Source: a virus (lineage: Duplodnaviria > Caudoviricetes). From it: a stretch of 64,000 nt of DNA. The stretch spans positions 1-64,000 of the IMG/VR virus record IMGVR_UViG_3300022723_000184; one strand, 5' to 3'. This document shows, in pieces, positions 1 to 64,000 of this stretch. The notes under the pieces are model-generated. The model was given only the letters and a program-made list of their open reading frames with translations. It searched no databases and was not told the origin of the DNA. Positions within the stretch are counted from its first letter, which is position 1. Each line of letters starts with the position of its first letter. Both the position numbers and the translations under genes were made by a program.

Positions 1-282
1 TTCGACATTCCCAATTGGGTCCGCGACAACCCGTATACCGTGGGCGCCACCGGGGTCGGCCTGCTGGGAGGCGGCCTGCACGGGTACCTGGGTGCCGACG
101 AGGACCGGGACGAGAACCCGTGGATGCAAGCCCTTAGCGGTGCCGGGACGCTGGGCACCATGGGCCTGCTGGGCGGGGGCCTGGTCGACAGCGGCCGCCG
201 CAACCAACAGCTGATGGCCCGGATCCATGAGCTGGAGAACGAGGGCCTGCTCGACAGCCTTCGCCGCCAGTACGGCGGCTGA
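1..282 (+). CDS. Small glycine-zipper protein, 5'-truncated by window edge
   Basis: Frame 1 is open from base 1. Two GxxxG-rich hydrophobic segments flank DEDRDENPW; a similar motif occurs in ORF 59320..60261. Confidence 0.75.
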   Translation, partial: FDIPNWVRDNPYTVGATGVGLLGGGLHGYLGADEDRDENPWMQALSGAGTLGTMGLLGGGLVDSGRRNQQLMARIHELENEGLLDSLRRQYGG

Positions 283-348
283 CACAGACCTGTACCTCCC
301 CCTTGCCCCGATCGGTCCCACCACCGGTCGGGGCTTTAGAGAGCCGGC

Positions 349-1461
349 ATGAACTGGACCAACCCCAACTTCAACCCGATGGGTATGACTGGCCGGGACC
401 AGAGTCCTCTGGGCCGTATTGGGATGGGGGTGACCGCGGTCCAACAGGCCAAGCCCAACCCAGTGAAGCAATTGCAGCCCCAAGTGCGGGGGAACGATTC
501 GATCTGGGCCAAGGCGCAGGGCGCCCGTGGGCGGACGTTCCCCGTGGGACAGATGGCTGGGGCTAAACAGGCCCTTGACGCACACCTGGCCGGGAAACTG
601 GCTGAATGTTGGACCAATGAGTTTCTTGGCCCGGGCTTAAAGACAGCGGGCGAAGCTAAAAAGTACTTTTTGGATCGGGAGGCCGGATCGACCGAGTCCC
701 GTCCGGCCCCTACCCCCTATAACCGGCCAAAAGCCCAAGCCACTAGCAAGAAGCTGGCGGGCGTCGGCCGGATCGCTCTCCGCAAGCATCTGATCAGGAA
801 ACTGGCCGGCGACATGCCGGTGGCGCTGAATCTGCGTATTTTGCCGAACCGGGCGATCGATCTTGGTCCCGGCGCCTCGCTCTCCGGAAGCCTGCGGTGG
901 CAAAACCCGGCGACGTTCGTCCCGACCGTGTACGAGCAGAGCCAGGCGAGCAAGCACGGCAACGACCAGTGGAGCCCGTCGGGATGGAAAAAGGTCACAG
1001 ACCAAGCTCCTCAACACCAAGGCCCTCGGGGCTGGAACCTGAGGGCCATCAAGGGCAAGGCCGGTCCAAAGACGACGATGGCCGCAATGTACAAGCAGGC
1101 CGTGCTCGAACCGATGTGGGGTGCGGCGGGCGGCGCCTACATCGCTCCCAAGGGGCAGCGGCTCGAAGGCATGCTGCGTGGTGCGGGGATCGGGGCGCTC
1201 AGCGGACTCGGGGGTCTGGGCACCGGCCTGGCCGGTTACAATCTTGGGCAGAGCTACCTGCCGGGTGCGGTGAACATCGGGGGCTATGATGTGCCCAAGG
1301 CTGCGTTGCTCGGCCTGGCCTCGATGCTGCCCGGCAACGCCGCCGGCTACATGCTGGGCAAGCGCCTGATGTGGCCGGGCGGCTGGCAGGATCCCGAGAC
1401 CGAAGTGCGCAGGCGGGCCCGGAGGCTGGTTGGACTCAACAACAAGGAAAGCGACCGATGA
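349..1461 (+). CDS. Putative virion protein with K-x-A motifs and C-terminal glycine zippers
   Basis: 370-aa ORF with KKLAG, RKLAG and YKQAV, followed by GAGIGALSGLGGLGTGLAG. Stop overlaps the next ATG. Confidence 0.7.
   Translation: MNWTNPNFNPMGMTGRDQSPLGRIGMGVTAVQQAKPNPVKQLQPQVRGNDSIWAKAQGARGRTFPVGQMAGAKQALDAHLAGKLAECWTNEFLGPGLKTAGEAKKYFLDREAGSTESRPAPTPYNRPKAQATSKKLAGVGRIALRKHLIRKLAGDMPVALNLRILPNRAIDLGPGASLSGSLRWQNPATFVPTVYEQSQASKHGNDQWSPSGWKKVTDQAPQHQGPRGWNLRAIKGKAGPKTTMAAMYKQAVLEPMWGAAGGAYIAPKGQRLEGMLRGAGIGALSGLGGLGTGLAGYNLGQSYLPGAVNIGGYDVPKAALLGLASMLPGNAAGYMLGKRLMWPGGWQDPETEVRRRARRLVGLNNKESDR
658..671. promoter_or_regulatory. AT-rich palindrome AAAAAGTACTTTTT (copy 1)
   Basis: Perfect 14-bp palindrome inside a CDS using rare codons. 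Recurs at 10519, 29722 and 46825. Confidence 0.45.
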
Positions 1462-4400
1462 GCAGGGACCGCTCGATCTTCAACCTCGTCTCGAAGCACG
1501 CGGCCCAGGACAGCTCGGCACCGCAACGCTCGGCGACCGGCGAATCCAAAGGCCTCCGGTACAACCACAAGTCCGACGACTACGCTCAGGGCCAGGACGC
1601 ATGGGCCAGCGTCGGCAAGTACTTCAAGAGCCACCTGCAGAACGGCACGCCGCCCAACCCCTTCCAGGCCAAGCACGCCATGGACGTGTCCAGCCAGCTC
1701 CGCGACCACTTCCTCAAGACTCTTGGCGTGGATACCAAGACCGGTCAGGCCCAGTGGCCCGGCGGTAACGTGCCCAAGACGGGTGCCGAGGCAGACGCCC
1801 TGTACGCCCGGGAGAAGGGCGCCGTGAGCCTGATCCCTGAGGCCATGCGTCAGGGCATCATCCCGGACCCCAGTGCCCCTCAGCAGCCCGCTCCGGCCCC
1901 TGCCGTGCCCCAGCAGCCGGCTCAGGGCCCCGTGGACCCTACGCAGAACGAGGTGGCCGGTGACGGCATGGCCACGGCCATTCAGCTGGCGGCGGCCAAG
2001 CAGGCGACCAGCTACCAGACGCCCGAGAGCACGGTATACGAGGATGCCGACGGCGACCCTGAGAAGGGCGACGAGGAGTGCAAGACGGCCGAGTCAGAGT
2101 CCTCAGGCCAGGATGCTGCGGCGTCCGGCAGCATGAGCACCGGTACCCTGCGGAGCCCGGCCGATCAGATCCCGACGAGCACCGGCCTCCAAGAACACAA
2201 CACGGCTCCCGACGGCCAGGTGGCTCCCAAGCTCAACGTGGGCGGCGGATTGGATTACCAGCAGGCCGCGGCCCGCACCGCCATGAACATCCCACAGACG
2301 CCCAACCCGCTGGCCAACCCCGGGCTCCAGACGACGACGGTCAAAGCGGCGATCGAGGATGTGACGGCAGTCGAACCGCCTTCGATCGGTGAACTGAAGT
2401 CCAAGGCCAACGGCATGCCCACGGCGGCCAAGGGCGTCAATCCCACGAACCAAATGCAGGGCAAGAGCATCCAGCCCAACGCCCACGCCACCAAGATCCG
2501 CCAGCAGCTCGACAAGGCAATTGCCGGCAGGGGCAAGATCGGCATGGACAAGGCCGGCCGATTCGGCTGGCTCGGCAAGATCTTGGGCAAAGGCAACCTG
2601 ACAGCCCGTCCTGGTACGGCGGTGGGCGCCGTTTTCGATTACGGGGCTCCGGCCGCGGTCGGCGGCTACACGTACCACAAGAGCCGTGAGGCCGGCCTCG
2701 ACCCGGTGACCAGCGCCTTGTTCGGGATCTCCGGCGGCTCGATTGCTGCTCCACGGGACATAGCGCGTGCGGTCCGCCTGGGCCGAGCCAGCAGCCTGGC
2801 CAGGGGCGAGAGCCCGGTGACCGGGTTCCTCAAGGAAATGATGCCGGCCGTCGGCCGCAAGGCGGGCTTTGCCGGCCTGGGTCTGGTCCCGGCGGTGGCC
2901 ACCAATGTGGCGCCGGCCGTCGCCAACATCCGCAAGACGACCGAGAACCTGGCCAAGAGCACTGAGCAGGGCGAGGGTGGTGCGAACCTAGGTCAGATCA
3001 TGGACCAGGTGCATGGTGCGATGAGCAACGTGGAACGGACGACCGGGGAAACAGCGCAGGCCGCAAGCGGCTTTAAGTACCTGCCGCACCTGCTGGCTGG
3101 CGGCCTGGGTCTTGGTGCTTTGGGTCTGGGCCACAGCATGTACAAAGACTGGCGTGATGAGCGTCAGGAGGCCGAGAAGGATGAGCGGCGCAAGGAGCGT
3201 CTGGCTGCTGGTCGAGCGTCCCGACGGAAGCGTGCCCCCAAGATCGTCCTCCGCAAGCCGGGTCAGTACACGATCGATTACCCCGATGAAGAATTCAAGG
3301 CGGCTGCGGCCCATGCCAAGGCCGCTGATTGCGGCGTGTGTCCCGAGGATATGGCGCAGGGCGTGGCCGAGGGCAGCCGTGGTCCGGTCAGCCAGTCCGA
3401 TGTCGAGGCGCTGGTCCGTAGCAAAAAGGACGACCGGCTGATGCCTCCGATGTTCGAGCAGGCCGACAAGCCCTCCAAGTGCCGTGTGACTGTTACCCGT
3501 CTTGTCAAAAAAGCTTACAGCGGCGGCGGGCCTGGTGCGGGCATAGGAACCAGCGGGATGACGACGGACGTCGGCATGACCGAGACCCAGGCTGATGACG
3601 CGGTGAGGCCCGATGCGGCTGAGCACCACCCGACGACGGAGAACGACCGGTTCAGTATGACCGGCGGCGGCACTCGGATTGCCAGCGACATCTCGCCTCT
3701 GGCCGTTGGTTTCCTGGATCATTGCGAAATGGCCGGGATGAACGCCATGCAGGTCAAGGAGGCCATCGACCGGATGGAGACGACGTTCGACGACCGGACG
3801 GTCGCCGAGCTGCGTGACGGCTTCCAGAAGCGTGCGTTCGGCGGCGTTCTGAATTTCGGGAGCAAGGCTCTGGGCGCCGGGGCCAAGGCCCTGGGTCTTG
3901 GCGGCCCGAAGATGTCGGAGGCCGGCCGACGCCTGGTGAACGCGGCGATGGGCGTCAAGGGACAGCGTCGTTTCAACCTGGGCTCGACGGCGGCCGGTGC
4001 CTTCGCCCCTGAGATCGGCAACGCACTCCAAGGACGAGGCTTCGAGAGCGAGATGGATTGGTTGGACCGGCGGCGGCTGCTGCTGGGCGCCGCGGGCCTC
4101 GGTGCCGGTCGCCTGGCTACCGGCTCGCCCGCCGCACGCCGGATGATCGCCAACCCGGCGGCCGGCGGGCTTACCGGCGGGTTTGTGGGGGGCGGTGTCG
4201 ACGCCTTGGCCCGTGCCGCGGGCTATGACACCGGGGGCATGGGATCGCGACTTGGAACCATGTTCGGCGCAGCCAGCCGTCTTCCGTGGGCCCGCCGCAT
4301 CGCCGCAGCCAACCGGGGCAATGTTGTGGGCCGGGGTCTGCGAGGTGCCGGACGACTCGCCAACTCCCCGTTGGGCGCCCGGGCCAAAGGTGTCGAGCCC

Positions 4401-5186
4401 CTGAACAGGGTTCGGACAGGCCTGGAGCTTGCTCCGATGTTTCCCGGCCTCTTGGCCACGGCTCCGGCCATGGCCGCCAACCTCCCGACGCTGACCAGCG
4501 ACATCCGTCAGGGCATGCAGGACACGGCCCGGGACACGCTGATGAACGCGGCCGGAGGCCCCAGCGGGATGATCGATGCGGTGCTCGCCGATCCCCAGCA
4601 GCGTGAGCAGGTCTTCAACCACCTGCAGCAGCGGATGGACGCCGATCCCCGTCTCAAGTCCGAGGTCTTCAACCGCTTCGCCCCGGGCATGGGGAACCTG
4701 GCGGTTGGTGCCCGCGGTTTCAGCGACTTCGTGGGCGGCGCCACCAGGATGATGGACCCGTTGCTCGCCACGATCTTTGGCCCCGAGCACGTGGGCCGGA
4801 TGACCACGACCCACAAGCTCATGCTGGGCCTGGGGCTGCTAAGCACAGTGACGGGCGGCGCCGGGATGGCCATGGGCGGAGGCGGTCTGAGTAAGGCCAT
4901 GACCCTCATGGGCCTGCTACTGGCGGCCGGCGGCGTGCTGGGCGGCAGGCAGAGGAACACCCAGACTCAGGGCGGCAACCACCCGGCCAACGCCGAGATC
5001 CAGCGAGCGCTGACGACCGGAGAGGTCAGTCCTCGGGCAGAAATCGAATACCAGATGCGGCAACAGGTGCCTGGTTTGGCTCAGCGACGAGCCCAACAGG
5101 ATCCTGTTGCCCGGATGGCCCAGCAGCAGACTCAGGACGCCGAGGCGGCCCAGGAGAGGGCCCGACAGTTCAACGCCGTCCGATGA
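1458..5186 (+). CDS. Large Gly/Ala/Gln-rich putative internal virion polyprotein
   Basis: ATG overlaps the upstream TGA; about 1240 aa. Segments are delimited by SKHAA, AKQAT, CKTAE, VKAAI, FKAAA, VKKAY and QKRAF. Several GxxxG hydrophobic helices. Confidence 0.8.
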   Translation: MSRDRSIFNLVSKHAAQDSSAPQRSATGESKGLRYNHKSDDYAQGQDAWASVGKYFKSHLQNGTPPNPFQAKHAMDVSSQLRDHFLKTLGVDTKTGQAQWPGGNVPKTGAEADALYAREKGAVSLIPEAMRQGIIPDPSAPQQPAPAPAVPQQPAQGPVDPTQNEVAGDGMATAIQLAAAKQATSYQTPESTVYEDADGDPEKGDEECKTAESESSGQDAAASGSMSTGTLRSPADQIPTSTGLQEHNTAPDGQVAPKLNVGGGLDYQQAAARTAMNIPQTPNPLANPGLQTTTVKAAIEDVTAVEPPSIGELKSKANGMPTAAKGVNPTNQMQGKSIQPNAHATKIRQQLDKAIAGRGKIGMDKAGRFGWLGKILGKGNLTARPGTAVGAVFDYGAPAAVGGYTYHKSREAGLDPVTSALFGISGGSIAAPRDIARAVRLGRASSLARGESPVTGFLKEMMPAVGRKAGFAGLGLVPAVATNVAPAVANIRKTTENLAKSTEQGEGGANLGQIMDQVHGAMSNVERTTGETAQAASGFKYLPHLLAGGLGLGALGLGHSMYKDWRDERQEAEKDERRKERLAAGRASRRKRAPKIVLRKPGQYTIDYPDEEFKAAAAHAKAADCGVCPEDMAQGVAEGSRGPVSQSDVEALVRSKKDDRLMPPMFEQADKPSKCRVTVTRLVKKAYSGGGPGAGIGTSGMTTDVGMTETQADDAVRPDAAEHHPTTENDRFSMTGGGTRIASDISPLAVGFLDHCEMAGMNAMQVKEAIDRMETTFDDRTVAELRDGFQKRAFGGVLNFGSKALGAGAKALGLGGPKMSEAGRRLVNAAMGVKGQRRFNLGSTAAGAFAPEIGNALQGRGFESEMDWLDRRRLLLGAAGLGAGRLATGSPAARRMIANPAAGGLTGGFVGGGVDALARAAGYDTGGMGSRLGTMFGAASRLPWARRIAAANRGNVVGRGLRGAGRLANSPLGARAKGVEPLNRVRTGLELAPMFPGLLATAPAMAANLPTLTSDIRQGMQDTARDTLMNAAGGPSGMIDAVLADPQQREQVFNHLQQRMDADPRLKSEVFNRFAPGMGNLAVGARGFSDFVGGATRMMDPLLATIFGPEHVGRMTTTHKLMLGLGLLSTVTGGAGMAMGGGGLSKAMTLMGLLLAAGGVLGGRQRNTQTQGGNHPANAEIQRALTTGEVSPRAEIEYQMRQQVPGLAQRRAQQDPVARMAQQQTQDAEAAQERARQFNAVR

Positions 5187-5221
5187 AGATCGTCGTGATC
5201 CTGGAGCACTGGCTGTAGGAG

Positions 5222-5279
5222 GTCTCATCTTCCAGGCCGATGAGCGGGCATTGCGACCCTGGTCAGTATAACTTTCAAC
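5222..5279 (+). repeat. 58-bp hairpin/promoter-like element, copy 1
   Basis: Identical to 7620..7677. CTCATC/GATGAG inverted repeat followed by GTCAGTATAAC. Confidence 0.9.
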
Positions 5280-5609
5280 GCACGTAGGAGTAAGAGACGG
5301 CTTCTCGACGTGGTAGGCCCTTCTTTGGACGCCTTGGACCATGGGAAGCCGTTAGGGCCAAGGTGGATGGCCGGGAACCGGACACCGCTGGCCTGGGTCA
5401 TGCCTGGCACAAAAGCCCACGTCGACCATGACCCCGGACCGCCGCCGTGCGGGTGGATCCACGGGAGACCATTAAGGTCGCCAGGGATCTCCTTCCTCCC
5501 CCACACTGGCACGAACCATCCTATCAGGGTGTAAATGGCTGAAACGCCGTGGTGCGGCGGTCCAGCTCCTGCCATGCGCCAGGACAGAGCCGGACACTCG
5601 ACTGACAAT

Positions 5610-5639
5610 TTGTAGGCACCTTGTAGGCGAGTTTGTAGG
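5610..5639. repeat. Three TTGTAGG direct repeats at 11-12 bp spacing
   Basis: TTGTAGG at 5610, 5621 and 5633 in a non-coding gap. Confidence 0.6.
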
Positions 5640-5710
5640 TGATCTCGTCTACCAAGGGATATCTCGGCGCACCGCCCGTGCCTCGGCGTACGAAGTGGCC
5701 CACACGTAAA

Positions 5711-5746
5711 TCCAGTGTTTACGCTTGCCTACACGTAAACACTGGA
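5711..5746. repeat. Perfect 13-bp inverted repeat with 10-nt loop
   Basis: TCCAGTGTTTACG (5711-5723) pairs with CGTAAACACTGGA (5734-5746). Confidence 0.8.
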
Positions 5747-5760
5747 CTTATGATTACGGC

Positions 5761-6255
5761 ATGAGCACGGGACTCTCAGACAAACCGCGGTTGGCCCCCA
5801 GCAGGCCTAAAGCCCAGGAGGGCTGGGGACCGATCGAAGTCGGTGACCGCAATCTGAGAGACAAGGCGATGAAAGACCCTAAGGACTACATTTCGACCCG
5901 TGGCGAGACCTACGCTGAACCCCAGCGTATCGGCTTCCTGTCCGTCCCTGTCATGCCGGTCCTCTGGGGCAAGCCTTGGAACCGTGCTGCTCTGGGCTTC
6001 CTCAAGGGCCTGCGTCCCTCCAAGGTCCGGGTGACGACCGGCGAGGCGACCACGGACCACGTCGACTGGCGTGTGACCGTCCTGATCAGCTCCGACGGAG
6101 TCATCCGCAAGATCTACCAGGAGATCGAGGTGGGCCTGGAGACCAACGCCCGGCACGCTGCCGACATGCTCGCCCAGCTGTACGGACGGGACGGGGACGA
6201 TGCGCAGAGCGTCAACAAGACGTTCGAGAACGTGTCGCTGCCCAACGCCGGCTAA
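5761..6255 (+). CDS. Hypothetical protein, possible I78/potato-inhibitor-like fold
   Basis: VRVTTGEATTDHVDWRVTVLISSDGVIRKI resembles the I78 pattern vRv..pG..vTxD....Rlnv..d..g.I. Start is uncertain (5725, 5761 or 5869). Confidence 0.45.
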   Translation: MSTGLSDKPRLAPSRPKAQEGWGPIEVGDRNLRDKAMKDPKDYISTRGETYAEPQRIGFLSVPVMPVLWGKPWNRAALGFLKGLRPSKVRVTTGEATTDHVDWRVTVLISSDGVIRKIYQEIEVGLETNARHAADMLAQLYGRDGDDAQSVNKTFENVSLPNAG

Positions 6256-6264
6256 ACTACCCGA

Positions 6265-7008
6265 ATGAAGTTGTGGCGTCTTTGGATGGGTCCGGAGCCC
6301 GAGTCGATCAAGTTGTTCGACGAACTGGCTCTGAAACGCAACCCCGATGCAGTTATCCTGCGCAACGACGACTGGCGTGAGTACGTCGGCCGGCATCGCG
6401 GTTTCGAGTTCAGCCCGGCCCGGACCTACGCCCAGCGGGCCGACGTCATCCGGTACATGCTGCTGTGCGCCCACGGCGGGATCTGGCTGGACGCCGACTG
6501 CATCGTCAACCGTAGCCTGTCGCCGATACTTCATGAGCTGAAGGGCAGCGACCTGCTGCTGTTCGAGGAAGAGTACCGCCGGGATGGTGGGCTGGTCCGG
6601 ATCCCTTACGACTGCGCCAACTATTTCATGGCGGCCAACCCACACACCGGCCCGATCCGGTCGTTGCGGAATCTGGCGATCGAGGTGTGTGAGGAGCTGG
6701 GCGACGACAGGGCTCCGCACGAGACGCTGAGCAAGCCGCTGATGCGGCGGATGTACAAGCACCACGGTGACCAGGTCAGGGCGTTGCCCGCTAAATCGTT
6801 CATGCCCATCCACTGGAAGGCCGGCCACCCGAAGGGGCTCTGGTTCCGGAGCGGGACCGACGCCCAGCACGCCGAGCGGTACGACCCACAGGCCTACACC
6901 TACATGCTGAGCAGGGGCGTGATCCACCACACGCGTAACTGGTCACGGCGTCGCTGGCTCAGCGGTGACGAGCTGATCTGTTACATTGTCCGTCGAGCAA
7001 TGGAGTAG
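6265..7008 (+). CDS. DXD-motif glycosyltransferase (GT32-like)
   Basis: RADVIRYMLLCAHGGIWLDADC is the GT32 signature with a DxD motif. Confidence 0.85.
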   Translation: MKLWRLWMGPEPESIKLFDELALKRNPDAVILRNDDWREYVGRHRGFEFSPARTYAQRADVIRYMLLCAHGGIWLDADCIVNRSLSPILHELKGSDLLLFEEEYRRDGGLVRIPYDCANYFMAANPHTGPIRSLRNLAIEVCEELGDDRAPHETLSKPLMRRMYKHHGDQVRALPAKSFMPIHWKAGHPKGLWFRSGTDAQHAERYDPQAYTYMLSRGVIHHTRNWSRRRWLSGDELICYIVRRAME

Positions 7009-7013
7009 CTCCG

Positions 7014-7619
7014 ATGGTCGTTTGTGAAGATCCTCACTGGGCGTACTACGCGCCGCCCAAGACCGGGACACGCACGGTTCTCGACCGGCTCAAGCACTGC
7101 GGCTGGCGACAGCACGAGGGCAACAAGCACGAGATCGCCGTGCCCCCCGACTACAAGAAGTACTTTCACTTCGTCACGGTGCGTAACCCGTTCAGCCGGA
7201 TGGTGAGCATCTGGTCGCACCTCCAGAACAAGATCATCAGCAAGTGGCCGACGCCCCACCGGCAGCGGCTGCACGACGAGACGCAGGGCCTGAGCTTCGA
7301 CCAGTTCCTGCACGATGAGCGGTGGTCGGCTTGGGACATTGAGAAGACGGTTCGCATGCAGTGCGAGTACCTGAGTGCGATGCCCTTCGTCAACCACGTG
7401 ATCCGGCACGAGACTTTCGAGCAGGATTTCCGCCAGCTGCCGTTCGCCGGCCGCAGCGACAAGCCGTTGCCCCGGCTCAACAAGGGCCTGTACCGCAAGG
7501 ACAAGCCTTGGTGGGAGCATTACACGATGTCCGGCGAGCAGCTGGTGCGTGAGCGGTACGCCGAGGACTTCCAGGCGACCGGCTATTCGATGTCGTTGGA
7601 CGAGGCGATCGCTGTCTGA
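7014..7619 (+). CDS. Sulfotransferase family 2 protein
   Basis: PKTGTRT 5'-phosphosulfate loop and VRNPFSRMVSIW 3'-phosphate motif. Confidence 0.85.
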   Translation: MVVCEDPHWAYYAPPKTGTRTVLDRLKHCGWRQHEGNKHEIAVPPDYKKYFHFVTVRNPFSRMVSIWSHLQNKIISKWPTPHRQRLHDETQGLSFDQFLHDERWSAWDIEKTVRMQCEYLSAMPFVNHVIRHETFEQDFRQLPFAGRSDKPLPRLNKGLYRKDKPWWEHYTMSGEQLVRERYAEDFQATGYSMSLDEAIAV

Positions 7620-7677
7620 GTCTCATCTTCCAGGCCGATGAGCGGGCATTGCGACCCTGGTCAGTATAACTTTCAAC
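7620..7677 (+). repeat. 58-bp hairpin/promoter-like element, copy 2
   Basis: Identical to 5222..5279; begins immediately after the sulfotransferase stop. Confidence 0.9.
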
Positions 7678-7791
7678 AAACTCGCGAGTAGGGCTAACTC
7701 CTAATAGAATGGGGGGTAGCAACGCCCATAGGTAGCTCGGGCGTTTCGGGCTACAATACCCACATGTCCCGAAGACAAGGAAGTCTGGTGG

Positions 7792-8274
7792 ATGATGACC
7801 GATACCAACACGACCGGCCTGCCCAGTGGGGATGTGGCCGAGACCGCATACCGAAGCCTGATCGAGTTCGGGGTCGTCGGTGCCGTGCTGGCCATCATCT
7901 TGATGGCGATGCTCGGCATTATTTGGTGGAACCTGATCCAGGCGCGTAAGAAAGACCTGGAGCACCAGAAAGCAGCCAAGGACCAGAGCGAAAAGCACCG
8001 TGCGGCGATGACCCGGGTCATCGAAGATCACCGTGTGGCCATGACCGAGATGGCCGAGCAGTGCCGCGAAGAGCGGATGATCCTGGTCGCCGACTTCAAG
8101 GCCCGGATCGATAACTACGCACAGGTGCTTCGAGAGAAGGACGCGACCCTGGAGCGTATCCAGGAGAAGCGAGTCGAGATGGCGGAGACAGCCGTGGCCG
8201 CAATCACCAAGACCTCGGCCCAGATGGATCAGCTGATCGCCGCCATGGCCATCGACCCGAACGACCCAGGATGA
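7792..8274 (+). CDS. Single-TM coiled-coil membrane protein (holin/spanin-like, unproven)
   Basis: TM segment LIEFGVVGAVLAIILMAMLGIIWW followed by a long charged coiled coil. TACAAT at 7752 upstream. Confidence 0.6.
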   Translation: MMTDTNTTGLPSGDVAETAYRSLIEFGVVGAVLAIILMAMLGIIWWNLIQARKKDLEHQKAAKDQSEKHRAAMTRVIEDHRVAMTEMAEQCREERMILVADFKARIDNYAQVLREKDATLERIQEKRVEMAETAVAAITKTSAQMDQLIAAMAIDPNDPG

Positions 8275-8287
8275 GAGGAGCGACGCC

Positions 8288-8581
8288 ATGAGTCAGGGAC
8301 CTGTCCCGGGGGATAGCGGGAAGGCTGATTTGTGCGGCAGCACCGGTGTGTTCAATGCGTTGGCCGAGTCCCACGAACAGATCGTGGAAGAACACGACGC
8401 GACCGAGGCCGAAGCCCAGCTCAAGGAGCTGGCAAGCCGCAACGGACAGCACGACGCTGAGTTTCAGCAGAAGCTCGCGAAGCTCGACGGCGCGAAGAAG
8501 AAGGGCAGCTTCCAGCGGCTGGTCCGCAACTTGCGGAGGATGTCCGAAAGGGGAGGCGACCAGCAGAAGGTCGCAGGCTGA
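8288..8581 (+). CDS. Hypothetical protein
   Basis: GGAG RBS, genome-typical codon usage, followed by a terminator-like hairpin. Confidence 0.65.
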   Translation: MSQGPVPGDSGKADLCGSTGVFNALAESHEQIVEEHDATEAEAQLKELASRNGQHDAEFQQKLAKLDGAKKKGSFQRLVRNLRRMSERGGDQQKVAG

Positions 8582-8602
8582 GGACTTCTTCTTCTCCATG
8601 GT

Positions 8603-8641
8603 GATGGCCCCGGCACGTACGTCGCTGGGGCCATCTTGTTT
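8603..8641 (+). terminator. Intrinsic terminator-like hairpin
   Basis: 12-bp stem GATGGCCCCGGC/GCTGGGGCCATC, then TTGTTT. Confidence 0.5.
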
Positions 8642-8701
8642 CCAGGGGCCGTGGTCGGGTAGGATTCTGGCGTAACCCCAACACCCTCTGGAGGATTCCC
8701 G

Positions 8702-8956
8702 ATGAACAAGTTGCTCGCCGTCACGGTCCTGGCCCTGATCCCCGTCGGCTGCTGCCCGCCCGGCACCATCCACGTCACCGCCCTGGACCCGGCGCTCAAG
8801 CCCGTGGTCGACGACTACGAGAAGTACGTGGCCACCGGCAAGAAGGCGGACGGCACCGACATGTCCCCCAACTACAAACAGGTCAGGGTCGACGCGATCA
8901 GGCGACTGCGTGAGGTCGTCGACGCGGCCAAGGCCAACGACCAGGCCGACAAGTAA
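8702..8956 (+). CDS. Predicted lipoprotein
   Basis: MNKLLAVTVLALIPVGC: basic N-terminus, hydrophobic core, lipobox-like VGC. GGAGG RBS. Confidence 0.7.
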   Translation: MNKLLAVTVLALIPVGCCPPGTIHVTALDPALKPVVDDYEKYVATGKKADGTDMSPNYKQVRVDAIRRLREVVDAAKANDQADK

Positions 8957-9375
8957 TGGTCTGGTGGAACCCGTTCTCGTGGTTCAGCCTGCCGGTTGAA
9001 CCAGAACCCGAGCCGGACGTGAGCAACGGCGTGGCCTTCGGGCTGCGTTACGTGCATCCGCCGGAGACAAAGGAGCCCAAGGTGGACACCGACACCATTG
9101 CCGACGCAATCAAGGAAGTGATCGAGGAGGGCATCGACGAGATGACCTCGGAGGTCAAGGACAAGGTCCAGAATGAACTCCGGACGCTCGCACACCAGGC
9201 GGCCACGGCCGCGATGGAGGGCGATACTGACACGCTGGAGGTGCTCGCCGGCCAGGTGTTGCTGGTCGGGGAGATCGCCCGGATCACTGGAGATACCATC
9301 GCCCGTGAGAAGGCACGTAAGGTCATTGAAACGGCGTTCGCCACCGCGATGAAGATCGCCGTGGCCAGTCTGTGA
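8956..9375 (+). CDS. Hypothetical protein
   Basis: TAATG overlap with the lipoprotein gene; coherent 139-aa ORF. Confidence 0.65.
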   Translation: MVWWNPFSWFSLPVEPEPEPDVSNGVAFGLRYVHPPETKEPKVDTDTIADAIKEVIEEGIDEMTSEVKDKVQNELRTLAHQAATAAMEGDTDTLEVLAGQVLLVGEIARITGDTIAREKARKVIETAFATAMKIAVASL

Positions 9376-10520
9376 TGAACGGCGTCGACGACGTCCCTGA
9401 TCTTGGAAAAGCGGAAGGGATCTTCGCTTACTTCGATCGGCGTCGAGGAACCTGTAACCGCTTGCGAGGCCTTAGCGCCCTGTCGGTCATTGGCCTGGCG
9501 CTGGGCAAACCTGTCTACGTCACGTGGGCTTATAACGACCCTGACCAGAAGCTCTCTGACCTGTTGTATTGTCAGGATCTCATAGAGGTCCCTGTCGGCG
9601 GAGTACCGTTGGGCCCGATGTGGGTTGCCAATACTAAGACGGACCCGGGCCGAAACGCTCTCGACTTCTACCGGTTTATCGATAACCGGATGAGCCAGGA
9701 GCTGTTTTCGTTCCGGTGCGTTGCTGCTCGCCAGCGGTGGAGGCCCAGTGACCAGGTACAGAATCGGATCGACAGGGTTCACGCTCGCCACGGACGCAAC
9801 CTGTCCGAGGTACTAGGCGTGCACATCCGACGCACCGACTTCAACTGGAAGGGCCACGCACCTCTCGATGAGGACTTGTTGCGACTGGTCCTGGACGAAT
9901 TGGCTGATAGCGGTGCCGCCAGGGTCTTCCTGGCCACGGACAACCTAAAGGACCGGGAGATGTTCAAGGCCGAGTTCGGCGACAAGCTGTTTACGTCCGA
10001 GGCCGACTACGAACCCGGAGCGTTCAGGCAGACCAGCATGGTCGATGCCCTGGCCGACGTGTACCTGTTGTCCAGGTGTAAGTACGTCTACGGGACCCGG
10101 GGCAGTTCCTTCAGCGAGTACGCCTCTACCCTTGGCAACGTGCTGCTACGGCACATCGGCTCATCGGTCGACCAGGACCCAGGAACATCTCAGAACAAGA
10201 TAGTGTCGCGGTCACCGGTACCGGCGTCTAACGACGACCCGGACATGCGACCGTTGCCGGAGGTCACTCCCGAGAAGCAGGCCGAAAGGTTGGTCTGGAT
10301 CATGGGCAAGTTATGCCGTTCGGCACCTCGCACGATTGACATAACCAACAAAACGATCGGGGACGGTGGCTTCGACCCGGCCGATATCGCTGCCCATATG
10401 AGCAGAGAGCACCGCATCTTGTTCGATCGGTTCAAAGAACACATACTGGGCCTGACCAAGATCGGCCACGAACACTTCGACGGCAGGACGGTCAGGCCGG
10501 TGCAGTTCCCCGGAAGTTAA
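9372..10520 (+). CDS. GT-B fucosyltransferase-like glycosyltransferase
   Basis: GVHIRRTDF, VFLATDN and ALADVYLLSRC..GTRGSSFS motifs typical of GT11/GT23/NodZ-like enzymes. Confidence 0.75.
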   Translation: MMNGVDDVPDLGKAEGIFAYFDRRRGTCNRLRGLSALSVIGLALGKPVYVTWAYNDPDQKLSDLLYCQDLIEVPVGGVPLGPMWVANTKTDPGRNALDFYRFIDNRMSQELFSFRCVAARQRWRPSDQVQNRIDRVHARHGRNLSEVLGVHIRRTDFNWKGHAPLDEDLLRLVLDELADSGAARVFLATDNLKDREMFKAEFGDKLFTSEADYEPGAFRQTSMVDALADVYLLSRCKYVYGTRGSSFSEYASTLGNVLLRHIGSSVDQDPGTSQNKIVSRSPVPASNDDPDMRPLPEVTPEKQAERLVWIMGKLCRSAPRTIDITNKTIGDGGFDPADIAAHMSREHRILFDRFKEHILGLTKIGHEHFDGRTVRPVQFPGS

Positions 10521-10532
10521 AAAGTACTTTTT
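10519..10532. promoter_or_regulatory. AT-rich palindrome AAAAAGTACTTTTT (copy 2)
   Basis: Perfect 14-bp palindrome at a gene boundary. Confidence 0.5.
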
Positions 10533-10684
10533 GAAATGACCACGGTGATGTCTTCCAGAGAGCGGCGGATGATCAACAACAAGTTGCAGCTGATGTACTG
10601 GCTCAAGCTCAAACGGTTTAGCATCCGCCCCGAGGCCCGGTTCTACGTCCAAGAGCTGCACGACGGGTCGTTGGTCTTCAGCCA

Positions 10685-10872
10685 GTGAAGCAGGACCAGG
10701 AAGACGTCCGGATCAAGATGCGGCGGACGCCTGAACTCCGGGAGACCGGCTTCCACACGCTGCTCGATGATTCCGGACACCAATTGGAACAAGCTGACCA
10801 AGGCCGGCAAGCGTGACTTCGTCGACGACCGGAAGAAGGCCCTGAAACAAGAGCCTTACCAGAAGAAGATGT
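10685..10872 (+). pseudogene. Small gene apparently split by a frameshift
   Basis: VKQDQEDVRIKMRRTPELRETGFHTLL continues as IPDTNWNKLTKAGKRDF in another frame near 10768. Confidence 0.35.
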
Positions 10873-10920
10873 AGCCGCTATACTGCTTCGACCACGGCCA
10901 TGGAGGGCAAAGGAGCCGCC

Positions 10921-11253
10921 ATGAAACTGTGGACACCAAACAAAAAGATTATCCGCCCAGCCGGCATGAGCCGCAGAGGGTTTCTGCGTGCGCTGGGCGT
11001 TACTGCAACGACCGTCGTCATGGGGCCGACTGCCCTGTCCAACGCCATGGCGCAGTCTGCTTCTGGTTCTTGTCTCACGGAGTTCTACGCCTATGCGACG
11101 ACGGGTGTGACGATTCATGATAACGCTTCGCTGCAGTGGGCCAGGTTCTTGTTTCAAAGTAACGAATCCTTCCGGTACTCATTGGAGAAGGTTAAGGCGG
11201 GTCTGGAGCGTAGCCGGGTTTCCGGGCGGCTTCTGTTCGAGGATGTGGGTTAG
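10921..11253 (+). CDS. Hypothetical protein with twin-arginine-like motif
   Basis: SRRGFL followed by a hydrophobic stretch and AMA. GGAG RBS. Confidence 0.55.
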   Translation: MKLWTPNKKIIRPAGMSRRGFLRALGVTATTVVMGPTALSNAMAQSASGSCLTEFYAYATTGVTIHDNASLQWARFLFQSNESFRYSLEKVKAGLERSRVSGRLLFEDVG

Positions 11254-11261
11254 GGAGTGAC

Positions 11262-11552
11262 ATGGAAATGCTCCGGTCAAACATCGTGTACGACTACGCC
11301 TTCATCATCGGCTTCTGTGTGGGCGGCACGTTTATCGTGGTGCTCTGTTGTGTGATAATCGCCTTGGCCGTCAGGGCCATGTCGATTCTCGTCCGCGAGG
11401 CTAACTGGTCCTACTGCACACGGGACGAACTGGTACAGGAGCAAGCCGAGATCATCCGAAAGCTGTCGGACCGAATAGAACTGGACCCTGTAGACGACTT
11501 GCTGAAGCAGCAGGTGGAAACGGTACTCAAACATGTCCCTACTCGTCGCTGA
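11262..11552 (+). CDS. Single-TM membrane protein
   Basis: Hydrophobic segment YAFIIGFCVGGTFIVVLCCVIIALAV. GGGAG RBS. Confidence 0.65.
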   Translation: MEMLRSNIVYDYAFIIGFCVGGTFIVVLCCVIIALAVRAMSILVREANWSYCTRDELVQEQAEIIRKLSDRIELDPVDDLLKQQVETVLKHVPTRR

Positions 11553-11762
11553 GTTCGTCGGACCGCTGCTGGACGAGCTGACCGAGGCAGTCGCCTTCCA
11601 CATGACACCCGCAGAGACCGGGCGATCTTGGCCCCGCTACGCTGCGGGACAGATAAGCCGGGTATGGTCGAGCAGATGTTCGTCCGGACACCGGTCAGTG
11701 ACGAGGACGTAAACCGCATCGAGAAAGAGTTCAAAGGCAACAAAGGGTTGGTGCTGTTGTGA
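11533..11762 (+). pseudogene. Small gene apparently split by a 1-nt frameshift
   Basis: MSLLVAEFVGPLLDELTEAVAFHMTP continues as RDRAILAPLRCGTDKPGMVEQMF in another frame at a CCC run near 11608. Confidence 0.35.
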
Positions 11763-11965
11763 GCAAGCTGTTCCAGATCTACGAGGACGACCTGGCGACG
11801 TTGGAGGCCGACGTGCCCAAGCTCATCGAGGGACTGATCTCCCCGAACATGACCAACGCCCAGCGGGTGAAGATCCGTCGGGTCAAAGAGATACTCAGCA
11901 ACGTGCGGTGGAACTACGGTCCGCCCGGCGAGGTCGAGGAGATCCCTACAGGAGACGAACCATGA
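11759..11965 (+). CDS. Hypothetical protein
   Basis: GTG start overlapping a TGA; native codon usage. Confidence 0.6.
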   Translation: MSKLFQIYEDDLATLEADVPKLIEGLISPNMTNAQRVKIRRVKEILSNVRWNYGPPGEVEEIPTGDEP

Positions 11966-12171
11966 TCCAGCGGATCGTGCGCAAGTGGAAGAACTGGTGG
12001 GCGCGTCGACGGTGGGCGAAGGCCGGCCAGGCTGAGTATCACCCGCTGGAGCTGCGCCCAGGCAGTCCGCCGCAACCGCAGCGGATCGTCGAGATCAAGA
12101 AGCCCGGCGACACTCCTCAGCAGTTCGAGGACAACAGCGACTACGCCAAGATCCTGCGGGGCGAGTTATGA
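11962..12171 (+). CDS. Hypothetical protein
   Basis: AGGAG RBS and ATGA overlap (MIQRIVRKW...). Confidence 0.6.
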   Translation: MIQRIVRKWKNWWARRRWAKAGQAEYHPLELRPGSPPQPQRIVEIKKPGDTPQQFEDNSDYAKILRGEL

Positions 12172-12449
12172 AGCCTGAAGAGGCGAGTGACGAGCTTGTC
12201 GAGGCGGTCGGGAGGACCACGCTGGCCCGCCTCAAGCGGCTGGAGGCTGCTGCGGACAAGGCAGCGGACAAGTTTCACCGGGAACTGGCGTTGACGATGC
12301 AGGTCGGTAAGCCTGTGCGTTGGGAGTACAACGGCTACCCTCAGACTGGACATGTCGTGATGACGGGTTGCGGAAACCGGGTGAAGGTCGAGAACGAGCG
12401 GACCGGCAAAGAGGTCTGGATCACTTTCTACCAGCTGCTGCCGTATTGA
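12168..12449 (+). CDS. Hypothetical protein (possible SH3-like C-terminus)
   Basis: ATGA overlap. GKPVRWEYNG..TGHVVMTG...RVKVENERTGKEVWI beta-barrel-like pattern. Confidence 0.6.
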   Translation: MKPEEASDELVEAVGRTTLARLKRLEAAADKAADKFHRELALTMQVGKPVRWEYNGYPQTGHVVMTGCGNRVKVENERTGKEVWITFYQLLPY

Positions 12450-12603
12450 CGATGCGTAAGAAGCTCTTATGCTGGATCTGGCGGTTCCGGATCGACCCCA
12501 ACGACGTCGAGGCCGTGCTCGGGCGGAAGACTTACCGTAGCCGGCACAACCACGGCCGGCGAGTAATCTCGCTGGCCGAGAACTCTTTTCCCTGGAGGAC
12601 ACG

Positions 12604-12873
12604 ATGAGCGAAGTGATGGAGAAGACCAAGCCCTTCCTGGGGGCTAAGGTCGAATGGACCAGCCAGGCGGGCGGCCACACCAAGACCAAGCAGGGCGAGG
12701 TGATCGCCGTGATTCCGGCCCTCGCCGACGTCCGCAACTTCTACCCCGCGGGCCGGAAGCTCAGCAACCCGGGCGATCCCCGGAACCATGAGAGCTACCT
12801 GATCCACGTGAAGGGTCACGCCCGGAGCCTGTACTGGCCCCGGGTCAGCAGGCTGAAGGTGATCGAGGACTGA
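12604..12873 (+). CDS. Hypothetical phage protein
   Basis: GGAGG RBS; followed by a terminator. Confidence 0.7.
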   Translation: MSEVMEKTKPFLGAKVEWTSQAGGHTKTKQGEVIAVIPALADVRNFYPAGRKLSNPGDPRNHESYLIHVKGHARSLYWPRVSRLKVIED

Positions 12874-12892
12874 TCGAACCGCCGACGAGCCC

Positions 12893-12930
12893 AAGGCCCT
12901 CTCAGGACATTGCGTCTGGGAGGGCCTTTT
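12893..12930. terminator. Bidirectional intrinsic terminator
   Basis: AAGGCCCTCTCAG/CTGGGAGGGCCTTTT hairpin between convergent genes. Confidence 0.75.
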
Positions 12931-12933
12931 GCA

Positions 12934-13683
12934 TTACAGCTTGTAGGGCTTCTCGCCGAGCAGGTCGACGTAGTTCTTGATAGGGTGGCTGCCGCCGTCC
13001 TTGCGGATGGTGCGGAGGGCCCGCAGGCCGAGGAAGAACGTGCCGAACCAGCCGCGACGCTTCTTCCACTTCTTGCCGTTCCACCAACGGACGGTGCCCA
13101 CGTGCCTGTACCGCCAGCTGAACGGGACCAGGGTGACCGGGTCGCTCTTGTAGATGTAGCGGAAGGTCTTGTCCCCGAGCATCTGCTTATAGACGTGGGC
13201 CGCCTCGCCATTGAAGCACCGGGGCTGGCCGAAGGTGACCACGCTGTCGATGTGGCACTTGATGCCGTCGTCGTTGTGACCGCTGTGCACGATCTGGTGC
13301 TGTAGGCGGCTGGCGAAGACCGCGGCCTCGGCGCCGCCCTTGGAGTGGCCCGTGATGTGGACGTGGGCCGACCCCGCCAGGTAGGCCCGGTTCATGAGCT
13401 TCGACCAGCCGCTGTCGACGCTGTCGTAAAAGCCCTTGTGGCATCGGCCCCAGACATGGAACGCCTGGACGATGGCCCTGGCGTCCTGCACGCCGTCGAG
13501 GATGTCGCTGGTCCCTCGGAACGCGTAGATCAGGTCGCGGCCCTTGGTCAGCACGTAGCACTCCAGGCCCATGCCGGTCTCGATGAACCGGACGGTGTCG
13601 TATTCGTCGGCATACTTTTCCTGGAACTCAGGCTCTTCGAGGTACGCGTCTTTGGCCAGGTAGGCCAGGGTGAGATGGTCCAT
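12934..13683 (-). CDS. Lipase class 3 (alpha/beta hydrolase)
   Basis: FRGT, HKGF, ITGHSKGG nucleophile elbow, TFGQPR, DPV and a C-terminal His. GGAGG RBS before the ATG at 13683. Confidence 0.9.
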   Translation of the reverse strand: MDHLTLAYLAKDAYLEEPEFQEKYADEYDTVRFIETGMGLECYVLTKGRDLIYAFRGTSDILDGVQDARAIVQAFHVWGRCHKGFYDSVDSGWSKLMNRAYLAGSAHVHITGHSKGGAEAAVFASRLQHQIVHSGHNDDGIKCHIDSVVTFGQPRCFNGEAAHVYKQMLGDKTFRYIYKSDPVTLVPFSWRYRHVGTVRWWNGKKWKKRRGWFGTFFLGLRALRTIRKDGGSHPIKNYVDLLGEKPYKL

Positions 13684-13754
13684 CGCAACGCCTCCTTGCA
13701 CGCGAGTGGTGTTCGACAATAATTATAAACGGCACTCAGGGCCTGGGAAGGTTA

Positions 13755-13784
13755 TTGACCGTGTGTCACCCGTTCGGGTATAAC
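13755..13784 (+). promoter_or_regulatory. Sigma70-like promoter
   Basis: TTGACC-N18-TATAAC at the start of a long rightward gene run. Confidence 0.7.
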
Positions 13785-13800
13785 CGTTTTCGCCGATCGA

Positions 13801-13897
13801 TCGGGACACAACACCTCAGACGAGCTATGGAGGGCTGTCCGGCCACCGCAGGAGGCGGACCGAGGCGGTCATGGTCCACGCGGTGTCCCGAGCTTTT
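13801..13897 (+). ncRNA. Candidate structured small RNA or leader
   Basis: 9-bp closing helix 13801-13809/13883-13891 with internal hairpins, followed by TTTT. Directly downstream of the promoter. Confidence 0.4.
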
Positions 13898-13950
13898 GCC
13901 GGCTCCGGGCCGCTCAGGGAGGGGCAGCCCGGAACCGGGCAAGGAAACAA

Positions 13951-14259
13951 ATGAGCGACTACGCCTACTTCAAGAAGGGTACCAAGGTCCGCTACGAGGG
14001 CCAGGAGTGCGAGGTCTACATCACGGCCCACAATTCGGCCAGCGTCTGCGTCAGGGTCCCCAACCCTACAGGCCGAGGCCATTTTTTCGACTGGGTGCCC
14101 GGCCACAAGCTGGAGGTGCTTAGCCGGCCCGACAACAACAAGTTCATCCCGCCGCCTACCGCCTTCGTGACCAAGGAGGAACTGGACCGGCGGAAGGCCG
14201 AGGCGAAAGAGGTCCGCGAGAGCGAGCAGCCCGACGAGATAGACCTGGAGACCACTTGA
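13951..14259 (+). CDS. Hypothetical protein
   Basis: AAGGA RBS; native codon usage. Confidence 0.7.
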   Translation: MSDYAYFKKGTKVRYEGQECEVYITAHNSASVCVRVPNPTGRGHFFDWVPGHKLEVLSRPDNNKFIPPPTAFVTKEELDRRKAEAKEVRESEQPDEIDLETT

Positions 14260-14924
14260 TCCGCTTCGTGATCACAGGCTGCGGACGGTCCGGCACGCTC
14301 TACGCGTCGCAGCTGTTCGACCGCGTGGGCATCTCCTGTGCCCACGAGCAAGTGTTTGGGCCGTTGGCCATGAAGACCGGGCGCCTCTCGAAGGTCCGGC
14401 GGAACAGGCAGGGCGAGGCCAGCTGGATTGCGGCAGGAATCCTTCCTGATCGGCACAGCCCTATACCCGACTTGAGCATCATCCACCTGGTGCGTAATCC
14501 GGTGGCCGTCATCCGGTCGATGATGGGCGTAGGCTCGTTCAGCCGACGCAGCAACTATCGCAAATTCATCTACGAGAAGTTGCCCCACCTCAAAACGATG
14601 CCTCCGCTGCACGCTTGCTGCGAGTTTTGGTGCGACTGGAACCGAAGGACATCGAAACTGCGTCGCGACTACGAGTTGTGTCGGGTGAAGGTGGAGCAAT
14701 TGAGCGATGATGCCGCCAATCTCGAATGGTTGGCCGGGTCGCTGGGCTATACGGTGTCCCGCAGCGACATCAGCGAGGCCATCCGGGCGCTGGGGACCAC
14801 GGTGCACGGCAGGAGCCGTGACGAAGGCGTCTGTTGGGACACGCTGCCCCGGGGGCTCCGCGATCAGGTGAGGGACCTGGCTGAGGTCTACGGCTACAGC
14901 CAGGAGGAGCTTGAGAATGCCTAA
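14256..14924 (+). CDS. Sulfotransferase-like protein
   Basis: ITGCGRSGT P-loop-like PAPS motif and LVRNPVAVIRS. Confidence 0.75.
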   Translation: MIRFVITGCGRSGTLYASQLFDRVGISCAHEQVFGPLAMKTGRLSKVRRNRQGEASWIAAGILPDRHSPIPDLSIIHLVRNPVAVIRSMMGVGSFSRRSNYRKFIYEKLPHLKTMPPLHACCEFWCDWNRRTSKLRRDYELCRVKVEQLSDDAANLEWLAGSLGYTVSRSDISEAIRALGTTVHGRSRDEGVCWDTLPRGLRDQVRDLAEVYGYSQEELENA

Positions 14925-15423
14925 GCACAGGGAACGCATCAGGCCGACGCCTGCAGCCAAAGACAGTATCGCCCACATCATGCAGACTCGCTTTGGTGCC
15001 GGCGACATCCCCAACCGGGTGGCGCCGGGCAACTGTTTCCAGGCGACCGTCGCCTCGATCCTCGGCCTGCAGCTTGAGGATGTCCCGGACGAGGCCGATA
15101 CCATGAACCGGTTGCTTGACGAGGGCAAGAACCCGCAGATCCACCGGGACACCTGGGGCCCGTACTGGCTTGATCTGCAACAGTGGTTGGGCGGCGAGCA
15201 CGGTTGGCAGCTGGCAGACATCGAGAACAAGGTCCTGGAAGGTGTGGTCGACGACATGGTGTACATTGCCAACGGTCCGAGCCCCAGGGGCCTGACGCAC
15301 TCGACGGTGTACTACGGGGCCAACATGATTCACGACCCGCACCCGGACGGCGGCGGCATCAGACGTGTGGACCACCTCACGCTGTTGATCCCGGTGGCCC
15401 CGGCAAGGATGACGATCAAATGA
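14917..15423 (+). CDS. Hypothetical protein, possible papain-like (C39-like) fold
   Basis: GNCFQATVASILG ... HSTVYYG ... HDP pattern. Confidence 0.5.
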   Translation: MPKHRERIRPTPAAKDSIAHIMQTRFGAGDIPNRVAPGNCFQATVASILGLQLEDVPDEADTMNRLLDEGKNPQIHRDTWGPYWLDLQQWLGGEHGWQLADIENKVLEGVVDDMVYIANGPSPRGLTHSTVYYGANMIHDPHPDGGGIRRVDHLTLLIPVAPARMTIK

Positions 15424-15983
15424 AATTGGAAATCGGACCAGGCAGGCATCCGCAGCCCGGCTTTACCACGGTCGACGTCGACCCCGCCGTGAAGCCTGAT
15501 CTGCTCGTGGACGCCGCCGGCCGGATCCCGGTCGACGACGGCAGCTGTGAGATCGTGTTCGCCAGCCACATCCTGGAGCACATCCCGTGGTATCAGAGCC
15601 AGGATGCCTTGCGTGAGTGGGTGCGTGTCCTGAAGCCTGGCGGCCGGCTGGAGGTCTGGGTGCCCAACGGCCTGAAGATCTGCAAGGCGTTCGTCGCTGC
15701 CGAGGAGGCAGGCGACGACAGCGGGATGCGGGAGGACGGCTGGTACCGCAACAACCCCGACAAGATCCCGGCCGTGTGGGCCGCCGGCCGCATCTTCACG
15801 TACGGCGACGGTCGGGGCACGCTCAACCACCCCAACTGGCACCGGGCCCTGTTCAGTCCCAAGTACCTCAGGGGCCTGCTCAAGCGTGCGGGCCTCCGCG
15901 ACGTGCGGATGCTCGACCCGAAGACCGAACGCCGTGGGCCGTCCCACGGCTGGATCGACATGGGGGCGACCGGAACCCGATGA
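15420..15983 (+). CDS. SAM-dependent methyltransferase
   Basis: KLEIGPG motif I, then ASHILEHIP and WVRVLKPGGRLEVWVPN. Confidence 0.85.
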   Translation: MKLEIGPGRHPQPGFTTVDVDPAVKPDLLVDAAGRIPVDDGSCEIVFASHILEHIPWYQSQDALREWVRVLKPGGRLEVWVPNGLKICKAFVAAEEAGDDSGMREDGWYRNNPDKIPAVWAAGRIFTYGDGRGTLNHPNWHRALFSPKYLRGLLKRAGLRDVRMLDPKTERRGPSHGWIDMGATGTR

Positions 15984-16171
15984 CGACCAAAGGCACTTTG
16001 CAGGAAATCGTTGAGGTTGAGAGGTACCAGGTGTTCGGTTGCGCCCGCCACTCCTACTCGGCAACGGTTCACCTGAAGTGCGGTTGCCGCCTGTGGTACA
16101 AGGCCTCCCAGGTCCCGAAGAGCCGGGCCCGTTGTGACGGCCGGTGCAAAGAGGACTGGAACTACGCATGA
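15980..16171 (+). CDS. Small Cys-rich hypothetical protein
   Basis: ATGA overlap; HLKCGC...RCDGRC. Confidence 0.5.
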   Translation: MTTKGTLQEIVEVERYQVFGCARHSYSATVHLKCGCRLWYKASQVPKSRARCDGRCKEDWNYA

Positions 16172-16237
16172 GCCGCGCCATCACCTTCATCGATCTGAAG
16201 AACGACCTGCCGTGCTGTGAGCTGGAGGAGCTGCAAG

Positions 16238-16501
16238 GTGCCTGACGCCAAACGACAAGAAGCCAGGCGGACGCACCGCGGCTACATCATCGAGGTGCAC
16301 CGTGACAAGTGCCTCGGCGGGTGGGGCCAGTGGTACTACACCGTCAGCCGACGCAGCGGCCTGATCGTGCTCGACAACTTCGAGGACTCCAACGAGACCC
16401 TCGACGACATGATCAAGAACATGAAGATCCGGATCGACAACGAACTGGCCAGCGACGACCCCTGGGGTCTGAAGGCCAAGAGGGCGGTGTACGGTGCTTG
16501 A
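16238..16501 (+). CDS. Hypothetical protein
   Basis: GGAGGAG RBS and GTG start; overlaps the next gene. Confidence 0.6.
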   Translation: MPDAKRQEARRTHRGYIIEVHRDKCLGGWGQWYYTVSRRSGLIVLDNFEDSNETLDDMIKNMKIRIDNELASDDPWGLKAKRAVYGA

Positions 16502-16826
16502 GCTGCTCTGCCACCTCGTCGGCGACTACTGCCTCCAGAACCAGTGGATGGCCAGCAACAAGGTCAAGCGGTCGTGGCCCTGCCTCGTCCACTGTCTGTT
16601 GTACACGCTGCCGTTCTTGCTGCTGACGCAGGACTGGGCCGACCTGGCCATCATCTTCAGCACGCACTTCCTGATCGACCGGTTCAGGTTGGCGAGCTAC
16701 TGGGTCCACTGGTACGGGATTGGTAAGGGCGACAACGTCCCGGCGTTCCTTTCGGTGTGGTTGACGATCATCGTAGATAACACCGCGCACCTGGCTATCA
16801 ACCACGTGGTGCTGAACTATGTGTGA
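16494..16826 (+). CDS. DUF3307-like membrane protein
   Basis: HLVGDY.LQ..WMA..K, H..LY, HF.IDR and DNT.H motifs. Confidence 0.75.
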   Translation: MLELLCHLVGDYCLQNQWMASNKVKRSWPCLVHCLLYTLPFLLLTQDWADLAIIFSTHFLIDRFRLASYWVHWYGIGKGDNVPAFLSVWLTIIVDNTAHLAINHVVLNYV

Positions 16827-17118
16827 GCGCGGCGACATCGTCCACATACCGATCGGTGGTCGGGTGTGCGACATCGACCGGTGCATCAGCCACATCGTGG
16901 CGGCGCTCAACGCCGGCGGTCTCAAGACCGTGGCCTGCTGTTGCGGGCACGGACACCGGCCGGGCTCGATTATCTTGGAGGACGGTCGTGAACTGATCGT
17001 GATGCCGGACTGGGATTCGGCCAGGCTGCTCGACCCGCTCTACCCCGACATACACGGGGAGCGACTGGACAAGAGCCTGGGCGATCCGGTGAACGCCAAG
17101 CTGGTCCCCAAGATCTAG
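16819..17118 (+). CDS. Hypothetical protein
   Basis: IDRCISHIVAALNAGGLKTVACCCGHG motif; overlaps the upstream stop. Confidence 0.65.
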   Translation: MCERGDIVHIPIGGRVCDIDRCISHIVAALNAGGLKTVACCCGHGHRPGSIILEDGRELIVMPDWDSARLLDPLYPDIHGERLDKSLGDPVNAKLVPKI

Positions 17119-17127
17119 GAAGCAGAC

Positions 17128-17964
17128 GTGAACAGCCGGACGATCGACGACATGAACGAGGCGATCAAGGCCAACCTGCACAAGGTGCCCTGGCATCCTC
17201 ACGTCGTGGCCGGCGTCCACAAGAGCGGGATGCTCGCCGCGTCGATCTGGGCCTCGCACCTCAACGTGCCGGTCGTCCCGCTCCGCCAGCTCTGGGAGGC
17301 GCCGTGGGTCTACGCAGGCCTGCGTGCCGGGATCAAGGACCAGGACACCTTCCTGATGAAGGCGACCCGGGTCTTGGTCCTGGAGGACGCCGCGGGCACC
17401 GGCAAGACCTCGGCCAAGGAGTTCGCCAAGCTCCCCAAGAAGTTCAAGTACTTCAAGGTCTGCGTGTTCGGCACCAAACCGGGCGTGCCGGGCTTCGACC
17501 TGGTGTGCGACGTGTGCTCCGGCCCCCGGATCTTCGAGTGGAACTGGCGGGACAACAAGCTGCTGGAGAGCAGCATCCTGGACATCGACGGTGTGCTGTG
17601 CCCGGACCCCCCGACGCCCGAGGAGCGGACCGGCCCCTACATCAAGCACATCCAGACGGCCCGCCCGCTCTACGTGCCGAAGCGGAAGGTGCTGGTCCTG
17701 GCCACCAGCCGCCTGGAGAAGTACCGCAAGCACACCGAGCAGTGGTTGGCCAAGAACAAGATCGAGTACGGCACGCTGTACATGGCACAGTTCGACACCC
17801 CGGCCGAGCGACGCAAGTTCGGCAACTTCCGGACCAAGGCCAACGTGTACGCCAACCGGAAGGATGCCCGCCTGTTTGTCGAGAGCCACGACAAACAGGC
17901 CGCTTGGATCCAGCGGGAGACCGGCCGGCCGGTGTTCAGCGTTGAGAGCAGGAGACTGGTTTGA
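17128..17964 (+). CDS. Type I PRTase-fold + HAD phosphatase fusion (paralog 1)
   Basis: VLVLEDAAGTG PRPP loop and DIDGVLC HAD motif I; extensive identity to 24065..24958. Confidence 0.75.
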   Translation: MNSRTIDDMNEAIKANLHKVPWHPHVVAGVHKSGMLAASIWASHLNVPVVPLRQLWEAPWVYAGLRAGIKDQDTFLMKATRVLVLEDAAGTGKTSAKEFAKLPKKFKYFKVCVFGTKPGVPGFDLVCDVCSGPRIFEWNWRDNKLLESSILDIDGVLCPDPPTPEERTGPYIKHIQTARPLYVPKRKVLVLATSRLEKYRKHTEQWLAKNKIEYGTLYMAQFDTPAERRKFGNFRTKANVYANRKDARLFVESHDKQAAWIQRETGRPVFSVESRRLV

Positions 17965-18209
17965 TGGATGAGCGGTTGGAAGCCTTGGCGAAGCAGTACC
18001 GCGACACCTGCGACGCCTTCGATAACGCCTGGTGCTCGGCGCCGCCGCGGGAGCCCGGCGGCAGCAACATGCCGGCCAACGACCATGAACGGATGGTCAT
18101 GGCCCGCAACTCCCGCAACGTGCTGGCCAGGATCCTGATCGAGAACCCCGACATCCGGCGGCGGGATCTACAGGATGCGATTCAGAGGACGGCGCTGTGC
18201 AAGAAGTAG
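17961..18209 (+). CDS. Hypothetical protein
   Basis: Overlapping start; native codon usage. Confidence 0.55.
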   Translation: MMDERLEALAKQYRDTCDAFDNAWCSAPPREPGGSNMPANDHERMVMARNSRNVLARILIENPDIRRRDLQDAIQRTALCKK

Positions 18210-18994
18210 TCGAACTACAACCCGGCCCCATCGACTGGTACGTAAAGCGACTGGGCCTCGGTCTTCCCACGTCGTTCAGCCGCTGGGGCGACGGCGAGTG
18301 GCGGAGCGTGCTGGCCGAGAACGACGCGTGCTGGGAGCGGCTGCGGAGCATCACGCCGGCCTGGCGCAAGGGCAAGACCAACAAGTCGGGCCACAGCTTT
18401 CCGACCAAGATGGGCGAGGAGATGCGGGCGATGCTTCGATCGCGGCCCAAGCACATCCTGCTGTTGGCCAACCGGTACGGCAACCCGAAGAGCCCCATGC
18501 CCCAGATCGGGCTGGCCCGGTGGATCAAGGAGTGGTTGACGGCCAACGGCCTCGATGACCTGCCGTGGGGTCCGGCCGACACCATCGTCCGTGCCCTGTA
18601 TCGGATGGAGTTCGAGCCGTTCATGGACGTGCTGCAGGACAAACGGATCCTGCTCGTGGGGCCCGGCCACCTCAAGGGCCTGGACGTGATCCCGGTCGAC
18701 GAGTTCATCGGCATCCCGCCCCGCGACGCGTACAAGGCCATCGACACGCTGTTCAAACAGATCAACCACTACTGCGAGAAGGCCGGCGAACCGGTGACCG
18801 TTTCGATCAGCATGGGACCGGCCAGCCCCCTGCTCATCGAGCGGCTGACCCGAGAGTGCCCGAGCCACTCGTTCATGGACCTTGGCTCGATCTGGGACGG
18901 GTTCGTGGGTCAACACAGCCGCAGTTACATGAAGGTGGACGACGTGCGTCGGTACACCGAGAAGCTCAAGAAGAAATACGGAGGCGCAGGATGA
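18197..18994 (+). CDS. GT-D-fold (DUF1792-like) glycosyltransferase
   Basis: SFSRWGDGE, ILLVGP, ISMGPASPLL and DLGSIWD motifs. Confidence 0.7.
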   Translation: MQEVVELQPGPIDWYVKRLGLGLPTSFSRWGDGEWRSVLAENDACWERLRSITPAWRKGKTNKSGHSFPTKMGEEMRAMLRSRPKHILLLANRYGNPKSPMPQIGLARWIKEWLTANGLDDLPWGPADTIVRALYRMEFEPFMDVLQDKRILLVGPGHLKGLDVIPVDEFIGIPPRDAYKAIDTLFKQINHYCEKAGEPVTVSISMGPASPLLIERLTRECPSHSFMDLGSIWDGFVGQHSRSYMKVDDVRRYTEKLKKKYGGAG

Positions 18995-19067
18995 ACAAGC
19001 TGTTCGAGTACATGTACGAGGAGCAGGCCAAGAAGTTCCGCGAGGAATCGGAGAAGGCCGAGGCCTG

Positions 19068-19775
19068 ATGTTCGTCAACCATGCCGAGCCCTGGTTTGTC
19101 TGCATGCTGCCCCCGAAGACGGGGACGAGCACGGTCGTCGCCACCCTCCGCATGCTGGTGGGTGGCGATGCCGACATGGAGATGACCGAGTATCGAGACA
19201 ACATCGCCAACCATCCGGGCCTTGCCCGGCAGCCGGTCACCAAGTTCCTGCCGCCGGCCGCCGCCTTGCTCAAGCATTCGTTGTCGTACAAGAACCGTCA
19301 GGGCTACAGCACGCTGGTCACCTGCCGAAACCCGTTCAGTCGAATGGTCAGCCTTTGGGCGTACACCTGGGACACGTACTACCCGGGCATGACGTTTCAA
19401 CAGTTCCTGCGGCACGAGGACATGCCGACGTTCAGCGCCAAGCATTGGATGTGCCTGCCCCAGTATGTCTGGGCATCTGCCTGCTGCCCTGAACACGTAG
19501 GTATGGGTTTCAAGCCGGTCGTGGACCACGTGGTTCGATGTGAGGACATAGTTGGCAGCCTGGAGCGGATCCCGTGGGTGAACCGTGAGATCCCTTCCCT
19601 GAAGATCAACGCCGCCCGGTATGCCCGCCGGGGCTGGTGGGAGTACTACGAGAAGGGCGATGCCGAGATCGTGACCGACCTTTACCTGCCGGACTTCGAC
19701 CTGTTCAGCTACTCGACGGACTTGGAGGACGCGATCGATGGCGATCGATGGCGACTGAAGGGCGGACCAAGGTAG
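19068..19775 (+). CDS. Sulfotransferase family 2 protein
   Basis: PPKTGTST and CRNPFSRMVSLW; paralog of 7014..7619. Confidence 0.85.
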   Translation: MFVNHAEPWFVCMLPPKTGTSTVVATLRMLVGGDADMEMTEYRDNIANHPGLARQPVTKFLPPAAALLKHSLSYKNRQGYSTLVTCRNPFSRMVSLWAYTWDTYYPGMTFQQFLRHEDMPTFSAKHWMCLPQYVWASACCPEHVGMGFKPVVDHVVRCEDIVGSLERIPWVNREIPSLKINAARYARRGWWEYYEKGDAEIVTDLYLPDFDLFSYSTDLEDAIDGDRWRLKGGPR

Positions 19776-20080
19776 AGGCGTTCCGGGTGCGGGTCATGTG
19801 CGAGGTCGAACAGCCGGACAGCGGCCTGGTGTGCGGCGGCGAGCTGGAGTTCACCGGCACCGCTGCACGAAGTGTGGCAACGGGGAGTGGCTCAAGGACC
19901 AGTACCGTCATGATCCGTATCGACTACCACCGTGCCGGCGACAAGCTGGCAGAGCTGTGCGGCTACCAGATGTCCGGGACGTTCCGGACCTACCTTGGCC
20001 AGATGCGGACGCTGGGCCTGATCCCCAAGCGTGGCGACATCCGGGCCACCGAACTCGTTTTCCCGGAGGGAGTGGTATGA
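19748..20080 (+). pseudogene. Mosaic remnant: zinc-ribbon fragment joined to a wHTH-like tail
   Basis: C..CGGELEFTG in frame 2, second CxxC (HRCTKCG) in frame 1, then LAELCGYQMSGTFRTYLGQMRTLGLI. Confidence 0.4.
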
Positions 20081-20256
20081 GTAAGAAAAATTCTGGGTAC
20101 AAGCCGCCGGACCTGCACATTTGTGTCGACTACTCCGGATGCTTTTGCCGCTGAATACCAGCACACGGAATTCTTACTTCTAGGTATGGCGGTTAAGTAC
20201 GCAGGCATCTACGGCGTTGAAGTCCTTATTATCGGCAAAAACAACGACACAACGAA

Positions 20257-20955
20257 ATGAACTCACCCATGGTCAGCGCCATCATGATCACCGGCAAGAC
20301 CCCGAAGCACGAGCGGATGGCTCGGCTCGCGGTCCAGGCCTTCATCGACCAGTCGTACGAGAACCGCGAGCTGGTGGTGATCAACGATGGCGAATACGAG
20401 CTGAAAGTAGGGCACCCGATGGTCCGGGAGGTGCCGGTGGGTAAGGGCCGGACCCTCGGCGAGCTGCGGAACATCGGCATGCTTAACGCCAAGGGCGAGT
20501 GGGTGATCCAGTGGGACGACGACGATCACCACCACCCGCATCGGATCCTCTACCAGATGGCGCACCGACGGCTGGGCTGTGCCGTTCTGCTTCGCAAGCA
20601 GATCAGGGTGGACGTGCTCAACGGTGAAGCGATCTGCATCGAGGACAAGAATGGGATCGCCGGTACCATCCTGCATCCGCATGAGCCATTGCGCAAGTAC
20701 CCGGACATCGAGCGGGCCGAGGACAAGGAGTTCCTCAAGCTGTTCGGCTCGGACAAGGTGCTGCTCGACAACAATTCCGACAGTTGGCCGGGGCCGGCCC
20801 TGTACGTCCGGTTCTACCACGGCAAGAACACGTGGAGCCGAGAGAACATCATGGGCGGCAAGGGGTCGTACTCCCGCCGCTGGAACCCGAACTCCGAGGA
20901 GCGGGCGTACATCGCCCATGTCCTCGAAACCTACGGGCTGAAAATCGCATGGTGA
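20257..20955 (+). CDS. Glycosyltransferase family 2
   Basis: FIDQSYENRELVVINDG, LGELRNIG and QWDDDD. Confidence 0.85.
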   Translation: MNSPMVSAIMITGKTPKHERMARLAVQAFIDQSYENRELVVINDGEYELKVGHPMVREVPVGKGRTLGELRNIGMLNAKGEWVIQWDDDDHHHPHRILYQMAHRRLGCAVLLRKQIRVDVLNGEAICIEDKNGIAGTILHPHEPLRKYPDIERAEDKEFLKLFGSDKVLLDNNSDSWPGPALYVRFYHGKNTWSRENIMGGKGSYSRRWNPNSEERAYIAHVLETYGLKIAW

Positions 20956-21830
20956 GCGGCAAGATCAGTTGTGTCATGGTCACGAGGCCGGCCCGTGTCG
21001 GCCTGGCCCAGCGGGCGATCATCAACTTCCTGGATCAGGGCTACCCTGACAAGGAGCTGGTGGTTGTCGGTTGGAGCGCCCAGAAGCTCGACGAGGTGAT
21101 CTTGCCGATCAAGCATCTGGATCCGGACAACCGGGTCACGGTGATCGACGTCGATTTCAGCCGGCCGCTGTGGAGCTTGTTCAACGTGGCCGTTGAGCAG
21201 ACGACCGGCGAATGGATCACGGCCTGGGACGACGACAACCTGTCGCACCCCGGTCGTCTCCATCGGCAGATGCAAGAGGCTGAGCGGCAGCGGCCCATCC
21301 TGTTCGGATCCAGGCTCTACCATTTCATGGACAGCGACGAGCTGTTCGTGAGGGACCCGGGCAGGGCCGTGTTCGATGGCGACGCCCGGTCCAAGCCCCA
21401 CGCCTTCCTCACCCGGGTGAACCCGTACACGATGCTCGTCCACCGAGATCAGTTTTGTGGTATCCCTGAGGTCAAGGGCCATCCGTGGATCAACACGACC
21501 CTGGCCTTCTACACGATGGGCCTGACCCCCATCCTGATCCCGGGCGAGCCCGGTTGGCACAAGGTGGGTGTCCTGGGCGGCAACGTCATGGGCTACGATC
21601 ACCACCGCAACATGGTGACCGGCCGCGGCTCCGTGAGTTCCCGTGGCCTGATTGATCAGAGGCATTACCTGGACGAGATGCTCGATGCCTACCGGTGGGA
21701 CGGGCCGGTGACGGTTTGCGGGTCCGATCACATCGCTTACGAGTACCGGCCCGAGAAATTCTGGCTCCCGAGCCTGACCCCTGTGGAGCCGCCGATGGAC
21801 GGGGTGACCCGAATCAGCGAAGAGATCTGA
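20949..21830 (+). CDS. Glycosyltransferase family 2 (paralog)
   Basis: FLDQGYPDKELVVV, LFNVAV and AWDDDNLSHPGRL. Confidence 0.8.
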   Translation: MVSGKISCVMVTRPARVGLAQRAIINFLDQGYPDKELVVVGWSAQKLDEVILPIKHLDPDNRVTVIDVDFSRPLWSLFNVAVEQTTGEWITAWDDDNLSHPGRLHRQMQEAERQRPILFGSRLYHFMDSDELFVRDPGRAVFDGDARSKPHAFLTRVNPYTMLVHRDQFCGIPEVKGHPWINTTLAFYTMGLTPILIPGEPGWHKVGVLGGNVMGYDHHRNMVTGRGSVSSRGLIDQRHYLDEMLDAYRWDGPVTVCGSDHIAYEYRPEKFWLPSLTPVEPPMDGVTRISEEI

Positions 21831-22063
21831 TGGCCAAGAGGCGAAGCATGCCGAAGAAGGGCGCCCCGCTCTCCCCCAGGGAGAAGCAGGTGGCTATCCG
21901 GCTGACCACGGGCCTTACGACCCGGGAGATCGCCGAAGAGCTTGGCTTGAGCTACGACACGGTTAAACTGCACCTGGCGAGGATCCGCCGGAAGCTGGGT
22001 GTGCAGCGAAGCACACAGGTCGCCGTCTGGGCGGCCAGGAACTTATTGAAAGGCCGGCGATGA
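21830..22063 (+). CDS. LuxR-type HTH DNA-binding protein
   Basis: LSPREKQV..RL..G.TTREIAEELGLSYDTVKLHLARIRRKLGV. Confidence 0.9.
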   Translation: MAKRRSMPKKGAPLSPREKQVAIRLTTGLTTREIAEELGLSYDTVKLHLARIRRKLGVQRSTQVAVWAARNLLKGRR

Positions 22064-22539
22064 ACTCGCTGACACTGCTCAAGAGTGAAGAGGACTGGTC
22101 CAGGTACCGGCAGATGTTCGCCGAGGCCTCGGGGATCGTCGGCGGCTACATGGGTTGGGGTGACGGTCCCAAGAGCTACCCGTGCCTGGTCTCCTCGTAC
22201 AAGGAGACCGGCGAGATACTCACCGACTTCAAGGTGGTCAGCTGCTTCGTTTACGTGAGCGACGCCCTGTCGCTGATGCGTGCCCACGGCGCTGAGATCA
22301 CCGAGGTGTCGAAGGACGTTCAGGCGGTGAACACCGTTGGCCCGCAGCAGGACGGATTCAACCGGGGCGTCGCCTGCCACATCGGTGCGATCCTCGACAT
22401 CCTGCGGGACACCGGGATCATCACGCCCGAGAAGTACAAGGAGTATTACCTGCGGACGGTGAGCGAGGTGGACCAGAACGTGGAGCGGGATCACCAAAAG
22501 ATCCTGGAGCACGCTTTCGGAGGCAAGAAGAAGTCATGA
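22060..22539 (+). CDS. Hypothetical protein
   Basis: ATGA overlap; native codon usage. Confidence 0.65.
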   Translation: MNSLTLLKSEEDWSRYRQMFAEASGIVGGYMGWGDGPKSYPCLVSSYKETGEILTDFKVVSCFVYVSDALSLMRAHGAEITEVSKDVQAVNTVGPQQDGFNRGVACHIGAILDILRDTGIITPEKYKEYYLRTVSEVDQNVERDHQKILEHAFGGKKKS

Positions 22540-22787
22540 AGATCAAAGAGGTCCACATCGAGCTGCTGCCCAATGACACCGACGTCAACTGCAGCGCCTG
22601 GGTCAAGGACGAGGGTTTCCACGAAGAGACCAACACCGTCAGCTGCGACACCCGGGCTCGCTACCGAACTACGTACGAGCACTTCGACGGAGAAGGCTTG
22701 AAGTCCAAGACGCACCGGGACTGGTGCAAGAACTGTTTGCCGGCCAAGTTTGATGGACCGGCCAAGGAGCTGGAAGAAAAGTCATGA
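22536..22787 (+). CDS. Hypothetical protein
   Basis: ATGA overlaps at both ends. Confidence 0.6.
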   Translation: MKIKEVHIELLPNDTDVNCSAWVKDEGFHEETNTVSCDTRARYRTTYEHFDGEGLKSKTHRDWCKNCLPAKFDGPAKELEEKS

Positions 22788-23056
22788 ACATCTTTGTTGC
22801 CAACCTGCCGTACAGCGCACAGGAACACGAGCTGAAATCTGCTTTCGAGCAGTACGGCGAAGTGGAAAGCGCTAAGATCATCACCGATCGCGAAACCAAC
22901 CGAAGCCGCGGTTTCGGGTTCGTGGAGATGCCCAACGACGATGAGGCCCGTGCGGCCATCGACGGCCTGAACGAGGCCGACTTCGGCGGTCGCCCGCTGA
23001 AGGTCAACGAGGCCAAGCCCAAGGAGCCCCGCAGCCAGGGCTACGGTCGCCGCTAA
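22784..23056 (+). CDS. RRM (RNP-1) RNA-binding protein
   Basis: IFVANLPY (RNP2), SRGFGFVEM (RNP1) and LKVNEAKPKE, as in bacterial Rbp proteins. Confidence 0.95.
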   Translation: MNIFVANLPYSAQEHELKSAFEQYGEVESAKIITDRETNRSRGFGFVEMPNDDEARAAIDGLNEADFGGRPLKVNEAKPKEPRSQGYGRR

Positions 23057-23070
23057 ACCAGAAGGACCAC

Positions 23071-23517
23071 ATGAACAAGTTCGTATACCCCGTGCTCAGC
23101 TACGAGGTCGTTGACGGCGACACGGTCAAGACCGTCCTCGATCTGGGCTTCCAGACCACCAAGTTCGTTTCGGTCAGGATCCAAGACATCGACACGCCCG
23201 AGAAGCGGACCCGCGACAAGCTGGAGAAGCAGGCCGGGCTCTCCGCTACCTTCGCCGTGAAGAAGTGGTTGGAGTGTCGGGTCAAGAACCACGGCTACAC
23301 GTTGATGGTCATCTCGACCGAGTTGGGCAAATACGCCGGCCGGATCGTGGGCGACATCTACTCCCTTGAGCAGGACGCGGCCACGCTCTCGTCCTACATG
23401 CTCAGGCGTGGCTGGGCACGGGTGTACGACGGTGGTCGCAAGAAGAAGTGGTCCAGGGCCGAGCTGAAGGAGATTATCAAGCAGGCGGAGCTGGACTGGC
23501 CCGAGCTGGTGATCTGA
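23071..23517 (+). CDS. Thermonuclease (SNase-like)
   Basis: VVDGDT..V.LDLGF, VRI.DIDTPE and KY.GRIVG. Confidence 0.88.
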   Translation: MNKFVYPVLSYEVVDGDTVKTVLDLGFQTTKFVSVRIQDIDTPEKRTRDKLEKQAGLSATFAVKKWLECRVKNHGYTLMVISTELGKYAGRIVGDIYSLEQDAATLSSYMLRRGWARVYDGGRKKKWSRAELKEIIKQAELDWPELVI

Positions 23518-23717
23518 TGAGCAAGAACAAGAGCAGGACGATGCAAGAAGCGGTCAGGGTGCTCGACATGTTCCTGGCCCTGGACACTGCCGACCCGCAC
23601 GCCCTGCCCGGTTCTTCGATCGGCCACGTGAAGGCTGCGAAGAAGCAGCTGCTGAGGGACATCCGAAAGCGGCGAGACAAACGCGAGCGAGAGTTCGCAC
23701 GACGGAGGATCGAGTAG
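23517..23717 (+). CDS. Hypothetical protein
   Basis: TGATG overlap; basic C-terminus. Confidence 0.55.
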   Translation: MSKNKSRTMQEAVRVLDMFLALDTADPHALPGSSIGHVKAAKKQLLRDIRKRRDKREREFARRRIE

Positions 23718-23864
23718 TGACGACGGGCGAGCCGCTTACGGACGGGCGACAGGGACTCATGGCTCAACGACGGATCGACGGGGCCAAACGGTTCTTCCCG
23801 TTCATGGACGACGGGAAGATCGACGTGAAGGCACTGGAGGCGTGGTCGAAGGGCGGTGACGTTC

Positions 23865-24068
23865 ATGGCTTCCCAACAAATCAACCTCGACGACAAGGTC
23901 ACCATCCCGATCCACGATAAGGAGTCGGTGGTCATTGGTCGTCAGGACGATTGGTTCCTTTGCGAAGTCAAGGATCCTAGCGGTGTCGACTGGGGCGGCT
24001 GGAACCCCAAGGAAAATCCGTACCCCAGATGCTGGTTCCCGGCCAGCAAACTCAGGAAGTTGCCGTGA
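23865..24068 (+). CDS. Hypothetical protein
   Basis: MASQQINLDDKVTIP...RCWFPASKLRKLP; overlaps the next start. Confidence 0.5.
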   Translation: MASQQINLDDKVTIPIHDKESVVIGRQDDWFLCEVKDPSGVDWGGWNPKENPYPRCWFPASKLRKLP

Positions 24069-24958
24069 TTCACTACCGGACCGTTGCCGATCTCAACTGG
24101 ACCATCCGCAACAACCTACACAAGGTGCCCGGGGGCACCGAGGTAATTGCCGGCGTCCACCGCAGTGGTCAGCTGGCTGCTCAGATCCTGGGCGCCCACC
24201 TGAACCTGCCGGTGATCAGCTTCCGCAACCTGCGAGAGACGCACTGGATCTACGCCGGCTACCGCAGCTACATTGAGGCCGAGGAGCAGGACGAATACCT
24301 CCGCAAGATCCGCAAGGTGCTGGTCGTCGACGACGCGAATACCAGCGGCCAGACGATGATCACCGAGCGGCAGCTTTTCGAGAAGGCGGCCGAGGAGAAA
24401 CGGTTGCCGGCGCACAGCGTTACCTACATGTCGATCTACCCGGCGGCGGCCAAGGTCCCGGGCATCGACCTGCACATGGAAGTGGTGCCCGGCCCCAGGA
24501 TCTTTGAGTGGAACTGGGTAAATCACAGCCTGTTGGCCAAATCGTGCGTGGACATGGACGGCGTACTTTGTCACGACCCGTCGCCGGCCGAGTGGGATGA
24601 GCCTGACGGGGCAAAGCAGTACCAGGCGTTCATGAAGACGGCTAGGCCCTTGTTTCTGCCCAAGCGTGGGTTGAGGCACGTGGTGACCAGCCGGCTGGAG
24701 AAGTGGCGGGACCTGACGGTCGATTGGTTCCGCAAGCACCACTTCGACTACGGCAACCTGCACATGATGCCGGTCGACTCACCGGAGGCCCGAGACGCTT
24801 ACGGCCGGGCCAAGTGGAAGGCCGAAGTCTACAGCCATCTGTCGGAGACCAAGCTCTTTTTTGAGTCGGATCGGGAAGAGGCGATGGAGATCTACGCACG
24901 CACCGGCCGCCCGGTGTTCTGCGTCGGTACGCGGGAGATGTTCCAAGATGGCTACTGA
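24065..24958 (+). CDS. Type I PRTase-fold + HAD phosphatase fusion (paralog 2)
   Basis: VLVVDDANTSGQT PRPP loop and DMDGVLC HAD motif; GPRIFEWNW shared with 17128..17964. Confidence 0.75.
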   Translation: MIHYRTVADLNWTIRNNLHKVPGGTEVIAGVHRSGQLAAQILGAHLNLPVISFRNLRETHWIYAGYRSYIEAEEQDEYLRKIRKVLVVDDANTSGQTMITERQLFEKAAEEKRLPAHSVTYMSIYPAAAKVPGIDLHMEVVPGPRIFEWNWVNHSLLAKSCVDMDGVLCHDPSPAEWDEPDGAKQYQAFMKTARPLFLPKRGLRHVVTSRLEKWRDLTVDWFRKHHFDYGNLHMMPVDSPEARDAYGRAKWKAEVYSHLSETKLFFESDREEAMEIYARTGRPVFCVGTREMFQDGY

Positions 24959-25286
24959 CCCGCAAAACATTGTTTCTGACGACCTGTTGGGTGCGGCGCA
25001 AAGCGAATTGCTTTCGACGAGTACGCTCTTGGGTAAGTTTGGTCTGGACCCCAGCGAGGAACTCAAGAAGGCGACCGAGGAGCAGATCAAGCTGCAGCGA
25101 GAGGCCCGTAAGAAGAAGCCGCTCCTGAAGGGCCTGACCCCCAGGCAGAAGACCAAGGTCCTGGGCAACCAGTTCATGGAGCAGATCGAGCTGGGGCCGG
25201 TGCCCCGCAAGATGCCCAGACGCAACGTGGTTGAGCACCCCTGCGACAAGCCGCGGCAACGACGCAAGATCCGGAGGGTGCAGTGA
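24948..25286 (+). CDS. Hypothetical protein
   Basis: Overlapping ATG; basic C-terminus. Confidence 0.55.
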   Translation: MATDPQNIVSDDLLGAAQSELLSTSTLLGKFGLDPSEELKKATEEQIKLQREARKKKPLLKGLTPRQKTKVLGNQFMEQIELGPVPRKMPRRNVVEHPCDKPRQRRKIRRVQ

Positions 25287-25987
25287 GGCGTGTGTCTCTG
25301 CGGACCATGGGCGATCGGTTTGTGATCGCCGCCGTGCCCCGGTGCGGTGGTGGGATGATCGGTTCGGCCCTGGCCTCCCGCCCCGGCACTCGCTGCGTCC
25401 TCGATCTGGCGGCCGCGCCTGAAGATGCCTGGGGCAAGGTCTGGAACCCGAGCGACATGCTCAAGCATCGGGGCGGTGTGGGCTGTGTCCTCGACGCGAC
25501 GCTGGCCCAGACCCACGGCTTCTGGGACATGATCGCCGAGCAGCCCGACATCCGGGTGATCGTGGTCGGTCGCCACAACCAGCTCAAACGGTTCGTGTCC
25601 GAGAAGCTCATGGCCGCGACCGGCGTCGGCCGGCGGTTCAAGCACGCGACGCTGGAGCAGAGCCAGACGCTCGATGTGGACGTGGACGAGCTTCGCCGCG
25701 ACGTGACGTACTATTGGGAGACGGTCAACTATCTCGACGAGCTGTTCCAGGGCCACCGGGTGTTGAGGCTGCAGTACGAGGACGTGGTGTTCAAGCCCAA
25801 CGTCTGGTTCAACCGGGTCCAGGAGTTCCTGGGCCTGGAGCCCTGCAAGATCACGCCGTGGACCGGCAAGCTGCAGCACCGGAAGTTGTCGCAGGTGATC
25901 AACAACTACCACCGCCTGCTCAAGCACATCATGTGGCTGCCCCGGTTTGGGGCCCCGGACTTCGAGCGACCGGAGCCCGAGGCGTGA
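25283..25987 (+). CDS. Stf0-like sulfotransferase
   Basis: AVPRCGGGMIGSAL (PAPS loop variant), GRHNQLKRFVSE, LQYEDV, VQEFLGL. Confidence 0.7.
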   Translation: MRRVSLRTMGDRFVIAAVPRCGGGMIGSALASRPGTRCVLDLAAAPEDAWGKVWNPSDMLKHRGGVGCVLDATLAQTHGFWDMIAEQPDIRVIVVGRHNQLKRFVSEKLMAATGVGRRFKHATLEQSQTLDVDVDELRRDVTYYWETVNYLDELFQGHRVLRLQYEDVVFKPNVWFNRVQEFLGLEPCKITPWTGKLQHRKLSQVINNYHRLLKHIMWLPRFGAPDFERPEPEA

Positions 25988-26757
25988 GGACCGTCATTTT
26001 CACCATTGCGACAGGGGACAAGTGGCGGGGCCTGGCTGGGCTCTTGATCGCCACGCTCCGCCGATTCGGGGGATACCAGGACGACGTCGTGGCGTTCGCC
26101 GATGGCCCGGTGGACGGGGCTCGGGTGCTGCCGGTCTCCGAGATCTACGAGGAGGCGATGGACGGTGAGGCGGCGATCACCAACATCCACGCATGCCGGA
26201 TTGGTGGCGCCCGCAAGATGCTGGAGGCCGGCTACGACCGGATCTTCTATTGCGATGCCGACTGCCTGGCCGTCCGGCCGATCGGCGAGCTGTTGGAGCT
26301 GGTGGACGGCGATCATCTGGTCGTGAACCCGGACAACGCCTGGGTTGAGGGAACGCTGGCCATCGAATCCCGGTGGCATAGCGGCTTCATCCGCACGCCT
26401 GAGGAGCGGCAGCGGTGTAGGGATCTAAGCATGCCGACGATCAACGCCGGCACCTGGCTCGGTACGGCGAGCGCCCTGGGCGAGCTGCTCGACGACTACT
26501 ACAAGATCTGGCGGTACGGCCACTACTCGTCGGCGGCCTCTGAACGGTGCCGGGAGCAGGCGGCGTTCAACTACTGGTGCCTACGGAACCACGAGCGGAT
26601 CCGGTACATGCCGCACCGGTGGATCTTCTGCAACGTGGTGGGGACCTGGGTGAAGCCGCCGGCCTGCACGCGTATCGTTCACTTCTTCCACCAGAACGTG
26701 GGCATGATGCCCGAGTATTACGAACGGATGTTGAGCGGCGACCATGGCCTTCGGTAA
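25984..26757 (+). CDS. GT-A glycosyltransferase (GT8-like)
   Basis: IFYCDADCL DxD motif, INAGTW, EQAAFN and VHF. Confidence 0.75.
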   Translation: MRTVIFTIATGDKWRGLAGLLIATLRRFGGYQDDVVAFADGPVDGARVLPVSEIYEEAMDGEAAITNIHACRIGGARKMLEAGYDRIFYCDADCLAVRPIGELLELVDGDHLVVNPDNAWVEGTLAIESRWHSGFIRTPEERQRCRDLSMPTINAGTWLGTASALGELLDDYYKIWRYGHYSSAASERCREQAAFNYWCLRNHERIRYMPHRWIFCNVVGTWVKPPACTRIVHFFHQNVGMMPEYYERMLSGDHGLR

Positions 26758-27001
26758 CAAGAAGAAAAAGAAGAAGACCAAGGCCCCGGCCACCGTCCTG
26801 TTCACCAGTGAGAAGAACGAGAACGGCCGGCGGCAGAAGTGCGTGTTCGCCCAGTGCCACTTCAGCGGGTACGGCGCCGGCCCCGTCTGGGGCCACGGCG
26901 ACAACTCGGTCAAGAAGGTGTTGGCCCAGCTCACCGCCGAGTGCGACTGCCCGGCCCGCTACCACCAGAACAAAGAGCAGCAGGGAAAGCGTATAATCTG
27001 A
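26744..27001 (+). CDS. Small basic hypothetical protein
   Basis: Poly-Lys N-terminus; several Cys/His residues. Confidence 0.55.
   Translation: MAFGNKKKKKKTKAPATVLFTSEKNENGRRQKCVFAQCHFSGYGAGPVWGHGDNSVKKVLAQLTAECDCPARYHQNKEQQGKRII
26992..26997 (+). promoter_or_regulatory. -10 hexamer upstream of the tRNA-like gene
   Basis: TATAAT 19 nt before the acceptor stem; no clear -35. Confidence 0.55.
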
Positions 27002-27015
27002 CGCCTACAGTGTGC

Positions 27016-27135
27016 CGATCGGTAGCTCAGAGGGCGGATGGAGGACGGGTGGGTAAGCACACCCAGATTCCGATGCCCGCGGCAGAGCGGCGGGGACTAA
27101 CCCGAGAGTCGCAGGTTCGAGTCCTGCCCGATCGA
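27016..27135 (+). tRNA. Atypical tRNA-like RNA with about 50-nt D-loop insertion and 6-nt anticodon loop (GACUAA)
   Basis: 7-bp acceptor stem CGATCGG/CCGATCG, TA-GCTC...GAGC D-stem, GG dinucleotide and T-arm GCAGG-TTCGAGT-CCTGC. Anticodon stem CGGG/CCCG resembles tRNA-fMet. No encoded CCA. Confidence 0.75.
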
Positions 27136-27137
27136 TT

Positions 27138-27211
27138 TGACAGCCGGAGAGACGGCACCCCTGCACGGCCAAGCACAGCGGGTAGAGCCTGACAGCTGGG
27201 AAAAGACCGGC
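27138..27211 (+). repeat. Two TGACAGC-hairpin elements with purine-rich loops
   Basis: TGACAGCCGGAGAGACGGC (27138) and TGACAGCTGGGAAAAGACCGGC (27190). Confidence 0.55.
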
Positions 27212-27231
27212 CGAGTCTGGTTTCTCCTCCG

Positions 27232-27268
27232 CCCTGCGGTCCCAACCCTACGGGACCACAGGGTTTTT
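27232..27268 (+). terminator. Intrinsic terminator
   Basis: CCCTG-C-GGTCCC/GGGACC-A-CAGGG stem, then TTTTT. Confidence 0.75.
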
Positions 27269-27271
27269 CAT

Positions 27272-27301
27272 TTGGCTGGTTCCCGGCCCTGGTGCTACAA
27301 T
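27272..27301 (+). promoter_or_regulatory. Sigma70-like promoter with TGn extension
   Basis: TTGGCT-N18-TACAAT, with TG one base upstream of the -10. Confidence 0.55.
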
Positions 27302-27304
27302 CCC

Positions 27305-27513
27305 GGTGAAAGGCTTTGCCGAGGGCGCCGGCAGGTAGGAGTGGCTCGGGTAGGCATGAGGCCGAACCCGGCCCGGCACGGCAGCATGGCGAGAAGGCCG
27401 GCTGTTAGGTGGAGCGGCGGGGCGCCCGGTAATTCCCGTCGCATTTGGCTCAGACTCGCCCGCGGCGACCTGGGTCACGGACCTGAGGGTAGGGGATCCT
27501 CAGGGGGCCTTTT
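27305..27513 (+). ncRNA. Candidate structured ncRNA
   Basis: About 210 nt between a promoter and a terminal CCTGAGG/CCTCAGG hairpin plus U-run. Three further hairpins; no credible ORF. Confidence 0.45.
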
Positions 27514-27545
27514 CTTCTGAACAGGAAGTCAGGAGCGAGCCGTCG

Positions 27546-28094
27546 GTGACGCTACTCACAGTCCAGGACGGACCTTCTCGGCATCAGCAGCAAGCCTACG
27601 AGCTTGGGCTCAAGATCGCGTCTGCCCCGGAACCGGCCGTTAACCTGGCCGGGACCTTCTACGTCTCTGAGCACAAAGAACGACCGTGGGGACTGCTGTC
27701 GGTGCCGAATGCACTTGTCCGGGGCGTGTTTCAGGCGATGAGCGAGCCGGGCGTTGAGCTACCTCCGCAGAGCGACGGCGGGCTGAACGCACACATCTCC
27801 GTGATGCGCCCTGAAGAAATAGAACTGCTGGGCGGACCCAAGGCCTTGAAGGCGGATCGGGGCAAGCAGTTCGCCTACACCATCCGACGCCTGGAGTCTG
27901 TGAACCCGGCCGGGTGGGAAGAGATGTCCAGGTGTTGGATGCTCCGCGTGCACAGCCCTGCCCTGCAAGACCTTCGCAGGAGCTACGGCCTGACGCCGAA
28001 GCCCAAGGACAACAAGTTCGACTTCCACATCACGGTCGCCGTGCGGAGGAAGAACGTCCTGCGGAACAACGAGGTCTCCAAGGTCGGCGCATGA
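27546..28094 (+). CDS. 2H phosphoesterase family protein
   Basis: Two HxS/T motifs (AHISV, FHITV); N-terminal LKIAS K-x-A motif. Confidence 0.8.
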   Translation: MTLLTVQDGPSRHQQQAYELGLKIASAPEPAVNLAGTFYVSEHKERPWGLLSVPNALVRGVFQAMSEPGVELPPQSDGGLNAHISVMRPEEIELLGGPKALKADRGKQFAYTIRRLESVNPAGWEEMSRCWMLRVHSPALQDLRRSYGLTPKPKDNKFDFHITVAVRRKNVLRNNEVSKVGA

Positions 28095-28124
28095 AAAAGG
28101 CCACCCCCGAAGGGGTGGCCTTTT
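28094..28124. terminator. Bidirectional intrinsic terminator
   Basis: AAAAAGGCCACCCC-CGAA-GGGGTGGCCTTTT between convergent genes. Confidence 0.9.
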
Positions 28125-28143
28125 GGCACTACCGGAGGGTTTA

Positions 28144-28332
28144 TCATCCGGTCTGGGTGTCACGGCCTTCCGCCAGGATCTCTTCGTAGACCTCTTTGCG
28201 GTTGATCGGGATGTTCTTGGGAGCGGTGATGCCGAGTCTGACCTTATCGCCCCGGATGTCCACGACGGTCACCTCGATCTCGCCATCGCCGATGACGATG
28301 GTCTTTCCTTTCTCACGGCTGAGCACGAGCAT
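28144..28332 (-). CDS. csrA: Carbon storage regulator CsrA/RsmA
   Basis: MLVLSR..G.TIVIGD.EIEVTVVDIRGDKVRLGITAPKNIPINRKEVY. GGAG RBS before the ATG at 28332. Confidence 0.95.
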   Translation of the reverse strand: MLVLSREKGKTIVIGDGEIEVTVVDIRGDKVRLGITAPKNIPINRKEVYEEILAEGRDTQTG

Positions 28333-28389
28333 GGTTGGACTCCTTTCCAGGGGCATCTTGAACGCACGGCATTATACTTGATCACCGGC

Positions 28390-29763
28390 ATGAGCAGCGG
28401 ATCAAAAATCATCGACATTGGCCTGCCTGTCGAGAAGACGGCGGAGACCCCCGCAGCCCTCAAGAAACGGGTTGACGAGGGGGCCAGCGGGGCGCAAACC
28501 CGGCTGACCGCCGAGCAGAAGGAGACCGGCCGCTACAAGAAGGGCCGGCTGAGCCTGCACGGCCTCCGCATTGCCGTCGAGAACCCCCGGGGCTCCACCC
28601 GATCTGGCACCTCGCCGGACGGCACCACCTGGTCCAACAAGATGCACGCCCACTACGGGTACATCGTGGGCACCAAGGGTAAGGATACGGACCCGGTCGA
28701 CGTGTTCGTCGGCGACGAGCCGCACTCCGAGTACGTGGTGGTCATCAACCAGGTCGACCCGAAGACTAAGAAGTTTGATGAACATAAGGTGCTTCTTGGT
28801 TACACCTCCAGGAAAGCTGCCGAGAAGTGTTACCTGAAAAACTACGACCCCGGGTGGCAGGGCCTTGGTCACTCGTCAGCGATGACCATGGACCAGTTCA
28901 AGTGGTGGTTGGAAAACCAAGACACCAAGAAAGAGATCAAGGGCGGGACGTTTGCCTCGCCGAACTTACGCAAAGAGGCCGCAGACAAGAAGGACGACGA
29001 TGGTTGCGATCATCAACCCACCGTGGCCGTCGACCTCGACGGCACTCTCGCACGGCACTACGAGCAGTACGATGCCGACAGCATCCCCGACCCACGGCCG
29101 GGGGCGCGGAAGGCTATGGCAGAGTTCCGACGAGACGGATACCGAATCATCATCAACACAGTCCGTGGTGACCGAAAGCTGGTCGGCGAGTGGCTCCAAC
29201 GACACGACATCGAGTTCGACCACATCAACGAGAACCCAGACCAGCCGGACGGTTCGTCTGACAAGGTCTACGCCGACGTCTACGTTGATGACCGAGGAGT
29301 CGACGCCCGAAAGTCCTGGAAGCAGATCACGCAGGAGGTGGGCCGACGGGTCAAGGCCTCGGAGGCCGGCGTCTGGTACACGGCGGAATCGACCATTCAC
29401 GGTTGGGGCGTGTTCGCCGGTCGGGATCTTAAGGCGGGCGAGCGCATTGGCCAGGCGGTAGAACGCAAGGGCGTCGACAAGTTCGATCGCGACGAGCTGG
29501 AACTGACGCAGCTCGGCCTCAAGCTCAACTACGGCAGCCGGGCGACCGTCGAGCTGGTCAAGACCTCCAAGGGTTTCGACCTGGTGGCGAAGGACCGGAT
29601 CACGGAGGGCGACGAGTTCATCGCGTCCAACAACTACCACGCCGAACACAAGGCCATGGGCCTGCCGAACGATGCCGTGCTGCTCAACGGGACCAATCCC
29701 GAGAAGAAGGCCGACGATCCAAAAAGTACTTTTGAGATGTGTGACGTGGAACTGTTCCAGTGA
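28390..29763 (+). CDS. Multi-domain protein: InPase-like + HAD + SET-like domains separated by K-x-A/S linkers
   Basis: VENPRGSTRSG...YGYI..T.G.D.DPVDVF...DEHKV (InPase-like); VDLDGTL...ADVYVDDR (HAD); STIHGWGVFA (SET-like). Linkers EKTAE, RKEAA and VKASE. Confidence 0.8.
   Translation: MSSGSKIIDIGLPVEKTAETPAALKKRVDEGASGAQTRLTAEQKETGRYKKGRLSLHGLRIAVENPRGSTRSGTSPDGTTWSNKMHAHYGYIVGTKGKDTDPVDVFVGDEPHSEYVVVINQVDPKTKKFDEHKVLLGYTSRKAAEKCYLKNYDPGWQGLGHSSAMTMDQFKWWLENQDTKKEIKGGTFASPNLRKEAADKKDDDGCDHQPTVAVDLDGTLARHYEQYDADSIPDPRPGARKAMAEFRRDGYRIIINTVRGDRKLVGEWLQRHDIEFDHINENPDQPDGSSDKVYADVYVDDRGVDARKSWKQITQEVGRRVKASEAGVWYTAESTIHGWGVFAGRDLKAGERIGQAVERKGVDKFDRDELELTQLGLKLNYGSRATVELVKTSKGFDLVAKDRITEGDEFIASNNYHAEHKAMGLPNDAVLLNGTNPEKKADDPKSTFEMCDVELFQ
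29722..29733. promoter_or_regulatory. AT-rich palindrome AAAAGTACTTTT (copy 3)
   Basis: 12-bp palindrome about 30 nt before the next gene start, in a different reading frame from copy 1. Confidence 0.45.
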
Positions 29764-30518
29764 GGATGTTGCTTGTAGGCATGCAGTCCGGCGGCAGCTC
29801 GATCGTAGCGACGCTCCTCGGCCAACGGTCCGGCGCCTTGACCATCCCCGACGCCTGGCTGACGCATCCGTGGGAACGCCACCACGCCATGCGTCCGCCG
29901 GTCCCCGAGTTCCCCAGGCTTCTGGTCAAGACGACCGTCCAATACTGGGACCCGTTTGCTTACATCGATTGGTTCCGAGAGGTGTTCTCGATCGAGCACA
30001 CGATGCTCCTGCTCCGCAACCCGTACTGCACGTTTGTTTCGTTGTGCCAGAAAAAGTGGGGCAAGAGGATTCCGGAGAAGTTCTCGGCCATGGAGCGGTT
30101 GGTGCTCTCCGGGAAGTACCCGGTGGCCTTCTTCGAGGACGCCTTGTTCAGCCCCATGCTGTTTCTTGAACGGTTTGCGTTCTGGGGTCTGGAGCCTCAC
30201 CACTTTATGTTCCCGAAGACGCCTTCGGAGATGGCCGACGAGGCGGCCGAGCAGATCGCTTGGTGCGCCCGGAACAAGGACCGGTGGGGCCTGGGCAATC
30301 AGCACACCAGCCTGCCGTGGGCCAAGGGCCGGGCGTCGCTTAAGTTCGAGTCGGTCTATCGGCCCGCGAGGCCCCAGGACATTGAGAGGGTAGATGAACT
30401 GGCCCCTGAACTGGTAAAGTGGTACTTCGATCGTCGGCCTGAGTATCGGTCGCTGGCAGACCCTGAGCCTACAATGTCTGGATCAGCCACGGAGGGCGTC
30501 TGTGACCCAAGCACTTAA
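29760..30518 (+). CDS. Sulfotransferase-like protein
   Basis: LVGMQSGGSSIV P-loop variant and LLRNPYCTFVS. Confidence 0.65.
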   Translation: MRMLLVGMQSGGSSIVATLLGQRSGALTIPDAWLTHPWERHHAMRPPVPEFPRLLVKTTVQYWDPFAYIDWFREVFSIEHTMLLLRNPYCTFVSLCQKKWGKRIPEKFSAMERLVLSGKYPVAFFEDALFSPMLFLERFAFWGLEPHHFMFPKTPSEMADEAAEQIAWCARNKDRWGLGNQHTSLPWAKGRASLKFESVYRPARPQDIERVDELAPELVKWYFDRRPEYRSLADPEPTMSGSATEGVCDPST

Positions 30519-31770
30519 AAGCGTCGACCAGCTCGCGGCCGAATACAAGGAAGCCGGTTGGGACTGCCTCCCGGACATCGTCGATCAGATGTTCGAGGAT
30601 TGCCTGGTGCCCGCCGTCGACATCAAGCAGGCTGCGGCCGACGTCTTCACCTCGGTGCCCTGCGGCTACTATTATGCCCCCGCCGACAACCTGGCCGCGG
30701 TCCATGCCCCCGAGGGTGCGACCCGGCAGGACGTGGCCCTGTGCAAGGCGGCCATCGACCGGGCGGGGTACGTCGACTTCCCGGGGACCCTGGACAACGA
30801 ACAGCTGATCGGCGGGGCCTGGGTGAAGGTCGCCTACTCGCCGACCGTCAACCGGGCGGCCACCTACCTCAACTTCCTGCCCGGCAAGTACCCCGGCGGC
30901 ATCCCCAACCTCCCGGGCCCGATCAGCTCGATGTTGACCACCGGGCTGCTGGGCGCCGGCCTCGGCTACGGTGCCGGTTGGCTCGGCGAGAAGCTGATGC
31001 CCGGGCGGTGGGAGCGGGGCAAGCTCCGCAAGACGCTGGCCGCCTTGGGCGGTCTGGCCGGTGCGGTGCCCGGTGCGGCGTGGGCCGGGTTCAACGTGGC
31101 CGCGGGCAAGCCCTGGTACTCCAGTGAGCTGTTGCAGGCCCTGCCCCGGCACCCGACCACCGGCAAGCCGATCGAGGTGCCGCTCCACAGCTTCGACCCG
31201 GACCAGCGAGCCCGGTACGAGCAGCAGGCCTTCGAGCAGGCCGGCAAGCAGGGCAGCTACTACGGCCGGCTGGCCGACGAACTGCCCGGGGAGCTGGGCA
31301 AGCAGTACAAAGCGGCCATCGAGAAGGTCGCCCGCGATTGGGGCGCCGAGGCCCGTGCCTTGACCGGCGAGGAAGCCTTCCTGGTCAAGCACGCATTCGG
31401 CCCCGACACGTTCGGCCCTAACCTCTACCAACCCAAGCGGCCCAAGGGCCCGCTGGACGTGGACGTCGACGCCCTGGGCAACGTGCTGTGGGAGGTGGGC
31501 GCCAAGCCCCAGGAGGCGGCCATGACCATGGGCGCCCTGCACGCGGCTCAGCAGATGCCCGGCGGCACGAGCGAGCCGGGGTGGGTGACGCCCAAGCAGA
31601 TGGCCCACCTGGCGGCAAACATGGGCGCGGGCTACGTTTCGGGTGCGTTGGTCGGCTCGGCCCTCGGCCTGCTGACCGGGATGCCCAGGAGCACACAGCA
31701 GACGCTCAAGAACACGGGCATGTACATGGGCATCGTCAACTCGGTAGTGCCCAGGCTGTTCGGGCAGTAG
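30502..31770 (+). CDS. Putative virion protein with K-x-A motifs and glycine zippers
   Basis: IKQAA, VKVAY and VKHAF; TGLLGAGLGYGAGWLG and GAGYVSGALVGSALG. TACAAT at 30470. Confidence 0.8.
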   Translation: MTQALKSVDQLAAEYKEAGWDCLPDIVDQMFEDCLVPAVDIKQAAADVFTSVPCGYYYAPADNLAAVHAPEGATRQDVALCKAAIDRAGYVDFPGTLDNEQLIGGAWVKVAYSPTVNRAATYLNFLPGKYPGGIPNLPGPISSMLTTGLLGAGLGYGAGWLGEKLMPGRWERGKLRKTLAALGGLAGAVPGAAWAGFNVAAGKPWYSSELLQALPRHPTTGKPIEVPLHSFDPDQRARYEQQAFEQAGKQGSYYGRLADELPGELGKQYKAAIEKVARDWGAEARALTGEEAFLVKHAFGPDTFGPNLYQPKRPKGPLDVDVDALGNVLWEVGAKPQEAAMTMGALHAAQQMPGGTSEPGWVTPKQMAHLAANMGAGYVSGALVGSALGLLTGMPRSTQQTLKNTGMYMGIVNSVVPRLFGQ

Positions 31771-31799
31771 AATGTGCTGAACCCGAGGGAGACACACGT

Positions 31800-32183
31800 A
31801 TGAGCACAGCGTCCGTCCCGATCATCGGTGACAACTCCGTGGTCAAGTTCCAGGGCTACCGCTGGTGGGCGGAGCGGGGCATGATCCACTGGGAGAACAT
31901 GAACACGGGGGACTACGGTTCCCAGTCGGTGCGGGTGACGCTTCAACGTCTCCGCGGCCTGAACGACATGGTGAAGAACTCGCTGGACGACGTGAACAAG
32001 TCCGGCCAGAAGCTCTTCTACCACGACGAGGTCGAGGAGCATCAGCGGTACATCGAGTCGATGACCGAGCTGGTTAAGATGGCCCAGGCCCAGGGCACGC
32101 CCGGCGACTCCGGCGTCGCTCGTGACGCCAGACGCCGCCGCAAGAAGACGGTGGTCATGCCCGGGACCCGGGCCAAGTTCTAG
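31800..32183 (+). CDS. Hypothetical protein
   Basis: GGGAG RBS; TAGAAT at 31768. Confidence 0.75.
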   Translation: MSTASVPIIGDNSVVKFQGYRWWAERGMIHWENMNTGDYGSQSVRVTLQRLRGLNDMVKNSLDDVNKSGQKLFYHDEVEEHQRYIESMTELVKMAQAQGTPGDSGVARDARRRRKKTVVMPGTRAKF

Positions 32184-32194
32184 GAGAAGCACGG

Positions 32195-32593
32195 ATGCTC
32201 ACTGACCGCCAGAACTTCAAGCTCGCCTTCATGTCCCGCTGCATCGAGGACGGCATCACGACGCCGGCCGAGATCCATGAGCGGGTGAAGCGGGCGATCG
32301 ACGAGCTGAACAACGGCCCGGAGAAGCAGGCCCTGGTCGGCGAGGTCCTGGACTTCGCCGGCCGCCTCGGCGGCATGGCCTTGCCTATCGCCTTCGCGGC
32401 GCCCCCGGTCCTCGGGGCCGGTGCCGGGTACCTGGCGGCCAGGGCCACGGATGTGGATGACGCGGACATCGAAGAGGTCAAGCGTCAGGAACTGATCGAC
32501 GAACTGCGTCGCCAGACCGCAAAGGCCCGGCGACGCCACGCGGTAAAGGATTACCGCCAAACCGTTGCGCCATTCGGGAGGGCGGCAGGTTAA
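32195..32593 (+). CDS. Small K-x-A/glycine-zipper protein
   Basis: FKLAF and EKQAL; PPVLGAGAGYLAA followed by a charged coil. Confidence 0.8.
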   Translation: MLTDRQNFKLAFMSRCIEDGITTPAEIHERVKRAIDELNNGPEKQALVGEVLDFAGRLGGMALPIAFAAPPVLGAGAGYLAARATDVDDADIEEVKRQELIDELRRQTAKARRRHAVKDYRQTVAPFGRAAG

Positions 32594-32604
32594 GGTGGTA
32601 ACCG

Positions 32605-33060
32605 ATGTCAGAGGGATCGAGTCTCGTCCGGTTCATGAACGAGCGGGGCGAGCAGGACGACAGAGGGAAGTACTTTTGGAGCAGGGCGAGCATCGACGGC
32701 GCCCCGTTCCGTGGCCACTCGCCCCCGATGCTCCGCGACGAGGAGTACGAAAATCGGGTCGTCAGGGTCGGAGATCCGAAGGTCCGGATCTTCAACATCA
32801 ACGACGCTGACGAGCGGCGAGAGTACCAGGGAATCCTGGCCAAGGTCGTCAACGGCGGCTGGGGTCAGGTCCTCCACGTGGACCGGCAGTTCGACTCCGA
32901 ACAGCGGGTCTGGCTGGTTTACCTGGAGTGGGTCGAATGGTTCATGGAAGACGGCAGCCCCGATGCTGCCCAGGCTCAAAGGACGGAGCCCACGAATGGA
33001 CAACAACAAGTCAAAATGCCACCACCTGGCCTCCTCCCTGGCCAAACAGGCCAGCCCTGA
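32605..33060 (+). CDS. Hypothetical protein
   Basis: Native codon usage; located within the structural gene run. Confidence 0.7.
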   Translation: MSEGSSLVRFMNERGEQDDRGKYFWSRASIDGAPFRGHSPPMLRDEEYENRVVRVGDPKVRIFNINDADERREYQGILAKVVNGGWGQVLHVDRQFDSEQRVWLVYLEWVEWFMEDGSPDAAQAQRTEPTNGQQQVKMPPPGLLPGQTGQP

Positions 33061-33790
33061 CCAGCGGGTTCTGCGGGCCTCGGCCGCCAAGGATCTCCAA
33101 AACATCCTCTTGACCGGCCTGGGCATCGGTGCTGGCGCCCGCGGTCTCTACGGCCTCTACAACCTCGCCCAGCGGTCCGGCCGCGGTCCCGAGCAGCCCA
33201 GGACCCCTGGCCCCTTGGTCCTCGACTATCCGATCCCGACCCGGGAAGAGGAAGACGAGCTGCGGCCCAAGCTGGCGGCGGACGACGAGAGCTTCTGGGA
33301 CTCGCAGAGCAAGACCGGGATCCCCTGGTACCTGCCCGGCGGTCTGGCGGCGGGGGCCGGCGGCGTGTACGGCGGCTGGAAGCTGATGGACATGATCCTC
33401 GACCGCCGCCGCAACCAGGAGCAGGAGGACGACCTGGAGCAGGCCCGTGCCGAGTTTCGGGCGGCTCTGACGGGTGGCGGCCCCAAGCTGGCGTCGGACG
33501 GCGGCAACACGCTGGGCCACGACCTGGACCGGCTCTACGACATGCTCCAGGAGAAGCAGGCCGAGTTCGAGAAGACCTCGTCGAGCGCCGTGGGCGATAT
33601 CTGGGGCAAGATCAAGGGCGGCTACGGGGTGTACAGCGGTCTGACCAGTCTGGCGGCCGGGCTCTGGATGTACAATCGAGCCAAGAAGATGCAGCGACGC
33701 ACGCTGCTCGAAAAGGCCAAGAAGGAGCGGGAGCGTCAGCGGTTCGAGCGACGTCCCCCTGCGATCGAGGCACTGCCCACCCCCGCGTGA
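32996..33790 (+). CDS. K-x-A/glycine-zipper protein
   Basis: AKQAS, PKLAA and PKLAS each precede a Gly-rich hydrophobic helix or coil. Confidence 0.8.
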   Translation: MDNNKSKCHHLASSLAKQASPDQRVLRASAAKDLQNILLTGLGIGAGARGLYGLYNLAQRSGRGPEQPRTPGPLVLDYPIPTREEEDELRPKLAADDESFWDSQSKTGIPWYLPGGLAAGAGGVYGGWKLMDMILDRRRNQEQEDDLEQARAEFRAALTGGGPKLASDGGNTLGHDLDRLYDMLQEKQAEFEKTSSSAVGDIWGKIKGGYGVYSGLTSLAAGLWMYNRAKKMQRRTLLEKAKKERERQRFERRPPAIEALPTPA

Positions 33791-33808
33791 GGCGTATAAG
33801 GGGCGAGC

Positions 33809-36800
33809 GTGACGACCATCTCGAACAACCTGTTCGACCAGGACCCTGCCAACTCGATCCTCCCGGATCCGAGTTTTCCACAGCCCGTCCCCAAACCGGC
33901 TCCTCAGGAGGAAGAGCCGGAAATGCGGCGTTTTGGCGACCCGATTGCCACACGCCGCGCCATTTACGACAGGGTTTTCCAGGCGGCCCAGGAGATGGAG
34001 CCGGTCGTGGGCCAGACCCACACGCTGCGACTGTCCAACCTCAACTGGGCGGATCCCGAGGAATACTCCAAGCGGAAGCGGAAGGAAGCGATCCTCTCCG
34101 GCCAGACGCTTGGTCGCCGTCTTCGCGGGACCTGGGAGTTGGTCAACAACGAGACCGGTGAGGTCCAGGACCGCACGGACAAGACGGTCGCTCGCATCCC
34201 TTACGTGACGGGCAGCGGGACGTTCGTCCACCGGGGCAACGAGTACGCGATCAAGAACCAGCAGCGGCTGCGGGCCGGCGTGTTTACCCGGGTCAAGGAC
34301 AACGGGGAGGTCGAGGCCCACGCCAACATCCTCCGCGGCGGCCCGAGCCACCGGTACTTCCTGGACCCGGCCAAGGGTGTGTTCTACATGCGCCTCGGCC
34401 AGGCCAAGATCCCAATGATGCCCCTGCTCAAGGCGATGGGTGCGACCGACGCCCAGCTGCGTGAGGCTTGGGGCCCGGAGATCCACGCCGCCAACTACGG
34501 GGCCAACGACGCCAGCGCCCTGGTCAAGCTCAAGGAGAAGATCCTCAAGGACCGCTCGGCGAAGCAGGAGGAACTGGTCTCGGCCTTCAACCAGATGGAG
34601 CTGGACCCGGAGGTCACGCAGCGGACGCTGGGCCAGCCGTACGAGAACATGGGCCTCGACACGCTGCTCGACACGTCCAAGAAGCTGCTGGCGGTCAGCC
34701 GGCAGGAGGCAGACGTCGACGACCGCGACCACCTGGCCTACCAGACGTTCCTGGGTCCCGAGGATCTGCTCGCCGAGCGGATCCGCAAGGACCGGGGCGG
34801 CGTCCGCCGCAAGCTGCTGTGGAAGCTGGCCCGAGAGGGCAACCTGAGCAAGTTGCCGGCCGCCGTGCTCCAGGACCAGGTGGACAGCGCCCTGCTCGAA
34901 TCGGGCCTGGGTCAGGCCCTCGAAGAGATCAACCCGGCCGAGGTCTTCGACAAGCAGACCCAGATCAGCCGGATGGGTGAGGGCGGCATCCCGTCGCTGC
35001 AGGCGGTGCCCGACGAGGCCCGCGGCGTACAGCCCAGCCACATGGGCTTCATGGACCCGCTGCGCACCCCCGAGTGTTACGACGAGCAGACGGAGGTCAT
35101 GACGAAGCAGGGATGGAAACCGTGGCCTTCCGTTACCGAGAGTGATGAGTTCGCTTGTCTGGTGGACGGTCGTCTGGAGTTTCATCTCGCAGACAAACTG
35201 GTGTCGTACCGGTACGTCGGGCAGATGTGTGGCGCGAAGACAGCCTTGGTCGACTACCTGGTCACGCCGGACCACCGCATGTACGTTCGCCGCGGTTACG
35301 ATACACCTCACTGGCGGATCGAGACGGCGAACGAGACGCATGAGGCTCATGTTCGGATTTTGAAATGCGGCGGCCACTCGCCTTACGTCGGGATGGCGTT
35401 CGATCCCGGTCTACCTGTCTTTGAGTCGCGGTCGAACAACAGCAAGGCGATCGACCTGGCGACCACGGACCCGTGCGACTGGGCGGAGTTTGTCGGGTGG
35501 TACCTGTCGGAAGGCAACTTGGCTGTTTCCGAGTCTAGACAGTCTTATAAGGTCATGATCACTCAGAGCCCGGAAGCGAACCCGGAGAACCATACCCGGA
35601 TCCGGGACTTGTTGGATCGTCTACCGTTCGACTGGTCTTTCTGTAACCACGAGAAAGCATTTGTCGTGAGCCGCCGCCACCTTTATGAGTGGGCCAAACC
35701 GCTAGGAAAGTGTGACGACAAATTCATTCCCGCTCGTTGCTTCGATTGGCCCGAGGAAGCTCGTCGATCGTTGTTGGAGGGTCTGTTACTGGGCGACGGC
35801 CGTAAGGCAGTTAAAGGCGGCAGAGTGGGCCGGCCCACACAGTACTGTTCGACTAGCCGCAGGCTGGCTTATGACGTTCAGAGGCTGTTGTTCACCCTTG
35901 GTGTCTCGTCCCGGGTGGTATTCGAGCCGGACGAACGGGAGGATCACTATCTCGGATGCTGGGTCGTGCATATCCACGCGAGAACGCAGCGGCGAGTTGG
36001 TCGTGCTCATGCAGCTAAAGAAAGCGATTTCCACCTGGAGAGTTACGACGGTCATGTCTACTGCGCTTCTGTTCCTGGTGGGCTTTTGTACGTGCGTCGC
36101 AACGAGAGCTGCGGCATTTGGTGCGGCAACAGCTTCCGGGTCGGTGTCGACGTGCACCTGGCCCGCAATGCCCGCAAGGGGCGTGACGGCAAGCTCTACG
36201 CCCAGTTCCGTGACGCCCGGTCGGGCAAGGACGTGTGGCGCACGCCGCAGGACGTCGCCGACCTGGCCGTGGCGTTCCCCGGCTCCATGAAGTCGGAGGC
36301 CAGGCGGGTGCCGGCCATGAAGAACGGCCGGATCCGGTGGGTGCCCAAGGAGAAGGTTGACCTGGTGCTCAGCACCTTCGAGAACGCCTTCAGCCCGTTG
36401 GGCAACATGGTCCCGCTCAAGAGCATGGTGAAGGGCCAGCGGGTGGCGATGGCCAGCCGGATGAGCGTAACGGGTGACGCCTGGGTTGTAGTGCTGCGAA
36501 AATCTGGTGACGCCTATTACGGCCCGATACGAGATTACGTGTGGAGGAAAGGCGACAAGTCTCCGTCTATCGATAAGGTTACGCACCGGCTGGTGTGGAA
36601 ACCGGTGCGAGCTAAGCTAGTACACCGGAACACGAAACGTCTTATGCGGGTGACGGTTGATAGCGGTAGGAGCTTTGTTGCTACTGAGGATCACAGTTGC
36701 GTTACGCTAGGTAAATCTGGACGTCTTGAAAAGATTAAAACCGGTGATTTATCTAAAGGCCTACCCGTTCCTTATGCCGCGACGCTTGATTGCCCCGAGA

Positions 36801-39800
36801 CGTACCAGAAAACGTGGAATGTGCCGAACGGAAACAAGCACAACGCCCATCCGGGTGTCGCGTTTCCGTTAACACGGGATGTAGGCTGGTTTTTGGGGTT
36901 GTACGTTGCCGAGGGTTACGGGGTCGGCAAAGATGCTCGCGCTGTGGCGCTTGCTAACATCTCTCCCGAAGTGCAGACCAGGGTTTGCCGGTTTATGGCT
37001 GACATTGGTTTGTGCGTGAAGCCGTCTTCCGGCAGCGACGGGGTGAACGACCGGGTTGTTATCAACTGGCTGCAGTTATACAGAAAGTTGCGAGAGGATT
37101 TCGGGGACGGGGCTTATAACAAAAGGCTTCCCGCCTGGGTGCATTTTTCGCCGAAAGCGTTCCGGGAAGGTCTGTTGTCGGGATACATGGCTGGCGATGG
37201 GATCGTATCGAAACCAGTAGCCCGTTCAACAACAACCGGCGGCGGCAGCCGCAGCCTGGACCTGGTCAACGGGTTGACGCTTCTTTGTGCGTCACTCGGT
37301 ATTTCAACGTCTGTGTCCTCGCCCTGGGTTAATACCGGCCCGGGAGGATCCCGGGTGCAACAACACAAGTTCACGATACGTAAAGAGCACCAACATCTAC
37401 TCCCCGTGATCGGCCACCCGGAAAAAGACAAAAAAATGCAACGGTCGTCGTGGTCGGGCAAGCGGTCTTACGACTGGATACCGATTTTCGACGACCTTAG
37501 ACCTATGTTTAATCGGCGAACGCAGCGTCGCGACAACCGCCGCCGGCGGCTGGATAACCGTTATATGGGTCGCTTGGATCGCCGCGACGTAATCGACTTA
37601 TTTGGGGATGACGCGGAGTGGGCTACCAGGGGTTGGTCGTCGTCGTCTGTCTGGTGGGATCGGGTGAAGCGGGTGGACGAAGTCAGTTCGGACCATGAAT
37701 TCGTTTATGACCTTGACATGGAAGACAACGTGTTCCTGGCCAACGGCGTGTTTGTGCACAATACAACGCAGGCCCTGCCCGTGGCTAACCCCGAGGCGCC
37801 ACTCGTCCAGTCGGCGGTTCCCGGCAGCGGCGGGGCAATCAGCTTCGAGGACGAGTACGGATCGCACATGGGTGCGGTGCGTGCCGATCAGCCCGGTCGC
37901 GTGGTGGCGGTCACCGACGACGAGATCACCGTGCAGTACGCCGACAACAGCCGGGCGAACATCGAGCTGTACAACAACCATCCGTACAACCGTAAGAGCG
38001 TGACCGGTGACACCGAGATTCTGATCCGCAGAAGGGCGGAATCTGGGCGGTCGAGGCAAGGGCTTTACATCTGGCGAGGCCCGATTCGCGAGTATCAGTG
38101 GCGAGACGACGACTACGTCCTTTCGGTGTGTCCGAAAACGAAGCAGTCTGCGTGGAAGAAGGTCATCGCGAAAACGGCTCATCCCAACGACAAACGTCTG
38201 TTGCGGGTGAAGACAGCGTCCGGCCGTCATGTTGTGGTGACCGAAGACCACAGCCTGGTGACGATGGGTAGCGATGGAACACTCGTGCCTATCTATCCGG
38301 ACGATTGCCAGGTCGGCAAGACACGGTTGCCTGTGGCTAAGATCCCCGAAATGGTCTCGTCGAAGACGTATCCGGGCAAGTCTCGTAACGACGGTCGCGT
38401 GGTCGGCCTATACCTTGCGGAAGGGCACTGCCCGCCCAGTCAGCCAAACCTGGTGACGATTTCGGTTGAGCCGGACGATCGGGCAGAGACGGTACTGGCT
38501 TTGTTGAGAACCGTTTCGGAGGGCTACGAGCCGTTCCGAAACGGCGGTACCGTTTGTATGACGGCGCCGAAACTGGTCAAGAGGTTGGTGAAACAGTTCG
38601 GACACCGGTCACACAACAAGAAGATCCCGTCGCGATTCCTTCGGTACCCAGCCGAGTTCCGAGAAGGACTGGTCGAAGGGTACATGGGTGGCGACGGTTG
38701 CTTTTGGAAGGACGGAAACGGCGGGACTAATTTGGAGGCGACCAGTGTTTCGCGGGAGCTTCGGGACAACCTCGTCGACCTGCTGCTGTCGTTGGACGTG
38801 TTCACGACGCTGAAGACGTCGCCAAGGAAAAAGTACAAGGATGCGTGGCGGGACGGGTATCGCTTCCGCGTCTTGTCCGGGGAGCTACACAAGCTGCCCC
38901 GATGGTTCGTGTACGACGATCGAGAGGAACGGTTGAACGAATCCATCGATTCGCAGTACCGAGCTTCCGTGTACGAGATGGTTCCGGTCCCCGATAAAGA
39001 AGCCAGGACGCTCGTCTATGCCGGCTTCGACAAGACGCCGCTGCAAGGAAAAGTTGCCAAGCACAGGCTGGCCGGATCCAAAAGCGTGTTCGGCAAGTGG
39101 GGTGTCTCTGACGTCATGTGGGATGAGATCGTGGCGATCGAATCGGCGGACCACGAAGAGGAGGTCTACGACCTTTCCGTGCAAGACTCGGAGATGTTCG
39201 CTGTTTGTCACGGCCTGGTCGTACACAACACATACATCCATCAGACGCCGACGGTCCGGCCTGGCCAGTCCTTCAAGGCCGGAGACCTGCTTGCCCGGTC
39301 GAACTACACCAACGACCAGGGCGCGACGGCCCTGGGCGTCAACGCCCGCGTTGCTTACGTGCCGTGGGGCGGCAAGAACTTTGAAGACGCCATCGTGATC
39401 TCGGACTCCATGGCCAAGCGGTTGAGTTCCGAGCACATGTACCAGCACGACCTTGAGATCAGCGCCCGGACCCGCACTGGCAAGAACACCTACCTCTCGC
39501 TGTTCCCCGGCAAGTACGACAAGAAGACCCTGGAAAACATGGACGCTGACGGCGTCGTCAAACCAGGCACAGTCGTGCAACACGGGGATCCGCTAATCCT
39601 GGCTGCCGAAGAGCGGAGCCGGGCGCTGAACAAGGTTCACAAGAAGCGTCAGCCTGGCTTCCAAGACAACAGCATCACGTGGAAGCATCACGACGAAGGC
39701 GTGGTGACCGATGTGGTGAAGACCAAGAACGGCCCGGTCGTCTTGGTCAAGGGCCGGCAGGAGATGAAGGTCGGCGACAAGATGTGTTACGACCCGGAGA

Positions 39801-40831
39801 CTAGCCTACTCACGCGGCAAGGTTGGAAGCCTGTTGCGGAGGTTACGCTCGACGACGAGTTGGCGACGCTGAACCCGGAAACGGAAGAACTGGAGTACCA
39901 CAAACCAACTCACGTGCACTCGTTTGCTCACACGGGGGAGATGTACTACCTGAATACCAAGCACCTCAACATGCTGGTGACGCCGGAGCATCGCTTGTGG
40001 GTTGCTCGTCCGGGCCAGACCTACGGCGAGGTGACGGCTAAAGACTTCTACGAGTCGAAGGGCGAATGGCAGTTCAAGAAAGACTGCAAGTGGGTTGGCG
40101 AAGAACGCTTGTTGATGGAGTTCGAGCCGTACATCGCGAGGAACAGTCGAGAGCAAGTCCTGGAATCTGTACCCATGGACATTTGGCTCAGGTTCATCGG
40201 GTATTACCTGTCAGAGGGTCGAACTTGTCGTACTTCGAGCGGCGGGTATCAGGTGCAGATCAGCCAGTTCCGAACGTCTTCGGTTTGGGAGGACATTCAC
40301 GACACGCTGGTCGAGCTTGGTCTGCGTTTCTCGTACCGAGAAAACGAAAATAGGTTTGAGATCAACTCCAAGTGGTTGTACGGGGTGTTGCTGCCGTTGG
40401 GCAGCGATGCGTACTCGAAGCGAGTGCCGGAATACGTACAAGAACTGTGCTCTCGCCAGATCTCCGTCTTGTTCGATTCTTACATGGAAGGAGACGGACA
40501 TAAGGGGGCGTGCTGGGAGTTTGGAACGTCGAGCGAGCAGTTGGCTTTCGACCTTCAAGTGTTGTGTTTGAAGTTGGGCTGGTGTGTCAAGTTGAAGCCC
40601 GTCGACCGTGAAGACAACCTTCAAAAGAACCCTCACTGGCGGGGCCGAGTTAATCGTTCTCATCTGCGGCCTTGGTGGAAGAAAGGGCAGGCAAAGACCT
40701 ACGCGTCCAACGAAGAGAAGATGGTGCAGTACGACGGCGAGGTCTACTGCGTGACAGTTCCCAATCACATCGTTTATTGCAAGAGGGAGGACAAAACGTA
40801 CTGGTCGCTGAACAGCGGCCGGTACGGCTAG
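33809..40831 (+). CDS. rpoB: Multi-subunit RNA polymerase beta-like subunit (N-terminal/main part) with 4 inteins
   Basis: After removing inteins: DPLRTPE|SFRVG, QRVAMASRM|TTQALP, PYNRK|TYIHQTP, GKNFEDAIVIS, KVGDKM|SGRYG. Ends at TAG inside the GRxG(N/D)KG motif. Confidence 0.92.
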   Translation: MTTISNNLFDQDPANSILPDPSFPQPVPKPAPQEEEPEMRRFGDPIATRRAIYDRVFQAAQEMEPVVGQTHTLRLSNLNWADPEEYSKRKRKEAILSGQTLGRRLRGTWELVNNETGEVQDRTDKTVARIPYVTGSGTFVHRGNEYAIKNQQRLRAGVFTRVKDNGEVEAHANILRGGPSHRYFLDPAKGVFYMRLGQAKIPMMPLLKAMGATDAQLREAWGPEIHAANYGANDASALVKLKEKILKDRSAKQEELVSAFNQMELDPEVTQRTLGQPYENMGLDTLLDTSKKLLAVSRQEADVDDRDHLAYQTFLGPEDLLAERIRKDRGGVRRKLLWKLAREGNLSKLPAAVLQDQVDSALLESGLGQALEEINPAEVFDKQTQISRMGEGGIPSLQAVPDEARGVQPSHMGFMDPLRTPECYDEQTEVMTKQGWKPWPSVTESDEFACLVDGRLEFHLADKLVSYRYVGQMCGAKTALVDYLVTPDHRMYVRRGYDTPHWRIETANETHEAHVRILKCGGHSPYVGMAFDPGLPVFESRSNNSKAIDLATTDPCDWAEFVGWYLSEGNLAVSESRQSYKVMITQSPEANPENHTRIRDLLDRLPFDWSFCNHEKAFVVSRRHLYEWAKPLGKCDDKFIPARCFDWPEEARRSLLEGLLLGDGRKAVKGGRVGRPTQYCSTSRRLAYDVQRLLFTLGVSSRVVFEPDEREDHYLGCWVVHIHARTQRRVGRAHAAKESDFHLESYDGHVYCASVPGGLLYVRRNESCGIWCGNSFRVGVDVHLARNARKGRDGKLYAQFRDARSGKDVWRTPQDVADLAVAFPGSMKSEARRVPAMKNGRIRWVPKEKVDLVLSTFENAFSPLGNMVPLKSMVKGQRVAMASRMSVTGDAWVVVLRKSGDAYYGPIRDYVWRKGDKSPSIDKVTHRLVWKPVRAKLVHRNTKRLMRVTVDSGRSFVATEDHSCVTLGKSGRLEKIKTGDLSKGLPVPYAATLDCPETYQKTWNVPNGNKHNAHPGVAFPLTRDVGWFLGLYVAEGYGVGKDARAVALANISPEVQTRVCRFMADIGLCVKPSSGSDGVNDRVVINWLQLYRKLREDFGDGAYNKRLPAWVHFSPKAFREGLLSGYMAGDGIVSKPVARSTTTGGGSRSLDLVNGLTLLCASLGISTSVSSPWVNTGPGGSRVQQHKFTIRKEHQHLLPVIGHPEKDKKMQRSSWSGKRSYDWIPIFDDLRPMFNRRTQRRDNRRRRLDNRYMGRLDRRDVIDLFGDDAEWATRGWSSSSVWWDRVKRVDEVSSDHEFVYDLDMEDNVFLANGVFVHNTTQALPVANPEAPLVQSAVPGSGGAISFEDEYGSHMGAVRADQPGRVVAVTDDEITVQYADNSRANIELYNNHPYNRKSVTGDTEILIRRRAESGRSRQGLYIWRGPIREYQWRDDDYVLSVCPKTKQSAWKKVIAKTAHPNDKRLLRVKTASGRHVVVTEDHSLVTMGSDGTLVPIYPDDCQVGKTRLPVAKIPEMVSSKTYPGKSRNDGRVVGLYLAEGHCPPSQPNLVTISVEPDDRAETVLALLRTVSEGYEPFRNGGTVCMTAPKLVKRLVKQFGHRSHNKKIPSRFLRYPAEFREGLVEGYMGGDGCFWKDGNGGTNLEATSVSRELRDNLVDLLLSLDVFTTLKTSPRKKYKDAWRDGYRFRVLSGELHKLPRWFVYDDREERLNESIDSQYRASVYEMVPVPDKEARTLVYAGFDKTPLQGKVAKHRLAGSKSVFGKWGVSDVMWDEIVAIESADHEEEVYDLSVQDSEMFAVCHGLVVHNTYIHQTPTVRPGQSFKAGDLLARSNYTNDQGATALGVNARVAYVPWGGKNFEDAIVISDSMAKRLSSEHMYQHDLEISARTRTGKNTYLSLFPGKYDKKTLENMDADGVVKPGTVVQHGDPLILAAEERSRALNKVHKKRQPGFQDNSITWKHHDEGVVTDVVKTKNGPVVLVKGRQEMKVGDKMCYDPETSLLTRQGWKPVAEVTLDDELATLNPETEELEYHKPTHVHSFAHTGEMYYLNTKHLNMLVTPEHRLWVARPGQTYGEVTAKDFYESKGEWQFKKDCKWVGEERLLMEFEPYIARNSREQVLESVPMDIWLRFIGYYLSEGRTCRTSSGGYQVQISQFRTSSVWEDIHDTLVELGLRFSYRENENRFEINSKWLYGVLLPLGSDAYSKRVPEYVQELCSRQISVLFDSYMEGDGHKGACWEFGTSSEQLAFDLQVLCLKLGWCVKLKPVDREDNLQKNPHWRGRVNRSHLRPWWKKGQAKTYASNEEKMVQYDGEVYCVTVPNHIVYCKREDKTYWSLNSGRYG
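35075..36130 (+). mobile_element. Intein beta-1 (LAGLIDADG, 352 aa)
   Basis: CYDEQTEV...TPDH; LSEG and LLGDG endonuclease motifs; ends GN before Ser. Confidence 0.9.
36464..37762 (+). mobile_element. Intein beta-2 (LAGLIDADG, 433 aa)
   Basis: SVTGDAW...TEDH; YVAEG and MAGDG; ends VHN before Thr. Confidence 0.9.
37997..39229 (+). mobile_element. Intein beta-3 (LAGLIDADG, 411 aa)
   Basis: SVTGDTE...TEDH; YLAEG and MGGDG; ends VHN before Thr. Confidence 0.9.
39785..40813 (+). mobile_element. Intein beta-4 (LAGLIDADG, 343 aa)
   Basis: CYDPETS...TPEH; YLSEG and MEGDG; ends LN before Ser. Confidence 0.9.
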
Positions 40832-40833
40832 GT
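40826..40833 (+). other. Out-of-frame junction inside the beta conserved motif (candidate ribosomal hop site)
   Basis: GGC TAG in frame 2; GGT GAT AAA GGA in frame 1 starting at the G of TAG. Confidence 0.7.
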
Positions 40834-43800
40834 GATAAAGGAGTTGTTGCCGCGATCATCCCCGACAACCAGATGCCCCACGACAAAGCGGGCAGCCCGT
40901 ACGAGGTGCTGCTCAACCCCCTTGGGGTCATCAGCCGCTGTTACGACGAGCAGACTGAGTTCTTGACGGATCGAGGCTGGGTGTTTGGTCGTGACGTTCA
41001 TCAAGACGACCAGTTCGTTTGCTACCACGTCTGGACCGAGAACCTGTACACAATGCCACAGTTGGAGAAGTTTCACGTTGCGGACTACACAGGCAAAATG
41101 CTGAAGTTTGAGAACAAGCTCATGGACTTCTGCGTCACGCCGAATCACCGCATGTGGGCTGCTTGTGGATACCCCGGCGCGCCATGGCAGGAAGTGACGG
41201 CCGAGCGAATTTTCGACCGAAACGGGTGGAAGGTGCCTGTGGCCGGAAACCCGGTACCCGGTGAAGATCGGGACTTCGTGTTGCCGCAGATCGAGCGCCA
41301 CGTGAAGGATACGCAGTCGTCTGTAGAAGAAATTGTGATTGAAGCCGGGGACTGGGCCGAGTTCCTTGGTTGGTACGTGGCCGAAGGTAACGCCGACGAG
41401 AAAGTCCACATCTCTCAGAGTATCGAGGCTAATCCGGAAAACTGTAGCCGGATCGAGGAGCTGTTGAATCGCCTTCCGTTCGCCTGGAACTACAACGCGA
41501 AGAACACGCAGTTCCACATCACATCGAAGCGTCTTTGTGAGCACCTGAAACCGTTGGGGCTGTGTGATGAGAAGCACGTCCCGGACTGGGTCTTCTCGCA
41601 GAGCCCAGAGACACGGCAGCGGTTCCTAGATAGCTATCTGGCCGGTGACGGCGACAAAGATCAGACGAACAGAGACCATGCGTATTGGGGCGCCGGTACA
41701 ACGTCAAAACAGTTGGCGCAGGACCTCCAGCGACTGCTTATCTACCAAGGCTATTCGGCGAATACGTCGAAGCAGCCTTCGGGTATGTGGCGGGTCGGTA
41801 TTCACGCTAAACGGCACCGAATCTTGGAGAAACAGAACTGGGCCGAAGTTGACTACGACGGTAAGATCTATTGCCCGACGGTGCCAACCGGGTACATCGT
41901 GACTCGCCGCAACGGAAAGGTTTTGATCGCGGGCAACACCAACCCGGCCCAGATGGTGGAGGCCGCGTTGGGCAAGCTCGCCAAGCACCGCGGCCAGCCG
42001 ATCAAGGTCGAGGACTTCGACGAGAACATCGAGGACATGACTGAGTGGGCCAGGGATCAGCTGCGTAAGGCGGGGCTCTCGGACACCGAGGACATTGTCG
42101 ACCCTAGCACCGACAAGAAGATCAAGGGGATCAACACCGGCAACCGCTTCTTCATGAAGCTGCACCACACGGCGGAATGTTTTGACGATCAAACCGAGGT
42201 ACTTACAAAGCGAGGGTGGGTCTCGTGGGTTGATGCGCGAGACGATGATGAGTTCGCGACGCTTGATGGCGGCGACCTTGTTTATGAGCAGGCCGAGCGG
42301 GTAGTTCGCAGCGAGTACTACGGGCAATTGTGTTGTTTTGAGGGCAGATACCTTGACTATGCCGTTACCCCGAATCACCGACTCTGGTTGAAATCTTATA
42401 ACTGGCAAAAGGAGTGGGGGTTTCGCGAGGCCGGTGAGGTTCATGGGCGGCGGTTCTCTGTGCAACAATTCGGTCCCTCGGCGGCAGGTAACAATCCCGC
42501 AACCACTAAGATCGGCGATGACGACGTGGATTGGGATGATTACGCGGAGCTTGTTGGGTGGTGGGTCACTGAGGGGTACGCCAAGGTTACGCGTCGCCGG
42601 GCCTGCGTGATGATCTATCAAAGTGAATCCGCGAACCCGGAAAAACTTGCTAGGATTGAGGAGCTTGTGGCTCGTTTGCCGTGGCCCTGGCATTATTACA
42701 AAGTAAAAGGCGAGATTTTCGGTGTTGGCATTAGTAGTAGGGCACTTGCTGAGCATTTGAAGCAGTACGGAACACATTCACACAATAAGCGCTTACCGCG
42801 GCATCTCCTTGAGGGAGGATTGACCGGGCGACAGCGACTATTCGCGTCGATGATGGATGGCGACGGCAATCGGCAGACCACGCCGACTGGAAACATGGAA
42901 AGATTCACGACGACCTCTAAGGGGTTGGCAGATGATTTTCAGGAGTTGTGTGTTCGATCCGGATTCGGTGCGGTTATCCGCCCGGTTAAGCCGAGGAAAG
43001 AGACGCATTATTTGCCTGCGTGGACTTGCGGCGTCGCGTTGTCGCGAACAACCGCCCAGATCGACGGTGACCGCAATCTGGGCGGGTTCTCCCTTCGCAT
43101 GTACAAAGGCGTTGTTTATTGCGCAACGATGCGAACGGGGATGCTATATGTTCGGCGTAACGGTAAGCCGATGTGGAGCGGTAACTCCAAAGGACAGGGA
43201 CGTGGATCCGGAGGTTATACGGCTGAGGATGCACCGGCGAAGGGCGGCGAGACGGGCAGCAAGAGAATTGCGCTGCTCGATGTTAACGCCCTCCTCTCCC
43301 ACGGCGCTACAGAGGTTCTTCGGGATGCTTCTGCGATTCGCGGGCAGAAAAACGAAGACTACTGGCTGCAGTTCATGCAGGGCTACACACCTAAGCAGCC
43401 GAAGGTCCCGCTCGTCTACGAGAAGTTCGTCAACGAGCTGAAGGGCGCCGGGATCAACGTGGTGCGTGACGGGACGCAGACCAACATCATGGCGCTGACC
43501 GATGACGACATCGATCAGCTGGCCGGCGACCGCACGATCAAGTCGGGCGAGACCGTCCACTTCGACAAGGACCTCAAGCCGATCCCGGGCGGCCTGTTCG
43601 ACCCGGCGGTGACCGGCGGTCACCACGGTCGGCGGTGGGCCGCGATCAAGCTGGCCGAGCCCATGCCCAACCCGGTGATGGAAGAGCCGATCCGTCGAGT
43701 GCTCGGGCTGACTGGCAAGAAGTTCCAGGACATTATCGCGGGCAAGGACACGCTGCCCCGTTACGGCACCGGGCTGCGGGCGATTTCCGAGGCACTCGAA

Positions 43801-44877
43801 AACATCAACCTCGACCGCGAGATCCTGAGGACGCAGGGCGAGATCAAGAACGGGACGAAGGCGGCACGCGACGCCGCCGTGCGAAGGCTCGGCTACCTGA
43901 AGAGCGCCAAGCGGCTCAACATCCACCCGCGACAGTGGATGCTCAAGAAGGCCCCGGTCCTGCCTCCGCAGTTCCGCCCGGTCAGCGTGATGACCGACAA
44001 AGAGATCCCGCTCGTCGCCGATCCCAACTTCCTCTACAAGGAGTTGATCGAGGCGAACAACAACCTCATCGACATGAAAGGTGCGGTCGGCGATGAAGTG
44101 GGTGACGAGCGGCTGGCGGTCTACAACGCGTTCAAGGCGGTGACAGGGCTCGGCGACCCGATCACGCAGGAGTCGAAAGAGAAGAACGTCCGCGGCATCC
44201 TCAAGAGCGTGTTCGGCTCCAGCCCGAAGTTCGGCACCGCGCAGCGGAAGCTCATCGGGACGACGGTCGATAACGTGGGGCGTGCGGTGATCACGCCGAA
44301 CCCCTCGCTCGACATGGACAGCGTCGGCCTGCCCGAGGACCGGGCGTTCGAGGTGTACAAGCGGTTCCTGGTCCGCCGGCTCAAGCGGAAGGGGATGCCT
44401 GTGGCCCAGGCCATGCGGCACGTCAACGAGAAGTCGAGCTTGGCCCGAGACGTCTTGATTGAGGAGATGGAGCAGCGGCCGGTGATCATCAACCGGGCGC
44501 CCGTCCTCCACCGGTTCGGGATCATGGCCTTCAAGCCTCGCCTGGTGAAGGGCAGCACCCTGCAGGTGAGCCCGCTGGTCGTGAAGGGGTTCAACGCTGA
44601 CTTCGACGGCGACGCCATGAACTACCACGTGCCGACGGACGAGGAGGCCCGCAAAGAGGCTCTCGACCGGATGCTCCCCAGCCGCCAGTTGCTGAGCCCG
44701 TCCGACTTTAAGTCGCCGGTCCACGCTCCGAGCCAGGAGTACGTCGGCGGTCTGTACCACGCCACCGCAAGCAAGAGCGAGCGGCCGGTTCGGACGTTCG
44801 CCAGCCAGAAGGACGCGATCGCCGCGTACAGGCGAGGCGAGATCAGCATCGACGACCAGGTGCAGATCATCGGGTAG
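40831..44877 (+). CDS. rpoC: RNAP beta C-terminal part fused to beta' N-terminal part (catalytic NADFDGD), with 2 inteins; no independent start
   Basis: DKGVV, NPLGVISR|TNPAQ, MKLHHTAE|SK, then GGLFDP, PVLPPQFRP, GRAVITP, NRAPVLHR, FNADFDGD (44593-44613) and PSQE. Confidence 0.92.
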   Translation, partial: GDKGVVAAIIPDNQMPHDKAGSPYEVLLNPLGVISRCYDEQTEFLTDRGWVFGRDVHQDDQFVCYHVWTENLYTMPQLEKFHVADYTGKMLKFENKLMDFCVTPNHRMWAACGYPGAPWQEVTAERIFDRNGWKVPVAGNPVPGEDRDFVLPQIERHVKDTQSSVEEIVIEAGDWAEFLGWYVAEGNADEKVHISQSIEANPENCSRIEELLNRLPFAWNYNAKNTQFHITSKRLCEHLKPLGLCDEKHVPDWVFSQSPETRQRFLDSYLAGDGDKDQTNRDHAYWGAGTTSKQLAQDLQRLLIYQGYSANTSKQPSGMWRVGIHAKRHRILEKQNWAEVDYDGKIYCPTVPTGYIVTRRNGKVLIAGNTNPAQMVEAALGKLAKHRGQPIKVEDFDENIEDMTEWARDQLRKAGLSDTEDIVDPSTDKKIKGINTGNRFFMKLHHTAECFDDQTEVLTKRGWVSWVDARDDDEFATLDGGDLVYEQAERVVRSEYYGQLCCFEGRYLDYAVTPNHRLWLKSYNWQKEWGFREAGEVHGRRFSVQQFGPSAAGNNPATTKIGDDDVDWDDYAELVGWWVTEGYAKVTRRRACVMIYQSESANPEKLARIEELVARLPWPWHYYKVKGEIFGVGISSRALAEHLKQYGTHSHNKRLPRHLLEGGLTGRQRLFASMMDGDGNRQTTPTGNMERFTTTSKGLADDFQELCVRSGFGAVIRPVKPRKETHYLPAWTCGVALSRTTAQIDGDRNLGGFSLRMYKGVVYCATMRTGMLYVRRNGKPMWSGNSKGQGRGSGGYTAEDAPAKGGETGSKRIALLDVNALLSHGATEVLRDASAIRGQKNEDYWLQFMQGYTPKQPKVPLVYEKFVNELKGAGINVVRDGTQTNIMALTDDDIDQLAGDRTIKSGETVHFDKDLKPIPGGLFDPAVTGGHHGRRWAAIKLAEPMPNPVMEEPIRRVLGLTGKKFQDIIAGKDTLPRYGTGLRAISEALENINLDREILRTQGEIKNGTKAARDAAVRRLGYLKSAKRLNIHPRQWMLKKAPVLPPQFRPVSVMTDKEIPLVADPNFLYKELIEANNNLIDMKGAVGDEVGDERLAVYNAFKAVTGLGDPITQESKEKNVRGILKSVFGSSPKFGTAQRKLIGTTVDNVGRAVITPNPSLDMDSVGLPEDRAFEVYKRFLVRRLKRKGMPVAQAMRHVNEKSSLARDVLIEEMEQRPVIINRAPVLHRFGIMAFKPRLVKGSTLQVSPLVVKGFNADFDGDAMNYHVPTDEEARKEALDRMLPSRQLLSPSDFKSPVHAPSQEYVGGLYHATASKSERPVRTFASQKDAIAAYRRGEISIDDQVQIIG
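40939..41937 (+). mobile_element. Intein beta-5 (LAGLIDADG, 333 aa)
   Basis: CYDEQTEF...TPNH; YVAEG and LAGDG; ends GN before Thr. Confidence 0.9.
42178..43185 (+). mobile_element. Intein beta-6 (LAGLIDADG, 336 aa)
   Basis: CFDDQTEV...TPNH; WVTEG and MDGDG; ends GN before Ser. Confidence 0.9.
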
Positions 44878-44880
44878 TGC

Positions 44881-44909
44881 TTCACTCGCCTAAAGTTGTG
44901 AGGTACACT
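44881..44909 (+). promoter_or_regulatory. Possible sigma70-like promoter
   Basis: TTCACT-N17-TACACT, 28 nt before the ATG at 44937. Confidence 0.4.
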
Positions 44910-44936
44910 GACAGGATCACCACGGAAGGGCCCAAC

Positions 44937-45605
44937 ATGAGCAACCACCAGGTCAACCCTCAGCTGCACACCATGGCCATGCAGGCCGTCGCCGGTTACA
45001 TCGGCAAGGTGGCTGCGGAGGAGAAGAAAGCGTTTATCCCGGGCAGCGATCCGGCGATGGGCGGTGGCGGCATGCCCCCTGGCGGGGACCCGATGGCGGC
45101 GGCCGGCGGCGGCATGCCGATGGACCCTGCGATGATGGGTGGCGGCATGCCCATGGACCCCGCGATGATGGGCGGCGCCATGCCCCCGGCTCCCCCTGCG
45201 GCACCTGCTCCGGCGCCCGCCGCGCCCGCCGCGGCCCCCGAGCAGGTCAAGCCCAAGATCGACGTCAACGTCGAGATCATGCAGATCAAGCACATGCTGG
45301 CCCGCCTCGCCGACGCGATGGGCGTCCAGCTCTCGGCCGCCGAGATGGCGACCACTCCCGAGAAGCTCACCGAGATGGCACAGGGAGGCGGCCCTGGTGG
45401 TGCGGTGGGCGGCGGTGATCCTTCGGCGATTCAGCCCCCGCAACCGATCGATCCCATGCAGGCGGCGACGCCCGCTGAGAAAGGCGCGTCGATCCACGAC
45501 CGCACCGGCTTCAACACGCCGGACACCGCGGGCCTCGGCGAGACCGCCAGCCGGGCCTCCGCGATCTTGGCCATCAGGGGGCGGTCGAACGGTAGCGCTG
45601 CGTGA
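44937..45605 (+). CDS. Pro/Met/Gly low-complexity protein with K-x-A motifs
   Basis: GKVAA and EKKAF; repeated GGGMPMDPAMM; PAAP tract. Confidence 0.75.
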   Translation: MSNHQVNPQLHTMAMQAVAGYIGKVAAEEKKAFIPGSDPAMGGGGMPPGGDPMAAAGGGMPMDPAMMGGGMPMDPAMMGGAMPPAPPAAPAPAPAAPAAAPEQVKPKIDVNVEIMQIKHMLARLADAMGVQLSAAEMATTPEKLTEMAQGGGPGGAVGGGDPSAIQPPQPIDPMQAATPAEKGASIHDRTGFNTPDTAGLGETASRASAILAIRGRSNGSAA

Positions 45606-45868
45606 TCGTCGAAATCATCAGCGACGGCAAACCGCTACGCATCCCGGCGAGTCAGTTGGTCGTCTTTGACGACAACGGCACGCCGATTTGCGTTGCGGGC
45701 GAGTACGGGCCGGACGGTGCGTACAAGGTCTCGCACGCGGCCGACGAAGACTTCAACCAAAGCCTGCGTGCCTTCGGGGTTGGAAGGCACCAGGTCGTCA
45801 CAGATTTCCTAGAGCCACCTCCCGTTCCCGGCGGGGCGAGGCCGCTTACAGGACCATCGAAAGGATGA
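45602..45868 (+). CDS. Hypothetical protein
   Basis: GTGA overlap; coherent 88-aa ORF. Confidence 0.7.
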   Translation: MIVEIISDGKPLRIPASQLVVFDDNGTPICVAGEYGPDGAYKVSHAADEDFNQSLRAFGVGRHQVVTDFLEPPPVPGGARPLTGPSKG

Positions 45869-46794
45869 GCGTCATGTCCGATCACCCCAAGAACACGAAC
45901 CACATCTACGGCAGCAACAACAAATCGGTCGTCGACAACCGGCATGGTGACCGAAAGGGCAGACCGGGTCAGCCATTGAAAGCGAACCCGAGTTACCTAA
46001 CGAACAAGGACAACCCGTCGGCCGACAAGTACTACCGCAACCCGACGGAGGGCGGCCAGGAGGTGGCCCCGAACTCCAACGTTTCGACCAGCTCTTACCT
46101 CCACCCGCAGAGCACGGCTCCCCTCTCGCTCACGAACGAAGCGGACATGGGCGGGGTCTTCGACCTGATCCTCGGCCGCCTGCGTTCGGGCCAGGCCAAG
46201 GTGATCGTCCAGGTGACCGACGCCAACCTGGAGCGGCGTCTCGACGCCCGCCTCGACATGGCCCAGGCCCGCCAGCAAATTGACAACCGACAGCGTGCCG
46301 CCGTCCAGATCGGGCGCCCCGCTGCCTTGTCCGCGGCTACCGTGGCCGCCCCGACGCCCACCCCGACCACCGAGCGTCAGGCCGACGACGACCTGGCGTC
46401 CGACATCGACCCGGAGGCCTACGTGAACGGCGAGCTGCCCGAAGACGCGATCGACACCAACGCCTCGGCCGTGGCCGTCATCGAGGGCCCGGAGGCAGGC
46501 ACCGACGAGGGCGAGGACCTGGGCGAGGAGCCCGGGCCCGAGGGCGAGCCCGGCGAACCGCAGGCCTCGGACGGGGACGGCGGGGACGATGACGACGATG
46601 ACGACGACGGCGATGACGGGGACGACGATGACGACGAGGAGGAGGATGACGACGATGGCGAAGAAGAAGCTCCGGAAGGCGAGGAAGACGAAGAGGACGA
46701 GTTCGGCGACGTGCTAGACGACGTCGAAGAAGAACTCGACGACGACCTGGCGGACCTCGACGAAGAGCCCGAGTCTCATCTTCCAAGCCGATGA
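45865..46794 (+). CDS. Protein with very acidic low-complexity C-terminus
   Basis: D/E tract from about 46560 to 46770; ends SHLPSR inside repeat copy 3. Confidence 0.75.
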   Translation: MSVMSDHPKNTNHIYGSNNKSVVDNRHGDRKGRPGQPLKANPSYLTNKDNPSADKYYRNPTEGGQEVAPNSNVSTSSYLHPQSTAPLSLTNEADMGGVFDLILGRLRSGQAKVIVQVTDANLERRLDARLDMAQARQQIDNRQRAAVQIGRPAALSAATVAAPTPTPTTERQADDDLASDIDPEAYVNGELPEDAIDTNASAVAVIEGPEAGTDEGEDLGEEPGPEGEPGEPQASDGDGGDDDDDDDDGDDGDDDDDEEEDDDDGEEEAPEGEEDEEDEFGDVLDDVEEELDDDLADLDEEPESHLPSR

Positions 46795-46840
46795 GCAGGC
46801 ATTGCGCCCGGTCAGTATAACTTCAAAAGTACTTTTTGAA
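46773..46840 (+). repeat. Hairpin/promoter-like element, copy 3, plus AAAAGTACTTTT palindrome
   Basis: GTCTCATCTTCCAAGCCGATGAGCAGGCATTGCGCCCGGTCAGTATAACTTCAAAAGTACTTTTTGAA, directly upstream of the beta'-C gene. Confidence 0.85.
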
Positions 46841-46857
46841 TCGGGGCACGGAGGCCC

Positions 46858-49800
46858 ATGAAGGCGACGGTCGGTCAACTTCTGGTGAACGACGCACTCC
46901 CGGAGGACATGCGGGACTACCAAATGGTCCTCGACAAAAAGGGTGTGCGGAATCTCATGGCCGACCTGGCCCGTAAGCACCCGGAGGATTACCGGGAGGT
47001 CAGCCACAAGCTCTCACAGATCGGTTGGCGTTCGGCCCAGGAATCCGGCGGCTACAGCTTCGGCTTGGAGCACATGCTCAAAAGCAAGACCGGCCGAGAG
47101 ACCCGCCAACGCATCCAGAAAAAGATCAACGAGATCCTCGCCGACGACCGGCTCACCGACGAGCAGCGTGAGCAGCTGATCCTCAAGCACATCGGCAAGG
47201 AACGCGAGGCCATGCAGTCGGGGATCTTCGACGAGGCCCGCGCCGCGAAGAACCCGCTGGCCATGCAGGTGTTGGGCTCGGGCCGCGGCAACCCGATGAA
47301 CCTGTCGAGCCTGTTGGGCTCGGACCTGCTGTACACCGACCAGCGTGACCGGCTGATTCCGATCCCCGTGCTCCGCAGTTACAGCGAGGGCCTGAGCCCC
47401 GCCGAGTACTGGGCCGGGACCTACGGCGCCCGCAAGGGCGTGATGTGTTTGGCTAAAGGAACTCAGGTGCTGATGGCCGATTACACGGACAAGCCGATCG
47501 AGAAGGTGAAACCTGGTGACTGGGTGATGGGATCTGATCGTCAAGGGCGGATGACGCCTGTGAGGGTTATCCGTCGTTACTACAACGGTGTGCAGCCTTG
47601 CTACCGCTACCGATTTCGCAAAAATAGTTGCCGTTTGCCGTCCTCGCATCGAACACTCGTGGCGACCGAAAAGCATAAGGTCCTTGCCACCGTAAAAGCC
47701 GGACGACCCGGTTCAACCTATGCACACCGGTCAATCTACGTCCCGACACCATTACCGCTTGAAGCGGCGCGTCTGCTTAAAAATCCAGTAAAGAATGAAT
47801 ACGTGGCGACGCCGGCGGCCGGGGAGGCGGGCGAGCAGTCCCGAGTGCGAGAACCGTCGGCCTTGTTGTATGGGTTGATGCTCGGCGACGGGTGTATGGC
47901 AGAATCGACCCGTGGGCGGTATTTGTTGTCGTGCAATGACCCGCTCCTTTTGGACGACCTGCGTGAGTACATCTCATTGTTCGACGTGTTTTTGGACAAA
48001 GCAGGCGGTGATAATTACAACTATACGCTGGCGGGCGATGGGGGGGCTGCGGTTGCGGTCGATTTGAAGACGCGTCTCGGCGAGAAATTGGCCCACGATA
48101 AGGAGCTTCCAGAGGGTTGTTTCGCATGGGACGATGTTTCGGTTGGTCAGTTGCTCGGAGGATTGTTTTCCACCGACGGCTCGATTACTGGCCGAAACGG
48201 TAACGCAACAATTAAGTTGACACTTTCTTCCCGGCGTATGGTGGAACAAGTGCAACGACTGTTGGAACTCCGGTTGGGTATATGGTCCGGCGGGCTGATC
48301 TTCACAGCTAAAGAAAAGAAGAAGAACGCAACGCACGACCAATGGGGTTTTGCGGTGTCACACGCTGCGTCGGTTGCCAGGTTTTTCGCGCGGGTCCCCT
48401 TGTACGGCAAGAAGAGGGTTCAGGCGAAGCGTATCGCGGCTACCATGAAACCGGACCACTCAAACGGGTCACCGGGGTTTAAGATCTACGATCGAGAACC
48501 GGCTGGCGAAATTGCTACATATGATTTGGAGGTTGATCACCCAGACCACCTGTTTGTGCTTTCTAGCGGCCTGGTCGTGTCCAACAGCACGAAGTTCGCC
48601 ACCCAGGAGGCGGGCTTCCTCTCTAAGCAGCTCAACCAGATGGGCCACCGCCTGGTGGTCACAGATGAGGACGGGGACGGCGAGCCCGATTCGCTCCGCG
48701 GCCTGCCGGTGGATGTCGACGACCCGGACTCCGCGGGAAGCCTGCTGGCCCACGACGCCGGCGGCTACAAGCGGAATACGGTGATCACGCCCAAGATCCT
48801 GCACAACCTTCGCCGCCAAGGTCTCAAGCGGATACTGGTCCGCAGCCCCACGGTCGGTGGTAGCCCTGAGGGTGGTATCTACAGCCGTGACGCCGGCGTC
48901 CGCGAGAAGGGCGGGCTCCCGGGTCGCGGCGAGAACATCGGCCTGGCCGCTGCCCAGGCGTTGTGTTTGTCTGGAGGGACGAGAGTCCAGATGGCCAACG
49001 GAGAGGTCAAAGCGGTGGAGGACGTTAAGCCCGGAGATGTAGTTCTGGGATGCAGTGTCGACGGGGTGTTGCGGCCTGTTCCTGTGCTTGACGCTTGTTT
49101 CAGCGGCATTAAATCGTGTGTGAAGGCCCTGTTCAGGCGGGGCACGGGTAAGGCCGCCAAAGACAATCTGCTAGAGCTGGTCGCGACTCCAGAGCACAAA
49201 ATACTCTCCGAGATTGTTGTTCGTTCGGGTAGGGGTTCGGTAAAACGTGTTCCTTACTTCGATCCGGTTGCCGTTCGCCCGCTCGGAACCAAAATCCCAC
49301 ATGAAAAGCGATCAGGGGGCGATCGGTTCTGCGCTAAACTGGCGTCGTCCTTTGACGATACCGGGCTTGGTGTTCAACCTTTAGCTTTTCTTTTGGGTCT
49401 GGTAATCGGTGATGGTTGCTATAGCGGATCAGCGAACTGCGTAGGGTTCAGCTGTTATGATCCGGTGCTCGCCGCTGACGTCGGTGCGTATCTCAAGCCG
49501 TTGAACTTCGAGATCAAAAACAACACGGATAACGAGTACCGCGTTGTCGATACAACGCACCGCCAAGTGAAGCGACGCGAAGATGGTAGCTGGTATCGCA
49601 GCCGTCTTATTGAGCTGCTTCGTGTCGAGGGAATGTTCGGGCAGACGAGCAGTATTAAGACTTTGCCGAAGTCCGTGCACTCGTGGGATAACGCGTCTGT
49701 GGCTGCGCTGATCGCCGGTCTGCTCGTAACGGACGGGTACGTGATATCGACGGGCGGTTTGGGGTTCGGATCGAACTCTAAGTGCTTGCTGGATGGCGTT

Positions 49801-52800
49801 CGGCAGCTTCTAGGGTTGCGGTGGGGCGTCTGGGGTTCGTCGGTTATATCTTCCACGAAGAAGCGTGCTGATGGTGATGAGTACGCCCCTAACTGGCGGT
49901 TTACGGTTAATCGCAGAGACGATGTTAATCTTCTTCGTTCTATTCTTCCTGTCGCTGGCGTGAAACGTGGTCGGCTAGACTCGCTGTTATCGAAGTGGAA
50001 CTCGAAACGGCGTTCGGCAAGAGGCGCGCCTAGAGTCAAGGGTCGGTGTACTCGTATTTCATTGGAACGGGTCGGCGAGTTGCCGACATACGACCTGTAC
50101 ATCGCACACCCTGATCACCTTTTCGTGTTGGCCAACGGACTGGTTGTTTCCAACTCCGAGCCCCTGAGTCAGGCTCAGCTTTGCCTTGCAGCAGGGACTC
50201 TAGTGCGGATGGCCGACTGGACGGTGAAACGGATCGAGCAGGTCCGGGCTGACGAACAAATCATGGGAGCCGACAAATCCGGGCGGCTGTTTCCGGTGCG
50301 CGTTGTCCGGGTCTACGACAACGGAGAGCGGGAGTGTGTTCGGACGGTATTCCGGGAAGCCAAAACGAAGCAACACGTCGATCTGGTCAGCACCGGAGAC
50401 CACAAACTCTTGTCCAAGACAAGGCATTGGGCGATACCGTCCGAGCGAGTGGAACACGGCGTGTTTCCGGTCGCCCGGAAATGTGTTGGCTACTCGGCCA
50501 AGATGCCGTTCGCGGTCGTAAACGATCACGGCTGTGCAGAACCGTTTGCCGGCCTGTGCGGTCTGCTGCTGGGTGATGGAGGGTATACTGTCAGCGTTCA
50601 CGGGGTTCACTGGTCTTGTTTCGAGCCGGACCTGGTGGAAGAGATGCAGCCTTACCTGGCAGGACTGGGTTTGAAGGCTACGAAGCTCCAAGGGCACGAA
50701 GGGCACGAAGGCTATTACCGAATCAGCCAGGTCGAAGACGCGATTCGGCAAGACCCGGAGACCGGACGAGTGCTGCCCGGAGACCGTAATCCGGCACTGA
50801 TCTGGTTGAAGCAGCACCGGATGTACGGCAAGTACGCACACGAGAAAGAGATTCCCGAGGAGATTTGGAGTTGGGACCAAAACTCGGTTGCACGATTGCT
50901 GGGCTGCCTGTTTGCGACAGACGGTAGCGTTTATCCGCCGACGCAGCGACCCGATGAACTCTATATCAACTTCAGCTCAACTTCTTTGGAGCTTGCGAAG
51001 CAGGTCAAGGAACTAATTCAGGTCCGCTTTGCGATTCATAGCTCGTCGATCGGAAGCCACAAGGGAAAACGCAAGCGGAAGCTTTATTCGTTCACGATCA
51101 CCCGCAAAGAACAGGTCAGACGGTTCGCGTCTCGGATCGCGGTTCCGGCGCGTAAAGGACAGATGCTGGCCGACTATCTGCCAAAACTCCAGGAAGACGA
51201 GTCCACCGAGTATTTCCATCGCCAGCGGCAGGAACCCGTGGGCACGGTTGCGACATACGATCTCGAAGTCGACCATCCGGACCATCTTTTCGTGCTGGCC
51301 AACGGTCTGATTGTTTCTAACTCGGCCAAGCACTCGGGCGGCGTGGCCGGCAGCGAGAAGGCGGTCTCCGGGTTCGACTACATCAACCAGCTGATCCAGG
51401 TGCCCAAGAAGTTCAAGGGTGGTGCGGCCCATGCCCAGGTCGACGGCATCGTGAGCCGGATCGAAGAGGCTCCGGCCGGTGGCAAGTACGTCGTGATCAA
51501 TAACGAGAAGCACTACGTCGGTCCGGACTTCTCGTTGAAGGTTAAGCGAGGCGACGAGATTGAGGCGGGCGACGTCCTGAGCGAGGGCATCCCGAACCCG
51601 TCGGAGGTCGTGCGCCACAAGGGCGTTGGCGAAGGTCGGCGGTACTTCACCCAGGCCTTCCGCCAGGCGATGCATGAAGCTGGGATACACGCCAGCCGCC
51701 GCAACGTGGAACTGTTGGGTCGGGGCCTGATCGACCATGTGCGGATGACGGATGAGTACGATCAGTACGTCCCGGACGATGTGGTACCCTACAGTGCACT
51801 GGAGCACCGGTGGCAACCCCGGGAAGGGAGCCGCCGGGTCCCGTACAAGCAGGCGGTTGGCAAGTACCTGGAGCGTCCGGTCCTCCACTACACGATCGGC
51901 ACGAAGATCCGGAAATCGATGCTCAAGGACTTCGAGGACTTCGGGGTCGAGGAGCTGGAGACCCATGACGAGCCGCCGCCGTTCGAGCCCGAGATGATCC
52001 GGGGCATGTACTCGGTCCAACACGATCCCGACTGGATGACCAGGATGTACGGCTCAGGCCAGAAGAAGAGCTTGCTGAGTGCCGTGCACCGTGGCGGGAC
52101 CAGTGACGAGCTGGGCACCTCGTTCGTCCCGGGCCTGGCCCGTGGCGTCGACTTCGGCCGGCAGGGCCTGGTCACGCCGCCCGCCCCACCCCAGAAGATG
52201 GGCAGCGACATGCAGAAGGAAGCGGAGGGCATGTGGGGAACCGGGGCCATCCCGGGCTCACCCAACTTCAACCTGCAGCAGCAGGCCCGCCAGTCGTACA
52301 ACGTCGGCAACAGCATGCTCAGCAGTATGCGTGGCGGCGGTGGCGTGGGTCCGGCAACGGCCGGCGACGCCAACCGGTTCCGACAGTACCTCTCGTCTTT
52401 CGCCGCTGCCCCCGGCCCCACCGGGGCACCTGCCGGTCAGGCTGCTGCGTCCGTGGCCCGCCCGGCGGCTGCTACGGCCGGCAGTGCCGCGACCGGCAAC
52501 GGCCTGACCACCGCCGACTGGCACGCGTGGAGTGCTGGACCGATGGGGGCGGGCGCCGCGACCAAGGCCGGGACCCGTCCGCTGGCCGCTGCTGCCCTGC
52601 GGTACGCACCGGCCGTGGCCAAGGCCCCGGGCATCCGCAACCTGGTGGGCGCTATGGCCCGGCCCTCGGCCGCCGCCCAGGCGTTGAGCGGGGTGAAGCC
52701 GCAGATGCCGGGCACCGTCTCGAAGTGGCTGCGGCCCGGCTACCACCAGTACGCGACCAAGGTCCTGGGTCAGTCCCACAACCTGGCTCAGGGTGCCGGC

Positions 52801-53604
52801 AAGTTCGGGCGGTTCGCGGGCAAGGCTGGGCGACTCGCTGGTCCGTTGGGCCTGGCGGTCGCCCCGCTGGAGTTCGGGATCCGTGGCGGCAGCGAGCTTT
52901 ACGACATGGCCACGGGTCAGGACACCTTCGGGAACATGGTCGACCAGCGGCTGCGGGACGCTGGCAACTGGCAGGGGCCGACGGGTTATGCGGGCGCCGT
53001 GCTCAACACACCGTTCAGTCCGTCGAGCGTGGCGGCCTTGGGCAAAGCCAAATACGACCTGGCGATGGCCCCCATCCAATCGTTTGCCCAACGACGCCAA
53101 TCGCTGGCCGCGGGCAACCGGCTCAACGAGCAGCTGGCCGAGAACCGCGAGGCGGCGGGTGGCGTCGACGAGCTGCTGCAGCACGCTCCGAAGGACATCG
53201 CCAGCCGGTACGCCCGGAAATACGTGGACGACACGCCCTGGTACGGTCTGGGCGGGTTCAATCCGTTCGTGAACGATCAGGGCCGCATGACGTGGGTCGA
53301 CAAGGGGACCGGCGAGGAAGCTGGTTCCGGGGCCATGCAGGCGATCGAGCAGGTCAAACAGCAGAACCAAGATCGTGAAGCGGCACAGGAGGCCGCGAGG
53401 TACGCGAGGCAAAAACCGCAGCAGGCCGCGGTGGTCCAGGCGAAACCGGCTGCTCCGGCACCCGCTCAAGAGGCCCGTGCGGCGTCGCTCCTCGGCAACC
53501 CGATCTACCGACAAGTGCTCAGCCAGGTCAGCGCCCAGAGCCCGGAAATGGGAGCGATGCTCCTGCTGTCAGGTGCCGATCCGTCTCATCTTATGGGCCG
53601 ATGA
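46858..53604 (+). CDS. rpoC: RNAP beta' C-terminal part with 3 inteins and a ~460-aa non-RNAP C-terminal extension
   Basis: ATVGQLLVN, GARKGVM|STKFATQEAGFLSKQL (bridge helix), IGLAAAQAL|SEPLSQAQL|SAKHSGG (trigger loop). A Gly/Ala-rich tail follows QKEAE. Confidence 0.92.
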   Translation: MKATVGQLLVNDALPEDMRDYQMVLDKKGVRNLMADLARKHPEDYREVSHKLSQIGWRSAQESGGYSFGLEHMLKSKTGRETRQRIQKKINEILADDRLTDEQREQLILKHIGKEREAMQSGIFDEARAAKNPLAMQVLGSGRGNPMNLSSLLGSDLLYTDQRDRLIPIPVLRSYSEGLSPAEYWAGTYGARKGVMCLAKGTQVLMADYTDKPIEKVKPGDWVMGSDRQGRMTPVRVIRRYYNGVQPCYRYRFRKNSCRLPSSHRTLVATEKHKVLATVKAGRPGSTYAHRSIYVPTPLPLEAARLLKNPVKNEYVATPAAGEAGEQSRVREPSALLYGLMLGDGCMAESTRGRYLLSCNDPLLLDDLREYISLFDVFLDKAGGDNYNYTLAGDGGAAVAVDLKTRLGEKLAHDKELPEGCFAWDDVSVGQLLGGLFSTDGSITGRNGNATIKLTLSSRRMVEQVQRLLELRLGIWSGGLIFTAKEKKKNATHDQWGFAVSHAASVARFFARVPLYGKKRVQAKRIAATMKPDHSNGSPGFKIYDREPAGEIATYDLEVDHPDHLFVLSSGLVVSNSTKFATQEAGFLSKQLNQMGHRLVVTDEDGDGEPDSLRGLPVDVDDPDSAGSLLAHDAGGYKRNTVITPKILHNLRRQGLKRILVRSPTVGGSPEGGIYSRDAGVREKGGLPGRGENIGLAAAQALCLSGGTRVQMANGEVKAVEDVKPGDVVLGCSVDGVLRPVPVLDACFSGIKSCVKALFRRGTGKAAKDNLLELVATPEHKILSEIVVRSGRGSVKRVPYFDPVAVRPLGTKIPHEKRSGGDRFCAKLASSFDDTGLGVQPLAFLLGLVIGDGCYSGSANCVGFSCYDPVLAADVGAYLKPLNFEIKNNTDNEYRVVDTTHRQVKRREDGSWYRSRLIELLRVEGMFGQTSSIKTLPKSVHSWDNASVAALIAGLLVTDGYVISTGGLGFGSNSKCLLDGVRQLLGLRWGVWGSSVISSTKKRADGDEYAPNWRFTVNRRDDVNLLRSILPVAGVKRGRLDSLLSKWNSKRRSARGAPRVKGRCTRISLERVGELPTYDLYIAHPDHLFVLANGLVVSNSEPLSQAQLCLAAGTLVRMADWTVKRIEQVRADEQIMGADKSGRLFPVRVVRVYDNGERECVRTVFREAKTKQHVDLVSTGDHKLLSKTRHWAIPSERVEHGVFPVARKCVGYSAKMPFAVVNDHGCAEPFAGLCGLLLGDGGYTVSVHGVHWSCFEPDLVEEMQPYLAGLGLKATKLQGHEGHEGYYRISQVEDAIRQDPETGRVLPGDRNPALIWLKQHRMYGKYAHEKEIPEEIWSWDQNSVARLLGCLFATDGSVYPPTQRPDELYINFSSTSLELAKQVKELIQVRFAIHSSSIGSHKGKRKRKLYSFTITRKEQVRRFASRIAVPARKGQMLADYLPKLQEDESTEYFHRQRQEPVGTVATYDLEVDHPDHLFVLANGLIVSNSAKHSGGVAGSEKAVSGFDYINQLIQVPKKFKGGAAHAQVDGIVSRIEEAPAGGKYVVINNEKHYVGPDFSLKVKRGDEIEAGDVLSEGIPNPSEVVRHKGVGEGRRYFTQAFRQAMHEAGIHASRRNVELLGRGLIDHVRMTDEYDQYVPDDVVPYSALEHRWQPREGSRRVPYKQAVGKYLERPVLHYTIGTKIRKSMLKDFEDFGVEELETHDEPPPFEPEMIRGMYSVQHDPDWMTRMYGSGQKKSLLSAVHRGGTSDELGTSFVPGLARGVDFGRQGLVTPPAPPQKMGSDMQKEAEGMWGTGAIPGSPNFNLQQQARQSYNVGNSMLSSMRGGGGVGPATAGDANRFRQYLSSFAAAPGPTGAPAGQAAASVARPAAATAGSAATGNGLTTADWHAWSAGPMGAGAATKAGTRPLAAAALRYAPAVAKAPGIRNLVGAMARPSAAAQALSGVKPQMPGTVSKWLRPGYHQYATKVLGQSHNLAQGAGKFGRFAGKAGRLAGPLGLAVAPLEFGIRGGSELYDMATGQDTFGNMVDQRLRDAGNWQGPTGYAGAVLNTPFSPSSVAALGKAKYDLAMAPIQSFAQRRQSLAAGNRLNEQLAENREAAGGVDELLQHAPKDIASRYARKYVDDTPWYGLGGFNPFVNDQGRMTWVDKGTGEEAGSGAMQAIEQVKQQNQDREAAQEAARYARQKPQQAAVVQAKPAAPAPAQEARAASLLGNPIYRQVLSQVSAQSPEMGAMLLLSGADPSHLMGR
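47446..48585 (+). mobile_element. Intein beta'-1 (LAGLIDADG, 380 aa)
   Basis: CLAKGTQV...TEKH; MLGDG and FSTDG; ends DHPDHLFVLSSGLVVSN before Ser. Confidence 0.9.
48964..50154 (+). mobile_element. Intein beta'-2 (LAGLIDADG, 397 aa)
   Basis: CLSGGTRV...TPEH; VIGDG and LVTDG; ends HPDHLFVLANGLVVSN before Ser. Confidence 0.9.
50182..51321 (+). mobile_element. Intein beta'-3 (LAGLIDADG, 380 aa)
   Basis: CLAAGTLV...TGDH; LLGDG and FATDG; ends DHPDHLFVLANGLIVSN before Ser. Confidence 0.9.
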
Positions 53605-53654
53605 GCAGGCATTGCGATCTCGGTCAGTGTACCCTCAAAAGCACTTTCGAAAAG
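53583..53654 (+). repeat. Hairpin/promoter-like element, copy 4 (diverged)
   Basis: GTCTCATCTTATGGGCCGATGAGCAGGCATTGCGATCTCGGTCAGTGTACCCTCAAAAGCACTTTCGAAAAG. Stem arms intact, loop changed. Confidence 0.8.
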
Positions 53655-53686
53655 ACGTATGCCGACGCAAAGCCCCGAAGTAGAGC

Positions 53687-53716
53687 TTGGCAATCGTTTC
53701 AGAGCGGGTTTATAAT
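53687..53716 (+). promoter_or_regulatory. Sigma70-like promoter
   Basis: TTGGCA-N18-TATAAT upstream of the AGGAG RBS and ATG at 53747. Confidence 0.6.
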
Positions 53717-53746
53717 CGCTGAGACGGACAAAATCAGGAGAGCGGC

Positions 53747-56284
53747 ATGGAAGCGACGGCTCAACTTGGCAAGGTAGCCAGCCGTGAGGACTTGGAGCGC
53801 CTGAAGAAGGCTTGTCTCAAGTTCAATCCGAACGAGAAAATGGCGAGCTTGGGTGGTGAGCAGGAGGCCGGCTTCGAGCAGGCGTTCAGCTCGCTGGCCT
53901 ACGCCTACCTCAAGGACAAGGCTCCCCGTCTGCTCGATTACATCGTCGGGTTCCAGCTCGTCGATCGCAACGAGGACAACACCAAGGCCATGGGCGTCTT
54001 CGGGTTCAAGATCGGAGAGCGGTGGCTCTACGCCCCGGTTTTCTTCCTGAACGGCGACCTGAAGGGGCACGAGCTGCTGTACGTTAAGCGGCAGGACATG
54101 TTCGTGCCTATGAAGGAGAACTGGGTCAACTACCTGATGGCCAAAAAGCCGCACACCTTAGGCGAGCGGTCGCCTAAGGACACGTTCCAGCTCGGCGGTA
54201 TGGCCCCGAACATCGAGCAATTGGCGTGGCCCCCGGAGCAAAGCAAGTTCGGGTCCGACCGCGGTGGTCGTCGGATTGCTGACTGGGCCCAGGGCGTCAT
54301 GCCCATGATCGGGGCCGGCGCCACGAAGAAGGCCCGGTTCATGTACCGCGGTCAGGAGTGGGGCCGAGGCCTGCTACTCGACAAGGTCGCTAGCAGGCCG
54401 ATGCATGCGGCGATGGCCGGCATCAAGCTCGACTTGCCCGGACTGCTCCGGTCCAACGTCCACATCGCGAAGCGTGCCCACATGTTGTCGCAGACCTACC
54501 CCGGCATCAAGAAGGCCTTCGATCGGTTCTACGGTAAGGACTTCTTCAAGGACGTGGCCCTCGACATCAAGAAGGCCTACGACCGCGAGCAGAAGAACAT
54601 CGTCCCCCGCACCAAGAAGGCGGCGGCACCCGCACGCGGCAAGTTCCTGATCCCCGAGGAGCAGGAGAAGAAGGCCGCCGGCCCGCCGGTCAAGGTCATC
54701 ACCCGCGACGACGTGGCCACGGTCCAGAACCTGCCTGACCTGACGGAAGAGGAGCGGCGAAAACTGCTCAACGACGGTGTGCTCATTGTCGACCGCCGGA
54801 AGGGTGACGAGGTCAGTGTCTCGTACAACACGCAGGCCTCGCCGCAGCGGCTGGTGAATCCGGCGGAGACAGGGCTCTACGACATCCTGGAGAAACCGGC
54901 CGAGTGGAACGAGTTCCTCGTGATCTCGAACCCCTACTCCAACCGTCGGCAGCACAACGCCGTGGTCGCCGTGCGTCTGGCCGACGGCGGCAACCAGGCC
55001 TGGCAGTGCATCAGCCGCCAGGCCCTGTGGTCTCGCCACGCCTCGACCCGCGAGGACTTCCAGAAGTGGTTCGACGGCCTGGACGACAAGGAGACGCTGC
55101 AGAAGGGCGGCACGTACCTGGCGATCGGTGAGCGTGGTCAGGGCACCGTCCCGTTCAAGGTCACCGCGGTCTACGACGACGGCTGCTACAAGGTCAACTT
55201 CCTGGACAACTTCCAGCATGGCCCCAAGCACCCCGGCGATCTGTCGCACACGTTCTACGACGACTTCAACAACCACGACGGCGGCTACGTTTCGTCGTAT
55301 GGCGCCAAGCTGTTCATCAACAAGCGTCCCGACGCCGAGATCCGGGCGATTGCCGGCGAGCTGCACATCCCAGACAAGTGCAAGATCATCCAGCTCAAGA
55401 GCCCGCCCAGACCCCGAAAGGCCGAGAACAATATTGTTACCGAGGTCGGCTCAGACGAGTACGAACCGGGCGCCAGCGACCCGCCGCCGATCAAGCCCGG
55501 CAACATCGCAGACATCCAGCTGAGCTTCACGCAGAAGACGGCTCGGATGAAGATCTACGCCGACCACAACGAGGTGACGATTACCACCGAGAAGACGGGC
55601 AGCGACCGGATGAGCGCCCGCCAAGGTCTGATCGAGCTGGTGCGTCGCCACGGCCTGGCCGAGAAGCAGGCCCGGGAGATGCTCAAGCAGGCCCAGACCA
55701 AGGGCAGCAGGATCTTCCGCATCAAGTACGCGATGCCCTTCCCGTTCGCCGAGACGGTGGGCGCTGGTCCCGGCAGCCCGCAGTTCCCGGCCCCCGAGAT
55801 GGGCAGTGAGCAGCGAGGCTACGGCAGCACTCCGGCCATCTACCCGCAGGAAGAGTTCATCCCGGTCGAAGGGCTGCAGTCGGACATGACCGATCCGCAG
55901 ATTTACGATCCGTTCATGATGCCCGATCCGCACGCGGTTAGCATGGCCGAGCAGGCCGGGGCCTCGGGGCAGAAGGAAGTGTTCGACGTCGGCATGATCA
56001 GCGGCCTGCTCAAGGCCGTGCGACAGGACAGCCTGGTCGACCGGTACCTCGGCGACCTCATGAAGGCCCTGGACCGTCTGGGGCGCATGCTGTTCCTGTT
56101 CTACTGGCACCAGGAGGAGTTCGAGGACCGCTACGGCAAGGCCGACTTGCCGGAGCTGGAGGACTCCATCCGCAACGCGTTCGAGACGCTCGGTGACGTG
56201 ACGCTCTTCCTCAAGGAGAAGACGATCGGCGCCGGCCGGGACGAGCTTGGCGATCCTTCGATCGAGGAAGCAGCGAGGAACTAA
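53747..56284 (+). CDS. Large putative virion structural protein with K-x-A motifs
   Basis: 845 aa; GKVAS, EKMAS, DKVAS, TKKAA and EKKAA. Function not recognised. Confidence 0.8.
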   Translation: MEATAQLGKVASREDLERLKKACLKFNPNEKMASLGGEQEAGFEQAFSSLAYAYLKDKAPRLLDYIVGFQLVDRNEDNTKAMGVFGFKIGERWLYAPVFFLNGDLKGHELLYVKRQDMFVPMKENWVNYLMAKKPHTLGERSPKDTFQLGGMAPNIEQLAWPPEQSKFGSDRGGRRIADWAQGVMPMIGAGATKKARFMYRGQEWGRGLLLDKVASRPMHAAMAGIKLDLPGLLRSNVHIAKRAHMLSQTYPGIKKAFDRFYGKDFFKDVALDIKKAYDREQKNIVPRTKKAAAPARGKFLIPEEQEKKAAGPPVKVITRDDVATVQNLPDLTEEERRKLLNDGVLIVDRRKGDEVSVSYNTQASPQRLVNPAETGLYDILEKPAEWNEFLVISNPYSNRRQHNAVVAVRLADGGNQAWQCISRQALWSRHASTREDFQKWFDGLDDKETLQKGGTYLAIGERGQGTVPFKVTAVYDDGCYKVNFLDNFQHGPKHPGDLSHTFYDDFNNHDGGYVSSYGAKLFINKRPDAEIRAIAGELHIPDKCKIIQLKSPPRPRKAENNIVTEVGSDEYEPGASDPPPIKPGNIADIQLSFTQKTARMKIYADHNEVTITTEKTGSDRMSARQGLIELVRRHGLAEKQAREMLKQAQTKGSRIFRIKYAMPFPFAETVGAGPGSPQFPAPEMGSEQRGYGSTPAIYPQEEFIPVEGLQSDMTDPQIYDPFMMPDPHAVSMAEQAGASGQKEVFDVGMISGLLKAVRQDSLVDRYLGDLMKALDRLGRMLFLFYWHQEEFEDRYGKADLPELEDSIRNAFETLGDVTLFLKEKTIGAGRDELGDPSIEEAARN

Positions 56285-56287
56285 ACC

Positions 56288-56917
56288 ATGGCGACGCCAT
56301 ACGAACGCGAGTTTTACGAAGCATGGACCGCGGGCGAGGTCAAGGCCCTGGACTTCCCCGGCCGGTGCGAGATCACCAAGATCGCCATCGTCCGGATCGG
56401 GACCGGGGCGATCGCTGCGGACATCTACAACCGCCTGTTCGAGGGCCCGACGCACGACGTCTTCGAGATCGTCGACGACGGCAGCGGCAACGTCCAGATC
56501 AACCTGGCGGCCGGCGCCGCGGACCTCGACGACGTGAAGGTCGGCGACGTCCTGGAGGTGGCTGGCAGCTCGGTCGGTGGCTACAACGTCGCCACCCACC
56601 GCATCACGTCGATTGCCGAAGACCTTCGGTCGGTCGTGACCAGCGAGTCGTTCACCTCGGTGGGCACCGGCGGTACGGTGAAGCTCAACATCCCGACCGC
56701 CGAGCAGCCGGCGTACCAGGTGATGCCGCAGATCACGGGCACGGACAGCGTGCTGACCATTCCGCCGGGCACCGGCGACCGGGTCATCTATGTGAACCAG
56801 GACCCGCTGCCCAACGTGAACATCGGCGTCAACCGCAAGCTCTACCTGAAGATGGCCGACGCCGGCACATACCGCGTGCTGGTCAGTGCCGGCCTCAGCG
56901 TGGCGGGTGAGGGCTAA
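56288..56917 (+). CDS. Putative beta-rich structural protein
   Basis: 209 aa, beta-strand-like composition; AGGA RBS. Confidence 0.75.
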   Translation: MATPYEREFYEAWTAGEVKALDFPGRCEITKIAIVRIGTGAIAADIYNRLFEGPTHDVFEIVDDGSGNVQINLAAGAADLDDVKVGDVLEVAGSSVGGYNVATHRITSIAEDLRSVVTSESFTSVGTGGTVKLNIPTAEQPAYQVMPQITGTDSVLTIPPGTGDRVIYVNQDPLPNVNIGVNRKLYLKMADAGTYRVLVSAGLSVAGEG

Positions 56918-56929
56918 GCAGACCACCGC

Positions 56930-57979
56930 ATGCAACACATCGGCTTCAACAAGTTCCACCCCTTCCGTGAGCCGGACTGGCGTTACAAGCGAGTCCTGCA
57001 AATGGTTGACACGTTGGGTAACCCCGGTCGGTCGACGAAGCACGACGACGACTGGGTGCGTGGTCTGCGCAACTTCATCCTGCGGTACCGCAACGGAACG
57101 CGTGAAGCCCGCCGGCGGCTGTCGTACGAGAACCACGACCTCTACTTCGCCTGGACCATCCACGAGCGGGCGGACGACGACTTCGAGACGGCGTTCATGA
57201 TCGAGGCCAGGCTTCTGGCCCAACAGTCGTCCGAGGACATCGCCAAGGAGTGCCACACGCTCCCCGGGGCGATCGACTGGTACGAGGCCCTGTTCTTCAA
57301 CGTCCGTGACCGGATCCACGCACACGACTGGATCCTGAAGCACGTGCTGATGAAGGCCATCTCGCAGAGTGCCGAGCGCCTCAAGGAGGAGGGCGGCGCC
57401 GAGGCCCGATTCACACGAGCACCGTTGTCTGAGCCGTTCTGGGATTCGAGCCTGAAGTTCATGGGCTACTTCGGCGGCCCGATCATGATCGACTTCATGC
57501 TCACCGGCTACCGCCGCGGCGTGCACGCCAACAGCATGGACGACGTCTCGAACTGGCTGACCGATTACGTGGCCCACCAGGTCCACCGCCGGACGGGCAT
57601 GGCTGTTGGCCACTTCGAGGTCAACAAGTACAACGTCCTGGAGCTGGTCGGGCACCACACGCAGCTGGTGCAGCTGCAGAAGGCTCTGGCCGACCAGGGC
57701 GGTGCCCAGAACACGTTCGAGAAGAACGTCGAGCAGTTCCTGTCCGACATCCCGTGGAGCGTGGGCAAGGACGGGGCCACCAACTTCCAGGGGACCCCGG
57801 TCGCCGAGTTCGACGGGGGTGCGGCGGAACTACGAGACGACGAGTTGTTGCTGCTGTCCTCGGGCGAGTCTGCCGATACAATCAGCAAGGAAGTGGCGTC
57901 GATGAGCTTGCCGGCTGCCAAGCCGATGGAAAAGCGTGGTCAGGAGGACCAAGATGCAGACCCTCAGCAAGGAGCGTGA
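56930..57979 (+). CDS. Hypothetical protein
   Basis: 349 aa, native codon usage, in the structural gene run. Confidence 0.8.
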   Translation: MQHIGFNKFHPFREPDWRYKRVLQMVDTLGNPGRSTKHDDDWVRGLRNFILRYRNGTREARRRLSYENHDLYFAWTIHERADDDFETAFMIEARLLAQQSSEDIAKECHTLPGAIDWYEALFFNVRDRIHAHDWILKHVLMKAISQSAERLKEEGGAEARFTRAPLSEPFWDSSLKFMGYFGGPIMIDFMLTGYRRGVHANSMDDVSNWLTDYVAHQVHRRTGMAVGHFEVNKYNVLELVGHHTQLVQLQKALADQGGAQNTFEKNVEQFLSDIPWSVGKDGATNFQGTPVAEFDGGAAELRDDELLLLSSGESADTISKEVASMSLPAAKPMEKRGQEDQDADPQQGA

Positions 57980-59333
57980 GGAAGCGCTGGTCGAGGGCGT
58001 GAAGCGGGCCGTGGACCTGGTGGACAACCAAGGCCTGACGCCCGACGCCGCAATCGAGAAGGTGGCCCGGTCGAACAAGTGGGGCGAAGGGATGATCCGC
58101 TTCGCCTCGCACGCCTACAACACCGGCCGGCAAACCGCTCAACGTGAGACCAACACCAGCATCCTCGACAAGTTCGCCGAGTTCCCCCTGGCCGATCCGG
58201 CCAAGGTGATCGAGGCCATCTACCCGTCGAGCGTGAAGTCGGCCGCCGATCTCCAGCAGGAGACCGGCGTCTCGTCCGACTACATCGCCCCGCCCGCCTG
58301 GCTGGGCCGGCGTCGCAAGGTCGCTTCGATGGAGAAGGCTGCTGCGGCAGACGACCTGCTCGCCAGGCAGCCGCGGCCCGAGCCCTACCAGCCCGACCCG
58401 CGGGTCAAGATGGCCAAGACGCACAGCCAGTACGTCGAGCTGCAGAAGGAGGCCGAGGAGGCCCGCCACCAGGCGGCCGTGGCCCACGAGAGCCTGATCG
58501 GCTCGATGGGCCGCCTCGCCGAGTACTTCAAGAAGCAGGCCCGCGACCGCTACCCGTTCCACGTGGTGGAGCACGCGGTGCAAACGTACTACCCCGAGTC
58601 GGCCGGGACCCTGATGGACTTCGCCTACAAGCGGAGCCGCCTGAAGGAGGCCCGGGCCAAGGACACCAAGCTCCCCCACGTGGCGATCGATCATGACGCC
58701 GCGCCGTTCAACCTGATCAAGGAGTGCATCGACCAGGGCGGCCGTGTCGTGCGACTCCGCGAACACCACAAAGAGGCGCAGGACGCCGTCGCTCGCTTCA
58801 AGGAGGGCGAGCTTGCCCCTTTTGTGGCAGCGCCTCCGGCGTCGCCGGAGGAAGTCAAGACGGCTTCCTCTCGCTATCTGATTGACGAGGAGCCCGCCCC
58901 CGCGAAGGAGGCCGGGTTCATGTCGTCGGTGGCCGGCTCGTCGGTGGCCGACCGGACCAAGAGCATTCTGGATCGGGCCATGTCCGATGCCCCGGTGCAG
59001 GAGGCGAACTACGCGACCCTGGAGGAACTCTCCGACCCGTCGCACGAGGCTGAGCTGAGGAAGATCCGGGCCCAGTCGTTGCTCTCGGAGATGATGGACG
59101 ACGAGGTGATCGGCGGCTATCGGCCTGAGCAGGTGTTGCAGGCGTACAACGAGATCTCGCAGCTCTCGCCCCGGGGGGCCATGCAGCCGCTGATCGCACG
59201 TTCGCTTCTCCGCCGGCACCTGCAAGGCAACATGGAGCCGTTCGAGGCCAAGGAGATCACGGACATCGAGAAAGGGGTCGGCGCCACCGAGGGGCCGAAC
59301 CTGTTGGGGCAACCTGCCAATGCACTCGTCTGA
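57954..59333 (+). CDS. Putative virion protein with K-x-A motifs
   Basis: AGGAGG RBS; VKSAA, RKVAS, EKAAA, VKTAS and AKEAG. Confidence 0.8.
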   Translation: MQTLSKEREEALVEGVKRAVDLVDNQGLTPDAAIEKVARSNKWGEGMIRFASHAYNTGRQTAQRETNTSILDKFAEFPLADPAKVIEAIYPSSVKSAADLQQETGVSSDYIAPPAWLGRRRKVASMEKAAAADDLLARQPRPEPYQPDPRVKMAKTHSQYVELQKEAEEARHQAAVAHESLIGSMGRLAEYFKKQARDRYPFHVVEHAVQTYYPESAGTLMDFAYKRSRLKEARAKDTKLPHVAIDHDAAPFNLIKECIDQGGRVVRLREHHKEAQDAVARFKEGELAPFVAAPPASPEEVKTASSRYLIDEEPAPAKEAGFMSSVAGSSVADRTKSILDRAMSDAPVQEANYATLEELSDPSHEAELRKIRAQSLLSEMMDDEVIGGYRPEQVLQAYNEISQLSPRGAMQPLIARSLLRRHLQGNMEPFEAKEITDIEKGVGATEGPNLLGQPANALV

Positions 59334-60261
59334 CGAACAACTCGACATGGCTTCGATGACGCTCGCCAAGCGGGCGGCCGTCGTGCGCATGCTCCCCCCG
59401 ACCCGAGAGAAGCGGGCCCAGACCGGGTCCAACAGTTTCCTGAGCAACCTGGGCGCGATGTGGGCGGCGACCCCCGACGCGGCCAAAGGTGCCCTGATGG
59501 GTGCGGGTCTCGGCGGGGTGGGCGGTTACCTGAGCCAGGCGGGCCGGGACGAGGAAGACAGGCGGCCATGGGGCTCGGCGTTGACCGGGGCCCTGGCCGG
59601 CGGCGCCCTCGGCGGTGGCATGGGCTTGGCGGCACCCCGTCTCCGCGAGCTGTACGACACGCATCAGCTGGACCGTCAGATCGCCGAACTTGAGGCGAAG
59701 ACTCAGCCCGGCGTGGCCAACGAACTGGGACACAAGGCGGTGGGCGCAGTGAGCGGCGCTGCCCCCGGCCTCCTGGGCCTCGGCGCGTACCACGCCCACC
59801 GTAACCTGCCGGAGTACGTTGGGCAGGGCCGCTGGTTCGGCGGGCGTATGGTGAACCCCGACGACCTGGCGGCCAGGGTCCAGGCCGGCACGGCCAGTGC
59901 CGCCGACCGGAAGTTCGTTGAGCGGATCACTGAAGGAGGCCGCAAGTCGCTTTCCGAAACGCTCAAGAGCGGTTACGGCGCGTCGGGAGGTAAGGGCGGT
60001 CCGTGGTCCGCGACCAAGTTCACGCCGGGCGGGGCCCCGTACCTTCGTCGTGAGCACGGCTTCCTTCAAAAACTCCTCGGCAGCGGTCGGTACTACCCGA
60101 CTGGTACTGGACGGGCCAAGATACGGGGATCGCTCGGATCCATCGCCGCGTTCGCCCTGCCGATGCTCTTGCAGCGGATGGGTGAAAAGGCCATGCCCAG
60201 CGACGATTCGCGGCAGCTTCAGGAGCTGTACCGACAGCGTGCGGCGGCAGTCGCCAGGTAA
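59320..60261 (+). CDS. K-x-A/glycine-zipper protein
   Basis: AKRAA and EKRAQ; GALMGAGLGGVGGYL and GALAGGALGGGMGLA. Confidence 0.8.
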   Translation: MHSSDEQLDMASMTLAKRAAVVRMLPPTREKRAQTGSNSFLSNLGAMWAATPDAAKGALMGAGLGGVGGYLSQAGRDEEDRRPWGSALTGALAGGALGGGMGLAAPRLRELYDTHQLDRQIAELEAKTQPGVANELGHKAVGAVSGAAPGLLGLGAYHAHRNLPEYVGQGRWFGGRMVNPDDLAARVQAGTASAADRKFVERITEGGRKSLSETLKSGYGASGGKGGPWSATKFTPGGAPYLRREHGFLQKLLGSGRYYPTGTGRAKIRGSLGSIAAFALPMLLQRMGEKAMPSDDSRQLQELYRQRAAAVAR

Positions 60262-60273
60262 AGGAATACCGAC

Positions 60274-63200
60274 ATGTCCATGGTGAAAATCGTCGACCCT
60301 CGTGGCTGGAACTGGGACCGTCCCGTGGCCCAGGCCATCAAGGTTTCGAGTCGAGGTCTGATCGGCAACGACCGGTCTGACTTCCTCAAGACCGCGAGCC
60401 ATGAGTTCGTGGACATGATCGACAACATGAAGGTGGCCAAGGACGAGCAGCCGGTGCATTTGATTGCGCTCGGCGCCAGTGAGGCATATGGCTGCTTTCC
60501 TGCCGGTACCCCTGTCCGAATGTCTGACGGAACACTAAAGGCAATCGATCAAATTGCTGAAAACGAGTACGTTGTTGATCGTCTTGGTCGACCAGCCAAA
60601 GTGCTAAAAACATGGCAGAAACCGTGGGACGGTCCTGGAATCTCGCTGAAGGTAGAAGGGCTGTTAGACAATCTGGTGCAGACAGCTGATCATCGTTTTT
60701 ACGTGATCAAAGGGTCGCAGGTTGAATGTCTAATAGACAAGGCCAAGCACTGTAAACCGGATACCTGCCAACAGAACAAGATCTGTTCGACGCGTAATTG
60801 TGCCCGCGCATCGGTGTCGTACGACCCTGGGTGGGTAGAAGCCAAGGACATCGTGGCAGGTGATTACGTGTTGGCGGCTGTTCCGGACCGCGGTGTAGGC
60901 GAGCAAACATGGGGTTGGTCGAAGCCGTTGGCCCGCGTCATCGGCTACTTCCTGGCAGAAGGCTCTTACGAGAAATCTAAAAGCGACGGTACCCGGAAAG
61001 CACTGAGATTCGATTTTGGATTCGACGATGAACCCCATATTATCCCGGACTTTTTGGATTGCGCTTCGGCCCTCCTCGAAGACTATGACGGGCTGACGAT
61101 CAAAGGCCCATACCGCAGCGAAGACAAGCACACTATTACATACGCTCTTCGGCACGACGCTCTGGTGTCGCGAGTGCATGCTGCTGTCGGAGAGTACTCT
61201 ACCGGGAAGCGATTGTATGGGTCTGTTTTCTCACAACACCCGGACATAATTGCCGAAATGGTCGGGGCCTATCTGGACGGGGACGGTACTTGTCCTCGCT
61301 ACGCCAGGCGGGATTTGGGTACCGACGAAGGTAGGTTCGCGTGTGGTACGGCTTCACGCGATCTCGCGATCGATCTTCAATGGCTCCTTGGAAGGCTGGG
61401 CGTACCGGCGACGGTCTGTGCTGTGTCCGAAGACGCTTTGGCCGAAAACGCCTCGGGATTTTATCACGTAGGTTTTTCTAATACCGCCGGCTCGTTCTTG
61501 CAAGGGCGGTGCTCCAAGTACCGGCGGGAGGAACCTCGACAGAGTAAGCAGAGATCGTTCGCTTGGAATGGTTACATTGCTCGCCCGGTACGTGAGGTGA
61601 ATCCGGTGAGGTTGGAAGAGCCTGTGTTCAACCTGGAAGTGGAAGGTGATCATACTTACACCGTCGGTAACGGCGTGGTTGTTCACAACTCAAACCGAAA
61701 CGGCGACGGCTTCAAGGAGGCCACCTGCAAGAAGTACCACCACACGTTCAAGAAACACGCACGGTGGTACCGTAACCACCGCAACAAGAACCCCGAAAAG
61801 TCCTACGGCTACATCAAGGCCTCGGCCTACAACCATCCGATGCGTCGTGTCGAGTTGCTGACGATGCTCAACAAGACCAAGGAGGCCGCGGAGCGGAACG
61901 GCGGCCTGGTCGCCGACAAGGAGATGGCCAAGATCGCGGCCGGTGACGACATACCCGTAAGTATGGCTTGCTTTCCGGGGGATACGTTGGTGCGTAGGTG
62001 GACCGGAGAACACGTACCCATCGCTGAAATTTGCCACGGCGATCGGGTGCGGACTCATCACGGGAATGAGGGGGAAGTGACGCTGACGTCTCGCCGCCTT
62101 TACGCCGGGGATTTCGCGAGAATTTACGCTTACGGTCTGCCTGACGCGTTGTCGGCGACTGAAAATCACAGGATTTGGGTTCGCCCCGCGCTGAAAGGAA
62201 AAACACCTCGGTGTCCGGTGTGTGGAAAGCAATTCAAATCTTTGGGGTGCCATTTCCGAGAACAGAAGGACGCGCAGCACGCGTTGGCTGCGGCAAACTA
62301 CGGCCGGTACGCCGAGGGCTGGGTAGAGGCAGGCCAGGTCGTAGCCGGCGATTTTGTCCGCGTTCCGATCGACCAGGAAGTGCTCGAAGAGGGCGACGCG
62401 ACCTATGCGGCCTTGCTGGGTCTCTACTTGGCGGAAGGTAACACTTGGCAATACGCAAGGTACGAGAAGTCTCCGCTAGACACCTATCGCGGTGTCGATT
62501 TCTCGTTCCACCGAGAAGAAAAGGAACTGGCGGACAAAACGATCGGACTGCTTCACGAACTGGGTTATCGTCGTACGCACGTATATTTGAGGAAGAACAA
62601 CGTGCGACTGGTTCGTGTTTGCTCGGCAGAGTTGGCGGATCGTCTGGAGGTTGACGGAGGCAAAGGAGCCTGGGGCAAGCGAATTTCTCCGGGCATCATG
62701 AAGTGGTCGCCCCCGACGCAAAAGCTGATCCTTGAGAACTGGCTGGAAGGTGACGGTACGTTCAGCCGCCAACACCAAACGGTAGTCGGCGTGTCGGTAT
62801 CCCGCGAACTATGTCGGCAGATGGCGGAGATCGGCTGGCGCAACGGTATTTGCGTCAAACTCGGGAGACAAAAAAGAGGGAAAGGGTGCGACACCTGTAC
62901 GATTCGTCGCTCCGAAGTGAGTAGGCTTTCGTTGTCTAAGGTCCCGGCCGATTTCTTTCCGCCTTCGCCTGTGTCTGTTTCCTGCGGGCACCTGAAAAAC
63001 CAGGCAACGGCCGCCACGACTAAGCCACGTATTTCTTCCAAACCGATGACGTTTATCGAAAACGGTTTCCTTTACTTGCGGGTAAGGAAAGTAGAGCGGT
63101 TCTACGACGAGACGTATGTGTACAACATGACCGTCGAGTCGGACCACTCGTACACTGCCAACGACGTGGGCGTGTCCAACTGCCGCGTCCCTTACGACGA

Positions 63201-64000
63201 GTGCAGCGGTTGTGGTAACAAGGCCAGGACCCGCGACGAGTATTGCACCAGTGCCACCTGCAAGTACGGCGGGTGCCGCGACAACCTGACGAAGGTGGCG
63301 GCCGATGGTCACATCCTTCACGTCGACAACCCGAATCCCAACTGGTTCGACATTTCCAACGTCTACCGCCCGGCCGACCGGATCGCTTACGGCGGTGCCG
63401 CCGACTACCTGCAGAAGGCGGCGAGCGCCATCGACTTCATGGGCGGTGCCGAGCTGGCGCAGCACCTGGGCGTGACCGCCCCGCTCAACGTGATCCTCAA
63501 CCAGGACGAGCCGTACCACTGGAACACGGCGATCGACGGACAGATCAAGCTCGCCTACGGCCTGGCCATGCTGGAGAAGAAGGGCCACAACGTGCCCAGC
63601 GAAACCCTCCGGGCTTTCGCCGCTCCGGTCCAGCCCCAGATGAACCAGGAGATGTTCTTGCTCCTGGGAAGCCCGGGCACCGAGAAGTCGGCCACGGCCC
63701 TCGCCGCCTTGGCCGATCGGAAGGTGGTCCTGCCCCTCCGTGAGTTTGCTCGCTGGACCGGCAAGTCGGCTTCGGCCGATGCCGCTGAGGCCCTGCTCCC
63801 TGGCGTGTTCGGACGCCTGGTGGAGCGTGGCGATCTCGAAAGTCGCTTGACGGTCAACCGTTACGCGACTACCGAGAAGACGGCGTCGATCGCCCAGCGG
63901 ACCCTGGCCACCAACCTGGAGGGCGGTTACGGTCTGACCTCGACTGCGGTCAGGGACCGGGCCATGCGGTCCTCGATCCGGCAGGCTCCGGCCCCGGATT
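60274..64000 (+). CDS. HK97-type prohead (maturation) protease with 2 inteins, 3'-truncated by window
   Basis: Manual translation: frame 1 is open from ATG 60274 (AAGGA RBS) to the window end. Spliced core EAYG|SNRNGDGF...RNHRN...SYG...VSMA|CRVPYDECSGCG...FDISNVYRPAD matches the His, Ser and (E/D)xSxVxxPA motifs. Confidence 0.85.
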   Translation, partial: MSMVKIVDPRGWNWDRPVAQAIKVSSRGLIGNDRSDFLKTASHEFVDMIDNMKVAKDEQPVHLIALGASEAYGCFPAGTPVRMSDGTLKAIDQIAENEYVVDRLGRPAKVLKTWQKPWDGPGISLKVEGLLDNLVQTADHRFYVIKGSQVECLIDKAKHCKPDTCQQNKICSTRNCARASVSYDPGWVEAKDIVAGDYVLAAVPDRGVGEQTWGWSKPLARVIGYFLAEGSYEKSKSDGTRKALRFDFGFDDEPHIIPDFLDCASALLEDYDGLTIKGPYRSEDKHTITYALRHDALVSRVHAAVGEYSTGKRLYGSVFSQHPDIIAEMVGAYLDGDGTCPRYARRDLGTDEGRFACGTASRDLAIDLQWLLGRLGVPATVCAVSEDALAENASGFYHVGFSNTAGSFLQGRCSKYRREEPRQSKQRSFAWNGYIARPVREVNPVRLEEPVFNLEVEGDHTYTVGNGVVVHNSNRNGDGFKEATCKKYHHTFKKHARWYRNHRNKNPEKSYGYIKASAYNHPMRRVELLTMLNKTKEAAERNGGLVADKEMAKIAAGDDIPVSMACFPGDTLVRRWTGEHVPIAEICHGDRVRTHHGNEGEVTLTSRRLYAGDFARIYAYGLPDALSATENHRIWVRPALKGKTPRCPVCGKQFKSLGCHFREQKDAQHALAAANYGRYAEGWVEAGQVVAGDFVRVPIDQEVLEEGDATYAALLGLYLAEGNTWQYARYEKSPLDTYRGVDFSFHREEKELADKTIGLLHELGYRRTHVYLRKNNVRLVRVCSAELADRLEVDGGKGAWGKRISPGIMKWSPPTQKLILENWLEGDGTFSRQHQTVVGVSVSRELCRQMAEIGWRNGICVKLGRQKRGKGCDTCTIRRSEVSRLSLSKVPADFFPPSPVSVSCGHLKNQATAATTKPRISSKPMTFIENGFLYLRVRKVERFYDETYVYNMTVESDHSYTANDVGVSNCRVPYDECSGCGNKARTRDEYCTSATCKYGGCRDNLTKVAADGHILHVDNPNPNWFDISNVYRPADRIAYGGAADYLQKAASAIDFMGGAELAQHLGVTAPLNVILNQDEPYHWNTAIDGQIKLAYGLAMLEKKGHNVPSETLRAFAAPVQPQMNQEMFLLLGSPGTEKSATALAALADRKVVLPLREFARWTGKSASADAAEALLPGVFGRLVERGDLESRLTVNRYATTEKTASIAQRTLATNLEGGYGLTSTAVRDRAMRSSIRQAPAPD
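60493..61689 (+). mobile_element. Intein protease-1 (LAGLIDADG, 399 aa)
   Basis: CFPAGTPV...TADH; FLAEG and YLDGDG; ends VVHN before Ser. Confidence 0.9.
61969..63180 (+). mobile_element. Intein protease-2 (LAGLIDADG, 404 aa)
   Basis: CFPGDTLV...TENH; YLAEG and WLEGDG; ends DHSYTANDVGVSN before Cys. Confidence 0.9.

Follow-up and report, generated by a model that had tools for sequence, protein, structure and literature searches.

Why would a phage keep, as its one tRNA-type gene, an RNA with the body of a tRNA and an anticodon arm that seems unfit to read a codon? tRNAs have come to be recognised as one of the chief points of conflict between phages and bacterial immunity, and the tRNAs that phages encode are commonly taken to supplement codon supply or to replace host tRNAs that have been cleaved. 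The question arises at positions 27016-27135 (+) of a 64,000-nt stretch of DNA (hereafter the window) taken from the 201,946-bp record of an uncultured phage, where a 120-nt gene specifies a tRNA-shaped RNA (Table 1). An initial annotation, made from the letters alone, had described a perfect 7-bp acceptor stem, U8-A9, a GCTC/GAGC D-stem, the conserved GG and a T-arm, together with a D-loop insert of about 50 nt folding as a hairpin and an anticodon arm CGGG-GACTAA-CCCG with a 6-nt loop devoid of U33. All of these parts lie where they had been placed; the insert measures 47 nt and forms an arm of three helices, and four G-C pairs close the short anticodon-position loop in the fold.

Table 1. 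Parts of the tRNA-shaped RNA and its transcription signals, in window coordinates.
Feature	Position	Strand	Basis or remark
-10 hexamer TATAAT, perfect	26992-26997	+	18 nt 5' of the first base of the RNA; weak -35
Acceptor 5' strand CGAUCGG	27016-27022	+	7/7 Watson-Crick pairs with CCGATCG (27128-27134)
U8-A9	27023-27024	+	Sequence
D-stem 5' strand GCUC	27025-27028	+	Pairs with GAGC (27085-27088)
Extra D-loop arm, 47 nt	27032-27078	+	Minimum-energy fold; between A14-G15-A16 and G18-G19
Arm helices GGGCG/UGCCC, UGGAG/UUCCG, GGGUG/CACCC	27032-36/27074-78, 27039-43/27068-72, 27047-51/27060-64	+	
Arm terminal loop GGUAAGCA	27052-59	+	Fold
D-loop 3' part G-C-G18-G19-C-A21 and D-stem 3' strand GAGC	27079-27088	+	Canonical GG-N-A-GAGC-R
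G18-G19-C-A	27081-27084	+	Sequence
Anticodon-position hairpin	27090-27105	+	G.A mismatch 27090/27105; 4 G-C pairs 27091-94/27101-04
Anticodon-position loop GACUAA, 6 nt, no U33	27095-27100	+	Fold
Variable loop GAGUC and T-arm GCAGG-UUCGAGU-CCUGC	27106-27127 (T-arm 27111-27127)	+	Fold
Acceptor 3' strand CCGAUCG and discriminator A	27128-27135 (A 27135)	+	No encoded CCA; TTT next
Spacer between element and terminator	27136-27230	+	Occupies the site of the second tRNA in L126
Intrinsic terminator, hairpin CCCUGCGGUCCC...GGGACCACAGGG then UUUUUCAUUU	27231-27275	+	Fold; hairpin ~27231-27264, then U tract

Folded without constraints, positions 27016-27135 adopt as their minimum-energy structure a cloverleaf to which a single arm has been added (-54.2 kcal/mol, z = -2.9), and none of 200 dinucleotide shuffles was as stable. 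The nucleotides that make the tertiary interactions of a tRNA form a complete set (U8, A14, G15, G18-G19, A21, C48, T54-T55-C56, A58 and C61), with the G15:C48 pair, U8.A14 and T54-A58 intact and G26 present, and the acceptor, D- and T-stems pair at 7/7, 4/4 and 5/5 positions. The only non-canonical part of the tRNA body is the anticodon arm, in which a G27.A43 opposition, four G-C pairs and a loop of 6 nt stand in place of the 5-bp stem, 7-nt loop, U33 and purine 37 of a canonical arm. The resemblance to initiator tRNA that the initial annotation had seen in this arm is a partial one, as position 1:72 is paired and 11:24 is C:G. In an alternative, class II topology the insert would serve as anticodon arm and the short arm would be a long variable arm. 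ARAGORN proposed this layout, as Gly(GCC) containing an intron of 32 nt, when its thresholds were lowered and not otherwise; we rejected it because the GG-N-A-GAGC-R and variable-loop landmarks flank the short arm, and because the covariation with the homologue described below fits the model with a D-loop arm. Within the window, no second copy of the arm was found as a dispersed repeat or mobile hairpin, and the arm is unlike the repeated hairpin units present elsewhere in it.

Standard searches pass over the element. At default settings ARAGORN returned no tRNA or tmRNA call for the window, nor for the full 201,946-bp record, and an Rfam search of the element gave no family at threshold, with tRNA (RF00005) scoring 14.4 bits against a gathering score of 29; both checks had been proposed by the initial annotation, and neither assigns the RNA to a known family. 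A scan of the 202-kb genome for a T-arm with a closing 7-bp acceptor stem gave a single unit, 27016-27135, and the gene is the sole tRNA-type gene of this phage. Taken alone this strict combination is a weak criterion, with about 0.4 matches per shuffled genome, and a relaxed form of it matched 24 times in the phage's own sequence and 621 times over 30 shuffled genomes (~21 each). When U8-R9, a 4/4 D-stem at tRNA distance, GG and an anticodon-position hairpin were required in addition, one of the 24 real matches and none of the 621 control matches had all four landmarks; the element is therefore real, well beyond chance expectation.

The gene lies in a stretch, 27002-27545, that is non-coding by GC3 frame plot. 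Upstream of it are a phosphoribosyltransferase-like gene, a sulfotransferase and two ORFs of unknown function, the last of which ends at 27001; downstream follow a 2H phosphoesterase (2H-SAK, PF22547, E = 3.5e-12) and then a protein of the InPase/HAD-phosphatase type (InPase and PNK-phosphatase-like). Ahead of the 2H-SAK gene lie another promoter, at 27272-27301, and a structured leader that is conserved. The TATAAT that had been noted as the element's own promoter is a perfect -10 hexamer, but its -35 is poor and a two-hexamer promoter scan did not call it. A downstream terminator is present as a strong hairpin with a U tract, but it lies 95 nt beyond the RNA and not next to it; it escaped a simple terminator scan owing to an internal mismatch in the hairpin.

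To ask how the element has fared in related phages, we turned to the 2H-SAK protein, which has 276 relatives, and examined the flanking DNA around ten of them. A tRNA-type gene occupies the same position in one of these ten loci, on the metagenome contig L126 (2H-SAK 77% identical), where nucleotides 1686-1803 are a homologue of the element, 65% identical and of the same layout including the D-loop arm. The L126 copy has a TATACT box 10 nt upstream, a 5-bp/7-nt anticodon arm and an encoded CCA, after which come a near-canonical 72-nt tRNA (Ile-type GAU, C33) and a terminator 85% identical to that of the window; by alignment, the second tRNA of this unit is gone from the window phage. In the relatives L128, L149, L152, L155 and L156, a small upstream ORF leads straight to the leader and the element is missing, which makes it an accessory gene that is dispensable for the clade. 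Searches with an exact T-arm/acceptor pattern, with leader-motif anchors in viral and metagenome collections and with a pattern of shared segments yielded no further homologues, and no relative was found among cultured phages.

The two copies were compared over 36 modelled pairs in a structure-guided correspondence. Both bases are identical in 22 of the 36, three pairs have changed on one side, and six have changed on both sides with pairing kept; each of the remaining five lacks pairing in one of the two copies. In all, 35 of 36 pairs form in the window copy and 32 of 36 in L126. The double changes are spread over the acceptor stem (4:69 and 7:66), the D-stem (12:23, U-A in the window and A-U in L126), the T-stem (50:64, C-G and G-C, respectively) and one pair in each of two arm helices, and RNAalifold recovered three of them independently on an automatic alignment. 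The helices of the arm are retained in L126 by two double and three single compensatory changes. In the anticodon stem one of ten bases differs between the copies, and the loops (GACUAA in the window, CUGUUAC in L126) differ at most positions; a near-constant stem beside a changed loop is unlike a dead gene, in which decay should be even. The covariation that the initial annotation had suggested looking for is thus found, and comparison with this one syntenic homologue shows a pattern of substitution indicative of structural selection on both tRNA body and arm.

The same comparison sets the anticodon arm apart. After removal of the arm in silico, ARAGORN calls the L126 copy tRNA-Asn(GUU) at 63 of 77 deletion boundaries, and the window copy is called "tRNA-??? 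(ct)", with a two-base "anticodon". The initial annotation had pointed to a CUA in the loop; the triplet is there, but a 7-nt register that puts it at positions 34-36 is not credible, leaving two stem pairs and an A at position 33, and the stable register is G followed by ACUAA. Nor does the phage need an amber decoder, since TAG is an ordinary stop: it ends 77 of the 267 confident high-GC3 ORFs (29%), and ORF coverage already stands at 96% under the standard code, hence no stop codon is reassigned. Judged by its loop and stem, the element should be unable to decode in any standard way.

Scanning for ACTAA at the proper distance from a T-arm turned up 41 loci, most of them tRNAs with a Y-U-ACUAA loop (anticodon ACU). 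Among them, L103 is an element with a D-loop arm, a normal loop and the anticodon ACU, and has the G27.A43 opposition and an identical T-arm in common with the window element; the window loop equals the YUACUAA loop of L103 and of L015 minus one base. An unrelated phage of 33% GC (L220) encodes a perfect 72-nt cloverleaf with no D-loop insert, a 5-bp anticodon stem and the loop GACUAA, and receives from ARAGORN at default settings the same "tRNA-??? (ct)" call. G27.A43, 4 bp and ACUAA are also combined in L230, and a 4-bp/6-nt anticodon arm is found in L243. The window loop thus amounts to an ACU-type loop that is short of one base, and an unrelated phage has acquired or kept the same short loop.

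Whether the extra arm is peculiar to this phage was addressed by a pattern scan of IMG/VR (TAGCTCAG, a gap of 35-65 nt, GAGC, a gap of 18-26 nt, GGTTCGANTCC), which matched more than 116 loci. At least 56 distinct sequences were left when a closed acceptor and T-stem were required, and after removal of artefacts composed of a 5' fragment plus a whole tRNA, and of units with an already normal D-arm, at least about 35 distinct viral elements have a genuine D-loop insert, with a split GCTC/GAGC D-stem and a closed acceptor. Most of these carry GG-N-A directly before GAGC-R26 and an AGGUC-type variable loop, neither of which the pattern demanded. Sequences of the arms are wholly different from one member to another while the chassis stays canonical; some members sit in tRNA arrays and others alone, some of the wider class bear the alanine identity set G3:U70 and A73, and no protein family was found to recur beside them. 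In at least 16 elements (class A) the anticodon arm has 5 bp and 7 nt; ARAGORN calls none of the 16 when whole and all 16 when free of the insert (for instance L027 and L042 as Ile-GAU, L022 as Asn-GUU), and these appear to be ordinary decoders despite the arm.

Roughly half of the elements, at least about 20 (class B), have shortened anticodon arms, several with 6-bp stems capped by UUCG, GUGA, GCAA or GGAA, and the total distance from D- to T-arm stays near that of a tRNA. The window element obeys the length rule of this class (1+6+4+6+5 nt) if both of its G.A oppositions are counted as pairs. A second scan, restricted to shorter-than-canonical distances, gave 28 loci, 22 of which had been seen before; by the strict 22-base pattern the short-arm class occurs in about two dozen of 2.9 million contigs and is recurrent but rare. 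Short arms persist in diverged pairs: L046 and L084 (79% identical) keep theirs with one stem pair exchanged, G-C for A-U, and with loops that measure 8 and 4 nt, and L013 and L061 (75% identical) have the same 6-bp anticodon stem with different loops. The census consists of two strict exact-match patterns followed by classification by hand, and its members appear similar in design to the window element, a likeness that does not imply homology. The insertion site, between 15/16 and G18, and the otherwise intact body, conserved together with the arm in L126, place the window element within this D-loop-arm design. It shares with class A and L126 the insertion point, the intact body and concealment from tRNA finders until the arm is removed, but lacks their 5-bp stem, their 7-nt loop with U33 and a defined anticodon.

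Set against known RNAs, the element has much of tRNA itself. The acceptor stem, U8-A9, D-stem, G18-G19, A21, G26, the 5-nt variable loop with C48 and the UUCGAGU T-arm agree with RF00005, and the 22 nt between D-stem and T-stem agree with a class I tRNA; the 47-nt D-loop arm, the 6-nt loop without U33 and G27.A43 set it apart. Like tmRNA, it combines an acceptor stem and T-arm in a non-decoding RNA, but in tmRNA pseudoknots and a tag reading frame replace the anticodon arm and the D-arm is reduced, whereas the element keeps D- and anticodon stems; lowering the threshold of ARAGORN brought up no tmRNA, the 3:70 pair is A:U and not G:U, and no Rfam family matched. For an amber suppressor, CUA at 34-36 of a 7-nt loop is lacking. 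A candidate CUA suppressor in the relative G002 was discarded, its loop CTTCTAA being that of Arg(UCU). The cluster of tRNAs in phage T4 includes stable tRNA-like RNAs, "species 1 and 2", which are of unknown function and mature along with the tRNAs. Other tRNA mimics that do not decode are YrlA and the predicted b7a-tRNA, treated in bioRxiv 10.1101/312249, and RNA-end-processing enzymes adjoin the element as well. YrlA, however, is circularly permuted, has no free acceptor end and partners with Ro60, while the element ends at its acceptor stem; there was no Rfam match to YrlA, and the genome lacks a TROVE gene. What defines a b7a-tRNA is its place next to genes for RtcB and a Band-7 protein (Burroughs and Aravind 2016, cited by bioRxiv 10.1101/312249), and the 202-kb record encodes neither. 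No description of a D-loop arm or of a natural six-membered anticodon loop was found in Rfam or in the searchable literature, including a review of non-canonical tRNAs (PMC7609411) and a survey of 10,006 candidate viral RNAs (PMC10690425).

The reading we prefer, to which we give about an even chance, is that the locus is a separately terminated gene for a tRNA-derived, non-decoding RNA of a D-loop-arm lineage that would act by occupying a protein that binds the tRNA body. The complete covarying body, the 6-nt loop without U33 and the normal use of TAG agree with the initial annotation's proposal of a tRNA-derived mimic in place of a decoder; the roles it put forward for such a mimic, as a nuclease decoy, a T-box-like ligand or an RNA scaffold, are candidates. 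The transcript would presumably mature as tRNAs do, through cleavage by the RNase P of the host, trimming of the 3' end and addition of CCA by the host enzyme, and a stable L-shaped RNA may then accumulate that could not engage the ribosomal decoding centre. Such an RNA could occupy a host or phage protein that recognises the acceptor end, T-arm and elbow of tRNA, the most plausible role being that of a sponge or decoy that takes up a factor directed at tRNAs, and the D-loop arm might add a binding surface or block access to the elbow.

The main rival, which we regard as possible but doubtful, is a recently disabled tRNA: a decoding ancestor with a D-loop arm, like L126 (GUU) or L103 (ACU), would have lost one base of its anticodon loop, and its body would not yet have decayed. 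The sole homologue, L126, has a canonical 5-bp/7-nt arm and an encoded CCA, so that the short loop, the missing CCA and the G27.A43 opposition of the window copy could be recent damage. A loop that equals YUACUAA less one base fits such a lesion, the absence here of the second tRNA of the L126 unit would agree with ongoing loss of a tRNA cluster, and several relatives, among them closer relatives of the flanking genes, are without the element entirely; the lack of a recurrent partner protein, a promoter that consists of a -10 box only and the rarity of the short-arm class under the strict pattern also speak against a maintained mimic. On the other hand, 35 of the 36 pairs still form in a copy that is 65% identical to its homologue, six of them after compensatory changes on both sides, and a loop changed at most positions next to a near-constant stem is not what a single recent lesion leaves behind. 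G27.A43 is present in L103 with its normal loop and is therefore no sign of damage; the GACUAA loop recurs in an unrelated phage, and the -10 box and terminator have been retained.

The other four readings are less likely. Of these, we consider it unlikely that the tRNA body is a scaffold for processing and stability and the inserted arm the functional part, as a protein-binding hairpin or small regulatory RNA. Engineered tRNA scaffolds and the tRNA-miRNA chimeras of herpesviruses are analogues of such a design, and it would agree with an arm whose structure is conserved by compensatory changes, with arms that vary fully in sequence on a canonical chassis and with an anticodon arm that many class members can dispense with. 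Yet no conserved arm motif or target was found, the arm does not resemble the repeated hairpin units of the window, and the ordinary look of the class A decoders means that an arm by itself implies no effector role. We rate as quite improbable a cofactor of RNA repair, akin to the predicted b7a-tRNA or to the tRNA-like module of YrlA, that would work with the neighbouring 2H phosphoesterase and InPase/HAD phosphatase. The 2H-SAK and InPase/PNK-phosphatase-like genes do lie downstream, and tRNA-like RNAs have been proposed to aid RNA ligation (bioRxiv 10.1101/312249, citing Burroughs and Aravind 2016); but the phage encodes no RtcB, Ro60/TROVE, Rnl2-type ligase or Band-7, many relatives keep both genes without the RNA, and the 2H-SAK gene has a promoter and conserved leader of its own. 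Peptidyl-tRNA hydrolase, a CCA-adding enzyme and a class IIa synthetase are likewise absent from the phage genome.

We find it very hard to credit that the RNA is a special decoder, a short-loop tRNA reading UAG or a two-base codon with a shift of frame. The case for it begins with the CUA in the loop and with the RNA polymerase beta gene, which is broken at GGC-TAG-GT (...GGC CGG TAC GGC TAG GT GAT AAA...) and needs a net -1 shift; wild-type tRNA-Ser3(GCU) is moreover described as able to read a doublet (PMC12202706). The relatives G001 and G002, however, encode SGRYGDKGV without interruption, and the conserved beta product arises only by skipping the 5 nt TAGGT, between matched glycine codons GGC and GGT. 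These 5 nt must therefore be skipped and not decoded, and a UAG that was decoded would place extra residues within an invariant catalytic motif; a reading of this gene's UAG by the loop thus fails, and nothing we found ties the element to the beta gene. The register with CUA at 34-36, the ordinary use of TAG as a stop and the GUU anticodon of the L126 homologue all weigh on the same side. Hardest of all to accept is the alternative offered by the initial annotation, an intron-containing pre-tRNA from which the 47-nt insert is removed after transcription. The insert does break an otherwise canonical D-arm, and taking it out makes L126 and 16 related elements callable by ARAGORN. But 47 nt are far too few for a group I or II ribozyme, no ribozyme family in Rfam matched, and the insert's helices covary as those of a retained structural domain would; freed of the insert, the window copy still has its 6-nt anticodon loop. 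The -10 box, the rho-independent terminator and the csrA genes that relatives carry indicate a bacterial host, and protein-dependent tRNA splicing is not known from bacteria.

Should the maintained non-decoding mimic be the right reading, a phage without a working tRNA that keeps one non-decoding tRNA body would be making use of the tRNA shape itself, and the finding of a partner would establish a new kind of viral tRNA mimic. A wider form of this proposal, which we put forward tentatively and think improbable as it stands, is an undescribed class of phage RNAs in which a tRNA body, a D-loop arm and a shortened or sealed anticodon loop would together soak up a tRNA-recognising host defence factor or toxin, or another tRNA-binding enzyme, and leave translation undisturbed; on this view the GACUAA loop would be copied from an ACU-type anticodon loop, non-functional and yet selected. 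Standard tRNA finders overlook these genes on account of the D-loop arm, and phage annotations therefore systematically omit them. With a partner identified, the arm would also offer tRNA engineering a natural case of an elbow site that accommodates a large insertion.

The gene for a 2H phosphoesterase (Pfam 2H-SAK) that lies downstream of the D-arm element, the tRNA-like RNA with a D-loop insert, is preceded by a conserved structured leader with its own promoter, a TG-extended TACAAT identified by promoter scan of the window. The leader can be aligned in eight relatives, where two hairpins are conserved, the first formed by GGCUUUGCCG..CGGCAGG and the second lying around CAUGGCGARAAGGCCG. Both-sided changes were found at four pairs in all in this alignment, three of which fall in the closing helix of the second hairpin. 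A search of Rfam with the leader yielded no match, and in relatives a csrA gene is located just 3' of the 2H-SAK gene. In the closest relative, metagenome contig L126, the D-arm element is followed by a second tRNA and two further small units, whereas the window has at the position of this tRNA a 95-nt spacer (27136-27230) without tRNA features.

Coordinates of the features described, by sequence
Feature	Sequence	Position	Remark
Structured leader	window	27272-27545	upstream of 2H-SAK gene; 8 relatives aligned
Second tRNA	L126	1808-1879	3' of D-arm element; nearly canonical, Ile-type GAU but C33
Promoter-terminator units	L126	1940-2130; 2200-2365	before the leader
Y-U-ACUAA-loop tRNA (example)	L210	6872-6945
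Y-U-ACUAA-loop tRNA (example)	L228	5993-6065
GACUAA-loop tRNA	L220	4743-4815	six-base loop; solitary; 33%-GC phage
GGGGAAG-acceptor look-alike	L044	9365-9474
GGGGAAG-acceptor look-alike	L058
GGGGAAG-acceptor look-alike	L094	1571-1679
GGGGAAG-acceptor look-alike	L242	from 536	- strand
GGGGAAG-acceptor look-alike	L106	6735-6844
RNA polymerase beta-like gene	window	33809-40831, continuation to 44877	interrupted; break at 40826-40836
Repeated unit (~70 nt)	window	5220-5292; 7618-7690; 46771-46832; 53581-53653	4 copies

Related anticodon loops occur in other viral contigs. tRNAs of about two dozen of them (L202-L240) carry a 7-nt Y-U-ACUAA loop, which corresponds to anticodon ACU with A34, very unusual for bacteria; several combine strong promoters with imperfect acceptor stems. 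The 72-nt tRNA of L220 is perfect apart from its anticodon loop, and ARAGORN at default settings reports it as 'tRNA-??? (ct)'. Among the D-arm, anticodon-less look-alikes, tRNA bodies with a D-loop insert and a short anticodon arm, one subfamily shares the acceptor GGGGAAG/CUUCUCC-A. In this acceptor G3:U70 and A73 make up the alanine identity set, which tmRNA uses as well; L106, with G3:C70, is the exception. Inserts and anticodon arms are highly divergent between members of the subfamily.

The break in the phage RNA polymerase beta-like gene reads GGC-TAG-GT and falls within the invariant motif GR(H/Y)G(N/D)KG; at the matching site, two relatives (G001 and G002) display an uninterrupted SGRYGDKGV. 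The break would be accounted for either by a bypass of 5 bases, with GGC and GGT as the matched Gly codons on its two sides, or by an assembly error. Elsewhere in the window, the four-copy unit consists of a hairpin, CUCAUC..GAUGAG, followed by TTGCGA-17-TATAAC, and by its sequence looks like a repeated hairpin-plus-promoter module.

Follow-up and report, generated by a model that had tools for sequence, protein, structure and literature searches.

The multisubunit RNA polymerase of this phage is likely to work as a two-chain enzyme from which nine inteins must be spliced, and whose beta reading frame, closed by a stop codon just behind the fourth intein (I4), would be carried past that stop by a programmed short translational bypass linked to the intein. 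The case is made from the anatomy of the stop site, its conservation in relatives, the covariation of an adjoining RNA hairpin and the match between the bypassed product and uninterrupted alleles. With nine inteins and one interruption, the enzyme needs nine protein splices and, probably, one ribosome hop, a step to be added to the nine splicing events of the original prediction made from this DNA.

Organisation of the polymerase locus

The window, a stretch of 64,000 nucleotides, belongs to the IMG/VR record IMGVR_UViG_3300022723_000184, a phage of about 202 kb that encodes its own bacterial-type multisubunit RNA polymerase. Three large plus-strand ORFs encode the enzyme: 33809-40831 (2340 aa), 40672/40831-44877 and 46858-53604 (2248 aa). 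The Pfam models Rpb2_6 and Rpb1_2 match within them, and the double-psi barrel motifs of beta (GDK...KG) and beta' (NADFDGD), the bridge helix and the trigger loop are all present. The original prediction had described the same three ORFs, with three genes ahead of beta'C, and its ORF coordinates and NADFDGD motif were borne out. The locus is made up as follows.

33809..40828, plus strand: beta-beta'N reading unit, part 1; beta N-terminal exteins and inteins I1-I4, ending ...GDKM[I4]SGRYG
40834..44877, plus strand: beta-beta'N reading unit, part 2; beta C-terminal exteins, beta'N, inteins I5 and I6
44877..46794, plus strand: three intervening ORFs between beta'N and beta'C; g1 44877-45605, g2 45602-45868, g3 45865-46794
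46858..53604, plus strand: beta'C gene; bridge helix, trigger loop, inteins I7-I9, Ala/Gly-rich tail

Once spliced, the beta N-terminal exteins of part 1 amount to 801 aa; the NADFDGD motif of beta'N lies at 44593-44613, and the Ala/Gly-rich tail of beta'C (472 aa) starts at 52186. No relatives of this tail were found, and it has no PHROG or Pfam match. Of the intervening ORFs, g1 and g2 are conserved in the same place in 17-21 relatives, and no relative of g3 was seen in the IMG/VR loci compared. None of the three matched a Pfam or PHROG entry, and the same is true of the ORFs upstream of the polymerase and of ORF 53747. Neither Sigma70_r2 nor RNA_pol_L (Pfam) matched anywhere in the 202-kb record. 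ARAGORN found no tRNA genes, so the phage brings neither a tRNA-Gly nor a suppressor tRNA of its own.

In about 60 of 79 IMG/VR relatives, beta and beta'N form one continuous ORF with a separate beta'C downstream, and the cultured Salmonella phage Arash is arranged in the same way, gp206 (1525 aa) being the continuous beta-beta'N and gp216 the beta'C; more distant relatives carry a single beta-beta' ORF of about 2,050 aa. The claim that a fusion-plus-split layout is exceptional does not hold, since on the sequences compared it is the norm in a large clade. Nor is the break between the first two ORFs a subunit boundary between beta and beta-C, as had been proposed. It is a putative recoding gap of 5 nt within the catalytic loop GDK...KG, so that the enzyme, like those of its relatives, most likely has two chains, one in which beta is fused to beta'N and the other being beta'C.

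The window polymerase has sequence similarity and gene order in common with the Arash-like clade, and the fusion itself only if the 5-nt gap is bypassed. In tblastn, Arash and Vibrio phage D181 matched at about 30%, bacterial beta' at 32-35% with 70% of the query covered, and phiKZ-like enzymes far more weakly; megablast of 44000-47500 against phage records gave no match. The phage belongs to the Arash-like clade, and this clade probably corresponds to mReC. Like the window, Arash (PMC10585845) and the mReC phages (PMC7481178) have a bacterial-type beta/beta' enzyme, with beta-beta'N in one ORF and beta'C a few kb downstream; neither paper describes the fusion/split layout or inteins. Arash differs from the window in having no inteins and no interruption, and the two are only about 30% identical. 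Proteomics placed both gp206 and gp216 among the most abundant virion proteins (PMC10585845), which points to a virion-packaged polymerase in Arash. D181, of the same clade, also has beta-C fused to beta'N and a separate beta'C. In D181, unlike in the window, a free-standing homing endonuclease gene really divides beta, which restarts at an ATG; the split is close to the motif of the I2 site, and D181 has neither inteins nor a hop.

Nine inteins in catalytic motifs

The inteins are listed below, with a slash at each junction.

35075..36130, plus strand: I1, 352 aa, Cys1...Asn/Ser, RTPE/S, family A
36464..37762, plus strand: I2, 433 aa, Ser1...His-Asn/Thr, ASRM/T, family B
37997..39229, plus strand: I3, 411 aa, Ser1...His-Asn/Thr, NRK/T, family B
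39785..40813, plus strand: I4, 343 aa, Cys1...Asn/Ser, GDKM/S, family A
40939..41937, plus strand: I5, 333 aa, Cys1...Asn/Thr, NPLGVISR/T, family A
42178..43185, plus strand: I6, 336 aa, Cys1...Asn/Ser, KLHHTAE/S, family A
47446..48585, plus strand: I7, 380 aa, Cys1...Asn/Ser, bridge helix GARKGVM/S, family C
48964..50154, plus strand: I8, 397 aa, trigger loop AAAQAL/S, family C
50182..51321, plus strand: I9, 380 aa, trigger loop SEPLSQAQL/S, family C

Together they make up 3365 of 5936 encoded residues (56.7%); the boundary sums match the nine inteins and 3365 of about 5935 residues (about 57%) first reported, and all nine sites do lie at catalytic motifs, among the most conserved of the enzyme. 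The three families, A (I1, I4, I5, I6), B (I2, I3) and C (I7, I8, I9), are unrelated to one another. Residue 1 is Cys in seven inteins and Ser in two (I2 and I3), and the block B TxxH motif reads, from I1 to I9, TPDH, TEDH, TEDH, TPEH, TPNH, TPNH, TEKH, TPEH and TGDH. All nine end in Asn, followed by Ser in six and Thr in three, I2 and I3 alone having a penultimate His. Pfam models for LAGLIDADG and/or intein splicing match eight of the nine; LAGLIDADG_3 scores above its cut-off in seven, I2 falling just below but with Hom_end above its own cut-off. I4 is homologous to I1, I5 and I6, carries conserved GYYxxEG and GDGH motifs, and sits in the beta double-psi barrel with a catalytic lysine on either side.

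When the inteins are taken out, the exteins rejoin gap-free at all nine junctions by comparison with the intein-free relative L062, and the six beta-beta'N junctions are also gap-free against Arash gp206. Because the interrupted motifs are essential and the exteins strongly conserved, all nine inteins would be expected to undergo protein splicing. In our model, LAGLIDADG inteins of three families homed into catalytic motifs, and each would have to be spliced out.

Several of the sites are occupied elsewhere: I1 in seven relatives, I5 in L004, L005 and L063, and I3 probably in L052, L058 and L059, with an insertion at the I9 position in L067. Distant inteins at the I4 site also occur in other phages and in RPB2-like metagenome genes (GDKF/.../S[SN]RHGQKGT), which from their extein motif look to be of giant-virus or eukaryote type. 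Inteins are also known in archaeal rPol A'/A''. RNA polymerase inteins have been described in RPB2/RPA2/RPC2 and viral RPO (PMC1635734). All of these are LAGLIDADG inteins at conserved sites around the active centre, as in the window, which differs from them in that a single phage enzyme holds nine, drawn from three families, and that two of these (I8 and I9) are separated by only nine extein residues in the trigger loop.

The intein load is, as judged from the sequence, exceptional, as originally proposed. Across the same polymerase genes the 79 IMG/VR relatives carry 0-4 insertions, so that relatives share the layout of the window and not its count of nine. Published maxima per protein are four, in Trichodesmium ribonucleotide reductase and archaeal MCM, and five, in Anaeramoeba Prp8 (PMC10710043). 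These proteins resemble the window polymerase in holding several non-allelic inteins in one essential protein; the window has four in its first ORF, three in beta'C, and six in beta-beta'N if the hop joins the two parts.

The interruption behind I4 and its conservation

After I4 the DNA reads GGC TAG GT GAT, which we read as a candidate recoding site with an adjoining hairpin.

40797..40826, plus strand: predicted RNA hairpin of 13 bp; folding dG -23 kcal/mol, z -4.8; covariation
40826..40833, plus strand: putative recoding site; take-off GGC 40826-28, stop TAG 40829-31, gap TAGGT 40829-33, landing GGT 40831-33

With GAT at 40834 as the resume codon, a 5-nt skip restores GDKM-SGRYG-DKGVV, gap-free against L062 and Arash. 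The exact 5-nt form is known from one assembly, and intein identity to the closest relative is no more than 72%, two points that count against a bypass here.

We compared 42 cluster representatives carrying an intein of the I4 lineage, 38 of them covering the whole intein, together with 16 junction DNAs. The motif ...N[SC]G[RQ]YG is the exact end of 37 of the 42 representatives, and 35 of the 38 full-length ones are interrupted, the three uninterrupted alleles reading NSGR[YFV]GDK[GS]V... through the same loop. In the intein tree the gap is ancestral. A broken gene, leaving an inactive polymerase, or an assembly error adding five artefactual nucleotides might be suspected from the fact that the window form comes from one metagenome assembly and that its TAGGT is one base away from the TGAGGT form. 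We regard this as very unlikely, since the interruption recurs in dozens of independent assemblies (NCBI, ENA, JGI, Logan), the codons downstream of the gap show protein-level conservation with synonymous change, and the hairpin covaries. Apparent frame changes in L026 and L071 were also inspected and showed no similar cassette.

In all 16 junction DNAs a stop directly follows the take-off GGY (TAG in 1, TGA in 9, TAA in 6) and reading resumes at GAY AAR GGN, across a gap of 5-11 nt whose frames 0, +1 and +2 are represented five, six and five times. Reassignment of a stop codon was rejected, as the site is found with each of the three stops and 11 of the 16 gaps change the frame. Recoding signals typically include a stop where the shift takes place and RNA structure close to it, and frameshifting or stop readthrough could in principle restore the frame with two to four residues added to the loop. 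It is highly improbable that this happens here: with the gap frames evenly spread, no single shift or readthrough fits all alleles, the inserted residues would vary in number and kind within the most conserved beta motif, and in the window neither a -1 nor a +1 shift would allow the P-site tRNA to re-pair.

An ordinary split gene would have beta-C-beta'N begin at a start of its own, TTG 40777 or TTG/GTG 40672/40675, and D181 provides a beta that is genuinely split, with an ATG start after its free-standing homing endonuclease gene. An upstream in-frame TTG, GTG or ATG is indeed found in the window and four other alleles. In the remaining 11 of the 16, no canonical start codon lies in frame ahead of the conserved D-K-G codons, and the TTG at 40777, 57 nt upstream, has no Shine-Dalgarno sequence before it. 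Moreover, such starts would add 19-52 residues of out-of-frame intein sequence and would leave both the landing Gly codon and the covarying hairpin unexplained, and we therefore give this reading very little weight. The in-frame TTG at 40777 is nonetheless a point against a bypass.

The last triplet of the gap encodes Gly in 14 of the 16 junctions (GGT or GGC in 13, GGA in 1), matching the take-off codon. L088 (AGC) and L129 (GAT), which form one sublineage, have no Gly landing triplet, and they too count against a bypass.

A covarying hairpin at the splice junction

The hairpin straddles the point at which I4 would be excised. Codons at the very end of the intein (T Y W S L) make up its 5' arm, its loop includes the Asn codon, and its 3' arm takes in the C-extein codons S G R Y and the first base of the take-off Gly codon. 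It is found in all 16 gapped alleles, at -18 to -24 kcal/mol, with 98.6% of cells paired and compensatory changes at 5 of the 13 pairs, a level that none of 500 shuffles reached. It is absent from uninterrupted L144, the one such allele examined as DNA, and from five distant inteins at the same site. Invariant U.G pairs suggest that it acts as sense-strand RNA rather than as a DNA structure; a DNA cruciform or endonuclease site was rejected as its meaning, as on the opposite strand each such pair would become an A.C mismatch. The take-off codon marks the 3' end of the hairpin, whose position 5' of that codon speaks against a bypass, and there is no stem with the take-off codon on its 5' side.

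As the hairpin abuts the gap, it might guide removal of the gap from the RNA by some micro-splicing or editing process. This is the least probable of the alternatives, since we know of no mechanism that removes 5-11 nt of variable sequence, and neither a stop as the first triplet of the gap nor a Gly codon at its end would be needed.

A model for bypass at the beta stop

While TAG occupies the A site, the peptidyl-tRNA-Gly would unpair from the P-site Gly codon GGC, the mRNA would slide by 5 nt and the tRNA would re-pair with GGT. Decoding would then restart at GAT and give the uninterrupted loop GDKM-SGRYG-DKGVV. The forward slide is probably driven by the hairpin, which lies immediately 5' of the take-off codon and would re-form behind the ribosome. 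From this arrangement we infer a single chain, how efficiently the ribosome hops and what the hairpin does.

The matched codon would be needed equally for re-pairing of a deacylated tRNA after termination, with two chains as the outcome, and this weighs against a bypass. Under such a scheme, termination is followed by reinitiation independent of a start codon: the deacylated tRNA-Gly and the ribosome slide to the Gly codon, and a second chain begins from Asp. Three chains are predicted (beta-N, beta-C-beta'N and beta'C), and the catalytic loop would be broken after Gly, just ahead of Asp. The retention of a stop in 16 of 16 junctions, with all three stop codons in use, fits this well, as do the 37 called proteins that end at GRYG. 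We nevertheless consider it unlikely, as one chain runs through the loop in every intein-free relative and in the uninterrupted alleles, the cut would fall between two catalytic lysines, and the restart would have to be primed by an elongator tRNA, for which we know of no established route in bacteria. Programmed bypass remains the reading we prefer.

Half of the hairpin is intein codons and half C-extein, so precise loss of the intein would leave a stop in an essential polymerase gene that could no longer be bypassed. More tentatively, intein, homing endonuclease and bypass gap may form a composite selfish element that cannot be deleted, and with it a new, widespread natural class of hairpin-driven short-range bypass; this is possible rather than likely. 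If the bypass is real, it would constitute a second, unrelated bypass family in bacterial viruses and a compact system for the study of ribosome hopping, offering gaps of 5-11 nt, a covarying hairpin, dozens of natural variants and natural revertants. Because the signal spans the splice junction, it would link recoding to intein biology and suggests lock-in of a mobile element to an essential gene. As gene callers label the polymerases of this clade truncated or split, the finding would also correct annotation for the whole phage clade. With nine inteins in one enzyme, or six in one chain if the hop joins, above the published maxima of four and five, the phage is a natural experiment on the number of splicing steps that an essential machine can bear.

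Comparison with known bypass systems

Apart from yeast mitochondria, the natural examples of programmed bypass come, to our knowledge, essentially from T4 gene 60 and related genes. Gene 60 (10.1101/2022.08.31.505936) shares with the window a Gly take-off codon followed by a stop and a matched Gly landing codon, and both cassettes are linked to a homing-endonuclease mobile element. The gap is 20-50 nt in gene 60 and its homologues, compared with 5-11 nt in the window lineage, and the host gene is a topoisomerase rather than RNA polymerase beta, with no sequence relationship between the two. No homology to the MobA/topoisomerase cassette was found, the linked element in the window being an intein. 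The take-off stem-loop of gene 60 contains the take-off codon; the window hairpin instead resembles the 5' stem-loop of gene 60, which is thought to push the ribosome forward (10.1101/2022.08.31.505936), but differs in straddling an intein/extein junction. The window cassette is predicted to bypass in the manner of gene 60 while standing outside the gene 60 family.

The non-programmed 'stop-hops' of E. coli, in which a slow-to-decode codon is hopped over (reviewed in 10.1101/2022.08.31.505936), are similar in another respect: a peptidyl-tRNA moves a short distance past a stop from one codon to a matching one, whatever the frame, as proposed here. Those events are synthetic or accidental, and their low efficiency counts against a bypass in the window. 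The window site differs from them in that it belongs to an essential gene, has been kept throughout a diverged lineage and comes with a covarying RNA structure of its own.

Results

RNAP genes and inteins

The source record (201,946 bp, GC 62.5%, estimated completeness ~90%) encodes its RNAP in three large ORFs, identified by ORF reading and listed below with the nine inteins (I1-I9), whose boundaries were placed by flanking conserved motifs.

RNAP features and further inteins, in window coordinates
33809-40831, + strand: first large RNAP ORF
40672-44877, + strand: second large RNAP ORF
46858-53604, + strand: third large RNAP ORF
35075-36130: I1
36464-37762: I2
37997-39229: I3
39785-40813: I4
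40939-41937: I5
42178-43185: I6
47446-48585: I7
48964-50154: I8
50182-51321: I9
40797-40826: hairpin, dG -23.2 kcal/mol, z -4.8
~60493-61689: further intein 1 of ORF 60274-64167, aa 74-472, Cys...His-Asn/Ser
~61966-63180: further intein 2 of ORF 60274-64167, aa 565-969, Cys...Ser-Asn/Cys

Pfam RNA_pol_Rpb2_6 matches the first and second ORFs and RNA_pol_Rpb1_2 the second; Rpb2_3, Rpb1_1 and Rpb1_5 score more weakly, and there are numerous Hint, intein and LAGLIDADG hits. The NADFDGD motif lies at 44593-44613. The third ORF encodes beta'C, the separate part of beta' with the bridge helix and trigger loop, and ends in an Ala/Gly/Pro-rich tail of 472 residues (52186-53604) that has no relatives among the loci compared and no match in Pfam or PHROG. 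The beta'C of the intein-free related locus L062 is also long-tailed (937-aa ORF), and the two tails are unrelated. No tRNA genes were found in the whole genome by ARAGORN, nor did Pfam Sigma70_r2 or the alpha-like RNA_pol_L match anywhere in it, unlike Salmonella phage Arash, which has an annotated sigma factor. Upstream, a 457-aa ORF (28390-29763) has PHROGs matches to a domain of virion-associated or endolysin type (aa 30-200), after which comes a part resembling phosphoheptose isomerase or polynucleotide kinase.

A recount from the boundaries reproduced the predicted nine inteins and 3365 residues (3365/5936). Each begins with Cys or Ser, contains a TxxH block and ends in Asn followed by Ser or Thr. 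The Pfam LAGLIDADG_3 cut-off is exceeded by seven of the nine; I2 falls slightly under it, with Hom_end and Intein_splicing matches above theirs, and I4 scores weakly yet is homologous to I1, I5 and I6 (E 1e-26 to 1e-34) and keeps both LAGLIDADG motifs. The inteins form three families (I1, I4, I5 and I6; I2 and I3; I7, I8 and I9) with within-family identities of only 27-36%, which indicates old, separate acquisitions rather than recent duplications. Intein DNA has a GC content of 55.9%, against 65.6% for the exteins. Once spliced in silico, the exteins align to L062 without gaps at every junction, as do the six beta-beta'N junctions (beta fused to the N-terminal part of beta') to Arash gp206. 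Between I8 and I9 the extein island is nine trigger-loop residues, SEPLSQAQL (50155-50181), an extreme case of neighbouring inteins.

Layout and intein load among relatives

The closest cultured relatives found by tblastn against phage records are Arash and Vibrio phage D181 (~30% identity). Arash has a continuous beta-beta'N (gp206, 1525 aa) with beta'C (gp216) 4.8 kb downstream, and in ~60 of 79 related IMG/VR loci beta-beta'N is a single ORF of about 1,460-1,510 aa without interruption, followed 0.9-6.7 kb downstream by beta'C. Fusion plus beta' split is thus a clade trait, and this layout, thought exceptional in the original prediction, is ordinary among these phages. The split itself looks derived, as the most distant loci (L068-L082, ~35% identity) encode all of beta and beta' in one ORF of ~2,020-2,160 aa (for example L076:7097-13276). 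Of the three ORFs between beta'N and beta'C (44877-46794), the first two are conserved there in 17-21 relatives. Five loci (L006, L007, L009, L011 and L012) have 0.75-2.3 kb insertions at the beta/beta'N joint (query ~939-941), some with a frame change, so the fusion has been interrupted there repeatedly. In D181 the order is beta-N, a free-standing homing endonuclease gene, beta-C fused to beta'N, then beta'C; beta restarts at an ATG (MAGKALPQ...; L002, 5205-10719) a few residues from the I2 motif, and the same conserved stretch is targeted by different mobile elements. This clade probably corresponds to the mReC lineage described by Weinheimer and Aylward (PMC7481178). Arash virions contain both RNAP chains, which rank with their most abundant proteins (PMC10585845); neither publication mentions the fusion/split layout or inteins.

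The intein load, by contrast with the layout, is extreme, as had been predicted: nine, against at most four insertions in any of the 79 loci (L067; three in L005, L063, L011 and L012, mostly none) and published maxima of four inteins per protein and, in Anaeramoeba Prp8, five (PMC10710043). The first window ORF holds four, and the beta-beta'N chain, if joined, six. Individual sites recur: RTPE/S is occupied in seven relative loci, GDKM/S in three plus one partial locus, GVISR/T in three, and NRK/T and the second trigger-loop site in a few. The ORF at 60274-64167, which ends beyond the window (1297 aa, conserved in relatives), contains two more inteins, bringing the genome total to at least 11.

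A candidate recoding site within beta

The junction between the first two ORFs, originally read as a beta/beta-C gene boundary, is instead a candidate recoding site in the catalytic loop. Its DNA, AGC GGC CGG TAC GGC TAG GT GAT AAA GGA GTT, reads S G R Y G stop in the first frame and D K G V V five bases on. Arash and L062 have a continuous GDK-x-x-G-x-x-G-[ND]-K-G-V-V, and skipping exactly TAGGT (40829-40833) would therefore restore the loop with both catalytic lysines of the beta barrel. GGC stands immediately before the gap and GGT closes it; both codons can be read by one tRNA-Gly through wobble. This exact 5-nt form is known from a single assembly. The arrangement itself recurs: L005 and L063, the closest IMG/VR loci in which an intein occupies the site, read GGC TGA GGT GAT.

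A search of 5.8 billion proteins yielded 42 cluster representatives with an intein of the I4 lineage (51-72% identity). The called proteins of 37 end exactly in ...N[SC]G[RQ]YG, and the remaining five continue uninterrupted as NSGR[YFV]GDK[GS]V..., the predicted hop product. We recovered 16 distinct junction DNAs, on which the following counts rest. A stop directly follows the Gly codon in all 16 (TAG 1, TGA 9, TAA 6), the gaps measure 5, 6, 7 (five), 8 (three), 9 (four), 10 and 11 nt, and the resume codons are always GAY AAR GGN, varying synonymously. Readthrough or a fixed frameshift fails because the gaps fall almost equally in all frames (5/6/5), and independent initiation fails for most alleles, as in 11/16 the stretch of resume frame that runs from the preceding stop to the Asp codon contains no ATG, GTG or TTG. 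The final gap triplet is a Gly codon in 14/16 junctions, across 11 different gap sequences. The exceptional sublineage (L088/L083/L128 and L129) has a TAA stop and keeps the hairpin, with gaps TAACTAAGC and TAACGAT and with AGC (L088) or GAT (L129) where the landing Gly codon would be; it may land on a near-cognate codon, follow another resume rule or be decaying. Uninterrupted alleles nest among gapped ones in the intein tree, which makes the gap ancestral and lost at least twice.

Each gapped allele folds into a perfect 12-13-bp hairpin (-18 to -24 kcal/mol) that extends one base into the take-off codon. The intein's final codons (T Y W S L) form its 5' arm, the Asn codon lies in the loop, and the codons for S G R Y of the C-extein supply the 3' arm. 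Over the 16 alleles pairing holds in 98.6% of cells and 5/13 pairs show compensatory double changes, a covariation matched by 0/500 shuffles; slid controls pair at 20-53%. Some compensatory changes keep pairing at the cost of an altered protein: intein Trp UGG to Leu CUG accompanies Arg CGG to AGG, and Arg to Gln (CAG) converts a U.G pair to U-A. Two U.G pairs vary little or not at all, which is consistent with a structure formed by sense-strand RNA, not by DNA. The hairpin is absent from L144, the sole uninterrupted allele examined as DNA (NSGRYG in other codons, -4.5 kcal/mol), and from five distant, continuous inteins of the same site.

Discussion

The hairpin-stop-gap cassette is the most interesting feature of this RNAP region, and judged from sequence conservation it most probably causes ribosomes to hop in the catalytic loop. 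We favour a peptidyl-tRNA-Gly hop from one matched codon to the other because it accounts for 14/16 alleles. Re-pairing of a deacylated tRNA after termination, giving two chains, has in its favour that it would require identical matched codons. In the peptidyl-tRNA hop, a ribosome holding GGY in its P site would enclose the 3' arm, the 5' arm having just emerged, and would be stalled in decoding by the A-site stop. Re-forming of the hairpin would then pull mRNA from the exit side and so advance the ribosome to the next GGY, where the tRNA-Gly it has kept could pair.

A forward-pushing role like the one envisaged here has been put forward for T4 gene 60, for its 5' stem-loop (10.1101/2022.08.31.505936). 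Since the intein supplies half of the hairpin, its precise deletion would strip the stop of the structure that aids its bypass, a hint that the cassette may lock the intein in. Another intein site lies 11 residues downstream in L099:4001-5032, after GDKISGRHGNKGI and before C, so a competing homing endonuclease could target DNA at the gap. The gap may then also serve as protection from cleavage, a role already proposed in T4 gene 60.

What the first reader, a model, noticed from the sequence alone, without database searches (positions are those of the whole stretch)
40814..40851. RNAP beta is interrupted mid-motif by GGC-TAG-GT, which a matched-codon 5-nt stop-hop would repair exactly
Seen: after intein beta-4 the extein reads AGC GGC CGG TAC GGC TAG (SGRYG*). 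The rest of beta resumes in another frame as GGT GAT AAA GGA GTT GTT (GDKGVV), beginning on the G of the TAG. There is no in-frame start before the essential Lys (first ATG is 40873). Known: beta motif GDKxxGRxG(N/D)KG supplies active-site lysines; T4 gene 60 bypassing uses take-off Gly codon, then UAG, then a matched landing codon. Inference: peptidyl-tRNAGly(GCC) takes off at GGC (40826) and lands on GGU (40831), giving GDKM-SGRYG-DKGVV with canonical spacing. That would yield one ~1480-aa spliced beta-beta'N chain and make polymerase output depend on recoding. The ~27 kb of core genes after 33.8 kb show no other frameshift. Alternatives: a 5-nt assembly error, a scar of a lost element, or an inactivating mutation.
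Basis: partly seen in the sequence, partly recalled or inferred. Interest (0 to 1): 0.88.

Follow-up and report, generated by a model that had tools for sequence, protein, structure and literature searches.

The report
Ribosome hop site in phage RNA polymerase
The only RNA polymerase beta gene of this uncultured 200-kb phage is interrupted inside its active-site motif by a stop codon plus two bases; fifteen diverged relatives carry 5 to 11-base versions of the gap behind a conserved RNA hairpin, so ribosomes most likely hop over it, a rare kind of decoding.

Summary
ORF 33809-40831 ends SGRYG-TAG, and beta continues from GGT 40831 in another frame for 1347 codons.

It is not an artefact. Fifteen diverged lineages from independent assemblies carry an interruption at the same codon:
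- Take-off is always GGY followed at once by TAA, TAG or TGA.
- An A/U-rich spacer follows, and the total gap is 5, 6, 7, 8, 9, 10 or 11 nt, covering all three frame relations.
- GGN sits directly before GAY-AAR in 13 of 15; the other two have AGC and GAT.
- Skipping the gap restores the SGRYGDKG spacing seen in 62 uninterrupted relatives.
- The downstream frame stays open for at least 675 codons wherever the contig is long enough, under purifying selection.

All hop alleles also share two signals that seven uninterrupted alleles with an intein at the same site lack:
- a 13-bp hairpin (40797-40826) ending on the first base of the take-off codon, with compensatory changes in 5 pairs and dG of -18 to -23 kcal/mol;
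- a GGAGG-like tract 5' of the hairpin.

Best reading, about 0.85: programmed translational bypassing, not homologous to T4 gene 60. Its architecture is closest to what is proposed for phage phiHau3 terminase. I found no published description.

This scan has noted similar hops in phage DNA polymerase genes on other genomes.

No reads or experiments were available.

The parts
33809..40831 (+). First reading frame of the beta gene (2340 codons, four inteins), ending SGRYG-TAG
39788..40813 (+). Intein beta-4 (342 aa, LAGLIDADG type), inserted between GDKM and SGRYG. Its last 30 nt hold the SD-like tract, the 5' arm and the loop of the hairpin.
   Evidence: Boundaries come from the CYDPETS start and the WSLN end beside the conserved exteins.
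40785..40790 (+). SD-like purine tract GGGAGG, 6 nt 5' of the hairpin
   Evidence: anti-SD duplex energy is -7.8 to -12.1 kcal/mol in 15 hop rows (13 lineages) and -0.9 to -5.9 in 7 continuous alleles. The amino acids vary (RED, RGG, RRD, RGD) while the purine tract is kept.
40797..40826 (+). 13-bp hairpin: 5' arm 40797-40809, loop GAAC 40810-40813, 3' arm 40814-40826. The last pair uses the first G of the take-off codon.
   Evidence: RNAalifold finds it unprompted at -23.8 kcal/mol; 98.5% of cells are paired across 15 lineages; 5 pairs show compensatory double changes; 0 of 500 shuffles reach this; z-score -4.6.
40826..40828 (+). Take-off codon GGC (the Gly of SGRYG)
   Evidence: GGY in 15 of 15 lineages
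40829..40831 (+). TAG stop in the A site at take-off
   Evidence: TAA, TAG or TGA directly after the take-off codon in 15 of 15
40829..40833 (+). The 5 nt not decoded (TAGGT): the stop plus the landing codon GGT (40831-40833), which overlaps the stop by one base
   Evidence: The equivalent gaps are 6-11 nt in other lineages.
40834..44877 (+). Resumed frame: GAT resume codon, then the rest of beta (two more inteins) fused to the N-half of beta' (NADFDGD), 1347 codons
40837..40843 (+). AAA GGA G just after the resume codon. Codon choice is frozen in hop alleles (AAA in 14 of 15, GGA or GGT in 14 of 15). Its role is unknown.
   Evidence: Continuous relatives use AAA in 22 of 62 and GGA or GGT in 15 of 62.

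Best explanation
This is a programmed translational bypass (a short 'stop-hop') in the only beta-subunit gene of the phage's multisubunit RNA polymerase. The proposed sequence of events is as follows. The ribosome decodes ...Ser-Gly-Arg-Tyr-Gly and halts with peptidyl-tRNA-Gly on GGC (40826-28) and TAG in the A site. [quoted passage not shown] Zipping of that hairpin, perhaps helped by the GGAGG-like tract pairing with the 16S rRNA tail, pulls mRNA out through the exit channel. The peptidyl-tRNA unpairs, the mRNA slides 5 nt, the tRNA re-pairs on GGT (40831-33), and decoding resumes at GAT. The product carries the canonical motif GDKM-SGRYG-DKGVV. After six inteins splice out, this gives one beta-beta'N chain of about 1480 aa. 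Ribosomes that terminate instead make a truncated beta fragment. What is shown: the gap, its conservation with variable length and frame, selection on both halves, and the covarying hairpin and SD-like tract specific to gapped alleles. What is inferred: that ribosomes cross the gap, how the hairpin drives it, and the efficiency.
For: 1) Position and spacing. 62 relatives read GDK-x-(S/T)GR(Y/F)GDKG without interruption. Removing the gap gives exactly that spacing in every gapped lineage.
2) Fifteen lineages are gapped, drawn from IMG/VR, Logan, ENA, NCBI and JGI assemblies. They share 53-86% aa identity over the query region (intein beta-4 plus flanking exteins), and several are seen on 2-11 contigs. 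The gaps are: TAGGT (5 nt), TGAGGT (6), TGAAGGC twice (7), TAACGAT (7), TAATAGGT (8), TGAATGGT (8), TGAATGGA (8), TAACTAGGC three times (9), TAAATAGGT (9), TAACTAAGC (9), TGAACTAGGC (10) and TGACTAAAGGT (11). All three frame relations and all three stop codons occur.
3) The downstream frame is open for 675-2021 codons from the resume codon wherever the contig allows. Over the first 35 codons mean dN is 0.31 while dS is saturated.
4) No conserved start codon lies between the stop and the catalytic Lys. In the in-frame variants an upstream start is impossible.
5) Hairpin: 13 bp, 98.5% of cells paired, and 5 pairs with compensatory changes. One of these couples a Trp-to-Leu change (TGG to CTG) to CGG to AGG. 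Synonymous sites are frozen from codon -12 to +3 although dS is saturated elsewhere.
6) The hairpin (-18 to -22.7 kcal/mol) and the SD-like tract are present in all hop alleles. They are weak or absent (-3 to -9 kcal/mol) in 7 continuous alleles that have an intein at the same site.
7) This is the only Rpb2_6 gene in the roughly 90% complete genome.
8) Precedent from the literature: the T4 gene 60 model, in which exiting-mRNA pairing drives forward bypass (bioRxiv 10.1101/2024.12.09.627546), and the 10-nt bypass of phiHau3 terminase, with a proposed 5' stem-loop plus SD (PMC10732093).
Against: There is no protein, ribosome-profiling or read-level evidence. The 5-nt form rests on one contig.

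Two lineages have a non-Gly codon in the landing position. One has AGC, seen on two independent contigs; the other has GAT. Strict codon matching is therefore not required, or those alleles work poorly.

Unstimulated short hops in E. coli are inefficient, which is my background knowledge (Weiss 1987, cited in PMC10732093). High output depends on the inferred stimulators.

The gapped alleles may share ancestry, so counts of lineages are not fully independent. The intein tree is poorly resolved.

Part of the hairpin potential comes from the encoded peptide itself: a continuous allele, L100, still folds to -9 kcal/mol.
Confidence: 0.85

Rival explanations
1. Beta is genuinely split here into two polypeptides. 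The first ends at SGRYG. The second is started separately, either by termination-reinitiation tethered by the SD-like tract or at a non-canonical codon. The two then assemble non-covalently, as the split subunits of phiKZ-like phage polymerases do.
For: Gene callers annotate two genes. Jumbo-phage RNAPs are known to have split subunits (PMC7598289, listed; title and abstract seen only). An SD-like tract lies upstream, and AAAGGAG lies just downstream.
Against: No ATG, GTG or TTG in the correct frame is conserved between the stop and the Lys codon. GTG at the first Val occurs in only 3 lineages, directly abutting the SD-like bases, and L090 also lacks the later Met. The 13 codons before that Met are under purifying selection. 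A split does not explain why a Gly codon is duplicated on both sides of the gap in 13 of 15 lineages, nor why the hairpin ends exactly at the last sense codon.
Confidence: 0.06
2. Each lineage uses its own conventional recoding event: stop-codon readthrough where the gap is in frame, and -1, +1 or +2 frameshifting where it is not. In the window this would be a -1 or +2 shift.
For: Six lineages have in-frame gaps of 6 or 9 nt. Recoded stop codons are known in large phages, which is my background knowledge.
Against: Three different mechanisms would be needed at one codon. Each would insert 1-3 extra residues into a motif whose spacing is invariant in 62 relatives. No slippery heptamer or 3' structure is present, and the conserved structure lies 5'. 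The genome has no suppressor tRNA, indeed no tRNA genes at all. All three stop codons terminate long ORFs under table 11.
Confidence: 0.04
3. The gap is removed from the RNA before translation. This could be by a small splicing or editing event, or by the transcribing polymerase skipping bases after the hairpin.
For: A strong GC-rich hairpin followed by an A/U-rich stretch loosely resembles a terminator-like pause element.
Against: No mechanism is known that excises 5-11 nt precisely. No structure is conserved at the 3' boundary. The obligatory stop codon right after a Gly codon, and the repeated Gly codon, are hallmarks of a ribosomal event rather than an RNA-processing one.
Confidence: 0.03
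4. It is an artefact or a dead gene: an assembly indel or an inactivating mutation in a defective genome.
For: The window's own 5-nt version is seen on one contig only, and reads could not be inspected.
Against: Fifteen lineages from many samples and assemblers carry a gap at the same codon, and some proteins are seen on up to 11 contigs. The L003, L004 and L062 contigs are identical across three samples. Both halves and all inteins remain intact and under selection. The flanking RNA signals covary. This is the only beta gene in the genome.
Confidence: 0.02

Closest known systems
Phage T4 gene 60 translational bypass (50-nt coding gap) and its homologues in the MobA cassette of myovirus topoisomerase genes
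   Same: A coding gap lies in an essential phage enzyme gene. The take-off codon is Gly and is followed at once by a stop. A matched Gly landing codon follows. [quoted passage not shown] The site is linked to a selfish homing-endonuclease element.
   Different: The gap is 5-11 nt rather than 50, so there is no room for the A-site or take-off stem-loop inside it. The hairpin abuts the take-off codon rather than lying 9 nt upstream, and here it is strongly conserved and covaries, whereas the T4 5' stem-loop is not conserved between clades. The SD-like tract is 5' of the hairpin rather than inside the gap. The selfish neighbour is a LAGLIDADG intein rather than free-standing MobA. The gene differs, and no homology between the cassettes is apparent; I did not align them.
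Streptomyces phage phiHau3 large terminase: 10-nt inserts (7 nt in a prophage) proposed to be bypassed (PMC10732093)
   Same: Short frame-breaking inserts lie inside conserved motifs of an essential phage gene. Comparison with uninterrupted homologues argues against a simple frameshift. The proposed 5' stimulators are a stem-loop plus a flanking Shine-Dalgarno interaction. The junction peptide GWG|ND indicates a Gly take-off there too.
   Different: In phiHau3 the slow A-site codon is the rare UUA, tied to host bldA tRNA regulation, rather than a stop codon. Only 3 genes are known there, against 15 diverged lineages with gaps of 5-11 nt here. The gene is different (RNAP beta), and the site sits at an intein junction.
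Unprogrammed short hops over stop codons in E. coli (+5, +6 and 9-nt hops; Weiss et al. 1987, cited in PMC10732093)
   Same: Peptidyl-tRNA detaches at a codon followed by a stop and re-pairs with a matching codon a few bases downstream.
   Different: Those hops are low-level events in reporters without stimulatory signals. Here the site is fixed in a natural essential gene and flanked by conserved signals.
Stop-hop sites in phage DNA polymerase and dnaE genes noted earlier by this scan on other genomes (e1-1067941, e1-5369122, e1-4035988)
   Same: These are short stop-containing gaps of variable length in catalytic motifs of essential phage replication genes, with a hairpin, often beside a selfish nuclease gene (AI notes, not checked by me).
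   Different: The host gene is different, and the hairpin and sequence are different. Here the signals straddle an intein-extein junction.

Membership tests
Programmed translational bypassing (functional class) | A non-coding gap interrupts one protein's coding sequence and is absent from homologues, and removing it restores the conserved sequence exactly | tested here: met
   62 continuous relatives against 15 gapped lineages; removing the gap gives SGRYGDKG in all
Programmed translational bypassing (functional class) | The take-off codon is followed by a stop or a slow-to-decode codon | tested here: met
   GGY followed by TAA, TAG or TGA in 15 of 15
Programmed translational bypassing (functional class) | A landing codon cognate to the take-off tRNA lies directly 5' of the resume codon | tested here: inconclusive
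   GGN in 13 of 15. AGC (L098 and L178) and GAT (L179) are one-mismatch exceptions with intact downstream frames.
Programmed translational bypassing (functional class) | Conserved mRNA signals stimulate the event | tested here: met
   A covarying 13-bp hairpin and an SD-like tract are present in all gapped alleles and not in the 7 continuous alleles with an intein at the site
Programmed translational bypassing (functional class) | A single polypeptide spanning the gap is actually made | not testable with these tools
T4 gene 60 / MobA bypass cassette (homologous family) | A gap of about 50 nt with a take-off stem-loop inside it, in the topoisomerase gene, next to mobA | tested here: not met
   The gap is 5-11 nt with no internal structure possible. 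The host gene is RNAP beta. The neighbour is a LAGLIDADG intein.
Programmed -1 or +1 ribosomal frameshift | A fixed frame relation between the two ORFs, and a slippery site | tested here: not met
   All three frame relations occur across the lineages, and there is no slippery heptamer
Stop-codon readthrough or an alternative genetic code | The downstream part is in frame with the stop, and the stop is reassigned genome-wide or read through | tested here: not met
   9 of 15 lineages are out of frame. Long ORFs close on TAG, TGA and TAA under table 11, and there are no tRNA genes.
Split multisubunit RNAP gene (two polypeptides) | The downstream part has its own start codon with a ribosome-binding site | tested here: not met
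   No conserved in-frame start lies before the catalytic Lys

The most novel reading that the evidence does not exclude
The bypass cassette may work as an intein-addiction device and as part of the mobile unit. The SD-like tract, the 5' arm and the loop of the hairpin are encoded by the last 30 nt of the intein. The 3' arm is the first 13 nt of the C-extein, and the gap follows directly. Precise loss of the intein would therefore destroy the signals needed to cross the gap and would kill the polymerase. The gap, 15 nt from the homing site, would travel with the intein by co-conversion. This would be a new way for a selfish protein-splicing element to make itself indispensable. It would also be a second, independent case, after T4 MobA and gene 60, of a homing element coupled to ribosomal bypassing.
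Probability: 0.3. Interest if true: 0.92.

Novelty: new variant of a known kind. Interest (0 to 1): 0.85.

Why it matters
Efficient natural translational bypassing has rested essentially on one system, T4 gene 60 and its homologues, with mitochondrial byps (mentioned in PMC10732093) and one candidate, phiHau3. This locus offers a compact cassette of about 70 nt that is evolutionarily replicated. It comes with a natural series of gap lengths from 5 to 11 nt, all three stop codons, two mismatched landing codons, and a covarying hairpin placed directly against the take-off codon.

That makes it close to an ideal natural experiment for testing the idea that folding of exiting mRNA pulls the ribosome forward, which is the proposal of bioRxiv 10.1101/2024.12.09.627546.

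It also has a practical consequence. Gene callers split an essential phage gene here, so annotation pipelines miss such sites.

Finally, it places recoding inside the active-site motif of a polymerase and next to an intein. This raises the question of whether selfish elements create or exploit such gaps. Together with the scan's earlier notes on phage DNA polymerases, it suggests that short programmed hops are a recurrent feature of large uncultured phages.

Tried and rejected
- Cultured relatives: there is no DNA match in the phage collection, and the best protein matches are only about 30% identical. No annotated or experimentally tractable relative was found.
- Alternative matched hop in the window, CGG 40820 to CGG 40825, giving SGR-LGDKG: rejected as the general mechanism, because in L004-type sequences it leads straight into a stop (sequence inspection).
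- Independent start at the CTG at 40801, 10 nt after the SD-like tract: this works only in the window's frame and cannot apply to the in-frame lineages.
- Suppressor or special tRNA: aragorn finds no tRNA genes in the 202-kb record.
- A second hop site in this genome: I scanned 223 stop junctions with a two-base-matched codon within 13 nt and a long open frame after it. The RNAP site ranks first by upstream hairpin energy (-22.0 kcal/mol; the next is -18.2 with an ordinary start nearby). No second convincing site was found.
- Monophyly of the gapped alleles: the intein tree is poorly resolved and gapped and continuous alleles intermingle, with at least 2 changes forced. I draw no conclusion about a single origin.
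- Genome contigs pattern scan for host clues: the only hit is a chance match (TGG, not a stop) in a Chromatiaceae MAG.
- The DNA of P0006 (SGRVG) and P0016 could not be fetched.
- Literature searches for an RNAP or intein-linked bypass found nothing.
Full report
**What is in the window.** After the intein that ends ...TYWSLN, the extein reads AGC GGC CGG TAC GGC TAG (40814-40831). From the last G of that TAG, another frame reads GGT GAT AAA GGA GTT GTT. The first frame is an ORF of 2340 codons starting at 33809. The second stays open to 44877.

Pfam places Rpb2 domain 6 positions 43-228 in the first frame. Positions 230-267 and 269-346 fall in the second frame, followed by Rpb1 domain 2 with NADFDGD. 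The window is the first 64 kb of a 201,946-bp IMG/VR viral contig, estimated about 90% complete. This is the only Rpb2_6 gene in it.

**Relatives without a gap.** A scan of viral contigs with the beta'-N half returned 79 loci from a large family of uncultured phages of roughly 200 kb. In 62 of them the motif is continuous, reading GDK(L/M)(S/T)GR(Y/F)GDKG(V/I).

**Relatives with a gap.**
- Three identical contigs from three samples (L003, L004, L062) read GGC TGA GGT GAT AAA at this spot. That is an in-frame stop plus an extra Gly codon.
- A protein search with the intein-plus-junction region found ten further proteins, 53-86% identical over that region, that end exactly at ...N(S/C)GRYG. Some are recorded on 2-11 contigs.
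- I fetched their DNA, ran a metagenome scan with an alignment of the intein's C-terminus, and ran a pattern scan.
- Together these give 15 distinct lineages.

| Gap (nt) | Sequence, stop through landing codon | Lineage |
|---|---|---|
| 5 | TAGGT | window |
| 6 | TGAGGT | L004 group |
| 7 | TGAAGGC | L091 |
| 7 | TGAAGGC | L180 |
| 7 | TAACGAT | L179 |
| 8 | TAATAGGT | L089 |
| 8 | TGAATGGT | L090 |
| 8 | TGAATGGA | L092 |
| 9 | TAACTAGGC | L085, L086, L093 |
| 9 | TAAATAGGT | L088 |
| 9 | TAACTAAGC | L098 = L178 |
| 10 | TGAACTAGGC | L087 |
| 11 | TGACTAAAGGT | L099 |

- In all 15 the last sense codon is GGY and a stop follows at once.
- In all 15 the next frame begins with GAY AAR (Asp-Lys).
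- In 13 a GGN codon sits directly before that Asp codon.
- The spacer is A/U-rich and has no G outside the stop.
- All three stop codons and all three frame relations occur.

**Both halves are translated.** From the resume codon the frame stays open for 675-2021 codons wherever the contig is long enough. Across 11 lineages, the first 35 codons after the gap have mean dN of 0.31 with dS saturated. This includes the 13 codons that precede the first Met.

No ATG, GTG or TTG in the right frame is conserved between the stop and the catalytic Lys, and L090 even lacks the later Met. In the six in-frame lineages an upstream start is impossible. The downstream part therefore cannot be read by readthrough (nine lineages are out of frame), by one kind of frameshift (all frames occur), or by a conserved independent start. 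A hop from the Gly codon before the stop to the Gly codon before Asp-Lys is the one event that works in every lineage and always yields the canonical motif.

Synonymous sites are frozen from about codon -12 to +3 in gapped alleles:
- TAC in 11 of 11;
- TCG in 10 of 11;
- GGC in 11 of 11;
- CGG in 10 of 11;
- AAA in 11 of 11.

Conserved residues further downstream use 3-5 codons each. The 62 continuous relatives use GGC in only 12 and CGG in only 9 at these positions.

The frozen bases form a 13-bp hairpin, 40797-40826 in the window. Its 3' end is the first G of the take-off codon.
- RNAalifold predicts it without prompting, at -23.8 kcal/mol.
- Across 15 lineages, 98.5% of cells are paired.
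- Five pairs carry compensatory double changes, and 0 of 500 shuffles match this.
- Sliding the partners by 1-3 columns drops pairing to 18-54%.
- One compensation crosses the protein level: L093 changes Trp TGG to Leu CTG and, opposite it, CGG to AGG.
- In the window the fold has a z-score of -4.6.

Six nucleotides 5' of the hairpin lies a purine tract, GGGAGG in the window and GGAGG-like elsewhere. It is kept although the encoded residues vary.

I compared gapped alleles with seven continuous alleles that also carry an intein at this site.

| Feature | 15 gapped rows (13 lineages) | 7 continuous alleles |
|---|---|---|
| Hairpin energy (kcal/mol) | -18.0 to -22.7 | -3.2 to -9.0 |
| Anti-SD duplex energy (kcal/mol) | -7.8 to -12.1 | -0.9 to -5.9 |

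The signals therefore go with the gap and not with the intein as such.

**Likely mechanism (inferred).** With GGY in the P site and a stop in the A site, the 13-nt 3' arm of the hairpin lies inside the ribosome, while the 5' arm and loop have emerged. Hairpin zipping would draw up to about 13 nt of mRNA out of the exit channel, which fits the observed range of 5-11 nt. This is the 'pairing of exiting mRNA as forward driver' idea developed for T4 gene 60 (bioRxiv 10.1101/2024.12.09.627546). A 5' stem-loop with a flanking Shine-Dalgarno interaction is also what was proposed for the 10-nt bypass in phiHau3 terminase (PMC10732093).

The slow A-site stop, the G-free spacer and the Gly landing codon then set where decoding resumes. 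Two lineages have AGC or GAT in the landing position with intact downstream genes. Either one mismatch is tolerated over such short distances, or other features help to fix the landing position, such as the frozen AAA GGW G after the resume codon. I cannot tell which.

**Comparison with known systems.** Functionally this is translational bypassing. It is not a member of the gene 60 / MobA family. The gap is 5-11 nt rather than 50, there is no stem-loop inside it, the host gene is different, and the selfish neighbour is a LAGLIDADG intein. The closest architecture is phiHau3, which uses a rare UUA instead of a stop and is known from three genes.

Literature searches found no report of a hop in an RNA polymerase gene or at an intein junction. 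Earlier AI notes from this scan describe analogous stop-hops in phage DNA polymerase and dnaE genes on other genomes. I did not check those. They suggest a wider phenomenon but are not evidence for this site.

**An idea worth testing.** The SD-like tract, the 5' arm and the loop lie inside the intein, which ends at the Asn codon 40811-13. The 3' arm is the first 13 nt of the extein. Precise loss of the intein would therefore remove the signals that make the gap passable. The gap is close enough to the homing site to be co-converted with the intein. This would make the cassette an addiction device for the intein, parallel to the mobile gene 60 / MobA cassette. In a poorly resolved intein tree, gapped and continuous alleles are interspersed. 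That is compatible with repeated gain or loss but proves nothing.

**Limits.**
- No reads, RNA or protein data were available.
- The window's 5-nt gap length rests on one contig. A different true length would still be a member of the same series.
- Lineages are related, so their counts overstate independence. Saturated synonymous divergence, differing gap lengths and compensatory changes argue for continued selection.
- The efficiency of the hop, and any regulatory use of the terminated product, are unknown.

Noticed in passing
L098:2816-2895 and L178 (same lineage); L179:7887-7966: Two gapped lineages have a non-Gly codon in the landing position: TAA CTA AGC|GAT and TAA C GAT|GAT AAG. Their downstream frames are intact for more than 830, 2021 and more than 468 codons. 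These are one-mismatch landings, or landing is set by something else.
   Followed up: partly
window 40837-40843 and the same position in the relatives: AAA GGA/GGT G right after the resume codon is frozen in gapped alleles (AAA in 14 of 15). Continuous relatives mostly use AAG GGC. It looks SD-like but lies 3' of the landing site. Its role is unexplained.
   Followed up: partly
P0006, P0015 (SGRVGDKG) and P0018 / L094:6390-6480 (SGLLGDKS): Continuous alleles with the same intein type have Val or Leu where Tyr should be. These could be healed former gaps (compare the CTA or ATA before the landing codon in the 9-nt gaps).
   Followed up: partly
window 33809-53604: The RNAP genes are laid out as beta, then the beta C-part fused to the beta' N-half, then small ORFs, then beta'-C. 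At least six inteins lie in the beta-beta'N part. Intein-free relatives encode the same fusion as proteins of 1474-1489 aa.
   Followed up: partly
G000 whole record (201,946 bp): No tRNA or tmRNA genes were found by aragorn. That is somewhat unusual for a phage of this size.
   Followed up: no
L085:1-2644, L087:1-645, L088:14722-16443, L092:13700-14640: In the relatives, other core genes also carry LAGLIDADG or Hint inteins, including ribonucleotide reductase and beta'-C. Inteins are rife in this phage family.
   Followed up: no
G000:C1:131283 (+ strand): This is the second-best hairpin-plus-matched-codon stop junction in the genome: CTC TAA ... CTG, with a hairpin of -18.2 kcal/mol. An ordinary start lies 8 codons in, so it is probably a normal gene boundary.
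   Followed up: no
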